Part shown: in pieces, positions 1 through 64,000 of the stretch | Numbering within the stretch: the first letter of the stretch is position 1 | Layout of the letters: every line of letters begins with the position of its first letter | Source of the DNA: Laetmonice hystrix | Lineage: Eukaryota | Direction: 5' to 3' | NCBI GenBank assembly: GCA_965235115.1 | Contig: OZ249445.1 | Span: 3,410,001 to 3,474,000 of the forward strand | Length of the DNA: 64,000 bases | Position numbers and translations under genes: made by a program | The notes under the pieces: generated by a model | Told to the model about the DNA's origin: nothing | The model's input: only the letters and a program-made list of their open reading frames with translations | Database searches by the model: none

Positions 1-1142
1 TGGATCATTGACAGCCCACACCAGCTGATGATCCAGCGGAAAACCCACCGGTCCCAACGGAAATACAAAACCACCCAAGTATTGTTGTTCACTGCCTTGA
101 CTGAGGCGTAAACACCAGCCCATTGTCTCCACTCTTGGCACTTGTTTATTTGTGTTTCTCCTGGTAACAGTCGTTTTTCTCCCTCACTCAATCCACCTTT
201 ACCCCGGCAAACATTCAGGGCCTACTTTGGTCCATATAAGATTTCTGGTGGCATTTGAAGCCTATTGTCTTGGAGCGGTACGCTTGAGATGCCGCCCAGT
301 GTATTGTTCTGATGCGAGCACACAGAAAGGCACATGATGACGGCCATGTTTAGTAACCAGTGGTAATATTTCAGGGTTTACATGTTTACTCCCAGGAATT
401 CGCAGTTTGAATATTATGGTTAATTATTAAAATATTTTAATATCTTTAATATCTTATAATAAGAAATATGAAGAAGTGCCGTTCTTTACCACTTTTGTTG
501 TCAGCAGCTCAGGACTCTGGTACTACGAGTTAGATTCCCCGGATTAGTTGACCGTTCCGGTGTACAAACTGAAAGCGTCCGGCTGTGGAGAGCGTGGTGA
601 AAACTGATATGTAATGACCAGCTTGGTTACCATGGACATTGACCAGGTCCCAGCGACAGCCCAATAATTCTCCATCCAGCATCTTGCATGGCAATAGCAT
701 CACCACGACGCGCAAGACGGGGCATGAGCCGGACAATCCCGGCCGTACTCGCCGCCGAGCCGGGCGTACGGGTCTCTGGCACCGGAATGCAGCCCGCTAT
801 TGTCACAGAAGACAATGCCAATTGTCGGTGCACAGATCCTGGAACCACATTCTTGCACCAGACAATAGAGCCTTGGGAGATGCAGCCAAATATGTTGGCG
901 AGTGTCACAAAGAGGCAAGTTCAGGCGGCTGGCAAACAGAAAGGATTTCGGTGGCTATTGTTAGGTCAGAAGAAAAGCTACCGTCTTGACTCAAACAGGC
1001 CGAGATTTAATTATTTTTCTCAAAGGTTATAAGTGTGATAAGAATTGGCAGTGATGTGGATTCAGCTGGCTTTTGTAAAGTTCGCGAGAGAATGGGGATG
1101 GTTGAATGAGTGTTGGAAGGCTGGAGTGGCGCTCCTGGTACC

Positions 1143-2006
1143 ATTGTCATTGAGCGCTAGGTCAGACGCTGACAGTGGATTGTCAGTGAGCGCTAGGTCA
1201 GACGCTGAGAGTGGATTGTCAGTGAGCGCTAGGTCAGACGCTGACAGTGGATTGTCAGTGAACGCTAGGTCAGACGCTGACAGTGGATTGTCAGTGAGCG
1301 CTAGGTGGTCAGACGCTGACAGTGGATTGTGGTGAGCGCTAGGTCAGACGCTGAGAGTGGATTGTGGTGAGCGCTAGGTCAGACGCTGACAGTGGATTGT
1401 CAGTGAGCGCTAGGTCAGACGCTGACAGTGGATTGTCAGTGAGCGCTAGGTCAGACGCTGACAGTGGATTGTCAGTGAGCGCTAGGTCAGACGCTGAGAG
1501 TCGATTGTCAGTGAGCGCTAGGTCAGACGCTGACAGTGGATTGTGGTGAGCGCTAGGTCAGACGCTGACAGTGGATTGTGGTGCTGACAGTGGATTATCA
1601 GTGAGCGCTAGGTCAGACGCTGACAGTGGATTGTCAGTGAGCGCTAGGTCAGACGCTGACAGTGGATTGTGGTGAGCGCTAGGTCAGACGCTGACAGTGG
1701 ATTGTGGTGAGCGCTAGGTCAGACGCTGACCGTGGATTGTGGTGAGCGCTAGGTCAGACGCTGACAGTGGATTGTCAGTGAGCGCTAGGTGGTCAGACGC
1801 TGACAGTGGATTGTCAGTGAGCGCTAGGTCAGACGCTGACAGTGGATTGTCAGTGAGCGCTAGGTCAGACGCTGACAGTGGATTGTCAGTGAGCGCTAGG
1901 TCAGACGCTGACAGTGGATTGTCAGTGAGCGCTAGGTCAGACGCTGACAGTGGATTGTCAGTGAGCGCTAGGTCAGACGCTGACAGTGGATTGTCAGTGA
2001 GCGCTA
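1143..2006. repeat. 36-bp minisatellite, about 24 copies (TGAGCGCTAGGTCAGACGCTGACAGTGGATTGTCAG)
   Basis: Direct tandem units with 35-bp (TGTGG) and 39-bp (GGTGGTC) variants. Confidence 0.97.
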
Positions 2007-5000
2007 AGTCCCCCCGTCCGCAGAACCCAGTGTCAAGAGGCCTTCACGTCCTGACTGATCATTCCCAGAACTCAGCCGTCTGGTTGCCTGGCTGTGGCCG
2101 TTCTGGTTGACTGGTTATGACGACTCTCCCGTGCTCGACCATGTCCTTCCTATAGTCAGTACACTTAGTAACCTTCTGTTACACGACCACAAGTACTTGG
2201 TAGTACAGTTTTTCTGAATGCACACGATGTCACCATGATGTGAGAAAATACCAGATTGAAAGTGCATGTTCTATGTTATGTCTCATGTTATTGATGATAT
2301 ACTTGAATGATGAAGAATCACACAAACAAGTGAACATCCTAAGAGAATGGAGATGAAATAGTGTGGGAGGTATAATGACAAGCAGGCGTAGATATTCGAC
2401 TATGATGGCAGGCAGGGTGATAAGGGTTGCCTTTAATGTCATTAACAGCTGTATCGGAATGTGACCAATTGGCAGGCGTCGACTGCCAGTTGTCAGTACA
2501 CCAGCTGATGACTCACTGATGTAATCAGCCGAATATTTATGCCGGCCCTGCACGTTGTCTGCCACACAATGGCAGTGGACCTGATACGGTTCCCACCAGG
2601 GGAGCACAACTGCCCATTCCCATAAGGTCAGCTATTGGAGCGCTATCAGGGGCAAGTCGAGTGGGATTATTCCCACAATCCTGACATTTATCTCTATCAA
2701 CTATCAAACTAAAATTACCTATTCAAGCTCAGCTCTTGTTTGTTAATTTTTCCATTAGATGGTGCTGAAAAAGTCTCTTTCGGAAATTGCCGAGGCAATG
2801 AAAACGGCTATTTGAAGTTGAGATGAAGCCTAGTTTATTTGATGTGTGAGAGGCGGTATGGGTATAGAAATTACAACTAGTTAACCAACCCATGGCGCTG
2901 TTCTAATACACATACATTCTCCTGAGTTAATCGTTACTTACACACATCGTCCTCCTACTCTCCCAGACGGCTCTCTCACTCTCTCTCTTCGCCTCCCCCT
3001 CCCTCTCTCTCTCTATATCTCTCTCTATCTCAGATACACACTACTGATCTTAGTGTTCCCGGACAGTGAAAGCTGATATACTGTTCCCTGACTCCGGCCA
3101 AATCCCAAGCAAATATTTCTTGCTGGTCAGTTCGAGTGTTACCCCAGATGGTCATAAGACGTGCCGCTCTCAGTGTAATCCCAGCCTAGGGACAACTGTC
3201 TGACCTTATTGATCCCTGACTCTTAGTTTGTGGGCGATGGAGCGTGAAAAATGCAAGATTTTTCATATTTGAGGCCATTATCATGCATTGACACGGGTCT
3301 TGCTGCAGCACCGATAAAGCAGCACCGACTTGCCCTGAGCCGCTTACCCAGGAAATTGCTCAGTGGCACTCCAATGAATCGCACATTAGGACCAATAGAA
3401 CAAGAGCAGGTCGGGCCATATTGTTATCACGTGGGCTGCAGACAAAACTAAGGTGACAAAACACAATGGTCTGACGGCGAATTAACACTGATGGACACGC
3501 GGTGATAATTCGCCTCATGGTGCGTGCCCCAGTAATGGCAGGAATCAGGTTTGCCCGTATGAATTTTACATGAGATTTTGCGTCTTGATCGGAGACCACA
3601 CAACAAAAACATGCCATTACTACATTGAGACTGAGTATTGCCTCGCCAGTGTACCCCAGATTGGCTGCTTGCGCCCAAAGATAGCTCCGTGATTGAAAAT
3701 GGCATTTGGAGCTTGTGGGGCCCGCCAAGGCCATAATGTAATGTATACATGGTTTTATACAAAGGTCCCAGCTGCCCAGTGGAACGTGTTTAAATGGAAT
3801 AATTAATAATAGATGGTTCCCGTATGAACATCGGTCCTGGGATTAAAACATGGAGGTGGTCACAATACGTCCTTCTCTGGCCCCTTGGAGGGGCAAGGTC
3901 AACTTTCTCCATCAGGCAGCACATAAATAACAACACTTTGGCGTCCTCTCAAAGTCTCCTGTCCTAGCCCTGTCTAAATCTCACACTGCAGTCCCCAGTG
4001 TTGATTCCTAACCAATAGTTCATTTAAATATTCAGTATCAGTCATCAATTACACTCTAAATGTGCAGCTCGTGCCTGTAACATTGGATTCAATGGTAATC
4101 AAAACAAGTTTTTTTTTCAGGGAAGGGCAGGGTTAGGTTAGTGTTGTACTATAGGTGGTCTAGGTCTCGTGTGTGGGTGATTGTAGTAGGGGGTTAAGTC
4201 AGTGAGTGACGTTCTTAAGCAGGCCGGCATGCCGAGTATGCAGCCAGGGTATTTCCTTGGGTAGTGTGTTGTGAATACTAATGCAGTCACCCAGGTAGAT
4301 CCTATTATGGTGCCATTGTCATGGAAATGAGCGGCTTTGTCAGGGCTGGGAGTTGACATTGGCCGCACTGTTCACAGCGGTAACCATGCAGTAGTGAGTG
4401 ATGAAGTGTTAACATGTCGTCTTTTGTTTCACCCCCTGTCAGCTTCCATAGCCGTTACAGATTCAAGACATGCCATATTACTCTCAGCCGGACATTTAAG
4501 AGTGTGAAAATTGATACGTCATAAAACTCTTTCTTACATCTGAGAATGGAAAATTTGGCGTCGTAAACTCCCCATACAAACATACCTGGAAACGGTTTCA
4601 TTGTAAAGATATGACAAGAGGTTAGCTGGCTGATTCATAGTGGGCAGGCAGGACGTTTGTGATTTAGGAAATCTTTCTCCGCTGGTTGTGAAAGCTGGAG
4701 CGGAAAGAGGAGGAGGAGGAGGGAGAGGGGAGGCCAGAGAGGGAGGGGGGTTCATAGAGCATGACAGAACATAAAGTGCTCATTTGCACCAACGCCTCGC
4801 CACCGCAGTACCTGTAATTAGAGGCCAAATGCGGTCAATGGCACGGGCAATGGTTGGTGGCGATAGGCTGCCAAATGATGCGATTAGTCGCTCAGGGTCG
4901 CGAGAACAAATGTAGCAGGAGTGCCTCCAAGAACAAAAGCCTCATGCATATGAGACACGTCAGGGGGAGCAGGCCTTAACCCCTGACCAGCTTCCAACTC

Positions 5001-5982
5001 AGCACTTGTAGTCTCTATATATTTAATCATTGATTATTATTCAGAGCTTTTATAGACGGTGTCTCAACGTAGGTTTCTACTTTGCAGGATTTTTAGACAA
5101 ACAACATATCGTATTATTTGAAAGGCATTTATTTTTGCCATTGACAGGTGTATGTTTAATTGTAAAGAGAGTAGATGGTACCTGATGAAGACCCGACAGC
5201 GATGATGGGGTAGTAACCGAGGGGTTTAGGGGGTGCAGTATTGAGCATGGTGACTGCTGAGATAAAGGTTAGGGCAGTAAATGCTATCACCTAAGGGTTA
5301 AGGGAGCTTGAGGTCGACAATGGACGCCCGAGGGGCGAGGTGTCCCGATTGATGCCCAGATTAGGTTACACCTCATTCATACCTTCTCGTTTGAAAGTTA
5401 CTAAATGAGTGGAAGGAGCTAATTGGCCAGGTACTTGGTTTATTTAGGCTATTGGGGAGTGAGCAGGTACTTTAGGGGAAGTTAATGGGGGAGGGTCTGT
5501 GGGTGGGTGGGAGGGTGGACTAGGTATAGAGACAGCGGTAGAGATTGTTCCTTTAGAACCAAGGAGGTGCTCTGTGAACGAATGGCGTCACTTAGTGCCG
5601 AGTTGTTTGCCACTCGGCAGTGCTAGTAACGTAAGAGGTCCCCTTTCCCTTGGTTCATTGACAGGAAGTACGGATGGCTGCACGTCATTGTGTTTCATTA
5701 CATACTGGTTGATATTGTGTCTTGTCTCCATTGTGCTGACCTGTCGGCCAGCCGCAAGCGACTAGACGATTGCCACAAGTCATTGCCGGTGGATCCTGAA
5801 CATCCCTTTGACTCGGACTGACTACTTAAACCGCGTACCTCACCTGGTGTAAATGAGCACAGTTTTTCTGCTCCTTTATATCTTTGAAATGGACAAGAAT
5901 ATACGCGAATAAAAAGCGCACCGTTTCCGGTTTAAGCGTTTACCACCACTCATGACTCTTTATGTTTGTGTGTTTCAGAAAT

Positions 5983-6765
5983 ATGTCCTCCAAACGTAAA
6001 AACACGCCAACAAAGCTTGCTAAAGACGAGGTGCGGCTTCACCGAGAACGGATGGAGAATGGCAGCGATGGGGACAGTCATGGGGAGAGTGACGTGGAGA
6101 GTGTCTCTAGTCTCTCCCTACATATCGTAACCAAGTCCCGGGAACAGTTGGATGACCTCCCGGACGGCACTGACGACAGTCCAGGCTCGGATCGCCCACA
6201 GACCAAGAAACAACGACTCTTACAAAGTGTCAAATGTGACAGTGGCGGGGGCGGGGGCTCGGACAGTGAGACAGATCTGCTTACCTTTCACAATAACAAT
6301 AACACCATTTTGACGAAGCCCACCACAGGGCTGCATAGGAAAAGCATGGACACAGTTCTGAGGAGACTCAGCTCCAAGGCCAGCGGGAACGCAGCACAAA
6401 TCTACTCTAACTCACACTCACCACAACCCGAACTTAACCACAAGGACGATTTTACTCACCGGGAAAGTTTTAACCACCGGGACACTTTCAACCACAGGGA
6501 CGAGTTCAACCATAGGGACGAGTTCAACCATAGGGACGAGTTCAACCATAGGGACGAGTTCAACCACAAGGAGGAAGTGAACCACAAGGAAGGAGTCAAC
6601 CACAAGGAGGAAGTCAACCACAAGGAGGCCGACCTGATGGACAGTGTCCAGACGGTTATAAACGCTGACGTCTCCGTCGACGAGAAGGAGAAACGACTCA
6701 GTGACATGATTGCACAACTGCAGAACCTCAAGGAAAGTCTCGCCACCAAGAAGTCAGAGAAACAG
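5983..6765 (+). CDS. SoxD: SoxD-group (Sox5/Sox6-like) transcription factor, first large coding exon (N-terminal region with coiled coil; HMG box not in window)
   Basis: Acceptor ttatgtttgtgtgtttCAG ends at 5978, ATG is at 5983, and the phase-0 donor CAG|GTAAGA follows 6765. The protein starts MSSKRK (vertebrate Sox5/6 start MSSKR/MSSKQ). HRKSMDTVLRRL resembles Sox5 RKGSLADVVDTL, and EKEKRLSDMIAQLQNLKESL resembles the SoxD leucine zipper [20 protein letters not shown]. Family assignment is from recalled sequences, not a search. Confidence 0.8.
6436..6633 (+). repeat. In-frame 18-bp coding minisatellite, 11 x hexapeptide (N/T)H(K/R)(D/E)xx
   Basis: Translation reads NHKDDF THRESF NHRDTF NHRDEF x4 NHKEEV NHKEGV NHKEEV NHKEAD, inside the SoxD exon. 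Confidence 0.95.
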
Positions 6766-8012
6766 GTAAGAAATCACCTCAATTACCTGACCTCTTGTAC
6801 ATATATTACATTAGTCTTTATGATTACAATGTCTCCTTTTGGTCAGTATGATATTTATGTTTTATGTACGCCGACAAATGAAGCTGTGTGACATGACCCT
6901 AAGAACTGTTGACAAGATAATCATAGCTGGTGAGAGCGAGATGAATTTCGTTATGGTATGAATCCAAATAAAAGAAACAGGGTGGATCCCACTTAACATT
7001 CAGTGAGGGGCGTCCTATTGTCAGTGAACAAGAAGAAGTTGGTGGTAGGTAGGATTGTCCGGCGGCGATTTTAACGGTTCAACTTGTCGGCGAATAGAGC
7101 CGTTGTCGAGGGTACTACCAGGGCCTACCTAGGCGAGGGCGGGCGGGGGGGGGGGGGGGGGGGGGGGCAGTAATCATCGTGAAGAAAATGCCCTTTTTAC
7201 GAGCAGGTGCTCTTCTTCAGGGTGTGAATTTATCCTTGTGCGTACGGCCGTGACTAGGGCAGTGAGTATGTTTGAAGGTATCACTATGTGTGCGGGCTGT
7301 GAGCTCCTTTCATGGAGCAGTCTTTTACACTGTAGTGCCACGTGTTATCAGGTTCTGCTAAATAAGCATGAATTAGGCAGGCATGAAACCATCGGAGTTG
7401 GTGATCAGTGCCATTTATTACCGCCTCATCCGTGCATCTGGTGCTGCCATGAGTGATCTGACTATTGTCAGACTTGGTGTTCCTGAGTAACAGCTCCGGA
7501 ACGCTGCACGCGTTCCTCTCGATGTGCGCCACCGCCGCTCCTACTGTTGTAGCTGTAAGATGGGCCCCGCCCACAGACGTAGGGAGGAAGATGCCGGTAG
7601 GAAAACTCTAGTGGTCATTGCCTTACACCTGACCGTCGGTGAAGTGATGATACCCTTCATATGCACACCACCCGGCTGACAAATGATCCCAGACAAGGAA
7701 GACACGAGCTGGGAATCTTGTCAGCAAGGCCTATTGTCAACTCTAATCATGGCTTTATTTATTCGCTATCAGCAATCATTATGCAGTGGCTGTAGATCAT
7801 AGCTGGAGACAGACATCTGTGAGGGAAACAATTAGTGAGATGGACGGGTTTGTTTAAAGAAGGAGATCCACCACCCAGATTCCAGCATAATAAGGACTGT
7901 TGAAATAACAAGACTCTAGTCTCGCTCCCGTTATGTTGATTCAGTAAAACACGCAGCTGGTGGACACTGAGACAATCCAATGACAATTAGGTCACAATCA
8001 GGGTCGGGATCA

Positions 8013-8037
8013 GGGTCAAGGCTAGGTCATGAGGTCA
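8013..8037 (+). promoter_or_regulatory. Composite nuclear-receptor element DR5+DR2 (RARE-like)
   Basis: GGGTCA-aggct-AGGTCA-tg-AGGTCA, with an extra AGGTCA at 7989. Confidence 0.4.
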
Positions 8038-9461
8038 TCCAAGGTGGCCCCCTCTAGCTGACCACCAATGGGTCCAGGGATCGCGTGAAAAACTTGACAT
8101 GCATTGATTTCTATTCAATTAGGTTGCCTGTCAAAGGTAATTGAATGGCAGCCAACCATCTTTGAAGATATTTTTCAGCAAGACCTTCAAATGTGTGTGC
8201 TCTGACTCGGAGGTGGAGGTTTTCTGTGGATTGACCTGGCCGGGCAGATAGAAGGTTTTAGAAGGAATGGTTGAACCCCAAAATAGGCTGGTGTTAGAAA
8301 CCGTAAGGATTTTATCGTGTAGTTACAACAATGGCAGATAATCAGCGCAAATGGACAACTTCTTTGAGATGATAATAGGGCCAAAAGGACAAGTCAGGAG
8401 ACATTGATTTCTGGAGCTGTCAGTAGAGTCTGAAAAGGGAGGAAGAGGTTTTGGTTGGAGTTGGGGCAGACTGGCATTGGCTTTGTGATAAGACGAAGCC
8501 AGGGGCACGAAGGACCGACTAAGAATAGGCTTGTCTTGGACATGGCCCGGGGTTCAGCGCCAAGGGCACAATGGTCGGTAACAAGAGCACCCCACTGAGG
8601 CTTTAACACGACAAAATGGACATAATCTGGACCCTCTGATCAGAGCACAAATATGGCCAGGGCGGAGTGGACAAGGGGCGCGCGGACGGCCGTTTTGATG
8701 GACAGTCGGCAAGGGTATCATCACAATGGGTCGGGGGCAGGGAAACAGGGGCGGTGACTTAACAAGACAAAATGGCCGTAATCTGGTCGGCCGAGTCAAT
8801 CCATGGCAGGGGCCATGCGTTTGTGGGAGCGCGGGGTGGGCCGGTGGCCGGCGGCACAATGACCTGAGATGATACTGGGACCAGGGGAGCGGGCAGACTT
8901 CACCCTGACTCTCGTACATCTTGGCCCCCTTTACTTGATGGGTGGCGGGGTTGGTTATAAGAATCCGGGCTCACAATGGGAGCGGAGGCTGGCAGTGATT
9001 GAGGCAGACAGGCAGGCCGGCAGTCCCCAGACCTTAGGGCCCCAGGTAAGGTGGTGGCCACCTCACCGGGTCATAGGGACACTGTCATAATGATAGATCA
9101 ACAGTCACAGCCACCGACATGGGATGAGTTAACAAGGCGCCAGCTGAAGATAATCCCATTAATCTATGGCTAAGTATGTCCAAGTATGAACTGGACATTT
9201 GTGCTGAGTCAGCAGTTGGCTTGGAAGGAGGTGTTAGGGTCCTTCACATTTTCCTCATGTAAAGGTTCTGACAAGTAAAGGCGGTTTGTAAACGCGCGGA
9301 TTCGGCACAGACCTATGCTCTACATGGGATTCCTGTTATCTGAAATGTCCTCATTAAATAAATCCTAATTTCATGAATGGCACGACGAATACTACCATTA
9401 GATCAGAGTCTAGCCTGTAAGCCTGGACCGATGATGGCGGAGGTCGTTGTCTGAGGTAATT

Positions 9462-9490
9462 AGGTCAAGAGCGGGAGGTCATGGTGACCT
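9462..9490. promoter_or_regulatory. Perfect IR3 (ERE-type palindrome) plus DR8
   Basis: AGGTCA-n8-AGGTCA-tgg-TGACCT. Confidence 0.4.
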
Positions 9491-12400
9491 GAGCAGAACC
9501 TCGGAGACCAAAGGCAGGTGACAGTGACCACCCGGAGGATGAGTGGACCTTGTGGTTAGTAAGTGACCTTGAAGTGGACAGTGGCCAGCGGAAGGTTAAT
9601 TAAAGTAGTGACCAGTCCATTCTCTCTCATCATATAACCCCCATCCCTGCCTCTATCCCCCGCTCCCGCTGCCAGCTGTATTGTTGACCAATAGTGTTGT
9701 CAGGCCAGCCATTTAGGACTGACATGACAATGGCCTCAAGGTCACTTAGAGGACGTTTGGTTGTCAGGCCGAGATGAGGACGATAATGGCAGGAAGCAGA
9801 GGTTGTCCGGGGATGACATTCTGATACAGGGCGGGTCTTTGCGAGGCTGACTGTCGGCGGGGCTGACGACGGGTCGAGTCGGGTCGGTGGAGATCGGGTC
9901 GGTAGGATGGCAGGCCTGTCACTGTCTCATGACTAGCCTGTTTTATGGTGGGTTGTCCATCGGGTGGCCGGCGGCGGGGTTATTGTGATCGGGGAATGAT
10001 AGACTTTGTGTTGTAAGGATTCACTATGGGGACGACGGCTGACTGCCACATGTCGAAGATCAGGCAGGTCTGTGTGAGGTAGGGAGAACCTCGAGTAGGT
10101 CAGCAACGAGCTCTGTCCGAGATCACGTGCACCGGCGGCACGACCCGGTCACAGAGGGCTTTCAATGCCAAGGTCAAGGACAGGTGGTTTAATGAGTAGG
10201 GGCGGTGGGCCCAGCCGGACCTGGCGATTACAAACTGGGGGATTGTGTCCGTCCTCTCTGATTGTGTCCAGTACCATTGTCGTCCCTCGCCGTGCTCGGG
10301 TCCTGTTAACATGTGACTATGGTACGGATTGGTGGGGCGGGGCACAAGGACCATAAACCAGCAATCCCACCTATAGTCCCACCCACAAGTCGACCTGCAG
10401 ACCTCATTAGCTGACTGCCCTAATAAAGCCACTGCCCGGTCCACTGTATTGTCACCCGAGAGCTGACCACCCAGGTTGTTAGGCCTTGTTCACCTCGGGA
10501 GACGGCCTTCTCTCCTACCCATTTGAGCTCTACAGATTGCCCAGTGTTGCTGACGAGGGTGTCTATTTTTGGATCAGTTAACTGCACATATTGTCAGTTA
10601 TTCATTTTTATTGCAAAATCCTTCAGCCTAGGTTGTGGCATACAAGCTAGGTTGAGGGTCTGATATGTTGTAATGCCATATTTTATAGGGTATGTTATCT
10701 CGGAACTAAAAAATGGCCACACCTAGAGGAGGACAGCAAGTGATTCAGTGTCAGTTCTTAGCCAAGGTTCGCAACGATTGCCCTTTTTTCAAGGGTGACG
10801 ACTTCCCTGGCCCACACTATGGGTCTGCAGGATCCCGGGGGTGGGGGAGGGTTAGCCTAGGTCAGGCCTTGACCTGAAGAAGCGGGCCGTTGTCAGACTT
10901 GCTAGGTACGGCGCTGATAACACAACAATGGCAGAGATGTGCCAGGTGAAGCATGATGGCCCCTCACGCCGCGCTGACCGGTCATCATCGATAACAATGG
11001 AGGCCAGACGGAGCGGGCCAAGTGCCATCCAGTGTCCGCCTGCTCCAGTAACCCATCAGCTGACAGGAGAAGCTGTCACCAGCCTCCCAGCTCCTCCTGT
11101 CTCAGCTAGGGCGATGGACAGGCGGTGTAGGAGGTTATCGAGGAGGCTTGGCGAGTGGGAGGGGGTCCGTCAGCCCCCCTCCGTTCTAGCAGCCCCCATC
11201 CCAGCAGCGTCCAGGGGGAGACCCCCCTCCCCAAACTCCTGCCGAGCTGTACCTTGCACTGCTTGCCTTATCATGCTTGTCATGTTGTGTCTGATAACAT
11301 AACAATGCACAGGGGGAAGCCAGCACAGGTCAGCAGAGCCGAGCCACAATGCCATATTTTACCTCCATCCCCAGGCAGGCCCACACTGGGCCCACACTGG
11401 GCCCACCCTGGGGCCCTCACTGTGGACTCAGATAGCATTGCCCTTAGTCGATAGCATTTCAACAGCAGCAAAGCTTGGGATAATAATAGATTCACGGGGG
11501 CGCAGTTTAAATGGCTATACAGCTCGAGCGGATTGCTGGGATCTTGGTATAAAATGCAATGATAACATTTTCTTGGTACATGGCAAAAACACAGACAGAT
11601 ATTAGTTTATACTTGTCTGTTTACGTTAGCTCTGCTGTACCACATAATTGTCCCAACCGGTAGCTGGGTCACTTCACCATGCCCCCGAGATGCACACACC
11701 GTGGCAGGATAAAGCTATTCTGGTATTCTACATAAAAACCTAATGTGATTGAAATGGGATACTTGATATCAAACCGAAGTCAAATGGTAGGCGAGTCGTT
11801 TGATGTTAGTGAAGATTTGTTGATGGTTCTCGTAGGGCTGGAGTCGGGGGTTGGGGGTGGGGGCAGGGGGAGGGGGAGGGTGAGAATGGCGGAGAGGGTT
11901 ATGAATCACAAGCGGCATTGTAATAATACACATTGGTGGGTTCAATTATCCCACGTCCATTTAGACATGGTCATGCCACCGTTAATTACCATTGTTCGCC
12001 ACAAGTGTGAGTCGGGGGCTCGGCTGGTGATGTCATCATTGGAATGGGGTCAGGCTGATCATGGGGTCAGGCTGATCATGGGGTCAGCCCCCCGCCACGC
12101 TTCACTGCTCGCCATCAATCCTGGTTGTGGAGGCGACATTGCTATAAAACGGCCCCTTCAGGTATTAATAGTGAGTTTATGTAAATCTAGTGGTGGTTGT
12201 ATGACAGAACAATTAACAGTGTCGTGTCAGCTGACTGAGCTGTCTGATTGGTTGACGATGTCATGTCACCATGGTGACCGGCAGACGCGGGAGGGGGCGG
12301 CTCAGAGCGTTATTTTATCTATTATAACTCACAATTAGCATGCCACCAAACATCAATCATTCTCTTGTTAGATATTTCCATGGAAACACAGCACATCTTG

Positions 12401-15400
12401 ATGAGGTCCTGAAATGGTTTATAAGATCTGAACTCTTTCTGAAGCTGAGCTTACATTATTATAGTTTAGCCAGTCATTGTATGATACCTATAATATTGGT
12501 TAAGCTCAATTCACACGTTTTATGCCATCATTTCCTATATTAAATAGACAATGAAGTCAGTGAGCGAGCCTGTGTACATATGGATCCATTAGGTGCTACT
12601 CATGGAAACCGGCATTATGATTGAACTTCTGAAGCAAAAATACCACGTAAAAAAGACGCGTGAAATCTATTACATTATAATCTTGAGGTGAAAAGGCTTT
12701 TTGTGTGCGTAAACTACATCTAAATTTCTGTCACGGGAGGGTTGAACAGTGGAATTAGGCGTTGAATAGTGATGCAGGGCGGTGGCAGATTGTCAATTGT
12801 GTGCCGCTGGCAGCAATGGGTTGTGTCAATGGACGCGCAGACTGGAGTGGTTGAATGAATCACAGTCATGTGATGGATTGTACGAGACAATGGGACCTGT
12901 TCAACGCCCGGATAACAATAGGCAGGAGGGCGCGTGAAAGTGGCAGCAGGGTCAGAAGGTATATGACTGGAGCGGGCGGGCCACATCGGTCTCCGGTGCC
13001 AAGTCCATTGTCTCCCGTCGGGCCATTGTCTGTCAGGAGTGATCACCACAACGATCAGTTAACGGTGCGGTCTCAGTGCGGTCGGTGAGCTGCCGGGCGG
13101 CCAGCTCGGCATGGACATGGACCTGATTTATAACTGAGTCTGCACCCCCCCCCCTCCCACCTCCCGCTGGGGGGGGGGGGGGGGTCGGGACAGCCCCCCC
13201 CCCCCTCCCACCTCCCGCTGGGGGGATCGGGACAGGTTTTATAGTAGGAGATATTGTGGGAATGGGCGGCGGTGGATGATGGTCGGGAGAGTTTTATTTG
13301 TGGAAGGAGAAAATGGTGATGATATGTATATCTGAGACATACTCTTCATTACCAAATACTCGGTGTGACAGCAGACCGGTGGTGTAAACCCTACAGACGC
13401 TCAGGCAATAACCCCACCGGCTTTAGTTTTGGGGTAGCAATATATCAGATCATGCAGGGAACAAAAATATAAAAAAAAAACGAGGAAGAAATGAGGATAA
13501 TTTATGCGGAGATTTAAGGAGAGAATCAAGTCAATATGATGAATACTGATGGCGGACATATGTCGGCCGTCGTGAGTCAGGTAAGGGGTGGCTATGTATC
13601 TAACGGATCACAGGTGGCGAGGTAAGAAAACTCATGCACCATCCTCTCGTCTCTGTCTCTAGGATTGTTCTACGTCATGGACCAGTCCCAACATTGAAAG
13701 AGGTGCTAAGAGAATTAGGACCAGACAGGCAAAAAAGCCACTTAACTCTAGAACTCAAATTTCGTTTGCGAACCACAGTTTTTGTGCCCCCTGCCTCCTC
13801 CCCATGCCCTACCACGAAGTGTTTTTTTCTTAGCCCGACATCAGGTTGGAGTCTACACTGACAGCCTTCTGTGCGAGAGACACCTGAGAGAAAGTGAAAA
13901 ACTTCACTTAACCAAAGACACAAAAACTAATTCGCGTTGTGGAGAATTCATTTTAACGACGTTTCAAAGTGTTGGGTTTCTGGTGAAAAAAGAATGGGGT
14001 GATATTCTTAGACCAGAAAGAGTAGGGTGTGTTTACTGTTCTGGGTAATTCCGACAGGAGAGTAGGAGGTTTATGGCGACGATAAAGAGTGGAACAGGGT
14101 GCTGTGATTTCACGGACGCTGATTGGCAGGCAAGGATGGAGATAAACACAAACTGCCAGTTTCCGCGAAGTGCCGCGAAGTCTGGGGGCAGGAGGATACA
14201 GACAGACCATTGTGGTACTCGAGAGGGACCACATTATTCAGTACGACAATGTAACCATACAGACATACCGGTACACTTGGCCGCTGATGGCGCGGCTTCA
14301 AGTGGCCTGGGTTAGGCCAGTCCCACATGAGGTTTTAATCAGGGCCGCTAGGGCCGCCCCTTCCCGCACTGACATACACACAAGCCAACTACATTTCAAG
14401 AGCATTAACTGAGCCATCTTTGTTTGTAAAGAAAAAAACAACTTGACTTGGGAGAGATTGCAGACTTATGAAGAAGAGTGCTAGGAGTCATAAAAAGTTG
14501 ATACTTGGTGTGTTGTGTAAGCGCATCAAGTGACTTCAGTGAAAACTTTCGACGTGCACGTTTGCCAGGAAGTGCCTAGAAGAGGCGTTGGACGGCACAG
14601 AATTGGCTTTGTGACACTGAAACAGGCCAGATGACCCTCAGAAAGCCGAGAAGGCAGCAACAATGGGACGAGCTTGTTTATACAAGGAAATGCGTGTCAA
14701 GTAGCAGCGATCGCACCAATGGTGTGCTTGCTGATGGATACAGCGCCACCTAGGCCGCGAGGCCCGGATGTTGGCTGATGACCGTAAACAGACATGGTAT
14801 TGTAACACCAAGGCAACAAAGCGCAGACGGCTGCCTAGAAATGCCAGGAAATGGGACAAGGGGATGGGGTGGGGGAGGTGTGTGCTGGGAGGGGGTAGGA
14901 GAAGAGGGTGTCTGATGAAACTTTCCAGCGGGTAGGCAGCACCATGTATGGTGACGACGTAGAAAGTCCACCACCATGCTTTTCTCGCTCAGTGTGTGTG
15001 ATCTCAAGTCTGCGAGCAGTGAACTATGCAGTGGTCTATGGCCGGGATCGCTGGAGGAGCTCTCAGGCGGCCGGCACAGTGCGCGACCTCTGGTGGCCAC
15101 AACAGGTTTCAAACTACCTTCAACTCCAATCCCACCAAACGGTGCTCTCCCCTGATCAGTGTCCGTGAAGCTGAGCGATTGCTGGGGAAGTTAGCAAAGA
15201 TACCTGAGAAAACAAGGCGGGGGTTTAGAGCGAGAGTGTGGGCCAATTAACCTTGTTCCTGCCTGGTTGTGTGTTGGTCAGGGGTAAGTCATTGGGTGCG
15301 AGTGGGGGGGTTGTTATTGTTGAGTGCAGAGTTGATGGAGGAAGGTCTGATGTTAAGGTAGATGGAGCTGTTAACTTACTGGAGGAGAGAAGCTGGGGCC

Positions 15401-16959
15401 AGCTGGTGTTGGCCAGTACCAGGAGCAGCCGGAGAGGGCCTGCTTCACGAGACAAGTAGGGGAGCGGAGCATTGTGTGCGTGCAGCGCGGCGGCTTGCTG
15501 GAGGAGGGTGGCGGGGAGGGAGAGTTGTCTGAGGGTTGGAGTGGGGGTGGGGGGGCAGACTCGTACCGCGGTCCGGGCTACCAGGGCCGCTACCCCTGCA
15601 GGCCGGCCGGCCGGCCGGACGGTGGTGGTCCCGCCTACTGTTATTACAGTGTAATATCCTGATAACGTGCCGTCCACCCCACCCAACTCTCACCACCGAG
15701 ACAACCACATGGCCCCTGTTTATATGTCCTCCATATAACAAATGGTGCTCATCCTATACCCCCTTACATCTTTTGTACTCATTCACCTTGACTCAAGGAC
15801 TCTGAGGAATTCTCAGGACACTCTGGACGATCATGGGAATAGCTCTGCTTCTCAGCCTCATCTCTATTTTACATTCACCATGGCACTGTAAAGTTTTGAT
15901 GTTTAGTGGGAATGGTATCTTTTCCAAGGAATAAGAGAACTCGTAAACTTTCGATGTGAACATTTGATCGGGATCGTATCGGTTACTATACGCAGTAATG
16001 GAAAATATTGTGCCAAGAAAGTTTCATTTTCAACTGCTCATGCGATAGTTGAGAAAAGATTGACCTAGTTTTCGGGAACCGTTCATATGTCATAATCAGC
16101 CCCAAATTTATACAATATTATTTTTTGGATGATGTTTGAGCAGATGTTTTTCATGTCGGTTGTGTGTAGCTTGAACCTGGGGTTTTTATTGTTTGTTTTT
16201 TGTTGAGCGTGGAAAGTTTGAGTTGTGGACTGTGAGTGATGGCATGTACCATGAACCGTGGAGCTATGGTTGGAGGGAGACCCGGTGTAGGGAGTTGGCC
16301 AGTGTGGCGGTGGTCTCACCCCTGATAGCACCAGTGAGGACCTTTGCTGCGCGCACATTGTTTAAATTTAGCCCCAGCCGAGAGTTTAATCTGCCCGTAC
16401 ACAGGTTGTGTGCGCGCACACTGGCCGCGGGATGATTCATGACGATGTCTGCCCGGTTTATCTGTAGACATATCCATTTCTCAGAAGTGACGAGCGCGCA
16501 CACGAGGGGGCAAAATTTGATTTATCCACACTGAGGGTGTTGATAACAGGAGGAGCCTGTTCCCGGATACACGGCACTCCATGAATAATAAACCGGCAGC
16601 TACCACATGATTCACACAGCTGTGCTCGCTGACGAACAACTCACACACGCTACTGTTCTTACCCCCCCCCCCCCCCCCAACACTCCGCGTAAAAAAAGAT
16701 TAAAAGAAATCCCAACTCCGTTGTTTCCGACCGCGGGAAATGAAAGTGATCATCACACGGTTTTTTATGTGATACTTACGATAAAACAGGTGAAAATTGG
16801 GTTAGGATAAAGGGGTAACGGGGGTAACCCTCAGAGAGGGTAGAAAGGAGGATTATCCTCTATCTTGGTGAACTCGTTGAGGAGGCGCAGAAGGCCACGA
16901 CAAGGGTTGTGGCACAATGTCTTTATTATTTGTGAAGATGTTCCTGGGACTCCTCAGAG

Positions 16960-17740
16960 ATAAGTCAAGTCATGGCACTTGGCAAAGAAAGGCGCTTAGA
17001 GTGGTAAAGGGGCTAATCTTCTGATTAGTATGTTTGGATTGTCAGGGGAGGATTGGGCTGGCCTGGAAGATGAAAGGGTGGAGACCACGGCAGCTGGTCT
17101 CCAGGGAGTCAGCCAAAACAAGCGCCTCCTCCTTGCAAGGCCCAGCGTCCTCCTCCTGGAGAAATGGGTGTAGAAACGAGATAGGACTTCAGGGACCGGG
17201 CCCCTAGCAACGTCATAACATCCCTACATTGTCGCATGCCTCCTCAAAAGCCGAAAATATCACTTACACAGTTTACGGCCTCCACAGGCCGTGGGGGACA
17301 TGAAGGAACCTCCAGGAAGGGGAAACAAACGCTAATATTTCCTGGCAGTTGTTGCCATACCAACCACTTCTTTGTTCCCAGGTGTGTTTTCGCTGCCACA
17401 GCTCGCGGCCGGCGTTCTTCATCAGGCGCTTGCCACAACATGTCTCTCGAAACGGATGCGCCTAAAAAAGTTTTCCATTGGAAAAAACAATACATCTAGT
17501 TGATTATTGTGTATGGGGGCGGTGTGGCTGGCCGGTTTGTGTCCTGGAACTGACAGGGACATGATCCACCAGCTGTAGGCCGACCAGTAGCAGTGGGAGG
17601 AGGGACTTGGCATACCAGGAAACGCTCAGATGCCGCGAAATGAGACAAAGGCACATGTTCCTTGCACCGTACCATTGTGGTGGTGGGACGGCGGCTGCGA
17701 GGTAGAAAAACTTTCCAGGATCACTTTCTCCGTCTCTGAC
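16960..17740 (-). mobile_element. Highly eroded non-LTR retrotransposon RT remnant
   Basis: The minus strand reads IFSAFEEACDNV (cf. IFxDFEKAFDNV, three single-base changes) at about 17225-17260, followed by LKSYL and a QASPILPL segment (cf. QGSxLxPL). Confidence 0.4.
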
Positions 17741-18971
17741 AGCAATAATGTAGAAGGGGGTAACCCAACCTAGATCTGTTTAGGGGGAGCGGGCATTGAG
17801 CGTAGCACAGTCTGACAAGACATTATCATGGCCAGAATTGGATCAAATTACCCGATTGCCACACAACACTACTATATTTAGCTGCACTGGCTGGCCACGG
17901 ACCCCGTGCGGGCCCCGTCAAATGCAGAAAACTGTGGCTTATGTGGAAACAATTGGTGAAGGTTGGAGAAGTGCAGTGGTTGTTGAAGTTTGGGGGTAGA
18001 GTTTGGCAGGCTGTGATGTTGTAAAGGTAGGGGGTTGGTAAGGTAGGTGGGAGGGTGAAAGTCCAGGAACTCGGAACCGATCCGAGGTGAATGAGGAGAG
18101 AGAGAGCCTAGCGACATGATGCAGGCTAACCTCTCTTGTTTCTCGCTACTGTGTGTGGAGGGCCAGACGTATGGCAACTGGTCATGGTAACAGTGGCCAT
18201 GGTAACACAAGCTGCTGCAGTAACAGCAGCTGCCCAGTGGGTGGAGGTGGGCAAGGAGCTATATTTGGGTAGGGAATGATTGTCTGAGTCTGCCCCCGAC
18301 TGCCCTCCCCCACCACCACAACGCCACCACTAACAGTCGGGCACGGATCCAGCTATTGTCTACGTTCCGACCCAGTGGCTTCCAGTATTGTTTTATTGGG
18401 GGGGGGAGAGACTTTTGAGAAGCCATTTCATTGGCAAAACATGAGATTGTTGAGGAACAGCTGTGTATAATAATAGCGTATATACTGTTGTATAGTACGG
18501 TAAGCAGTGGCCAATCAGAACTTGGCATTGGGGTCACATGGTTTATGATCGAAAACCCTGATGGCACGGCACACAATAGACGCGTGTGTGTGTGCCGGTT
18601 GTTGGTCAGTACCTGGGATACAGACAGACTCAGGAACTTACCATAACCATCCTTGTCTTCACATCGCTTGCCTTGACAAATGATCGCCGTGTATGAAGTC
18701 TCCCGACTTGTTCCTGCACCCCACCCCCTTCGTCAACTATTCCATACTGAAGATTCCCGACTGAATGACCAATGTCTTGTCGTTCCTCGAGACTCATTAA
18801 TGAGACTCAGTTGGCATGGCAACTGAATGCCCTACACTAATCAAGCCTGTTTTCGAATGAACTTTCCTGCTATTGCTTAAGTCCTTGGGAGTGTAGAATA
18901 GCTTTTTGATGGACCAGACAATCAGAACTGGAGGGGAGTGAATAATTTTGAATGGCAATCACCGGGGAGGA

Positions 18972-19325
18972 AAGATCCCTGGTTGTGATGGCCTTGGGCC
19001 TGTCCTAATGAAAGCCTGTGTATGGCAGCCAGAGGTCCTCCTGAATTCTCTCGTTGGAGGCGGCCGTGGAGAGTTATTTCTCACAGATGTGACGAGGACT
19101 AGGCCCCGGGAGTGCTAGTAAAGGGCAGCCACTGGGGTCCTCCAACAACAAGGCTGTAGACAGTGGGAATCTTCTTAACACAGAACGGAATCCACAGGCC
19201 AGCAATAACCATAAATTGACTTTAGGCAATGGATGCATGTGGACATAATATCATGTTGGGAAAGCCGTCTGAGTTAGAACAAATTCGTTACTCCCTTCCT
19301 TCCCTTATCGCCAACAATTCAGAAA
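18972..19325 (+). mobile_element. Highly eroded non-LTR retrotransposon (CR1/L2-like) reverse transcriptase remnant
   Basis: RT-like motifs occur in the expected order across frameshifts: KIPGCDGL (cf. KSPGxDGL), NLL..QNGI (cf. QHGF), IDFRQ..VD-HNIMLGK (cf. IDFxKAFDxVDHxILLxKL) and SFPYRQQ (cf. SFLxxRQQ). Spacing is shorter than canonical. Confidence 0.45.
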
Positions 19326-19984
19326 AAACTTTGATGAAAAACGAGATCTCTGCGGTAATATTAATGGCCCCGGAAGTCGTGCTCCAACGTTCCGTTTAGA
19401 CAAGAGTTGGAAGTGGCAACAACTACAAAGTATGGTTAAACCTCACAAAGTACACATTCAAAAGCAGATAGCTTGATTTTCAAAGATTTTCATTAGCTTT
19501 CACTGCTAAACAAAGGTCTGTGAAATGTCTTGGAGCAGTAGTCATGCTGTGGAATTCGGAAGAATTAAATGACAATGCGCGGTTCAGTGTATCAATTAAT
19601 CAGTGTGAATGCCAACCTTGGCCAAGTGTCAGAACACCATGGCCTTGGGAACGGCGCGGGCGCTTTGATACCACCAGCACAATTGAAGGGAGCTTTGTCA
19701 TTCGGAAATATCGCAAGGGCCATGCATTAAGTCATGAAAGAAACAAAAAGCACATGCTGAATCGTAGAAAGAAAATGAAAAGGAAGAGTTATAAAGACGG
19801 AGTAGCGGCGTACAAGTCGGGGGGTGGAGAGGGGCGGGGGTGGGGGAGAGGGGCGGGGATAGCCTGTGAAGTTAAACACTTGAGGTCATGGACTTGGCTG
19901 GTGTATCAAAGGTGCGCACAATACAGCCTCATGTACAAAAGGAACATTAGATTGGCCGGTGGCTGTGCGGTGGAGATGATGACT

Positions 19985-20101
19985 GGCAGAATGTGGGCAG
20001 TGTTAGTGGTGACATGATCCATGGGCAGAATGTGGGCAGTGTTAGTGGTGACATGATCCATGGGCAGAATGTGGGCAGTGTTAGTGGTGACATGATCCAT
20101 G
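19985..20101. repeat. 39-bp unit x3 (GGCAGAATGTGGGCAGTGTTAGTGGTGACATGATCCATG)
   Basis: Units start at 19985, 20024 and 20063. Confidence 0.95.
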
Positions 20102-21144
20102 CAGTCAAACTATACGCCACATTTAGACTGTGTGAAGTATAGACCTACACGTATATACCACCAACAGCGTCGTATACACCAGTATCTCTGTAAGCATAAA
20201 GAAATGCATGTCTCTCAGATTATACAACATGTAAATCTGCAGGGGAGATTTGACAAGAGTTGAGGCTAGAGCACCGGGAGGGAGATTAAGATGAAGTTTA
20301 CCAGTCTGGTTAAGTATTTTCTATCAAGACACGTCAAGAATAGACTTGTGTTTTAATATCCTCAGTGATGAAACGGTATCATCACTATCTACAAGTAAGC
20401 AATATAGCCTTCTCGTGTTTTTGACATTTCATTAATCATTCTAGTAAAAATTCTGTCTGCTGGATTGCAGATATTTCTCTAGAAGTCTAGAAGACTAAAA
20501 GATTATTCATCAAAAAATACTATGATGCCTGGAAGTATTGACATTCATGAGTTTATCCGGTAGAATAGCAGTTGATGGTTAAATATAAATATAGTCTACA
20601 CTGTGGCACAGATTTAATCAACTCTCAGTGAAAATAATAGTTTTTCTATCTTGGCATAGTCTATCTTATAAGTATACATGAACTCTGTTTTAACTAAACA
20701 GAAAGGCATCTATAGAAAAACAGTGTTTCAACATTGAATAGCTTACCTGAATAAGAAGGAAATAAGATAAAAAGAAATGCCATAATCAAAAGGTAGAAAC
20801 AGGAAGAAGTATTGTGAATTGGGTTGTGAATGACCAGCGGGACTCAACCAAACGTTTCAAAGGACACAGACCAAAGGACGGCGAACCGTGTCGGTCCGCT
20901 CACACTGCCCACCGTGTCAACATCACAAAGCTAGCCTCTCAATGTATATCTCATTATGGGCTTTGTAAACACAGTAAACAAGCATTAACTCTGAGAGAAT
21001 AGTTGGGCTCATACAATGGTGCCGGCGCCGTACGGAATAAACAACCCCAATCAGTGCAATCAGATGCACCCAATATTCACGACTACAGTGACATGAGAGT
21101 CTCGTAATGAACTTGGCAGCGGAGTCTCTGCTAATTCTCAGTGC

Positions 21145-21158
21145 GCGCCACCTGGCGG
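21145..21158 (-). promoter_or_regulatory. CTCF consensus motif (reverse)
   Basis: GCGCCACCTGGCGG; reverse complement CCGCCAGGTGGCGC is 14/14 to CCRSYAGRKGGCRS. Confidence 0.55.
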
Positions 21159-21363
21159 GGGGAGGTGTGGAGGTGCGGTGTGCCTACCACACAGACTCCA
21201 GATCACTTTCATGCTGATTGAAGCCTGCCAAAAAAGACAGGAAGCGTGTTTGTGGAGACAGCGTCGACGGATGACACGTGAACTACGGAACGCACGCACC
21301 TGCGCACACACTAACGCACACACCCAACATGCACGCGCACCCCCACAAATTATCTGTGGATCT

Positions 21364-21843
21364 CTGAGACGGCTGTGTGGTCGGTATAGGGACCCGATTG
21401 TTGTGTCGTCCCTGAGACTGCTGTGTTGTGTCGTCCCTGAGACGGCTGTGTGGTCGGTATAGGGACCCGATTGTTGTGTCGTCCCTGAGACTGCTGTGTT
21501 GTGTCGTCCCTGAGACGGCTGTGTGGTCGGTATAGAGACCCGATTGTTGTGTCGTCCCTGAGACGGCTGTATGGTCGGTATAGAGACCCGATTGTTGTGT
21601 CGTCCCTGAGACGGCTGTATGGTCGATATAGGGACCCGATTGTTGTGTCGTCCCTGAGACGGTTGTGTGGTCGGTATAGGGACCCGATTGTTGTGTCGTC
21701 CCTGAGACGGCTGTGTGGTCGGTATAGGGACCCGATTGTTATGTCGTCCCTGAGACGGCTGTGTGGTCGGTATAGGGACCCGATTGTTGTGTCGTCCCTG
21801 AGACTGCTGTGTGGTCGGTATAGGGACCCGATTGTTGTGTCGT
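21364..21843. repeat. 48-bp minisatellite, about 10 copies plus two shorter deletion units
   Basis: Unit CTGAGACGGCTGTGTGGTCGGTATAGGGACCCGATTGTTGTGTCGTCC. Confidence 0.95.
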
Positions 21844-23508
21844 TGTCCCCGCCGACGGAGGATGGAGAGTGTAGGCGGGGGGGGGGGGGTATGGCAGATA
21901 TTTATTGTCACTTTGTGTACGGCCCGGCTGTTTTACGTGTTGAGTTACGGGAGGGTACAAGCAAGGCATCCCATAGGTAAACACAGCCCTGGAGAGGGGC
22001 AACCGGCACCCCTTGTACACAGTCTTCCCGCCACTTGCCAGCCCCTTTTTTCACCTGTTATTTTCTACGGTTAACCATACCTCCACTTACTTCTCCTGGT
22101 GTTCGTTTTCCCTACTCAAATGATGGCCATAACTTCTCACTTTGTAATCCCTGACTTGCGTGGGTATAAATTACACATATGTATGATGATAGAGTGTTAA
22201 GGCATATATCCTAGGTGTAGAGGATCACTGGTTTCAATGCAGAGTTTGAGATTTCTTTCTCTGTTACATCGTTGTTTCATCAAAGTTTGTAAAGTTAAAA
22301 CCGTTATTTCCCTCAAGCAGTGATATAAGAAGTAATGGGTCATAATGGTAAGGAAAACAACAAGACAGGCGTACTTCAACGGCATCTTTCTTCTGATAGT
22401 CACTAGAATGAATACAGTTAGATTATTTTGATGAAAATGTTGTTCCACCTTGGAAGCGAATGTTGTGAGCTTCCTGATGTTCGTCCCATGGCTCCCCCTA
22501 TCGGTCAGTGGTGTCATCAATCAGAGAATGAGAAGCTCGCTGTGAGAGTGTCGCAGCCATCGACCATGCACAGAGCACTCTCTCCTGACCGGGGGTGTGC
22601 CGGTATTTAGAGAAGAGCCTTGGAGATTCCCTGGGCAGGCCTGAGGCATTAGCCTAGTCCTTTGTTTTAACACCAGATGCTAGAGTCTGGTTGATTTAAC
22701 GGGGCAGGGAGGGGGAGGGAGGCATTACCACACCATTAGCCTCCTTGCTTATGTCACAGCCTCCTTGGGCGCCTCCAGTGCTCCCAGACCGGTGTTTGGT
22801 TTCAGGGACGGGTTCGGGGAGCACGGACCTCCGCTAGCTGCCAGCTGGTATTACACCAAAAACTATACCCCCAACCCCCACCCTCCCGGCGGTGGAAAGA
22901 ATAGGTTCCCAAGAAATGGAGTCATGCTTTGAGATAAGCATTGAGAGTGTCATGGGTAAACCCACGGGGGGATAGGAACAGCATTCATATGTAACTGGGG
23001 AAACTTGCGAAGAAAATCTGCAGGAGAAGTTGATAGAGTGGGAGTATTAAGTAGGAGTATTTCTTACATGCTCACACATGATTCTGTGATAGCTTATACC
23101 AACGAGACAAGACAGATTATCTAGTCATGTTGTTTGTATAGAAACACAGTGATAAAAATGTTTGAAATTGAGTTAATTCTTGGAAATTTTTCGAAGTTCA
23201 ATCAGAGCTCTTGAACGTTTGAATCATTAGTAACAGTTACAGCCAATTCACGGTCTGTAGGCAGAGAACGAAAGAGAACACATAGATCGAAGTTGTTACG
23301 GGAAAACGCTGGGAACCGGAGAGGGGGGGTTGTCCGGAAAGGGTGAGCATTGAAATATTAATTGACGATATAAGGATATAACGTCTCCCAAACCACGGTA
23401 CACGAGCCGTGGTGTGAAGTGACACCTAGCGACAAATGGGTGTAATGAGTGTGGCGAGCCAGGGTTAGGGTCATAGAACACAGGTCTGTATTGTCGTGTA
23501 TGGTGGAC

Positions 23509-24195
23509 GGGGTGGAGCGAGTATGTGGGGGTGGGTGGAGCGAGTATGTGGGGGTGGAGTGGAGCGAGTATGTGGGGGTGGGTGGAGCGAGTATGTGGGG
23601 GTGGGGTGGAGCGAGTATGTGGGGGTGGAGTGGAGCGAGTATGTGGGGGTGGGTGGAGCCAGTATGTGGGGGTGGAGTGGAGCGAGTATGTGGGGGTGGG
23701 GTGGAGCGAGTATGTGGGGGTGGAGTGGAGCGAGTATGTGGGGGTGGGTGGAGCCAGTATGTGGGGGTGGAGTGGAGCGAGTATGTGGGGGTGGAGTGGA
23801 GCGAGTATGTGGGGGTGGGGTGGAGCGAGTATGTGGGGGTGGAGTGGAGCGAGTATGTGGGGGTGGGTGGGGCGAGTATGTGGGGGTGGGTGGAGCGAGT
23901 ATGTGGGGGTGGGTGGAGCGAGTATGTGGGGGTGGGTGGAGCGAGTATGTGGGGGTGGGGTGGAGCGAGTATGTGGGGGTGGGTGGAGCGAGTATGTGGG
24001 GGTGGAGTGGAGCGAGTATGTGGGGGTGGAGTGGAGCGAGTATGTGGGGGTGGAGTGGAGCGAGTATGTGGGGGTGGGTGGAGCCAGTATGTGGGGGTGA
24101 GTGGAGCCAGTATGTGGGGGTGAGTGGAGCCAGTATGTGGGGGTGGGTGGAGCCAGTATGTGGGGGTGAGTGGAGCCAGTATGTTGGGGTGGAGT
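23509..24195 (+). repeat. G-rich 23-24-bp minisatellite, about 29 copies (GTATGTGGGGGTGG[A/G]GTGGAGCGA)
   Basis: Tandem units, each with a G5 run, nearly devoid of C on the + strand. Confidence 0.96.
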
Positions 24196-26164
24196 GAAAT
24201 GGTGGCATATACTACTACTGCTCCAGGTTACACAATACTAATGTTTTTATTGAAGAAATTCTAAGACTTACTGATAATACATTTAGTCAGACAGGATATT
24301 TATTTTTAATATTGAATAATATATATTGGGGGGGGGGGGGAGACCTGGGTACAGAGTTTAAATTGAGCCTGGAATCTGACACTAATGAAGCAGTAACAAT
24401 GATTCGACTGTCATTTCTCAATTAGAGCCAACAATTAAGGAGATCGTTGGAAGTCAGTTCTTTCCTAAAGCAGCTTTTATTATCTTAAGTGATTCATTTG
24501 AAATGTAAGCTTTTTGAAAAATCAATATGTTGAGGTTGCAATAAAATGCATGAAGGGTAGTTTTAATTAGGCTTGTCGACAGGGTGATGATCGGCACTCC
24601 TGGAGTAGAACAGAGTCATTCTGGAGTGATACTACTGAGATCTTACCTTCTGCTCGGTGGGGTAAACTAAACAAGTACTTAGAGAACCGAGTGTTTGAAC
24701 AAAGCTAAAATCATTACACCACACGGGGGTAAGCGCAGGCCCGCTGACGAGATATTGAATCGAAGATGCCAAGTTGGTTTAAAATGATTTGTCTTGATCA
24801 ATGATAAAATGAGTTATGGCAGGTTTCTTTGGGCTCTCGGCACGTGTGAAGCATTTATATGGGAGCCGGCATTGCGGCACGACTTGGGCCCAAGACGCAG
24901 AGCTCCAAAGCCGTAGCTGAACCCCGCCCTGAAAGACGCTGCCACGACCGCCTTTGAAAGCACGGAGACATCTAATGCGTGTTTTCCCCTGGTGATAATA
25001 CTCAGTTTCAGGTGGATGAATTTGGAGAGAAATGACATTAAAAGAAAACCACTGTCTGTCTGTAACGTCAGGCGGGGGCATTCTGATGGAAGGGTTGGCG
25101 GTACGGTGAGCCCGGTCGGCAGAAAGGGCCCAGGGGGCTCGGGCCAATGTGTTTGACAGGCGCCCAGGTCCCGCCGTGATTGTGTTTCATGGAGCAGTGG
25201 GCGACCCGTTCAAAATGGAAGGGCAGCCAGCGCCGAATGATTTTTCAGTATTGATTTTTCATGGTCGTGTGCATGGCTTTCTCATCATGGGTGAAGAAAT
25301 GAAATGAAGAAAGACCCTTGCTTTTGTTGTAATGGGCTTGGCTTTCAGTATGGCGGTCGCCACCCCAGTTAGTGATGACCAGCGCGGATCACTTTTGACA
25401 GTAATGGAACCTTGGCATCTCCTTTGTCATCTGCGCTCAGTTCTTCTGAGGCTAGTCTGGCTCACTGAAAGACGGGCCACAATTACATAGAAAATGGCTT
25501 CACTGATTGGATCAAATCTCTGCCATTCATTCCGCACTGAATACCCTCCAAGGAATAATGAAGTAGCAGCTCTGAGTTGAAAAGTGACTTCAATGGGCCA
25601 TAAATTTTTCAGGGACCCAATATACTTTTGTCTTTGCGAGTTTGCTTAATCTATTAATTTTGGTCTCATTTGGCGTGGCCTGCCGTGTGTGTTTAGGGGA
25701 TTCCAGGCGGTGAAATGCCCTGTCAGTGTACTGTGCCATTAGAATTGTGTACCCAAGATCTGATTGGTTGGGGGGAGGGAGTCATATGACCCGAGGAAAT
25801 CTTCCTGAGATTATCTCGGGTGTTGTGTCTGGATTTATGCCTGTCTGGTTTCCAGGCCACAAAGATGCCGGTTTCAGTCTCAATAGGCTCCTTTCAGGAT
25901 GCCAGAAAACTTTATCAGCACTTGACCAAATTCTACTTTGATGCCAATTTCAGAGCTGATGGGTCGAGGGCATGGCATCGAGAGGTCCAATCTATGACCT
26001 CAGAGAAAAGGAAGGTCAATGAAAGGGGTGCCATTATCAGAGAGACCCATTATCCTGTAGACAGTCCTTCTCTACTAATGCCCCAGCCCTAGGATAACCT
26101 TTCTTCTGTACCTGGCTGACCTTGGCCCGGGTCAGCCATGGCGTAGATGACCCTATCATGGACG

Positions 26165-26188
26165 AGGTTAAAGGTCACTGAGAGGTCA
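26165..26188 (+). promoter_or_regulatory. Composite nuclear-receptor element DR1+DR5
   Basis: AGGTTA-a-AGGTCA-ctgag-AGGTCA. Confidence 0.4.
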
Positions 26189-27829
26189 GCTTCAATATGC
26201 AAGATTACATTGTCAGGATTTAATCTAGGCGACAACATGAAACCGAAATATTGACACACGGTAATTCTTCCTTTAAATGTTATCAGTGATATCAGTGACA
26301 TTATTGAAAACCTACTAGTAAGTCGCCCCTACAAATACTTTATGGTTCAGAAATGTGGCTAGATGTAATAATTCGAGCCTGATTTATTGAGATGTGGAGT
26401 TAATTTTACGGACCTGAGTCTTGGTGTTGTCATGAGCCTGTTAATTCCCGTGAGATTGAGTCGAGGGGCCGTGGTGCCGTGAGACGAGAACAATAGTGTC
26501 CCACAGACAGAGTGCCAGCCGCGAGCAGAATGAACCCGTTATGAAAGTTTGACCAGTCCCAAACAACACCTCCCCTCACGCTCGTAAGCAGGCCACACAG
26601 GCCAAACGTTCTCACACATCCATCTATTGTCTCTACGAACTGGGCAGCACAAATTGGGTGGGGTGGCCTGCTCGGTGGCTTCACAACCATTGACAATATG
26701 TTGAAAGGGGCCCTGCTAAAACTGTACGCAACTCTTGGATACTCTTCACGGAGTGTGGGCTGTGGGTTATTGTGTTCACTGAGTGAGGCAGAAACAATGG
26801 GTCACCTGCCAAGCCACTTCTAATATCATGGGAAAACGGGCTTAGATTGCTATAAATATCATATAGAGGTCGGTTAATATTGAAAGGTTTTGTGTAGTGG
26901 GGTTGGTCTATAGGTTTATATTAATTTGTTAATCTGTAATTTTGATTTGCCAGTGAACACCAGACCACCGGGATGGTCGGGGTTAAATTTTAATGTCGGA
27001 AAGTATGAACTATTCTTAATTCCCCTGGTTACCATTATGTGTCATAGTATACAGGTGTAGAACCTACGAATCCTTTCGTGTGGCAGTTCAGAATATACAA
27101 ATAATTTGTATGTAGGTGAAAGAAATGCAGCCAAGGCTAATTGTTGGGAGGCAGTTTAGAGGCCCGGTGTGGCAGGTGGAACCTTGTCGTAACAACGATC
27201 GCATGTGTCGGGGAGGGAGAGATTTAGCTGGAGCCGAGAGGTTGAAGGAGTCGGCTGATGTTACAGGCTGCCAGAATTCTTCTGACCTGAGCGGTTAGTG
27301 GGATCCCGCGGTGGCAGGTCCCCCCCCCCCTTCATCCTGCAGTGGCAGGTCCCCCCTCATCTCGCGGTGGCAGGTCCCCCCTCATACACACACGTGTTTC
27401 CATTGTTTCCAACCCGAACTGTTTGAGATAGAGCCAGGTGAGTTACATCACTCTCACCCAACCTTACCAGCAGCCAATACGACAAGCCAGTTGTCAGTGA
27501 ACCTAACCTGGCCGTTTTCGTGCTGGTATTGACCTTTGGCGGCACAGGGAAGGATCAAGTAATTGGTGGTTCACAGAATGTCAGTCAACAATACCTCTTG
27601 TCGTCAACAACCAAACTAAAGCATGTGGAACAGAGTAGAGTTGGCAGGCGACTTCTATAATTGTTTAGAGTGTGTCAGTGTAACGGACAGGTTATGGGGA
27701 AAATTCTGTCTTCATGCCAAGTGATGTAGAGATGTCAGGCGATCTTAGCTCAGCCTCAGCCCAATCTAAGCTCACTTATGACGTTAACTAGTTAAACTTA
27801 AGCCCATGTTTCTTTTCTCTTTTTTTTAG

Positions 27830-27869
27830 AAGGAAGGCCGGATGTCGCCAGAATCTCCCGCGCCCACGG
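27830..27869 (+). CDS. SoxD: 40-nt internal coding micro-exon of the SoxD-like gene (KEGRMSPESPAPT+G)
   Basis: Strong polypyrimidine acceptor tttcttttctcttttttttAG ends at 27829 and the consensus donor G|GTAAGT starts at 27870. The exon is open in phase 0 and exits in phase 1, which is what is needed to link 6765 to 63941. Confidence 0.75.
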
Positions 27870-28419
27870 GTAAGTTTGCTAATTCTTATTTGTCTAATCT
27901 AAAACGAAGCCATAAGTATATATAAACTAAGTGAATGCACATTGTGCTACCGTCATGACTGATGAATTGTAAATTGCATTCTGGGACAATTTGGTATGTA
28001 AATGGTACAACGTTCGACTAGTTTAGAAATAAGCATCGGAAGTCGCCTGCATATAAAAAGGTAGTATGTATTTGGAATGGGATGTGTGAGTGTGAGTAAA
28101 GTCTGGAGTTTGAATAAGTTCACTTGATCGCGATATTCATGAGGAATAGTTGACTTGTCAAGATCTACTTTTTCTGCGGAACGATCAGTTTCAGTCAACG
28201 CACTGGGACGCTGGAAATATAAAGACACGCGAATAATCTTTATCAACTGACCATGAAGTTGTTCACTCTTCAACATGCATTGCAAAGGGATCCGAGGTGG
28301 AAGTGTGGAAATGTTTCTGTTTTTCATTTTGGAGGTGGTGCCTGTGACTATGTGGAGAGTGTTCAGGTGTGTGTCACGTTGTAGTAGCCTGTCCGCTAGC
28401 TGCGTGGGTCGGTATAGTG

Positions 28420-28433
28420 GCTCCCTCTAGTGG
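28420..28433 (-). promoter_or_regulatory. CTCF motif (reverse, 13/14)
   Basis: Reverse complement CCACTAGAGGGAGC. Confidence 0.45.
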
Positions 28434-29775
28434 ACAGTCAGAAGATGTCATCATTCATCCCACATCATCAGGAGCTGGCCATGCGGCTGATATTCAAAAA
28501 TGTATGGGGGTCAGTCAACAATGAAGAGTGCATCTATCATGAAACTATTGTTACCAGTGTGACACGAGTGGCCACCAATTGCTGCAATGCCATTGCAAAT
28601 GGAGAGAATAAATCACAATTTGAGGCATTCTGACTGCACCATTTATATGTGTATACAAGGCGGAGATAGGAATGACTGTTGCCGGGATCTCCTGATCAAT
28701 GCGCCTCCTCAGTTAGCCACTAACTTAGCCAGTCATTTTTAGTTGGGTGTGCGGTCAGTGAAACCATTGATATGAAATTGTTGGGCAGTGAATGGTATCA
28801 GAATGATGTAATGTTGCTGTCAGGACCTTCAGGTAAAACCTGCCCTGATGGAAGGTAAAGTCGGCCAGATAAACGGCACAGTGACTTTTCAAGAAGTTCT
28901 GCTGGCCAGATTGCATCGCGAACTTTTGGACATGATTTCTTGTTTATAGAAACAAAACATGCAGCGTGATTTAATCGTGCGGTATTTGACTCTCAGATGT
29001 CCTGGCATGATAAGAATGTGTTTTTTTTCTCGAGCTGTTCGCGAGATCTCCACCTGAGCGTGTGTCATGTGACCTCAATTTACAAAATGCTGCAGGTGAT
29101 GTTTCTTTGAAGCATGGACCCCCCAAAAAACGGAATAGGGTTGAGCAATGGATCGCCTTTGTAGTGAGTTAAGCATGTTGATCCCTCGTTTTATAGTCTG
29201 ATCCCTTTGCATCATTGTCCCATCTTATTTCCTGAGGTCGTCAGTCAATGTCAGTAGTCATGGAAGCCATTGCCAGTCCAGCCGGCCTGCCCAGATAAAA
29301 CTTGGATGAGACAACGGTGTGGGCCCTTTTATCTGTCCCAACTTATATGCAGCATTTGCTTACAGCGGCAAGGAAATTTAAACAGAGTATGAGCCGGTCA
29401 CTGGCTACTTGACTTCAAACAAGGCCCGGTCCCAGGTCTCTGACTAATGGGTAGTAAATTAACTCCTCTTGGGGGCCATCTGGGCTGGGCCTAAACCGGC
29501 GCGGCCCCTCCCGTGGTCGTCACCAGCCTTGGTGCTGTAGTAAACTTCCTGCCGGGTGAGAGCGTCCACTACAGTAGTCTTTGTTTGCGACCTGGCAAGT
29601 TTATGCCCCCTGTCGCCACTAGCTGTCAGCTCCCGCGTCTTGTCCTTCCACTGACATTGGATGTGACGCGACCTTGCTGTGACCTTGGCGCTTGACCTCC
29701 TGTCGTTCACTTGACCCGGGGACCTTGGTGAAGGATATGCTGTGTAATGGTACAACATGGAAGCTGGCAGGCTGA

Positions 29776-31201
29776 GGTCTGCGATCATGGTCGGTTCAGA
29801 CCAGCGCTGGGCCATCATGGACCCATGCCATCAGCAGGGTCTGCGATCATGGTCGGTTCAGACCAGCGCTGGGCCATCATGGACCCATGCCATCAGCAGG
29901 GTCTGCGATCATGGTCGGTTCAGGCCAGCGCTGGGCCATCATGGACCCATGCCATCACCAGGGTCTGCGATCATGGTCGGTTCAGACCAGCGCTGGGCCA
30001 TCATGGACCCATGCCATCAGCAGGGTCTGCGATCATGGTCGGTTCAGACCAGCGCTGGGCCATCATGGACCCATGCCATCAGCAGGGTCTGCGATCATGG
30101 TCGGTTCAGACCAGCGCTGGGCCATCATGGACCCATGCCATCAGCAGGGTCTGCGATCATGGTCGGTTCAGACCAGCGCTGGGCCATCATGGACCCATGC
30201 CATCAGCAGGGTCTGCGATCATGGTCGGTTCAGACCAGAGCTGGGCCATCATGGACCCATGCCATCAGCAGGGTCTGCGATTATGGTCGGTTCAGACCAG
30301 CGCTGGGCCATCATGGACCCATGCCATCAGCAGGGTCTGCGATCATGGTCGGTTCAGACCAGCGCTGGGCCATCATGGACCCATGCCATCAGCAGGGTCT
30401 GCGATCATGGTCGGTTCAGACCAGCGCTGGGCCATCATGGACCCATACAACCAGCAGGGTCTGCGATCATGGTCGGTTCAGACCAGCGCTGGGCCATCAT
30501 GGACCCATGCCATCAGCAGGGTCTGCGATCATGGTCGGTTCAGACCAGCGCTGGGCCATCATGGACCCATGCCATCAGCAGGGTCTACGATCATGGTCGG
30601 TTCAGACCAGCGCTGGGCCATCATGGACCCATGCCATCAGCAGGGTCTGCGATCATGGTCGGTTCAGACCAGCGCTGGGCCATCATGGACCCATACCATC
30701 AGCAGGGTCTGCTATCATGGTCGGTTCAGACCAGCGCTGGGCCATCATGGACCCATGCCATCAGCAGGGTCTGGGATCATGGTCGGTTCAGACCAGCGCT
30801 GGGCCGTCATGGACCCATGCCATCAGCAGGGTCTACGATCATGGTCGGTTCAGACCAGCGCTGGGCCATCATGGACCCATGTCATCAGCAGGGTCTACGA
30901 TCATGGTCGGTTCAGACCAGCGCTGGGCCATCATGGACCCATGCCATCAGCAGGGTCTGCGATCATGGTCGGTTCAGACCAGCGGTGGGCCATCATGGAC
31001 CCATGCCATCAGCAGGGTCTACGATCATGGTCGGTTCAGACCAGCGCTGGGCCATCATGGACCCATGCCATCAGCAGGGTCTGCGATCATGGTCGGTTTA
31101 GACCAGCGGTGGGCCATCATGGACCCATGCCATCAGCAGGGTCTGCGATCATGGTCGGTTCAGACCAGCGCTGGGCCATCATGGACCCATGCCATCAGCA
31201 G
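29776..31201. repeat. 62-bp minisatellite, 23 highly homogeneous copies
   Basis: Unit GGTCTGCGATCATGGTCGGTTCAGACCAGCGCTGGGCCATCATGGACCCATGCCATCAGCAG; period 62 (29776 to 29838). Confidence 0.98.
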
Positions 31202-32533
31202 GAAATCGGTCCAAATGATATAAATCCTGTCACACTGCAGGCAAGATCTCCCAGAGTCGTTGTCGTGTCGCACGAGTCGGCGGAGCACTCAGACGGAATG
31301 CGAGCATCCAAAACGGGTTATTAAAGTTTAAAAGTACATAAAGAACAGTCTCAACAGGCTGTAAACACTGGTTGTATTCTTTCGTTTTCCTCCACGAAAA
31401 CGGTAAAAGTTAAGGACAAAAACTGTTGGTGGTAGATGATTCAGATTGAGTCAGTCCCGAGTTGATGTAGATGAAAGGGGACTAACAACCTCGGCAGTAC
31501 ATAGCCAAGATGACTGAACAAAAAAAAGTGGGTTGTCTCCATCACATCATCAACTACATTAGCCATCTCAGATGGTATTCGTATGATTGATTGTACCTTG
31601 TCAAACGGCGGGTGAAGGCAGGAGCCCATTAATAATTGAAACCACACTTTCACGTGCTGCTTGAAATAATAGTCAAGAACAAAGTGTTGATGACCTGTAT
31701 GGTGTAGCCGCTGTGGCCGCCAACCGTGTGAAATATGAAGGGCTGGATACTCGGTTTCTCTGGTTCTTAGTCGTCATGTGGTCGGGCATCTTGTGGGTCT
31801 TCTTTTGTCAAAGACATGGGTAAAAACCACGGGGAATTCAATTAGTCGTTGGCCATTGATGGATGGCAAGTACGCGCTGGCAGTGATTGATGCGGGTAGA
31901 GCTCAAACTGTTTGGTTATTGATATCATGTCCTGTGCGTGCCCTCTGTATTAAAACCTTTCATGTTTCCAACTCCCTGTCAACCCCGACACTGACTTCAT
32001 AGCTACCCATACCCCCAACCATTGTACTCAAACTCAGATAGGTTGGAGTTACATGTTAACACAGTGAGCCATGCGGTCTGGTCCTCAACACGGGCTCCTC
32101 GTGTTGTTGGTGACTCGAGTCCCACTCACCAAGTGGCACCGACGTGTTGGTGTGTGGCTTTTATACAGCGCTCTTACTTTCTTACTTTTATAAATAGTTG
32201 TTTCTCAATGTTAGATTGAATCCTCCCATAATCTGATGGAGATCCTGACGTGTGATCAAGCATGAGATGTTGCGAATCTCAGACGGTCCGCGAAGGGAGT
32301 TTACTGGGACACATGGACCTAACAGTCCGTGGTCTATGTTTGGGTGTTTGAAGGTCTTAGGACAGCCCGCAAGACGGCACCAGGTTTGGGAAGTTCTCCG
32401 AGTCATGGACGGTCCAGGGTAGTGTGAAAACCAGCGATCTCTTCGATCTGTGTATCGATATATAATGCAATCAATTATCACCTATAGTAACGACAATAAA
32501 CCGGACTCATAAAGTGTCCAGTTCGGGGTCAGA

Positions 32534-33079
32534 TTCATGACCTTTGAGTGTGTAAGGAATGGAATGGTTTCATGACCTTTGTGTAAGAAATGGAATGGTT
32601 TCATGACCTTTGTGTAAGAAATGGAATGGTTTCATGACCTTTGTGTAAGAAATGGAATGGTTTCATGACCTTTGTGTAAGGAATGGAATGGTTTCATGAC
32701 CTCTGTGTAAGAAGTGGAATGGTTTCATGACCTTTGTGTAAGGAATGCAATGGTTTCATGACCTTTGTGTAAGAAATCGAATGGTTTCATGAACTCCCAT
32801 TGTAAGGAATGCAATGGTTTCATGACCTTTGTGTAAGGAATGCAATGGTTTCATGAACTCCCAGTGTAAGGAATGCAATGGTTTCATGAACTCCCAGTGT
32901 AAGGAATGCAATGGTTTCATGAACTCCCAGTGTAAGGAATGCAATGGTTTCATGAACTCCCAGTGTAAGGAATGCAATGGTTTCATGAACTCCCAGTGTA
33001 AGGAATGCAATGGTTTCATGACCTTTGTGTAAGGAATGCAATGGTTTCATGAACTCCCAGTGTAAGGAATGCAATGGTT
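32534..33079. repeat. 31/33-bp two-variant minisatellite, about 17 copies
   Basis: GTGTAAG[G/A]AATG[G/C]AATGGTTTCATGA followed by CCTTT (31 bp) or ACTCCCA (33 bp). Confidence 0.96.
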
Positions 33080-34572
33080 TGCGGTGCTGACATTGAGCTA
33101 CCAGATATTACATGTAATACAGGCTGACTGCAGGTTTACTGCTCCAGTATGAACCCCCGCTGAGATTTGTTTGAATTGGTTAGTCTGTAGGCTTTCTGGT
33201 CGGAATGTTGGGTTAGCTGAAGCTGTGGATGGGGAGAGTTTTGGTTTTAGTAAGGATGGTGGCCGGCTCGTATTAAAGGTGTTGAGATGATAGATGTAGA
33301 TTTGAGCCAGTTGTGTGAGCGGGTTTAGTGGTTGGTGTGGGGTGTTGATCCCAGCCGGCGCCGCCTGTTACCCGGCTCTCCCGTTCGGGTTGTCACCGGC
33401 CGACAGTCCCGGCCCCCGGCCGTCCGGCGCCCCCTCGCCCGCTGCATTACGCCCTTTATATGTAATATCAACCATAAGCTAATGTCAGCCGGGGCGTGTG
33501 CGGGTGGCCGTCGACCTCCGACCGCCTCCGACCATCACTCAAGGCGGGGTGTCACCAATCTCTGTTACATTAACACCAGCCTGATGGCCGGGATAACCAC
33601 GCCGACTGTTTCGGCGGTGTCCACTTATCCACGCCCATTTTTCACCGTCCACTCTGAAAGGCTACCTGTTGAAATATTGACCGTTACAAATCCGCATCCA
33701 ACCCCCACCACAGCCTGGCCCATCATTGTCCGATACGCGTATGAAAAAGGTAATTAAGAAGCGAAGGCCTCACTAAGCAGAGTTAAGAAGCGCTGAAGAC
33801 AGGTAGTCCCTGAGGAGGCAGTGTTTTGTGTGAGCGTGGTGGTGAACTCGATGATGTATGAGAATTGTTGTGTCACCGCCAATGTTGCCACTCTAATCCT
33901 CCGCCCGGCTTCGTGCATCTCCCTTTCAGCGCTTTTGAAAACCACCATATTGAGGTAATTTTCGGACTGTCTTGGCGAATTCATGAGTATTGAGGAGAGT
34001 TTGTGTGCGACAAAGGCGGTCGAGTTGTTAGTGTCATGGAGCAGGGAGTCGGGAGCAGGTCGCGGTCAGGTGGTGTCTGTAGATAAGTTAGCCGAGCCAG
34101 GCGGGCCCCCGGCGGGCGAGCCCGGCTAGCCGCCAGCCTGTCACACCGACAATCACCCCACCACGGCCGCACACACACCCTCCTCCCGGCCAGTTGTTCC
34201 TGCTCGTCACCCTGACATTGTCGTCGGGAGGTGAACTCCCTCGCTCGCTTCTTATCATCGCCAGGAAAGAAACTGGCACACAAAACAGGCCCGGATCTTG
34301 CTGCGGGCTGATTGGGGTCCATTTGGGCGTCCGTTGTGTTCACTGCTCACCCTCTGTTCTTACCCCCGTGTGTTCCCCACTCCAAACACCCCACTACCTC
34401 CTGGGGGCCCAGTGACATGCCCTAACCCCCACCCAGTCCCGTGGGCCCCCGGGTGGAAGGGCTCGCCGTCTTCACTGAACGACCTCAGCATGTCTTTCAC
34501 TGATCGGCCTGGCTGGACATGAGAACCGGGGTGGAGGTTTGACCATGTGGTTGATTACATTTACAGACGGAC

Positions 34573-34743
34573 GGTTGCTGTCAGCGCACCACAAGGTGTT
34601 CAACAGTATTGTGTCTGTAGACCGTACCTGCTCAAGTCATAGCCCGTCAGTGTATGGAGATTGCCGTCAGCGCACCACAAGGTGTTCAACAGTATTGTGT
34701 CTGTAGACCGTACCTGCTCAAGTCATAGCCCGTCAGTGTATGG
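34573..34743. repeat. 86-bp tandem duplication (2 copies)
   Basis: GTCAGCGCACCACAAGG...CCCGTCAGTGTATGG at 34580 and 34666. Confidence 0.93.
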
Positions 34744-34989
34744 GGGTGATCAAAGGTAGACTGTTAGCTGGTATAGCCCCCACCCACGCACAACCCGAGC
34801 AGTGCTACCCTGTGAGAACCCCAGCAGGACAGACCCCACTCGAGTATATCACAGCCGGCTGGCCTGCTAACGGTTATTACCGTGAAATAGCGGCACTATG
34901 ACACAGTGGTAATGAATGTATACGCCCAGCGCCCATCCAGTAACAGCAAAAGTACAAGTTGAGGGCTCAGGGATTGAAACAGTAATTCA

Positions 34990-35150
34990 ACAGGAACAGA
35001 ATGAGTGGCAGGGACGATTACAAAAACAGAAACAGAACGGGAGAAACAGGGGCAAGAACAAAACCAGAAATAGAAATGCCAGAAACAAGGGCAGTTACAG
35101 AAATAGAAACAGGGCCAAGAACTGAAACAAAGAAGTAACCTATAGTAGGG
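34990..35150 (+). repeat. Degenerate purine-rich (ACAGAA-like) low-complexity tract
   Basis: Runs such as AAACAGAAACAGAAC and CAGAAATAGAAAC. Confidence 0.6.
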
Positions 35151-37164
35151 GTAACTGTATAGTAAGTTCTATTATTGGGACACCGGGCTACAGGCCTATT
35201 TATCCAATGCTATAGACTCTGTGTATGAAGAGTTAGGATAGAGTTAATGGAGAGAGAACAGCCTCCGTGTTATTACCAGTGGCTGATCGTTATTGTTTGT
35301 AATACGGAGAGAAAGTGTTGATTGGCTGTGAGCAAAGTGTGGTTCACACACTTGGTCTGGGGGCCATTGATGTCAGGACGTGTCAGCCATCTTGTGTGCC
35401 CATCACACCCCTCGTACATCAGAGCAGCCAGTTGCAGGCCCTTGATGCCCTTTCGGCACCCCTCTCGGCACCCCCTCCTCTCACCCCCTCACCCCTTGGT
35501 CAAGGTGCGCATGTTCAGATTTTCATAGAGCCCGCGTGGTCAGCCGAGCGTCCGGCCAGCGTGTGGGGTGATGGGGCGGGAACGGGGACAGCTGCGCCTC
35601 TAGCGGCCAGAGCTTCAACTTGATAATGGAGGACATTTTTCATGACACTCTGTAAATCAGCGCCCTGTGATCCAGCCGACAGCCGATCTGACACTCTTAC
35701 TTAGAGATAATAACCATGTTATTTGTCTTCCAGCAACCCATCAATGGCTCACACACAGAATACCAATTGGAAACGTATTTTGACCACATCCCGACTGTGC
35801 GGCCCTCCGTTTCCGTTTCCGGGGTTCATACCGAACTGTGAATCGTTCCCCTAAATCCGGTTTCTTCTTACCGGATGACACTTTTGTATTGGGTGGCAAG
35901 TTTTGATGGCACGTTTTGCGGAGAATTTGCAAGCAATTCTGTTTTTTCCTAATCAATAGGAGCAGTGCGGAGGGCGTGTACGTGGGACTATTAGAAGTGG
36001 CTGGCACTGGCAGGTTGATATCCCTGGCCCGTTTTGTCTCTGTCACTCAGGCAGTACTAGGGATCATCGTACCGAATAAATCAGTACTAACTGGGTTTGG
36101 ACGAGTAAAACACAGGTGCAGCGGTCGCTAACGAGACCAATCTACGTGCGAGCAGTAGCCCAACAATGTTCGTCGTTAGCCGGGGCCACGGCCAAGGCGA
36201 CGACAAAATGGATGATAAAGGTATTCTAGGTAAATTCATCAATATCATTTCCCTTTAAATAATGCGGCTGTATTGACCGGTCGCGTGGCCTGCCCACGGT
36301 CGTGCAATGCTCAGCTATTGCCACAAATGGAATTTGGCTGGCGGCGAACGGAAGTTTTCGGGGCGAGATTAAAGGGATTGTAGGAGGAAATTTAACCTTG
36401 CCGTTACGGGAGGCTAGCTGGAGGTGGACATTGTTTGGGGACGGTGGAATACAAGGAAGTTCTCCAGATTGAATGTGAGCTGTCGATGGTTGGTGTATCC
36501 CAATCACGGCCGCAATGATTGGGTGGTGGGAAGTGTGCGGCACCCCTGCTACTGCGGCACACAAAGACTGGATGGTCCGGGAGGTGGAGGGCGCTGGCAG
36601 GGAGGGAGGGAGGGATTGGGAGTGACCATCTCGCTAACCACCACATGATATCGGCCTCCCAACACCCGTCTCCAACCGTCCCCTCCCGCCTGACCAACCG
36701 GCCGGCCGTGCGCCCCAACCCGTGCTCTCATCAAGCGGGCAGTGGGTCCCTACTGTCAATATTGTATTGGCTGCTGCCCCGCCGTGGGTACCTCCCACAA
36801 CCTGCCATTCATCACAATATCTCCCATTATCATACACAGTGGACAGCCCTGATTCTTCTTAATGCACTTAACAGAAAATTGGCTGCCAGGCATTGCAGAA
36901 AGTCAGCACGCGCACCTTGGTGGTGTCCTTTGATGCTTCAGGTCAGGGAGATTGACTGACTGTCGAGTTGACCTGAAGAACACCAGGTAGCTGTCAGACG
37001 AGGTCTTTGTACAAATCAAAGTCTGTGTCGGTGTAATGGCGAGGTGGAATTATTTCTGTATTAAACATGACAGGAGTGCAGCACCGGGAGTCACTCCAAA
37101 GGGCCCGGTCTGACAGGACCTCTGGGTCTCACCCCCAGCCCGCCCGCCCACCCACCCACCCAGA

Positions 37165-37178
37165 GCGCCCCCTGGTGG
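37165..37178 (-). promoter_or_regulatory. CTCF consensus motif (reverse)
   Basis: GCGCCCCCTGGTGG; reverse complement CCACCAGGGGGCGC is the textbook core. Confidence 0.65.
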
Positions 37179-38031
37179 GGGACACGTGGGGACATACCAG
37201 TCTGAACGTACACGTCCACGATGACATTCTGATCAGGGGAAAAATGCGTAACTCTATTAGTATCATGGCAGCTGTTACCAACATCTCAGCTGGATACATT
37301 TTAACAAGACTCGCATATACCAAACTTGAAAATAGGTTTTGTATATGTTGGGAAAATACTACGAAAGGAAACGTATTAAATGTTAGTGACATGAATAAAA
37401 CTGTAGTGGAATGAAAAAAAGAGTTAAATTTCTTTAACCATGATGGGATTATTCTGTCATTCTTGGGCGAGGAAGAAACTCGCTTCAATTGAGTTAATGT
37501 GATTCCAGCTCATCTTAGTTTTTCTGAGGCCAAGCAGCTAGACGTATTGCTTGTCATTTTCTCTGTTGCAACTTTTGATGAAGGGACTTATGAGTTCATC
37601 CCGCTTCTGTAGCTTCAGTAGAGAAGATGTAGAAACAAATTACTCAAGGTCCAGATCTTCAATAATCAGCCTAGGAGAGTTAGCCTCCTGAGTAGCCTGA
37701 GGAGTAAGCAGAAGTGATTCCATCTGAGAAGATCTATCCCAGCATTATGTTCGTTCTGACCACCAATAACAAGGCCGGCTCAAGTCGCTGATGGAACACA
37801 GCGAAAGAAAGAGAAAATGGTTTTCACAGACCGCCGTCCCATTCCGCCGACACAGAGCCGACTTGCACGGAGAAAGAATAATCGGCCTTGATTGGCTCGG
37901 CCCTAATGGTGACCGCCGATTTATTTGACCTATGCCTGATTTGATTGCCAAGACAATCAGAACAAATGGCAAAAACAAATGCCGGATAATACAATGCTCA
38001 CAATTTGAACACAACCAAATTATGATATACT

Positions 38032-38299
38032 TAATTGGTTGTGATCCTAATTGTGCTCCCGAATTGACATTTGCCGAGCGCGGCGCGCTAAGACAAAAAC
38101 ACTGCAATCACTGTCACTGGTTTGTGTCGTCTTTAATTGCGTGCAGTACACAGTGGGCGAAACAAGCTTTTGAATCCTCATCTAACTCCGCATAATTGAT
38201 CGCGGGAGAGTGGCCGTGAGGAACGGACTGGCCGGGAGAATTGGCAGCGGATTAAATTTGGCGACTTAACACAATGACAGAAAGAAGAAAGAGCAATTA
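38032..38299. promoter_or_regulatory. Homotypic TAATTG homeodomain-site cluster (putative enhancer)
   Basis: TAATTG at 38032, 38048, 38134 and 38193, and CAATTA at 38294, with interspersed ACAAT and TGACA motifs. Confidence 0.4.
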
Positions 38300-39736
38300 G
38301 GGGGCCAAGTACTTGTCAATTTAAGTAGATTTACTTTGTACCGACGAGCAAGAATCAATGTGCAGGTCGCCAGGCGCTCTTGTCACAGGGTGGAGATAGG
38401 ATGGGACGGATTGTGTTAAGCAGTTCGGGGAGCGGTAATGGAGGGTTCAGCCGGCTGTGTAGTGTCACTGCCGTTACTTTTAATAAGGCACGTCAGGTAA
38501 AGTGCCTAATTTTTGTTGTCCCAGAATAGTCAGATCTTATCATCTCGGACTTGGAACAAACGAGGGTAGAGCAGCGGGGTCAGGTTTCTTCTATCAGGTG
38601 CGCTCCTCTCTCTCGGACTGGGTCGCCTTCTCGCATGTATCAGGCAAGGCATTCCTCGAGTCAGGTAAACGGATTTCCAGAAGGAATTGAACCTAGTTGA
38701 CAAAGATTGGAACTTTCAGTCTGTGTAACAAAATGTCGGGACTACACACCCGATGTCTGTACATTGAGGTTTCGGCTTGTATATTTATAATCAGATAAAA
38801 TAGTCTCTGCAATCTGAATCAGGAAACCTAAGACCAGAACATAAAACATGTAGTCCTGTACACGTAGTTGTTGGTGTACCCTTACACGTACCCGACAAGG
38901 GCAGCCCTTGTTCTTTGCTCACTCACGTTACAACTCTGAGGAGTAATGTGTTAAATCACAAGTCTCCAGGTAGACGAGAGATAACCTACACCTAGAGAAA
39001 ACAACAAACGTATGGTTTCAATCACAGAATTATAGTCTGTCTGACGGCCTTGATTATAATATTAATAGACTTCATACAGAATGGTTCAAGGGGGGGGAGG
39101 CGCAGTAGCGTCGCAGCGACCTGAGAGGTTGCTTGCCTTGACGTTTGACCCTAATTGGTTGGTTAATGACCTAAATTTGACCGAAGGTTAGCCCCTCGAG
39201 CACAGCTGACACGTGACTGGGTTTTATGGTGAAGGAGACATGGTCAGGTACTGACCAATGGACAGGAGGAGGGGGCTGGGGGGGGGGCGGGGCCGACAGA
39301 TCTCAATTAAAGACATGTGACTTAGAAACCAGCGGAGACACGGCGGCTGTAGGTTCTCCGGGTAATGGACTACAGGGGCAGCCATATTTCCACATGTCTG
39401 GTTTTCTTTATGAAAATGTTCGCACATTTTCTCCTTCCATTCTGATGCTTTCAATAACCGCGCCTCAGTAGTCTCATGAGCATGTGGCATTTGTTTGAGA
39501 ATGATCGTGCCAAGGAAGACTGGCGCTGAGGTTTTGAAACACCAATGTTTTCATTTCCCTCATCTTTCTTTCATATTGATCATCCTGGACCACAAACAAT
39601 GAAGTTAAGGCTTGTTGCAAAGGGATTAAGCAGGCCTGAGGAGAGGTTTTCATAATCCTAATTAAGCAAATTAAATGTTGACATTGCGGAAGCTGTGTTT
39701 TCACGATCTGTTAGTGCTCCCCGTCCCTCCCCGTTA

Positions 39737-40052
39737 GGCTTGCCGTTGTATGACATCACGGCTTGCCGTTGTATGACACCACGGCTTGCCGTTGTATGAC
39801 ACCACGGCTTGCCGTTGTATGACACCACGGCTTGCCGTTGTATGACACCACGGCTTGCCGTTGTATGACATCGCGGCTTACCGTTGTATGACATCAGGCT
39901 TGCCGTTGTATGACATCACGGCTTGCCGTTGTATGACACCACGGCTTGCCGTTGTATGACACCACGGCTTGCCGTTGTATGACACCACGGCTTGCCGTTG
40001 TATGACACCACGGCTTGCCGTTGTATGACACCATGACACGGGTTGTATGACA
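39737..40052. repeat. 23-bp minisatellite, about 13 copies (GGCTTGCCGTTGTATGACACCAC)
   Basis: Period 23 (39737 to 39760); decays at the right end. Confidence 0.95.
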
Positions 40053-41226
40053 CGGGTTGTGATGGATGTTTCACTGATGTCTGGAGGCCACGGATGAGCT
40101 CGATACGAGAAGGAGGCTGTAAACTGACACCAAGTCTCGCCCAAGTCTCGCTCTAGTCTCGCGCAGGCCTCTGGGGACGATTAGAGCTCCAAGTTACCGA
40201 GGAGGCCAACTCTGCCGGAATGCCAAAGAGTAATTGCTCCTTTGTTGAGTTTTTGAACCCCGTTTTTAATGAGGGATTAATCTGCTGATCACGTGATGGT
40301 AAATCAGCTAGCGTGAATAATTTATTATGTGTGTTGTGATCCGATCGCTGATTCGGTGATTTGTTATTGGCAAATCGCCCCTTTGTGCAACAATGATTTT
40401 CAGGGGCCTAAGCCAAAGGGACCTATTTGTCCATATTGTTAGCCTTGTGTCCATGTATCAGATCGAGCCAACCACCATGTGCATACCGGAACCGAACGCG
40501 TTTTTCCAGCTCGAGCGTCAAGAAGAAACAGTTTGTTTAAAATAACTCCACCTTTGATGATGGCGCCGAGGTCTCTACCGGTCACCCAGGCAACCAATAA
40601 TTAAGTCATTTGTTCGCGTACGAGTGCAGAAAAGATTCTTTATCAGATAAGTCATGTATTATTTAACATCGGAATAAAGAATCGAGAAACATTGTTCATT
40701 TTAAGTTCTCTTGCCAAGCGTAGTTTGTTATTAATTGATTGAAGGTTTTACCAAGCGAGGAGAGGGAGAAACCCCCCTATGACTACTGGCGACGTTCTGA
40801 AGATAATTGTGTTGTAAGCTCAAACATCCTTTTGTTATCGAACGCTTCATCCAGGCGTTGCTCATTGATATCGAGTAAAGATTAAAATGCAGAGGTTCAC
40901 CGGAGTTAAGTGTTTGCAAATTGGACGATTCCCAAATGTCTATAACCTTTAGGAAATTGCACTATTACGGAGGTTAGAGTATAAAAAGGTGGTGCGGAGA
41001 GGGCCAAGTATGGATAGACAATGCAGACCCCTATTAAACTTACCGGCGACACGTGTTATTGTGTAGCAGTGATGATGTTAGCCAGAGGAGGGCAGGCTGA
41101 ATGGAGCGGGCGTTTAAATTCCCCCCAGGACGAATTAGAATGATTTCAGTTGTTGGGGAGGGCACAGAGACGCTGATAGTGGGGGCTGTGAGGTGACTGG
41201 GATTAAAGACCGCGCCGCTTCCAGCG

Positions 41227-41240
41227 CCACCAGGGGGCGC
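41227..41240 (+). promoter_or_regulatory. CTCF consensus motif (forward)
   Basis: CCACCAGGGGGCGC(TCT); a 17-bp exact inverted copy of 37162-37178. Confidence 0.65.
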
Positions 41241-43481
41241 TCTCACCAGACGCAGGCATTGACATGGGTGTGTGGTAAACTCGCCAACAAATGGGGGTTA
41301 TGCCACTGTCGCCACGCAGATAATGTACATGGATTATTGTAAGCCCACTGTGCAATAAAGACTACACAGCTATTTGCTGGATGTGCAAGGTTTAATTTAG
41401 TGGAAATGCTGCAGGCCCTACCAAGGGCCCGAGCTCTGGCGAAAAGGGGACTGTTGGCGGGCTCCAATCACCCGTTACACACTAGGGTCGTACATGTGTT
41501 TATATTAGGGCAAAATCGAGCCAATTTTTGTCTCGAAATGTGCTAACACGAACAAGAATGGCAAGAGCAAAGGTTTCAAATGTGCCAGGTTCACCTCTGT
41601 GGCGGGAGGTGTGGATGGAAGGAGTGTGCGCTGGCTGGAAACAGAGCAATCCTTCAGAATATTGCCTGTCTCTGGGTATTGCCTTGTATTGTTCTTAGAA
41701 GGTTATTAAAAACTGAGCTTCATGGTTGAGATGTGTGCAAACAGTGCGGCTGGATACCATTGTGGTGTGTGTGAGGAGACCATGGCCGTCTTTGGGGTCG
41801 ACACAGTTGACAAAGGGCCAATCTTAGCGGGGATTACGGCAGAGAGCCTTCGCTGACACGACGGGATTTATTGTCGGAGCCAGCCAGAACTTGTGAGGAC
41901 AGCTTTGTTCTGCGGAAATATAAAAAAATCCGAAGTAAAAGATTGCAGAACTCATGTCTTGGCTGCTTTTGTGTTGGTGAGTGAGAGCTGTAAGATGACG
42001 GCGGTTTGAATACAGCATGACGTCTTCAGTGGCGAGGTTCCTTGGAGGCTGCTTCAGGGCAACAAAGGTCTAAGATCAGAGGGGAATGGGTGGGTTGGGG
42101 GCCACAGGTTGGCGGGTAGAATTATCAGCATTGTTTCCTGGCCTGCCCTTTGCTGTGGGCTGAGTGTCGGGCCGCAGGGGCTCCAGCAATCGGCCTTTCT
42201 CTCCTGGCAATGGATACGATGACCTAGGAAGTCATTGAAGTGCCTATGAGGTTGCTGGCTGAGCAAGGAGATGGATATGTTTGAGATGCAGGAAGTCGGG
42301 TATCAGAAGGGCAGGGCAGGCGGCCGTGAGGAGGGCAGGGGGCGGTTACAGACACTCGACAAAGACGTCGGTCCCAACAGTCGGAGGTAGATAGTTGTGT
42401 CCGGATCCAAATGGCACCCTTCAGACAAAGCATCTATAAGAGCGATATGAAGAGTAATGTGGACGGCGGCTGGTCGGGAGCTTTGATCAGGGGCGCGTGG
42501 CCAGCTCCTACCTGATCATATTCATATATGTACACCATGGGGCCTTAGAGATACACGCGGGCGCCGGGGGAGGGCATGACGGGCCTTTGTTCTAATGAAT
42601 GGATCCTTACTTAATGTACATTGTAATGGCCTGATCCATTACATGAATACCATTCCCAGAAATCATTCCCTTGAATCTACCAGACCGACTGCTGATCGTC
42701 AAAACTTGTTATTCGGTAGCCAACATTTGCATTATGGCAAGCTGGTTGGGAGTAACTCAATATTGAGACATCGCGGGGTCCCAAGCACTAATGTGTGGAT
42801 CAATGTTCGGGACAGGCTGGCAGTGGTGAGCTACTGGCCACAGACAAGAACGGGTGGAGTGGGCTCCTTACAAGACCCTCCCTTCCTGGTCACAAGGCGA
42901 TGTGCTCTCTTCTCGTCAATATGGGACGGATTGGAAAAAAACCCGTCCATTTATGTCGGCCGCCAACACGGAAAGCCAAGCCCCTCAGCCGGAGAAGTGG
43001 TGCCACATTAATGACACCAAGTTCACAGATTGTGCCCCAAGGAGGCCAGCCTACACGTCAACTCTGGCTTCAGTTATTATACGGGATAATATTTTCCTAT
43101 TGGAGGCGACAGATGTGACGCATTGCAGGCGTTTGTGTCAGCTAATCTAACAGGTCAAGGGGGGCTTGAAATGGCACTGTAAGCAGCGCAAGATTTAGAT
43201 ATCTGTGTTCGGGGATGGAGTGGTTTGAAAAAGGGCAGATGTACGTGCTATCTGTGTGCTGGCCATCGGGGCACTCCTGTCCCTGCTTGTGACACAAGAC
43301 ACAACTTTCATCTCCAACTCATGCTCCTCTTATGTAACAAAAAAATTATTTATTTCGATCTTGTCTCCTTTAAATCAAGAGCCCTCACTCTGGAGAAGTT
43401 TTCAAGAGACCAGGGAATGAAGTTTATCTCTTGGAATTTAATAAAGGTGAGAGTTGGTGTGTTTGGGATGTGGAGTATGGT

Positions 43482-43650
43482 CAGGGTTTCCTGGAGATTT
43501 TCGACTTTTTTTTTTTTTGGGGGGGGGGATGGTGCGAGTTGGGGGGGGGAGAGTAATGCAAAATATTTCCCCTGGAAATTGTTTGGGGGGAGTAGCTGAA
43601 TAATGGGGGGGTGTCTCCCCCCCCAAAAAAAGGGCCTGCAGGAAACCCTG
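43482..43650. mobile_element. 169-bp MITE (non-autonomous DNA transposon) with 12-bp TIRs and a 5-bp TSD
   Basis: CAGGGTTTCCTG (43482-43493) and CAGGAAACCCTG (43639-43650) are perfect inverted repeats. ATGGT flanks both sides (43477-43481 and 43651-43655). Internal T-run/G-run and C-run/A-run extend the symmetry. Confidence 0.8.
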
Positions 43651-46371
43651 ATGGTGTTGAATGTGTTAGTGTTGTATGGTGTTTGGTTCCGTGTCGCTGG
43701 GTGTAGGGATGACGATAGAGTTGTCGATCAATAGCCTAGGTCTCCGACGGATAACCTCACATAATTGGACATCACTGGTGGGCCTGACCTGCCGTGTGCT
43801 GCAATAATAAAATCAAACACCCGCTGGGATGGAGGCGGTGGTGAGAATTCATATTTGTTTTATAGCTGAAGGGGCCATTGATGGGATTTACAAGGCCAGA
43901 AAAGGTCCCATAATTAGGGAATTTGGGAGCGGCACAAAACTGTAGAAATCCATAGTAGTTTTCTGCCTGTTGCACCGTGCCCCCCAGTGACTCGGTTGGT
44001 TGGGACCTGTGTGATTTTTCCTATGAAAGAATGACACGTGGCATCAATACAATTGTAATCTCAGCTGGGTGAATCAATAAGCCAGAAACCGGGCATTGAT
44101 TGGGTCTAATTGTCTCATCAACACACCGCTCAGCCGGGGAATAACCCTCTATGACATGTGGTCTCCAGTAACACCATGGCAAACAGGGAGGCAGATGTAG
44201 GAACAAGTGGGCAATGTATGTTTGCAGGGCATTGGTAGAGCAGGAGTGCTGCTTGCAGTAGTCAGTCTTACCAACGAGTATAGATTCTATACTCGTTGGT
44301 CTTACCAAGCAGGACTACTGCTGACATTATTGCATGTTTTGTGGATAAACTGCTGGCTTTAACCTTGGGTTGTTATTCCATGGCTATACATGTATATCCC
44401 GGCGTATAGAAAGTCTAATGAACAATGATATATGGCTAGACAGGACTGATGGACATCTACTGACGGTTGTATACCACCCATACCCACACCCCTGAACATA
44501 CGTCTTACACAGAGAACTAATTACTTAGTAACTGTGGCGTGCCGCTTGTAGGGGCTCTATACTGGCTCACATCACTTTGTGCAAGATAAAGAAACGTGTC
44601 CAATTGGTTTTGTAAATGGCCGTAATGCACACGTAAAACAAAATGTGCTTTTGTGGGCTGTGGGCCTCAGGAAGCAATAGACGGCGAGAGGCCTTTGATT
44701 CTCAGTGCTATAAACGTTAGATGGACTGGGAATTGTGTTCTAACAGGCACTGATACCGTGTGGAGGAAATGGTGCCGATCACGGTGCAAAAACACAGGCG
44801 GAGCATTTGTTACGGCAGCTTAATTGGCTGATTGTTGTGTGTCCATGTCACCATATACATGGGCTCGGGGGAAGGCCGACAGGCCAGCACTTCAAACGCA
44901 CCACATCACGTCACAATTAAGCTAAACTGAGTGAAAAGTAAAAGACATTATGGAGAATGAGAAAGGGAAGAGCGGAGTAATTAAGTAGAATACAAGTCTG
45001 CAGTAATGGACTGGCTTCAAAGGTGCATGAGGAATTGGCGAGGCCGCATTTTCAATTAGACTCCATTATCATTGATACCGTCATAGTGCGGCTGTATGAG
45101 AGAAAGCTGGTTGGTTGTGTGACCGGCCCAGGTATGGCATCAGGTGTGCCACAGGTGGCTACGACTTGTTACAGCCTGACCGTAACTCAGCAAGGCCAAC
45201 ATGGTCGTTGGTAAACAGATTATCAAAAACATGGTACATAATCCGTCTCGGAGGCTAATCCGTCTCGTTGTTGGTGAGGTGGGGATTAGCAGGATCGGTA
45301 CGGAGCTGAAGTAGGGAGTAATGAAGGTCGGCTTTCTCTGTCACAATGACCTGTACCAACCAATGTGGAGTGTTTGGGCACCAAGGGAGGGTGTAATCGT
45401 TCTGAGTTACCGAATGGTGGAGGAAGTGAAAGACTGATATAAACGGAACAGCAAGAACACATTGTGTCGAGTCCGGAAAAAAAAATGTTGGCTGTGGACC
45501 TGTAAGGGGCGGGGATTCCCAGGGGTACAGGGTGTCACCATTTGGACACAATTGGTCTAATGGTCCGCCCCCAGGACCTCATATAACGTCCGGACCTATT
45601 ACACCTGGTGTCCTGACGAATGAAACACGGAACCTGGTCTGACATCCGACTTTCTTGTAGTCGGCGGGATGTTAGGGAGGACACAGTGGCGAGTGGTTTT
45701 CACCCCACTGTGGAGGTGGTCCAGGCCGGAGTGCGGGCGGGTGGCGACAGTGATGGAGTTAGCCACGTGTTGTTTGCCACACACAATAATAACTCCCGCC
45801 GGGGAGCCACTGAAATGCCACAGTTGTCTCTGGCTGGCCGATTCGTTTTGTCTAACCGCTGATTGCGCCAGGCCTTACACCCACCTACACCGGGAGTGGG
45901 CCGCTGGTTTTTTTCTGTGAAGTTTTTGTCTTCCTTCCTTCTCCAGCACCTCAGTCTACATCTGACCTTTATTGTCAGTTAGGCGTCATTTCCGAGACGG
46001 TACGCGGCCACCTTTTCATATCAGTCTGACCTGACCATCGCCAGCGCCGGGGGGCTCCTTGGAGAGGGTTGTTTATCCTGACTGAGGTGATGACAAGTAT
46101 TTGGTAATTATTGGAACCAATTATTTCAGTGTGTGAGACTTACGGGCTGGTATACTGAACAGAAATCTCAGTATCCTGTCTGAATGTTTTCATGTAATAC
46201 AAAAACAAGCTCTACCCCGTGCGAGTCGTAATAATGGATTCATTTATCCTTGAAAACAAAGGGTATTGTAAATGTGATCGGGTCGGGTCAGGAAAAGTTT
46301 TCACTATTCAGCAACGATTGGAGGAACTGAGATAAGGTCATGGAATAAACGAAAGGTCAGGCAGGATCGGT

Positions 46372-46487
46372 TGGCAGACTGACTGGGTGGCTTGCTGGCA
46401 GACTGGCTGGCAGACTGGCTGGCAGACTGGCTGGCAGACTGGCTGGCAGACTGGCTGGCAGACTGGCTGGCAGACTGGCTGGCAGTC
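46372..46487. repeat. 12-bp repeat (TGGCTGGCAGAC)n, about 9 copies
   Basis: Direct inspection. Confidence 0.93.
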
Positions 46488-46643
46488 TGATGTAGCTAGC
46501 CGGGATCAGACATTGGTGGTGAAAAGGTGCATGATTTACCCCTGGCCTTGCGGCGATTGGAGGAGAGGGGGTATTGGATGGGGTCACTTTACCTGACTTG
46601 GCGTTATCAAGATCTACCAACAATCCCTATCGTAGCTCCCCGT

Positions 46644-46920
46644 CCACTCACAGCCCTCCCAACTCGTAGTTTCACCACTCACCGCCCTCCCAACTCGTAG
46701 TTTCACCACTCACAGCCCTCCCAACTCGTAGTTTCACCACTCACAGCCCTCCCAACTCGTAGTTTCACCACTCACAGCCCTCCCAACTCGTAGTTTCACC
46801 ACTTACCGCCCTCCCAACTCGTAGTTTCACCACTCACAGCCCTCCCAACTCGTAGTTTCACCACTCACAGCCCTCCCAACTCGTAGTTTCACCACTCACA
46901 GCCCTCCCAACTCGTAGTTT
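46644..46920. repeat. 31-bp minisatellite, about 9 copies (CCACTCACAGCCCTCCCAACTCGTAGTTTCA)
   Basis: Period 31 (46644 to 46675). Confidence 0.95.
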
Positions 46921-49871
46921 CGAGGCCATATTCACAAACTGTCAGGAGAATAGGGCAGTGTAATATGAAGACAGGAAGTTTAGTGTGGTATTTAGAGGGG
47001 CATGTTTTTGACATTATCATTAAATCATGTGGCTCTGTTTGCCCCTTTGTCTCTTATTGTCTCCCAAACTCACCCACCCCAGACCAACCCCACCCCACAC
47101 CACCACCCCCAGACCAACCCCCCCACCCCCAACACCAATTCCACCCTACGCCTGCCAACTTTTTGCTACGTTTCCGGTGTTAAGATGTAAAGGTAAAACA
47201 GGTGACTTAAACAGATGTGAGTTTTTGTTGTTGATGAAGAACATGGCTTATGAAATGTCAGCGAAGAACGGAAGTCATGGCAGTCATGCACGCTCCTGAA
47301 GGAGATTGTTTGCCATTTTATTAGAAAGACAACAACAGGGAGGGGGGATATTTCATATGTAGGTCACCCTTCTGGTTCAAACTCAGGCAGCCGCTTTGTG
47401 TTTGGATAAAAGGCTCTCCGGACAAAATAGAGAAATAAAAAAACAGAGATTGTGATTGGTGGAGTCTGTAATATTTCAATGAAGACCCGTCGCCATGCTG
47501 TTCCTGAGAACAGGATGACATGTTGGGAAGACAAAGCACTTCTTGACGCTGCTCCAGGTGGCAGAATTGTTGAGCCTTAGTTTGCAAAACTTTTATTATA
47601 TTGAGAATTTGTATTTGGTGCTTGTGGTTGAGGTTAGTAATAGAAAGGGTCTTGGTTTTGTTGGCCGTGGGGATGGGGGTGGGGATGCAGGGGGTAGGGT
47701 TATAGATGAAAGATTTTGACCAGTGGGCCAGGCCAGCCAGGCCTGTTGTTATGTTTACAGCGTGCAGCCCCATCTGGTGAGCAATGATGAATATGGTGGC
47801 GTCGATCCCAGAAAGCTGTGTGGTTATGCAGGTGGAAGTTGTTGCGGGCAAAGTGAGCACGCACAATAACCGGCACCGGGACACAATCCATCCACCACCG
47901 GCGCATTTCTTTGTAAGTGGCGCCATTCGAACCGGGCGTCGTTTGGTGATGGAGCCACTTATTTATATATGCCACATAATGGGGCAGCGAGGATCAGCCC
48001 CGCGCGGAGAAACACTTTTAATTCACGGACTTTGGGAGCGGGTCAGTGAAGCAGAGATGACTGTATGACCCTGAGTACGTATGGTTTGGTAGCCCTGCCA
48101 AGAAAGGGCTGGTCGGCCGGGTGGGTTGGAAGGGGGGGGGGGGGGGCACGGAGCTGCGGTTGGCTGAGAGGCCATATGCCTTTAGGAGAGGTCCATACAG
48201 ACATCCAATTCTGGGATTTAATCCGCCAGTTGTCAAAGCAAAACCGAGCGGCCAAGGTTAAGTAACATGTCGGGGGTTAGCGATGGGCAGGCGTGGCTTG
48301 CATCCTGTTGTCGAGCGCAGGAGGCCGAGGGCGAGGATGGCTTGGTCAGTCATGGAGACAGAACTGTGGAACAGGAGATGTCAGGAGTGAGGGCATTACG
48401 GGCCGGGCCGGGCGCCCCCCACCGCCTGGGCAGCGGGCGCAGGACGCCGGTGGGCACACGGCTCAATATGCCACAATACATCACATCCCCGGTCAATGAC
48501 TCCATGCACACATTAATGACCCCTTGTCCACAAATATAGAAGAGTGCATTGGGCTGCACACTATTGATGTACGACTGCCCGATCGAAGCGACTTGACCTT
48601 CGGCTGGGCAAAATAATGAAAAGCAGCCGTTGCCTATCCATACAAGTGTGCGCCTGGGAGCGGCTACTTGTCGCCGGGCGGGGGTCGGGGCTTGCCGTCA
48701 GCCGGGGTGCCGGGGGTAATCCACACGGCAGGCCGCCATGTCTCCCCACGGCCATTATGACCACACAATATTACCCTCTACACCCCAAACATCCATCCTC
48801 TTTCCCCTATCTACCCCTGCTGACCCATCTAAAGCACGTAGCCGTCCGAGTAGCGGGATGAAGGCAGCACTTAGGTTCATCTCGACCCCAAGTCGGTGTA
48901 TCTGTACCCTTACATCCCCCAACACCTGGCCATGATCCCCTATTACCCCCACCCCCGACCCGTCAGCTGACCATTCGGATCACCCCCACCCTGACCGCGG
49001 CCGGGGACAGAGGCCATGCCGCGGGGATCATCACTGAGTACCGTGATGATCCCCGTATCAGGACTGTGTGTGGGGCGCGCCCTGACCGTCACCGTGAAGG
49101 TCGGGCCGAGCAGGAGGAAGGAGAGAGTTAATCACCACCGGACGGTCGGCAACATTAACACCGCTCAGACAACTGTCCGACACAACATCCCATCCTCTCA
49201 ACCTCGCCACTTCTTGTCAAAGTCAGCAAAGCTTCTTAGAACAAAGACTAATTAAACAGGCAGGATGGGGTTGGGACATGGAGGGTGTGTCGGTCAATGA
49301 TTGGGTGTAAGGGGCCGGGCCTGAGCTTCAATAACAACGGCTTTCCTCCCCGCCCACCCGACCCAAGACGGATTGGCTAAATCATCTTTCAGGGAAACAA
49401 TCCCTGACAGGGGTCTTGCACCAAGGGAGATACATAATAATTTGTGGCTCATGTCGAGGGCAAAATCGGATAAAGTGCATTCATTTCCATAACGCATCTG
49501 ATGAAAGGGAGGGTCGGTGGTGAGTAGTGCAAGTGTACGAGGTGCCTGTGCCGGCTCAGCCGCCGCTCTAAGACCCGATGCCTTACACCAAAGCAGATCA
49601 CAGGGTCACATACTTTTCCAATTTGGAGGGGCAGGCACGGCACTGGCATTACGACAGAGCTGTAATTAAGGACCCGGCTTGCATATGTTGGGGTGAACAA
49701 AGGTGGAGAAAGAAGGCCGGCCACAACTGAACAATAGGCCTGGGGCGAGGGATTGTGGACTTAGGGGGAGGCAGTGTCGATGGAATTGGTGGAGACGAGG
49801 CCAAGGTTGACACTACTGCTGTGTTTGTTTGCCTTGAGAGCATCAGTGGTGTGGTAGGGTAAGCAGATCGT

Positions 49872-49885
49872 CCACCAGAGGGCGC
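49872..49885 (+). promoter_or_regulatory. CTCF consensus motif (forward)
   Basis: CCACCAGAGGGCGC, 14/14. Confidence 0.6.
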
Positions 49886-51394
49886 GGTGGTGGGCAGGTC
49901 GTGCCGGTGTGGGCAGTGTGGGTGTGCCGGAGGTCAGCGAGATGTGGGCAGGGGCCAATCTTGTTATCATTACTGAAACAATGCCCGCACTCCCTCCGCT
50001 CAAAGACGGTGCATTGAGAATGGGAGCGGCCAGGCAGGCACAGATTATGCCCGTGCAGACACCGTCGAAGGGCCAAAGGCTGGTCTGACGGTAAATGGCG
50101 CAGAAATATCTACTGGAGCAAAGAAATGAGTGGAGAATGGCAACGAGGCAAAGGGTGGGCTCTGTGATGGGGAGGCAATTAGTGGGAGGCAGGGAGGGTC
50201 CGACATGAGTGTACAGAGGCTTTGATAGGACGCCCTGAATAAAAAAATACAGAGGCAAGTAAAGAGTAGGCAGAAACAATGACAGCAGTCTAAAACAATT
50301 TACTTTAAACAAAGTTTTTCTCTAGTACGTCCAGACAATATGAGAGGTTGGGATTGCAGTGTTGGAGAGAGAACAAGAGAAGGGTTTACATTCTTGCCTG
50401 GCTCCGAGTGGGAGAGTGCGGAAGTGGTCAGACGGTGTTTAGGGCAAGTGTTGAAGGGCACCAGGCGCCTGGCTGTCACTGGACATGTCAGACTGACCAG
50501 CGGGACGCTGGTTTAATGATGGACTGTCCAGTGATGAGGGCTGCTGGCCGCCACCGCCGGGACATATGATGGGCACATGTGGTGGCTGCAATCCAGCTAT
50601 CCAACCCTCTCACCCCCACCCCGCAATCCACCCAGCTCCATTGTCACAGTGATATGTGTAACTAGATCCCCGACTCGCGCACTGACTCCAGTGGTGCCTG
50701 TTTGGGCGGAGCCTCACCCCCAGCATGGGCCTCTGCCCCGGCTCAGACCCGACCCTTGGCCACCGCCATAATCCGCCGGTGACGGCCATATAAGGCCAGG
50801 GTCAGCCGGCCAGTTATCGGTCAGTGCGTTTTGATATTAGTAGCTCTTAATGGCGGAGCAAACAGCTGCAGCTGGCCGACTGCTGGACCTTTGTGGTGTG
50901 GAGGAATGTCGTGATCTCCCGGCATGGAGAGAACTACAGCCGCTCGGCCCACCATTACCACCGCGCCGCCTGTCTCTACTCCTCGGCCCTACTTACCCCG
51001 TCTTTATGATGCTGCTTCCGCGGCCGCTGCACCAGGATGACCCCAGATGTTCAGAGCTAACACCATAACAGCCAAAGAAATACAAATAGAAATTGTCTCA
51101 TTTCATGAAAAACATCCTCTGGCTCCCCAAGACTCTAGGTGTGCCAGTGATGCGGATACTTTGCTCCTCTCCTACCATCAGGGTCCTGGCACCCATAGCC
51201 GAGTTTTTAACTCGAGGGGTAGGGGGTGGAGGGGAAGAAAGGATTTGAAGGGGGAGATATATTGCGTCTATGCGGGTGTCTTCTTGATTCTTTACGTACT
51301 CGGAGAGCACTGAGGGAGTGCCGTAACTGAAGGCGCGAAGTTCGGGAGGAACAGGTGAAAAGTGGGTGGATGGTATCAGGGACCACCGGTAGCG

Positions 51395-52321
51395 GGAAAA
51401 CTAGCGGGGTATGAAGGACCCTGTGTGGGATACAGTGGAAGAACTAGCGGGGTATGAAGGACCCTGTGTGGGATACAGTGGAAGAACTAGCGGGGTATGA
51501 AGGACCATGTGTGGGATACAGTGGAAGAACTAGCGGGGTATGAAGGACCATGTGTGAGATACAACGGAAGAACTAGCGGGGTATGAAGGACCATGTGTGG
51601 GATACAACGGAAGAACTAGCGGGGTATGAAGGACCATGTGTGAGATACAACGGAAGAACTAGCAGGGTATGAAGGACCATGTGTGGGATACAGTGGAAGA
51701 ACTAGCAGGGTATGAAGGACCATGTGTGGGATACAGCGGAAGAACTAGCAGGGTATGAAGGACCATGTGTGGGATACAGCGGAAGAACTAGCAGGGTATG
51801 AAGGACCATGTATGGGATACAGCGGAAGAACTAGCAGGGTATGAAGGACCATGTGTGGGATACGGCGGAAGAACTAGCGGGGTATGAAGGACCCTGTGTG
51901 GGATACAGTGGAAGAACTAGCGGGGTATGAAGGACCCTGTGTGGGATACAGCGGAAGAACTAGCGGGGTATGAAGGACCATGTGTGGGATACGGCGGAAG
52001 AACTAGCGGGGTATGAAGGACCATGTGTGGGATACAGTGGAAGAACTAGCGGGGTATGAAGGACTATGTGTGGGATACAGCGGAAGAACTAGCGGGGTAT
52101 GAAGGACCCTGTGTGGGATACAGTGGAAGAACTAGCAGGGTATGAAGGACCATGTGTGGGATACGGCGGAAGAACTAGCGGGGTATGAAGGACCATGTGT
52201 GGGATACGGCGGAAGAACTAGCAGGGTATGAAGAACCATGTGTGGGATACAGTGGAAGAACTAGCAGGGTATGAAGGACCATGTGTGGGATACAGTGGAA
52301 GAACTAGCAGGGTATGAAGGA
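51395..52321. repeat. 43-bp minisatellite, about 21.5 copies (GGAAGAACTAGCGGGGTATGAAGGACCATGTGTGGGATACAGT)
   Basis: Period 43 (CTAGC at 51401 and 51444). Confidence 0.97.
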
Positions 52322-52605
52322 TATAGAGACGGGAAGCTGGCGAGCCTCCAGTGGACGTTGACAGACAAGGCGGCCTGCCCCCAGAAACCTGATGAAAGCA
52401 CCCTCAGGGTCAGCTTCTATTCTCTTCTCGAGACAGGATGCCGCCGCTGCTGTTGCTGGTAGCCATGGCGCACACCTTGGAAAAGATTCGCCAATCTGTG
52501 CCAGTTTTTCCCCTCTGTTCTTTGACACTCGTGATCTATGAATGCAGTAAATAGCTGTGGACCAGATAATGAAGACATAATGTAACCTCAAACACATAGT
52601 CCTCG

Positions 52606-52684
52606 TCTACCTTGGATGACATGTTAATGTTACAGTCCTCTACATCTACCTTGGATGACATGTTAATGTTACAGTCCTCTACAT
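52606..52684. repeat. 39-bp tandem duplication (2 copies)
   Basis: TCTACCTTGGATGACATGTTAATGTTACAGTCCTCTACA at 52606 and 52645. Confidence 0.9.
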
Positions 52685-53459
52685 TCATGGTGTAGTCGAA
52701 TGATATACGATTGACGCCCATCAATGCTGGCCTGGCTGTTACTGGTCCTGGAGCCAACTAACTTCATACCTTGGCTGTACACAGTTAACACTTAACCTGT
52801 CGGCTCAAACTACCAGCTAAACAAGATACTATAAAACCGTGTAACGTGTGACAACAGCCAACAAAAGTTTTGTTCCGATGATATTGTTGAGATAATGTTG
52901 GGTGGGTTCAATATGTTTTTCGGAAATACTTATTGAGAGTTGGGCGCCCGCTACATGCACGTACCGCGCTGAGAATGGTCGCCTCCGTACCGCAATGCCA
53001 CCTGCTCTAGGTGTTACATGATTGTGCTTGCGTACAGTAAAGGTAGCTTTTACAATTATACCAGAAGAGAAAGGTAGGTAACATAGGGATTGTGTCCGTG
53101 ATTCACTACGTGATGACACATGCAGTGGGAGGCTGGCGAAAAGTTTGTATGGTCGGATCCTTACCCATCTTTCTGATAACTCACACCTATAAAGATGATC
53201 CTGGGCTGATTTTGTCATTCCTTGTTTGAATACGAGAGATTGGGATGGATGTTTGAATGATGTAGTGGCGAGCCAGCTGAGCGGGTTTACATGTGTGGGG
53301 TCGTCAGTCAATGACAGTGTCGGAGAGCCTGGGTGGCAAAAAGTGACAGTTCTGTAGACTACTAGGGTTTGTCATGTGGGTGTCACATGGCGGCGGTGTG
53401 GTGGTGTAGGGGGTCGGACACCACGGAGACGGCCCTCACCGCCCCCAGCCACCGGCTTG

Positions 53460-53473
53460 TGGCCACCTGGTGG
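53460..53473 (-). promoter_or_regulatory. CTCF-like motif (reverse, 12/14)
   Basis: Reverse complement CCACCAGGTGGCCA. Confidence 0.35.
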
Positions 53474-54627
53474 ACTGCGGCAGGAGGCAGCAAACTTCCA
53501 CAGCTGTATTCCCAACAACCGGCAAACAATTGAGAATCGACACCAGTCAGTGAGAGAAGAAAGTTCGCGCCAACTCCAGGTTTGGTCGGCCGACGGTCGG
53601 TGGATCGGGCTCCTTTATTAAACGGTTGGCATAACTCATTTCCGGTTCGAATACATGTTACTTCCTGCCGTGCCCAGGGTCCGCTAGGAGTACCTGCGTA
53701 CTCGGCCTTCACACAGGCTTCCATTGACTCCTTCTGTCATATGGCAGTCAAATGTCATCCTTTGTCTTCAACTATTTGTTTTCCTCCAGTCCCACCCACA
53801 ACACAACATAAAACACAGACAAAGACTAAGAGCACAGTGAGGAGGAAGTGTGGTCTCGGTTCGAGTTTTTTTCTCCCGTCTCCGCTAGCTCTAAACATTA
53901 GATACAGGTGAAAAAGTTGTGCACTGGCTTGACCACCCTGGGTGTGTTGTGGGAAGGTGGCACGGGGGCAGGCGGTGTTTGGGGTGTCCCTTCTCTCGTA
54001 TACAAACTGTATATATAGGCTGGGGCATAGATCGTCCTATTGTGGCGGGGCTCTGTGTGTGTGTGTGGGGGGGGGGGGGGGTGTCTCGGACACAATACCC
54101 CAGCGGCCGGCCAAGTCCCACAGCCCCAAACTGAGGGAGAACCTGATCACCCCAAGTCCAGCTTTCTCCCCCTGTTCGAGATCCGACTATTTGCTGTCTG
54201 TTTTATACAGTATCACCTGGACACGGGCTCAACAGTGCCAGCCACAATGTCATGAACAAGTGTCGCCTTTCAAAGCATTAACCCAGGGTAACAAATCGAG
54301 TTGTCATCGCCCCGAAATTGGAGGAAAGAAACACAGAAAAAGAGGGTGTTTACTCATAATCTTTCAGCGCCACTGGGTGCGGAGAGATGACAATATGATA
54401 TATGAGAAGGGCGCTCAGACTGGCTTGTCTCTGTGGCCAAGTAAGCATTCTGTCGGAAGCTAACTTATGGGGCAGTCTCTGACATATTTCTACATGCTAT
54501 TTGTTGTTACCGAGTATACTGACCGGGTGGAAGCCTTGGGTCAGACCTTACGGAAGGGTGTGAGGGTGGGGGTTACGTACACTCACAGCTACCAGTGGAT
54601 TGTGCTGGCGGCAGTCATCTGAATAAA

Positions 54628-54800
54628 CTGAGAAATTATACTAAACACCGATAAATTATTAAACACTGTGAGGAATTACTAAACACCAAGAAATTATTAA
54701 ACACGGAGAAATTATTAAACACCGAGACATTAATAAACACTGAGAAATTATTAAACACCAAGGAATTATTTAACTGAGAAATGACTAAACCGAGTGAGAA
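54628..54800. repeat. Degenerate AT-rich 18-bp repeat (GAGAAATTATTAAACACC)n
   Basis: About 9 diverged units. Confidence 0.85.
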
Positions 54801-55462
54801 ATGGCGAGTTATAATAGGAGGACATGGGACTGTATCAGGCAGGTTGGTGTGAACGGGCAGCAAGTGAAGTAAATAAATGGAGAAAGTTTGTAGAACTGGG
54901 CAGTATTGATGAGCTGTCGAATGTCTGATTGAGAGGAAGAATATGGTATTGTTAGTGCAGGTCGCTGCAGGTTATAGAACTGAGAGCGACCTCTGAAATA
55001 TCGCTCCCAGAACGGCGCTGTGGCTAATATTGAATACACCTCTGGCAGCCCATCGAGGATGACAAATGGAGGGAAAATGACGAACAGCGGCCAGGAAAAT
55101 GACAAACAGCACCCAGATGGGGCAAATAAACTTAGGGGGGCAACAAAGGAGGTGCAAGCCACAAGGGGCGTGAGAAAAAACAAAAGTTCAATAACTGACG
55201 GTGTTTTATAGTGAACTTCTTAAAGAAACAAAGGTCATTACAAGGTGAAAATGATTTCTTAGGGACTTGTATTAAATTTTGATTATTGGAAAGTTGATTT
55301 GAGACTAGAACTCCATGCATCAGTGTGTACATGGTTCGTCAAATTCTTCCAGACTTGTTTGTAATTTTCCTTCCGGTTTGCAGCCGACTGTTTGTAGTCT
55401 GACTGTACAGCGTGGGTTATCATTTTACCGTCACTCAGTCAGCTTCAGATCGGTTTTAACGG

Positions 55463-55490
55463 ATGGACAAGAAATCGAGCCAAGAAGTCG
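55463..55490 (+). CDS. Candidate alternative first coding exon (MDKKSSQEV+G) for a short isoform
   Basis: ATG at 55463 and a phase-1 donor G|GTAAAA at 55491, in frame with the exon at 63941. An Inr-like TCAGTC lies about 25 nt upstream, and there is an alternative acceptor at 55383. Speculative. Confidence 0.25.
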
Positions 55491-55728
55491 GTAAAACCTT
55501 TTTGTATATGAACATGTTTGTTGGCGGGCTCCAGCCCCCACCACCTGGTAATATAAGACTGTGAAATGGTCCCCCTGGGATTTATTAAAGCGGGATGCTT
55601 ACAGGTTCGGCTTAGCCTGACTGACAGCCCAGATTATTTTTAAGCCTGACCAGCATTGAGTTAACATGGCTGGCTATGATGGAGTGGCGGGGCCCGGGTG
55701 GGAAGGAGAAGACAACCGCAATACAAGC

Positions 55729-56225
55729 TGAGCACGTCGGCCGACTTGAGGTTCCGGTATACTGAGGTCTGACGGAGCACGTCGGCCGACTTGAGGCTCC
55801 GGTATACTGAGGTCTGACGGAGCACGTCGGCCGACTTGAGGCTCTGGTATACCTCGGCATGTGCTGAGGTCTGACGGAGCACGTCGGCCGACTTGAGGCT
55901 CCGGTATACCTCGGCATGTGCTAAGGTCTGACGGAGCACGTCGGCCGACTGGAGGCTCCGGTATACTGAGGTCTGACGGAGCACGTCGGCCGACTTGAGG
56001 CTCTGGTATACCTCGGCATGTGCTGAGGTCTGACGGAGCACGTCGGCCGACTTGAGGCTCCGGTATACTGAGGTCTGACGGAGCACGTCGGCCGACTTGA
56101 GGCTCCGGTATACCTCGGCATGTGCTGAGGTCTGACGGAGCACGTCGGCCGACTTGAGGCTCCGGTATACTGAGGTCTGACGGAGCACGTCGGCCGACTT
56201 GAGGCTCCGGTATACCTCGGCATGT
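55729..56225. repeat. 45/57-bp two-variant minisatellite, about 10 units
   Basis: Unit starts at 55730, 55775, 55820, 55877, 55934, 55979, 56036, 56081, 56138 and 56183. The long unit carries a 12-bp CTCGGCATGTGC insert. Confidence 0.96.
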
Positions 56226-56652
56226 GGTTGGGGAGCGGCGTGAAACACTTCTACATCCACAACCAGACTCTATTTCAAAACACCCACTTTAACTGGGATC
56301 TCCCGGGCACTTGTATTTGTACAAGGCTGAGACTGAGACTATTCCCCACCACCTATATAAGCTGTGGAGGTAGCAGCTGTCAGGGCAGATAATGTCAGTG
56401 GCAACCAAGTTTCTTCCCGGCGCCGTTTATTTTTTACACGCCAGTATTGGCAATCAGTTCGGCTGGTTCTACGTTCAAGTTTGATCACCAAGTACAGTTT
56501 ACTGTGTAACACCTCGTAGATATTCGGTCTAGGTTCCACATACGTCGCTCACCTGATAGAAGGAGACACGGAGAGCTCCAGCATAGTGGGGAGTAATTAC
56601 CATCTACATCATCATCGTCTTCCATAATTAACACAGCCTAACAGCAAACGCC

Positions 56653-57069
56653 ATTTGTCCCCAGCCTTCCTCAGTGAAGGCTGTTTGATTTGTCCTCAGC
56701 CTTCCTCAGTAAAGGCTGTTTGATTTGTCCTCAGCCTTCCTCAGTAAAGGCTGTTTGATTTGTCCTCAGCCTTCCTCAGTGAAGGCTGTTTGATTTGTCC
56801 TCAGGCTTCCTCAGTGAAGGCTGTTCTATTTGTCCTCAGCCTTCCTCAGTGAAGGCTGTTTGATTTGTCCTCAGCCTTCCTCAGTGAAGGCTGTTTGATT
56901 TGTCCTCAGCCTTCCTCAGTGAAGGCTGTTTGATTTGTCCTCAGGCTTCCTCAGTGAAGGCTGTTTGATTTGTCCTCAGCCTTCCTCAGTGAAGGCTGTT
57001 TGATGTGTCCCCAGCCTTCCTCAGTGAAGGTTGTTTGATTTGTCCTCAGCCTTCCTCAGTGAAGGCTGT
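56653..57069. repeat. 35-bp minisatellite, about 12 copies, each with an 8-bp hairpin
   Basis: CAGCCTTC-ctcagt-GAAGGCTG-tttgatttgtcct; period 35. Confidence 0.96.
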
Positions 57070-57636
57070 CTTTGGCATGACTTTAAGAATCAGCCCCACG
57101 TGTACGGCGGATGTCATTGGCCCCAGCCATATTACCCACGTTATGTTCTACCACATAATTGATATCCCAGACTGACAGAGCCAATTGTCGCCGGCAATTA
57201 AACTATAACAGACCGTCAAAATTAATGAGCGCCCAGGGAGATTGATGTGCTGTTTCTGAGTGACAGCACCAATTGTTTTAATCTAATTGAACCATGGTGG
57301 GGGTGGGGGTGTGTAATGCGAGAATCCCATTGCGTTGTGAGCGGTATTGTCTTTGAGCGGCAGCAACAATTGTTCCCAAGGCGCCTTACCAATGGGGGTT
57401 GTAACCGCTGGCTGTCAGAAACCAGTACAAGACAGTGGGGCAGGGACGGGGTTGTGGTTAGTGGTAGCGACTGTTAGGGGATGATTGGGGGGTACAGAGG
57501 GGGTACCTTCTCCCCTGGGAACTTGTGCACCCCCAGGGTCATACCCCCTCCCGCCACCCACACTATGTGACCCGGTGGATCTAGCCTGGGACAATGGTGA
57601 GCTCCATGGTCAGAGAGTCTCGCCCCTCCCCCCTCC

Positions 57637-57816
57637 CGTCTTTACCCCCCGCGCCTGCGGTCCTAACCGGAGCGTCTTACCCCCCGCGCCTACGGTCCTA
57701 ACTGGACCGTCTTACCCCCCGCGCCTGCGGTCCTAACTGGACCGTCTTACCCCCTGCGCCTGCGGTCCTAACCGGACCGTCTTACCCCCTGCGCCTGCGG
57801 TCCTAACCTGACCGTC
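57637..57816. repeat. 35-bp minisatellite, about 5 copies (CCGTCTTACCCCCYGCGCCTGCGGTCCTAACYGGA)
   Basis: TCCTAAC recurs at 57661, 57696, 57731, 57766 and 57801. Confidence 0.92.
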
Positions 57817-60800
57817 ATTTCAGCAGTAACACTTACCCTGGGTTCTCTGTATCCACGCAATAATATGATCCACATGTTCCCGCGCTCTGCAAACAAAACA
57901 TAAATTCATCGCTGTCTATGTAGTCTACAAGCGATTTGGACGGTTTGGAAGGATTCAGTTGAAGGGTCCCTTTTTTGCGCGTAGTGGGAAGCAATTTGTT
58001 GACAGCCTCTGGTTAGGTTATCTTTGGAGTAATGATAGAGGACTGAGCGCATGTTAGCTGCCTCATTTACAGGAAATTACATCTGGACGCAAGACTGCGG
58101 AGGGCACGGTCAACAGAGGAACAAATAAAAAATCCCTTCTTGTCTTAGACATCCCAGTAAATGGCAGAGAAGTGTGGGATATCAGGGTGCGGTATTAGGC
58201 TGGGATCCAGCGTGTGGGGGTTGGTGATGGGGGCACTTTTATCATGTGTACCGTCTAATGGTTTCAGGACCAGCAAACGGAACACTTGTTATGGTCAGTA
58301 AGACATTGGGCGAGTGCCCCAGCTACACAGTTGGTGCTCGCCTCACATGCTCATCCACTTGGGGCTTAGGGGATTTACTGGCGCCGACGTCCATTTCTTG
58401 GAACTTAGGCTAGATCACAGAATGGATGGAGAGGCGAACCATTAAGATATGGTCTGCATAAAATGGTATGGATTCTAGGCACACGATACACGGGCGAAGA
58501 GACAAGAAAGAATCGGCGGGGGATGTTTGCGAATTGTAAGAAGATGTATTTAAGGCGGTCGTTTGGGTTGTACTCACGACGTGAGCGGAGTTTGAGCGCT
58601 GGGTTTTGATCCGCGGCAGAGGAGGAAGATCACATCGTAATAGGAAGCGGGAGATGTCGGAGGAGAAGAGATCATATTGTCTCCTGGGCGTAGGGCACTG
58701 AGCCGGGCGGAGGTTGGACAAAGCCGTCACCGCCGACGGTAAATATGGCGCCGCCGTGGATACGGATTCTTTCTCATTCACTTGACATGGCTTGCCAAAG
58801 TCGATCTTGTCACTGAACATTAGGAGGAAATGGACAAGCCGAGAAGCATCTCTCCCCAGCGTAATATTCAGCGGGGGGAAACACATTGACCGAGTCATGT
58901 CAACCGCGCAGAAATGGTGGGGCAGTGAGCAGTAGCAGGAAAATTGATGGGAAGGCTGACCAGAACAATGATCAGGCAGAAAAGAGTAAGTCAGCATTGC
59001 TTAGTTTTCTGGGGGTCCCATGGGGGCGGCGCTGGTCAGTGTGGCCGGTGGCAGAAAGCCCCAATCGGAGCTCTGATTATCCCCTGTCACTGCTGTCATT
59101 TGGGAGCGGCCTGGGAATTGTGGTCAGATTCCAGGGGAATTTGATGAAAACACAGACAAATGACGCTGTGATTTTACCCCCATTTCCTTCCTTGTGCTCG
59201 CGGCGGTGGTGAAAGGATCAGAAATTTATATGTGGCCATTTATTTGGTCATTTATTTCTGAAGGTTAAGCCCCTGACACGCCGGCCAGCTCTGGGCTTTA
59301 CGGCCCCTGCCAGTCCTATTTTCACCTTGCATTTATGCATTATGGCAGCTGGATCCCCTGAGAACACATTACGATACCTCGGCTGACCGAGACAAAAGGG
59401 CAGGGACCTTGAGCCCGGCCGAGGTGTCAGATAACCAGCAATTTGGCGTGAAGATTTTCTAGGTGGCAGACCACCCAAGTCCAGAGTGATTCTTCCTCAG
59501 TGCACTCCGTTCTGGGCCCGGTCAGATAATCGGCATTGTTGGCCACGTTAATTCTAGGCTTGTATGCTTGTGGAAATACGGTGCGACTGATAGCTCCCCG
59601 AGGGGGCGCTTGTTTCCTTGTGATTACGGTGCTACTGGGGCCAAATGACTTTGAAGTATTGTGACTCAGGCCAGCGGAATAATGCCCTGATAAAGAATGG
59701 GCCCTAGTGACAGTGTCCAGTGAGCGAAGTGCTGATTCCAGAGGTGATCCCACAATGCTTGGAGGTAGATGTTATGGAGAAGCTAGCGGCAGAAGGCGGC
59801 CTGAGGCACGGCCAAGCCTGATTGGCTACATGCTCCGTGAGCTGTGCTCTACCGTCCATGCACTTCAATCACTTAAGCCAGTATTTCACTTGTCCACATT
59901 TGTCTCTCTCAAAGAGTCGCCTCCACATCGTCTTGTCTGTGTCATTGTGGTGAGAAACGGGCTGAACAGATCATTGACAAAGTCACGGCCTACCAACTTT
60001 CATGTGTTCTTTGCTTACATGATACGGTGCTGACTTGAAAGTGTGAGGTCGTGTGCGTTTAATCCGTAGTTTGTATCCATTATCTGTGTAACCTTTACTT
60101 GAAGAGGGAGGGGATGATCGGTTTTAATACGCTATTCAGCCGGTAATGACGGCACGGTGGATCCGCTAGGATCGTGCCTCCACACAGCCCGCCCTGCACT
60201 CGGTAATAAGGCTCACACACAGAGAACCACCACCCAGCCATGTGTCGAGTGGTGTTAGGAGTAAATGGGCAGAAAAGGAGACAAAAACCACGAGACTGGA
60301 GAGACAAAGGGATCCAGTCAATGTTTACTGGAGGAGGGCAGGCCGGGCGACCAGTGGCTCCCCCAGCCGGGACATCTCCGGCTAACTTGACTGCGTAATT
60401 ACATTATCAGCCGAATCAGCTCGGCACGGCGGCCGCCCGGCTCGGCCGATAATCTGCCGTGTACGTGTGAGCAATTATCAAACATAAAGCGCTCTTAATG
60501 TTCCCTCTGCCAGCTGAAGATAAACAAAAGATGGCCGTCAGAGGATAAGATTTCAAGATGCAGCATCGTGTTCACAAGTTGGTTATCTGACAGCTTTATA
60601 GAGCCGTCCCTCTCAATGATTTACATTCCACTATCCCACTTGTAAGGTCCCCGCTTTTATGTCCGTCTATGTGACTGTGAAATCAATAGTTTGGATGAAA
60701 GCCATATTTTCTTTGAGATCATCTCTAAGAAAGGCACTGGAAGAGGGGAATGACTAAGAACTAAGGAATTTCAAATTTTGTTTTTGATGAAGCAGGAATT

Positions 60801-62291
60801 AAGGATGCATGGTGTGTTTTTTGCTGTAGGAAAAGACCATGGTGAGAGCGAATTCTCCACAACTGATGCAGGTTAGGTTTTCCCAGAGTTAGATCAAGTA
60901 GTTGGGTGCCAGGATAAGCCGAGCCCGAGTACAGAGGCCGCCTGGCATCGATCTATACACGGGATTATTAATTCCCAACAGTTCAACCTTTCCGTTTTTT
61001 AATCCCAGCAGTCGAAAGGTGGAGGAAGAATGGTTGAGTAGGAGTTTGTGAGGAGTTGTAGACGACAAGAGGCGATGGGTTGGAACCGGGCGTGGCTGAC
61101 TGCAAACCGGATGTCGGACAATTCCGCTCATTCTCCCACGTCGGAAATTCTACTTGAGCAGTGCACCATTGCCGACAGGATGAATGTCCGAGCGAAGCAC
61201 GCTTGAGCTCAGGGTTTGAGGAGTGGGACAAAGTCCAACAATCAGCAGTGAAGATGGGGCAGGGATGAGACTGGAGAATTGGATAGCTATTGAATGGAGG
61301 CTGAGGGCACGGCTGAATGGCGTGTCGTACAACGGCTGAGAGCCGAGCAAGTCGGGCTACTTGTTCTGATCACAGCGCGCTAATCTCTGTGACCGGCAAA
61401 CAAAGCTTGTAGTCACTTTATCAACCTTGTTTTCGGCAACTGGAGAAGTTAGGGCGCTCCGGGGAAAGTGCATTGGGAGGCTGAGAGGAATTTTAAGAAT
61501 GCTTCGATGAACTCTGAACACTGGAGATGCCGGACTCCGACCCGGCCACTCACCTTTGTCAGCCATATTGGATTTTGGTCAAATGAATCATGTACATGAA
61601 AGAATCTGGAGAGGCAGAAGGAGGAGAGAAAAGATTTTAGATTCACGTGGTGGGATGGTGGAGGGGGATTGGTGGGATTAGGGGGTAGGCGGGAGGGGGG
61701 CTGGGGGCACTACCCCACGGCCGTGGATCCCGTCTCTCCGGCGGCGGCGGTGGTGGTGGGTCGCTGGACTCCACCAACCCTCCACCCCGGCACAGGTCGC
61801 CTGTAGGGGAAGGTAAACGTGTAGGGCGCTGGTAGGGCCGAGTATCTACCCACAACCAGCCGCCGCTAGCAGGGGTCCTATGGACGGACGGACGGACTGG
61901 CTGAACATGCTGGCTGGTGGTTGGGCCGTGTAATACTAGAGTAGTTGGAGCATAGCTGAGGACAGTAGCTCTTGAGAATGGCGGGGAGTGGGGGTCGATT
62001 TAAAACACCTGTACGCCCACTGTACGGTGTGGGATCAACACTACAGGTTGTGCTGAGGCGTGGGCCGAGGGAGGGTGGTGTGGGCAACACGGCTTACACC
62101 TTACACCTGCCCACTGCGGACAACCACTGATCGGGTGCTGTGTTCATCCAGCACTATGTCTTCCTCCAGTAGGTGTTGTCACTGTCAGTCCCGGCCGCGC
62201 ACGCTCAGACCGACCGACCCGCCTCCCGCCGCCTTGGTCGGTCACCGCTCAGTTCACAGAAACCCGCCAATGGAAACATTGTAGGTAAACT

Positions 62292-62428
62292 GGCCCTGGG
62301 TACACTAGGTAGGGCCCTGGGTACACTAGGTAGGGCCCTGGGTACACTAGGTAGGGCCCTGGGTACACTAGGTAGGGCCCTGGGTACACTAGGTAGGGCC
62401 CTGGGTACACTAGGTAGGGCCCTGGGTG
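62292..62428. repeat. 21-bp minisatellite, about 6.5 copies (GCCCTGGGTACACTAGGTAGG)
   Basis: Period 21. Confidence 0.94.
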
Positions 62429-62764
62429 CCCCTAGTGGCTACATTCTGTGGTTCTATAAACGAGTTTTTCAATAGGCGTTCAGCGCCTGGTGGGAGGTTT
62501 GGGTGAATCTCATCGAGGGGGTCAGGTACCTCTGATTAGGGGAGGGGGTATACCCCCCGTGACCCCCTCTCGACACGGGCCTATCCGTACCGTATTGTTA
62601 GATTACCTGCGTCCTAATTCTCACCGGCTCCTGTAAGGAGACTTACATGGGGAAAGGAGGATCTGAGAAGGGTATAACTGGGACGGAATGGATGAGGTAC
62701 CGGAGACAGGGGGGGGGGGGGGGGTACCTGTGACAGAATAGGAGTGACACCAGGACAGAATGGC

Positions 62765-63282
62765 AGGGTACCTCAGACACAGAGGGGTACCTGAGACGGA
62801 ATGGGAGGGGTACCTCAGACAGAGAGGGGTACCTCGGACGGAATGGGAAGGGTACCTCAGACACAGAGGGGGACCTGAGACGGAATGGGAAGGGTACCTC
62901 AGACACAGAGGGGTACCTGAGACGGAATGGAAGGGGTACCTCAGACACAGAGGGGTACCTGAGACGGAATGGGAGGGGTACCTCAGACACAGAGGGGTAC
63001 CTGAGACGGAATGGGAGGGGTACCTCAGACACAGAGGGGTACCTGAGACGGAATGGGAGGGGTACCTCAGACACAGAGGGGGACCTAAGACGGAATGGGA
63101 GGGGTACCTCAGACAGAGAGGGGTACCTCGGACGGAATGGGAAGGGTACCTCAGACAGAGGTTGAGGGGTACATGGGACGGAATGAAAGGGGTACCTCAG
63201 ACAGAGAGGGGTACCTCGGACGGAATGGGAAGGGTACCTCAGTCAGAGAGGGGTACCTCAGACGGAATGGGAGGGGTACCTG
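62765..63282. repeat. 42-bp minisatellite, about 12 copies, with two GGTACC per unit
   Basis: GGGTACCTCAGACACAGAGGGGTACCTGAGACGGAATGGGAG; period 42. Confidence 0.95.
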
Positions 63283-63940
63283 GCGGGCAGGTGTTTTGAT
63301 CAGGGGGTTAGGAGAAGGGAGGGCGATGGAGATCGGGGTTGTTTCTGTGAAGTGGGTAAGGAGGGGAGAGGGACGAGACAGGGGGGTACTACTCCCGAGC
63401 TGGACCGACCACGTGCCCCCCCCCCCCCTTAGGCCCCAGCAGGAAGATAAACCGGTTAACTGATTTAACATAGTTAGAATAATCTGTTTTTATAGTTTTG
63501 CTGAGGACAGCAGAAGATGCGGTGGAGATGTAACAAAGACAAATGATTTCTTCTTCTCTTCCGGACCATTCTGACGGCCGTAGTTTAAATAACTGTCAAT
63601 TAGAAAAGTGAACAAACGTTTAGCATCGTCAGCCCTACCGCTGCGGGTGCTGCCGTGTATATGATGTAATTGTAAGCTGGTAAAACATGAACATCTCTCT
63701 CTGTGCTGACACTCACACACCACCCACATCCAGGACAGATTTTAGTTTCACAATAATAAGTGGCAGCCTTAGTATGTCGGCTAACCAGGCTCCTACCAAC
63801 AGATGCAGTCAAACGATTCCCAGCTCGAGCCTGTAGCTTATTTACACTGCCAACTGTAATGATCTTTTACATGAACTTATTACCTGTGTGCGACTTCTGA
63901 CGTGGTTTATAATTGTCTTCTCCCCTTGCTATGTTTGCAG

Positions 63941-64000
63941 GGTTAAATCAGCAGGGCGTCTCATCCAAACTGACAGCACAAGAACTCAGTATCCATGTTC
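63941..64000 (+). CDS. SoxD: Next coding exon of the SoxD-like gene, truncated by the window edge (G-LNQQGVSSKLTAQELSIHV...)
   Basis: Acceptor gtcttctccccttgctatgtttgCAG ends at 63940. The phase-1 frame is open to the window end, while phase 0 hits TAA at codon 2. Confidence 0.65.

Follow-up and report, generated by a model that had tools for sequence, protein, structure and literature searches.

CTCF-type motif sites and their orientation in the first coding intron of SoxD in Laetmonice hystrix

The SoxD intron and its motif sites

SoxD coding exon 1, with the start codon region and the N-terminal part, lies on the forward strand at 5983..6790 of the window (the whole stretch of 64,000 nucleotides that was analysed). 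It was found by tblastn with lophotrochozoan SoxD proteins (Owenia, Patella, Geukensia, and Potamilus), and these alignments begin at query residue 1. The 3' end of the exon is approximate, and an open reading frame is listed here at 5962-6891. By the same tblastn searches, the first coding intron of about 57.6 kb follows on the forward strand (6800..64000, continuing beyond the window). The next detected exon is at window coordinate 64406, just outside the window, and the HMG-box exons are found at C11:3478147-3478257 and 3478895-3478996. No extra SoxD exons were found within the large intron in a search at E values up to 5, and the window gave no matches to Rfam or in a tRNA scan. The motif sites described below all fall in this one intron, and their placement inside SoxD by an earlier note on this DNA is thus confirmed.

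The IUPAC consensus CCRSYAGRKGGCRS is matched exactly four times in the window, at 21145(-), 37165(-), 41227(+), and 49872(+). With dinucleotide shuffles the expectation is 0.06 matches, and none of 100 shuffles reached four, in line with the chance expectation of about 0.06 that had been put forward. Sites were also scored with an approximate CTCF matrix (PWM), and all bit scores given here rest on it. By this matrix the intron contains five strong sites (at least 18 bits) and three medium sites, all single-copy.

On the reverse strand, the PWM scan identified a strong motif of 18.3 bits (15081..15099) and a medium motif of 14.7 bits (22489..22507), both of which were missing from the site list of the earlier note. 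The exact consensus match CCGCCAGGTGGCGC (21145..21158, reverse) scores just 13.1 bits. A strong reverse motif of 20.0 bits with single-copy flanks is found by PWM at 28418..28436. The strong canonical motifs, identified by both pattern match and PWM, are at 37163..37181 (reverse, 19.6 bits, core CCACCAGGGGGCGC, single-copy), 41224..41242 (forward, 20.8 bits, single-copy), and 49869..49887 (forward, 19.9 bits, core CCACCAGAGGGCGC, flanks single-copy). A medium motif of 13.3 bits (53458..53476, PWM) lies on the reverse strand, against the polarity of its neighbours. It corresponds to the exception that had been listed at 53460. The weaker sites of the earlier list fared unevenly. The one at 28420 is real and strong, but those at 13784 and 33427 reach just 4.0 and 2.4 bits, and the two forward sites (47551 and 59617) have 8.6 bits each on the approximate matrix.

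The motifs at 37163 and 41224 form the left and right halves of a divergent inner pair, which spans window 37.1-41.3 kb (C11:3,447,100-3,451,300). As had been observed, 17 of their bases are identical and inverted, and the motifs face outward, 4.06 kb apart. Contigs from three DNA runs of the assembly sample were used to look for variants across 36.5-42 kb. About 52 variable positions (about 0.9%) are present in this interval. The two inner motifs contain none, where only 0.36 would be expected in their 38 bases. For the interval between the two inner motifs, a CpG island and an internal promoter were considered and rejected, as it holds just small fluctuations in CpG observed/expected and a 23-bp minisatellite.

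Motif density, repeats, and the CTCF gene

The CCRSYAGRKGGCRS pattern has 17,733 matches in 627 Mb of genome, and the reversed pattern has 312. The enrichment is 57-fold when measured against the reversed pattern and about 30-fold against dinucleotide shuffles. Exact-consensus motifs have a genome background of 28 per Mb (1.81 per 64 kb), against which the four matches in the window are 2.2 times the genome mean (Poisson P(>=4) = 0.11). Over 4.9 Mb of contig C1, 75 windows of 64 kb were counted, and six of them (8%) hold at least four matches. The local PWM scan covered 274 kb, made up of the window and 210 kb of flanks, and found 26 sites of at least 15 bits. Markov simulations gave 2.1 such sites and the reversed matrix gave 0. 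By the approximate PWM, the window itself has 5 of these sites and the flanks have 6.4 per 64 kb. The strong excess that had been claimed for the window thus holds when random sequence is the standard but disappears when this genome is. The idea of a special array is not supported, their density being the same as in the flanks and about twice the genome mean. By these measures the motif excess belongs to the genome as a whole and not to the window. On the evidence of their sequence, the motifs are genuine CTCF-type sites. No flanking position was informative when an extended, species-specific motif was sought around the 26 regional sites.

The segments 36,900-41,500, 49,620-50,140, and 28,170-28,690 match only themselves in the genome. 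The flanks of the window sites do not align with one another, and those of the 26 regional sites are likewise unrelated and single-copy. The repeated parts of the window lie away from the motif sites. A repeat family carrying the window motifs, which the earlier note had raised as an alternative, was therefore ruled out. Some other copies of the motif in the genome do sit in tandem arrays and in cassettes of fixed spacing. Triplets of fixed spacing lie at C1:33,838,939-33,845,124, C3:7,974,640-7,980,573, C4:2,454,189-2,460,527, and C1:27,216,015-27,227,478, and a 3.3-kb array lies at C4:18.78 Mb.

The species encodes CTCF, a point on which the boundary proposal had been made to depend. The gene is located at C7:17405466-17411952 and has 11 C2H2 zinc fingers. 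One of its exons is colinear with human CTCF residues 307-372 (PDB 7w1m, 7w1m_H), and against a human finger 5-6 probe the locus has 76% identity, with every other zinc-finger locus at 55% or less. A PDB search with the exon for fingers 6-8 was dominated by generic zinc-finger similarity and did not discriminate. The recognition helices of fingers 3-7 look close to those of the human protein, by inspection and not by a tool alignment. The exon upstream of finger 1 encodes SVYDF, which contains the YDF cohesin-contact motif. In vertebrates the YDF motif of CTCF is needed for polar blocking of cohesin. The cohesin-contact motif is kept in most bilaterians, including non-looping ones, so the YxF motif is necessary and insufficient for looping (bioRxiv 10.64898/2026.10.19.760054).

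Orientation of the sites and its possible explanations

The strong sites in the window are ordered - - - + +, and two further forward sites follow at 64330 and 72585. The earlier note saw a meaningful polarity in the layout. A permutation of polarity with a free split gave P = 0.37, 0.25, and 0.31 at thresholds of 12, 13, and 15 bits. There are 15 orientation runs in the 274 kb against 13.7 expected, and 47 against 50.9 expected among the first 100 genomic sites. The sites of at least 18 bits in the 274 kb have 5 runs against 7.7 expected (z = -1.6). By the site list, the 274 kb has as many convergent as divergent pairs within 10 kb, five of each. For the general motif class, the median gap is 27.1 kb for convergent and 28.9 kb for divergent pairs, and a hand count among the matches listed gives 6 convergent and 6 divergent pairs within 10 kb. 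By run counts and by convergent and divergent gaps, the general motif class thus gives no signal of orientation. The polarity claim is not borne out, and the reverse-then-forward layout is an arrangement that random orientation often yields. Motif density and polarity at the genomic background had been named beforehand as counting against a boundary, and this is largely what was found.

The most canonical motifs were considered separately. The sites at 37165, 41227, and 49872 are members of the two most canonical 14-mers and lie within 12.7 kb. These two 14-mers occur 1,049 times genome-wide, or 0.107 per 64 kb, and three in the window has a Poisson P of about 2e-4 for a class that was picked after seeing the data. 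A survey of 180 loci of this class, covering about 191 Mb, gave 7 divergent and 0 convergent cases among adjacent sites that lie on opposite strands within 10 kb of each other. At all distances the two kinds are equal, at 40 to 40. The inner pair of the window is an additional divergent case beside the seven. At least four of the seven have common spacings of about 3.3/2.9 kb and are on that account probably copies of one repeated cassette. That the most canonical CTCF motifs here cluster tightly in divergent order, with the single-copy SoxD pair as a further independent example, is a tentative idea with long odds against it.

Three other explanations of the sites can be weighed against chance order. 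The motifs could be something other than functional CTCF sites, either the targets of another C2H2 protein or unbound relics of ancient repeats or composition. The very large C2H2 expansions of this genome (3,201 candidates at first look, some clustered on C8 and C19) would fit with this, as would the copies elsewhere that are clearly in tandem arrays and repeated cassettes. In addition, the sites have no visible local signature of a CpG island or of accessibility. Against it, the 57-fold and roughly 30-fold excesses argue for selection for, or generation of, this particular motif, a complete CTCF orthologue is encoded, and the window and regional sites have unrelated, single-copy flanks. This explanation appears doubtful. 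It is far less probable that the inner pair represents the terminal inverted repeats of a mobile element of about 4 kb with outward-facing CTCF motifs. The perfect 17-bp inverted identity at 4.06 kb would suit such an element, and the recurrent fixed-spacing triplets elsewhere suggest that motif-bearing cassettes are present in the genome. However, the identity stops at the motif plus 3 bases, inverted repeats of 40 nt or more are absent from the window, the segment from 36,900 to 41,500 is single-copy, and the spacing of the inner pair is unlike that of the recurrent 3.3/2.9-kb cassette. The short reach of the identity and the single copy of the segment led to the rejection of the element. 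An element of this kind would look divergent in either direction of insertion.

The divergent pair at 37.2/41.2 kb and its co-oriented neighbours could also form a vertebrate-like, orientation-dependent CTCF/cohesin boundary that would split the SoxD landscape into a 5' and a 3' domain. Several observations point this way. The order of the strong sites continues forward past the window, and forward sites upstream at -131.8, -119.8, and -43.3 kb would form a convergent partner set. The three top-class 14-mers within 12.7 kb, the 7 to 0 excess of close divergent pairs, and the SVYDF of CTCF can be added. The borders of squid TADs are also enriched for a CTCF-like motif (PMC9023564). On the other side, the polarity is within chance (P = 0.25-0.37), the density is that of the flanks, the general motif class lacks an orientation signal, and a majority of the divergent pairs probably go back to one cassette. 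Published data on protostomes and echinoderms show no orientation-dependent looping (PMC13317027; bioRxiv 10.64898/2026.10.19.760054). A boundary of this kind at this position is unlikely. CTCF-type motifs are common throughout the genome and the layout is one that chance often gives, so they do not establish a chromatin or loop-extrusion boundary.

It appears that these are probably ordinary CTCF-type sites at a density typical of the genome, likely bound, with local and orientation-independent roles and an order that is compatible with chance. The CTCF of this species would bind the strong intron sites, and bound CTCF would act locally, independent of orientation, by analogy with other non-vertebrate bilaterians. 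The best reading is that no architectural meaning is demonstrated for the orientation of the sites, in agreement with the protostome and echinoderm data (PMC13317027; bioRxiv 10.64898/2026.10.19.760054). Some observations count against this reading, namely the three top-class 14-mers in one window, the 7 to 0 excess of close divergent pairs with the inner pair as an additional case, the 5 runs against 7.7 expected at 18 bits or more, and the YDF of CTCF.

Comparison with known CTCF systems

CTCF is a factor of bilaterian origin, as Heger et al. reportedly described in 2012. The sites here have the same 14-19 bp core as bilaterian CTCF sites (JASPAR MA0139 core), and a cognate 11-finger CTCF is encoded. 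They are likewise over-represented, dispersed, single-copy, and intronic or intergenic, although here they are predicted sites. By eye, G at the third core position (CCG...) looks much commoner among the matches listed than in vertebrates. Repeat-borne expansion of CTCF motifs is known from the rodent SINE B2. The arrays and fixed-spacing cassettes elsewhere in this genome are similar to such expansions, but the SoxD-intron sites differ from them in their unrelated, single-copy flanks.

Vertebrate TAD boundaries can have divergent, clustered CTCF sites (e.g., PMC7422557, PMC9279147). The SoxD intron resembles these in its reverse-then-forward pair 4 kb apart, in the co-oriented neighbours, and in the YDF of CTCF. 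It differs in that the arrangement is within chance, the density does not exceed that of its surroundings, and orientation-dependent looping is not demonstrated in the host clade. Echinoderm boundaries show no CTCF orientation pattern (PMC13317027), and CTCF orientation metrics in protostomes are near 1 (bioRxiv 10.64898/2026.10.19.760054). As in the orientation-independent CTCF of Drosophila and echinoderms, the motifs here are enriched and the orientation of the general class is statistically random in the samples (PMC13317027; bioRxiv 10.64898/2026.10.19.760054). The high density of 28 per Mb, the 57-fold enrichment, and the unexplained short-range divergent bias of the strongest sites set this genome apart from them.

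Spiralian data on CTCF orientation grammar are nearly absent (PMC10658181). The sites bear on whether such a grammar predates vertebrates, a question that the SoxD locus does not settle. What has been gained is a measured genome background, in which the motif occurs 28 times per Mb and is enriched 57-fold, CTCF is intact and has YDF, and the general class carries no orientation signal. In addition, the SoxD-intron sites are established as not repeat-borne. The divergent bias that the strongest sites show at short range is a concrete lead. Should it persist once repeats are masked, it would give the first indication at sequence level of a vertebrate-like boundary grammar in a protostome, and would make the SoxD intron a good locus in which to test it.

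CTCF-type motifs and their host intron

Four sites in the window match the pattern CCRSYAGRKGGCRS exactly, at 21145(-), 37165(-), 41227(+), and 49872(+). Dinucleotide-preserving shuffles of the window gave a mean of 0.06 matches and never attained four, and the expectation calculated by hand in the earlier note was therefore correct. The motif scan used an approximate MA0139-like CTCF matrix, by which all bit scores are given. Strong motifs (at least 18 bits) were found at 15081(-), 28418(-), 37163(-), 41224(+), and 49869(+), the last three corresponding to the exact matches at 37165, 41227, and 49872. Medium motifs are present at 21143(-), which is the exact match at 21145, and at 22489(-) and 53458(-). 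The earlier list had overlooked 15081(-). Among its weak sites, 13784, 33427, 47551, and 59617 are indeed weak (2.4-8.6 bits), but 28420 is strong. The inner pair, 37163(-) and 41224(+), was described as divergent 17-bp inverted copies, and sequence comparison bears this out: 17 bases are identical and inverted, with the motifs directed apart. No extended motif was found surrounding the sites.

The host gene has a split HMG box on the + strand, 4-5 kb past the window end. The full-length proteins closest to it are SoxD members from lophotrochozoans, namely Owenia, Patella ("SOX-5/egl-13"), Geukensia ("putative SoxD"), and unionid mussels. In tblastn searches, the N-termini of SoxD proteins align from residue 1 at ~5983-6790, and the next match is at window coordinate 64,406. 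Nothing convincing was matched by the SoxD relatives between ~6790 and 64,406. Thus, all sites lie in one intron of ~57.6 kb, and their proposed location inside the SoxD introns holds.

Other features were seen in and around this gene. Three medium matrix matches (9.5-13.7 bits) at 6,561-6,633 fall in a short repeated coding motif within SoxD coding exon 1 and are almost certainly coding-sequence coincidences. Just beyond the window, a 19.0-bit forward CTCF-type motif is present at 64,330-64,348, 76 bp upstream of the exon match at 64,406, and a 15.7-bit reverse motif at 68,676 lies between two HMG-box exons. No CpG island or promoter-like feature was found between the inner sites, and Rfam and tRNA scans gave zero matches. 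Throughout 1-64,000, the SoxD coding strand has more G than C (positive GC skew of 0.05-0.24), and the CpG observed/expected ratio in the window is 0.64. Transcription-associated strand asymmetry and a moderate level of methylation would fit these values.

Genomic background and repeats

Across the 627-Mb assembly, in which the window is C11:3,410,001-3,474,000, CCRSYAGRKGGCRS has 17,733 matches compared with 312 for the reversed pattern, a 57-fold excess and a density of 1.81 per 64 kb. The strong excess claimed for the window is real against shuffles (0.06), but not against this genomic background (four sites, Poisson P = 0.11). At least four exact sites occur in 6 of 75 64-kb windows in 4.9 Mb of contig C1. 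A regional scan covered 274 kb, comprising the window with flanks of 200 kb on the upstream side and 10 kb on the downstream side. At 15 bits or more it yielded 26 sites, against 2.1 in Markov simulations and none with the reversed matrix. The window has 5 of these, and its flanks have 6.4 per 64 kb; the values are 13 and 12.2 at 12 bits or more, and 5 and 3.05 at 18 bits or more. Site density at -185 to -120 kb exceeds that of the window. The motif excess appears to be a property of the genome and the neighborhood and not of the SoxD intron, and the number of window sites is ordinary for this genome.

A repeat family carrying the motif had been named as an alternative. The four exact sites have flanking sequences that cannot be aligned with one another, and among the 26 regional sites the only flank in common is a similarity of 98 bp shared by two sites lying upstream. 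In whole-genome DNA searches, 36,900-41,500, 49,620-50,140, and 28,170-28,690 matched only themselves. Unalignable flanks and single-copy searches together rule out a repeat family for the SoxD sites. No site falls in the repeated sequence of the window, which comprises minisatellites at 23.5-24.2 kb and at 32.5 kb as well as a dispersed element of ~170 bp at 43,482-43,650. The window sites are real, single-copy CTCF-type motifs in a giant SoxD intron.

The dispersed element is SINE- or MITE-like, with 489 first-look candidates; scored copies are 83-90% identical and occur on many chromosomes. A tRNA scan detected no tRNA-like part in it. Minisatellites dot the SoxD intron and its surroundings, at 1,078-2,102 (unit 36 bp), 23,479-24,214 (~24 bp, with diverged relatives at many loci), 29,652-31,315 (62 bp), 32,518-33,088 (31-33 bp), 39,737-40,033 (23 bp), 46,582-46,953 (31 bp), 51,263-52,465 (43 bp), 56,583-57,139 (35 bp), and 62,682-63,374 (42 bp). 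Contigs of three DNA runs from one sample show ~52 variant positions (~0.9%) and several small indels in 36,500-42,000, and 39,165-39,578 is missing from one contig; haplotype differences are the likely explanation. The two inner motifs contain no variants in these runs, but with 0.36 expected their absence carries no information.

Orientation of the motifs

The strong sites in the window are ordered - - - + +. This polarity was proposed to be meaningful, but random orientation with a free split equals it in 31% of trials for these 5 sites, and in 25% (9 sites) and 37% (11 sites) at lower thresholds. Over 274 kb, orientation runs number 15 against 13.7 expected at 15 bits or more, and 5 against 7.7 (z = -1.6) at 18 bits or more. 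A second block, - - - + + +, is present at -155 to -130 kb, and opposite neighbors no more than 10 kb apart are equally convergent and divergent (5 each). On C1, the first 100 exact matches form 47 runs (50.9 expected), and the gap between neighbors has a median of 27.1 kb when they are convergent and 28.9 kb when they are divergent. The order of the window sites is compatible with chance.

The two most canonical 14-mers, CCACCAGRGGGCGC, account for three window sites; the genome holds 1,049 copies of them (0.107 per 64 kb), whereas the control has 2. Three in one window has P ~2e-4, for a class selected post hoc on data already seen. Pairs were counted among 180 merged loci of these 14-mers in ~191 Mb (contigs C1-C3 and part of C4). 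Adjacent opposite-strand pairs were divergent in 7 cases and convergent in none within 10 kb, 8 and 1 within 35 kb, and 40 and 40 overall. At least four of the seven close divergent pairs recur at nearly fixed spacings of ~3.33 kb and 2.85-2.98 kb. Triplets in the order - - +, spaced ~3.33 kb and then ~2.85-2.98 kb, were found at C1:33,838,939-33,845,124, C3:7,974,640-7,980,573, and C4:2,454,189-2,460,527. C1:27,216,015-27,227,478 has a 3.35-kb spacing in common, and C2:43,276,787-43,280,149 groups with the triplets. These fixed-spacing triplets on different chromosomes are probably copies of one cassette. Because the pairs resemble such copies, the seven are not independent events, and the cassette probably inflates the divergent bias that they seem to show. 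Being single-copy and differently spaced, the SoxD pair is not a cassette copy.

Canonical motifs also occur in arrays. At C4:18,784,497-18,814,218, at least 10 same-strand copies of CCACCAGGGGGCGC follow one another every 3,281-3,326 bp, forming a tandem array whose ~3.3-kb unit bears the motif. At C3:42,168,451-42,169,530, a minisatellite-like array has six same-strand canonical motifs in 1.1 kb.

CTCF and the proposed boundary

CTCF is encoded at contig C7:17,405,466-17,411,952, with 11 C2H2 fingers in six exons. A short human finger 5-6 probe matched this one locus at 76% identity, and more than 150 other zinc-finger matches were at 55% or less. Over its full length, one exon of the C7 locus aligns to residues 307-372 of human CTCF (PDB 7w1m). 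The cohesin-contact motif SVYDF is present in the exon preceding finger 1. According to a 2026 preprint, the YxF motif is kept in most bilaterians, including those that lack CTCF looping (bioRxiv 10.64898/2026.10.19.760054), and SVYDF is therefore permissive and not diagnostic. Dozens of two-finger-probe matches also fall in very large tandem clusters of C2H2 zinc-finger genes at C8:24.4-28.7 Mb and C19:12.08-12.13 Mb.

Echinoderm boundaries are enriched in CTCF motifs but have no orientation pattern (PMC13317027). Protostome orientation metrics are near 1 (bioRxiv 10.64898/2026.10.19.760054). For spiralians, reports go no further than an enrichment of the motif at TAD borders in squid (PMC9023564, PMC10658181, PMC13652810). 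This literature agrees with the chance-like orientation found here. With present knowledge, a polarised CTCF boundary in the SoxD intron appears very unlikely. Judging from the motif, the factor, and the literature, CTCF probably binds these motifs in Laetmonice hystrix, and its effects would be local and independent of orientation.
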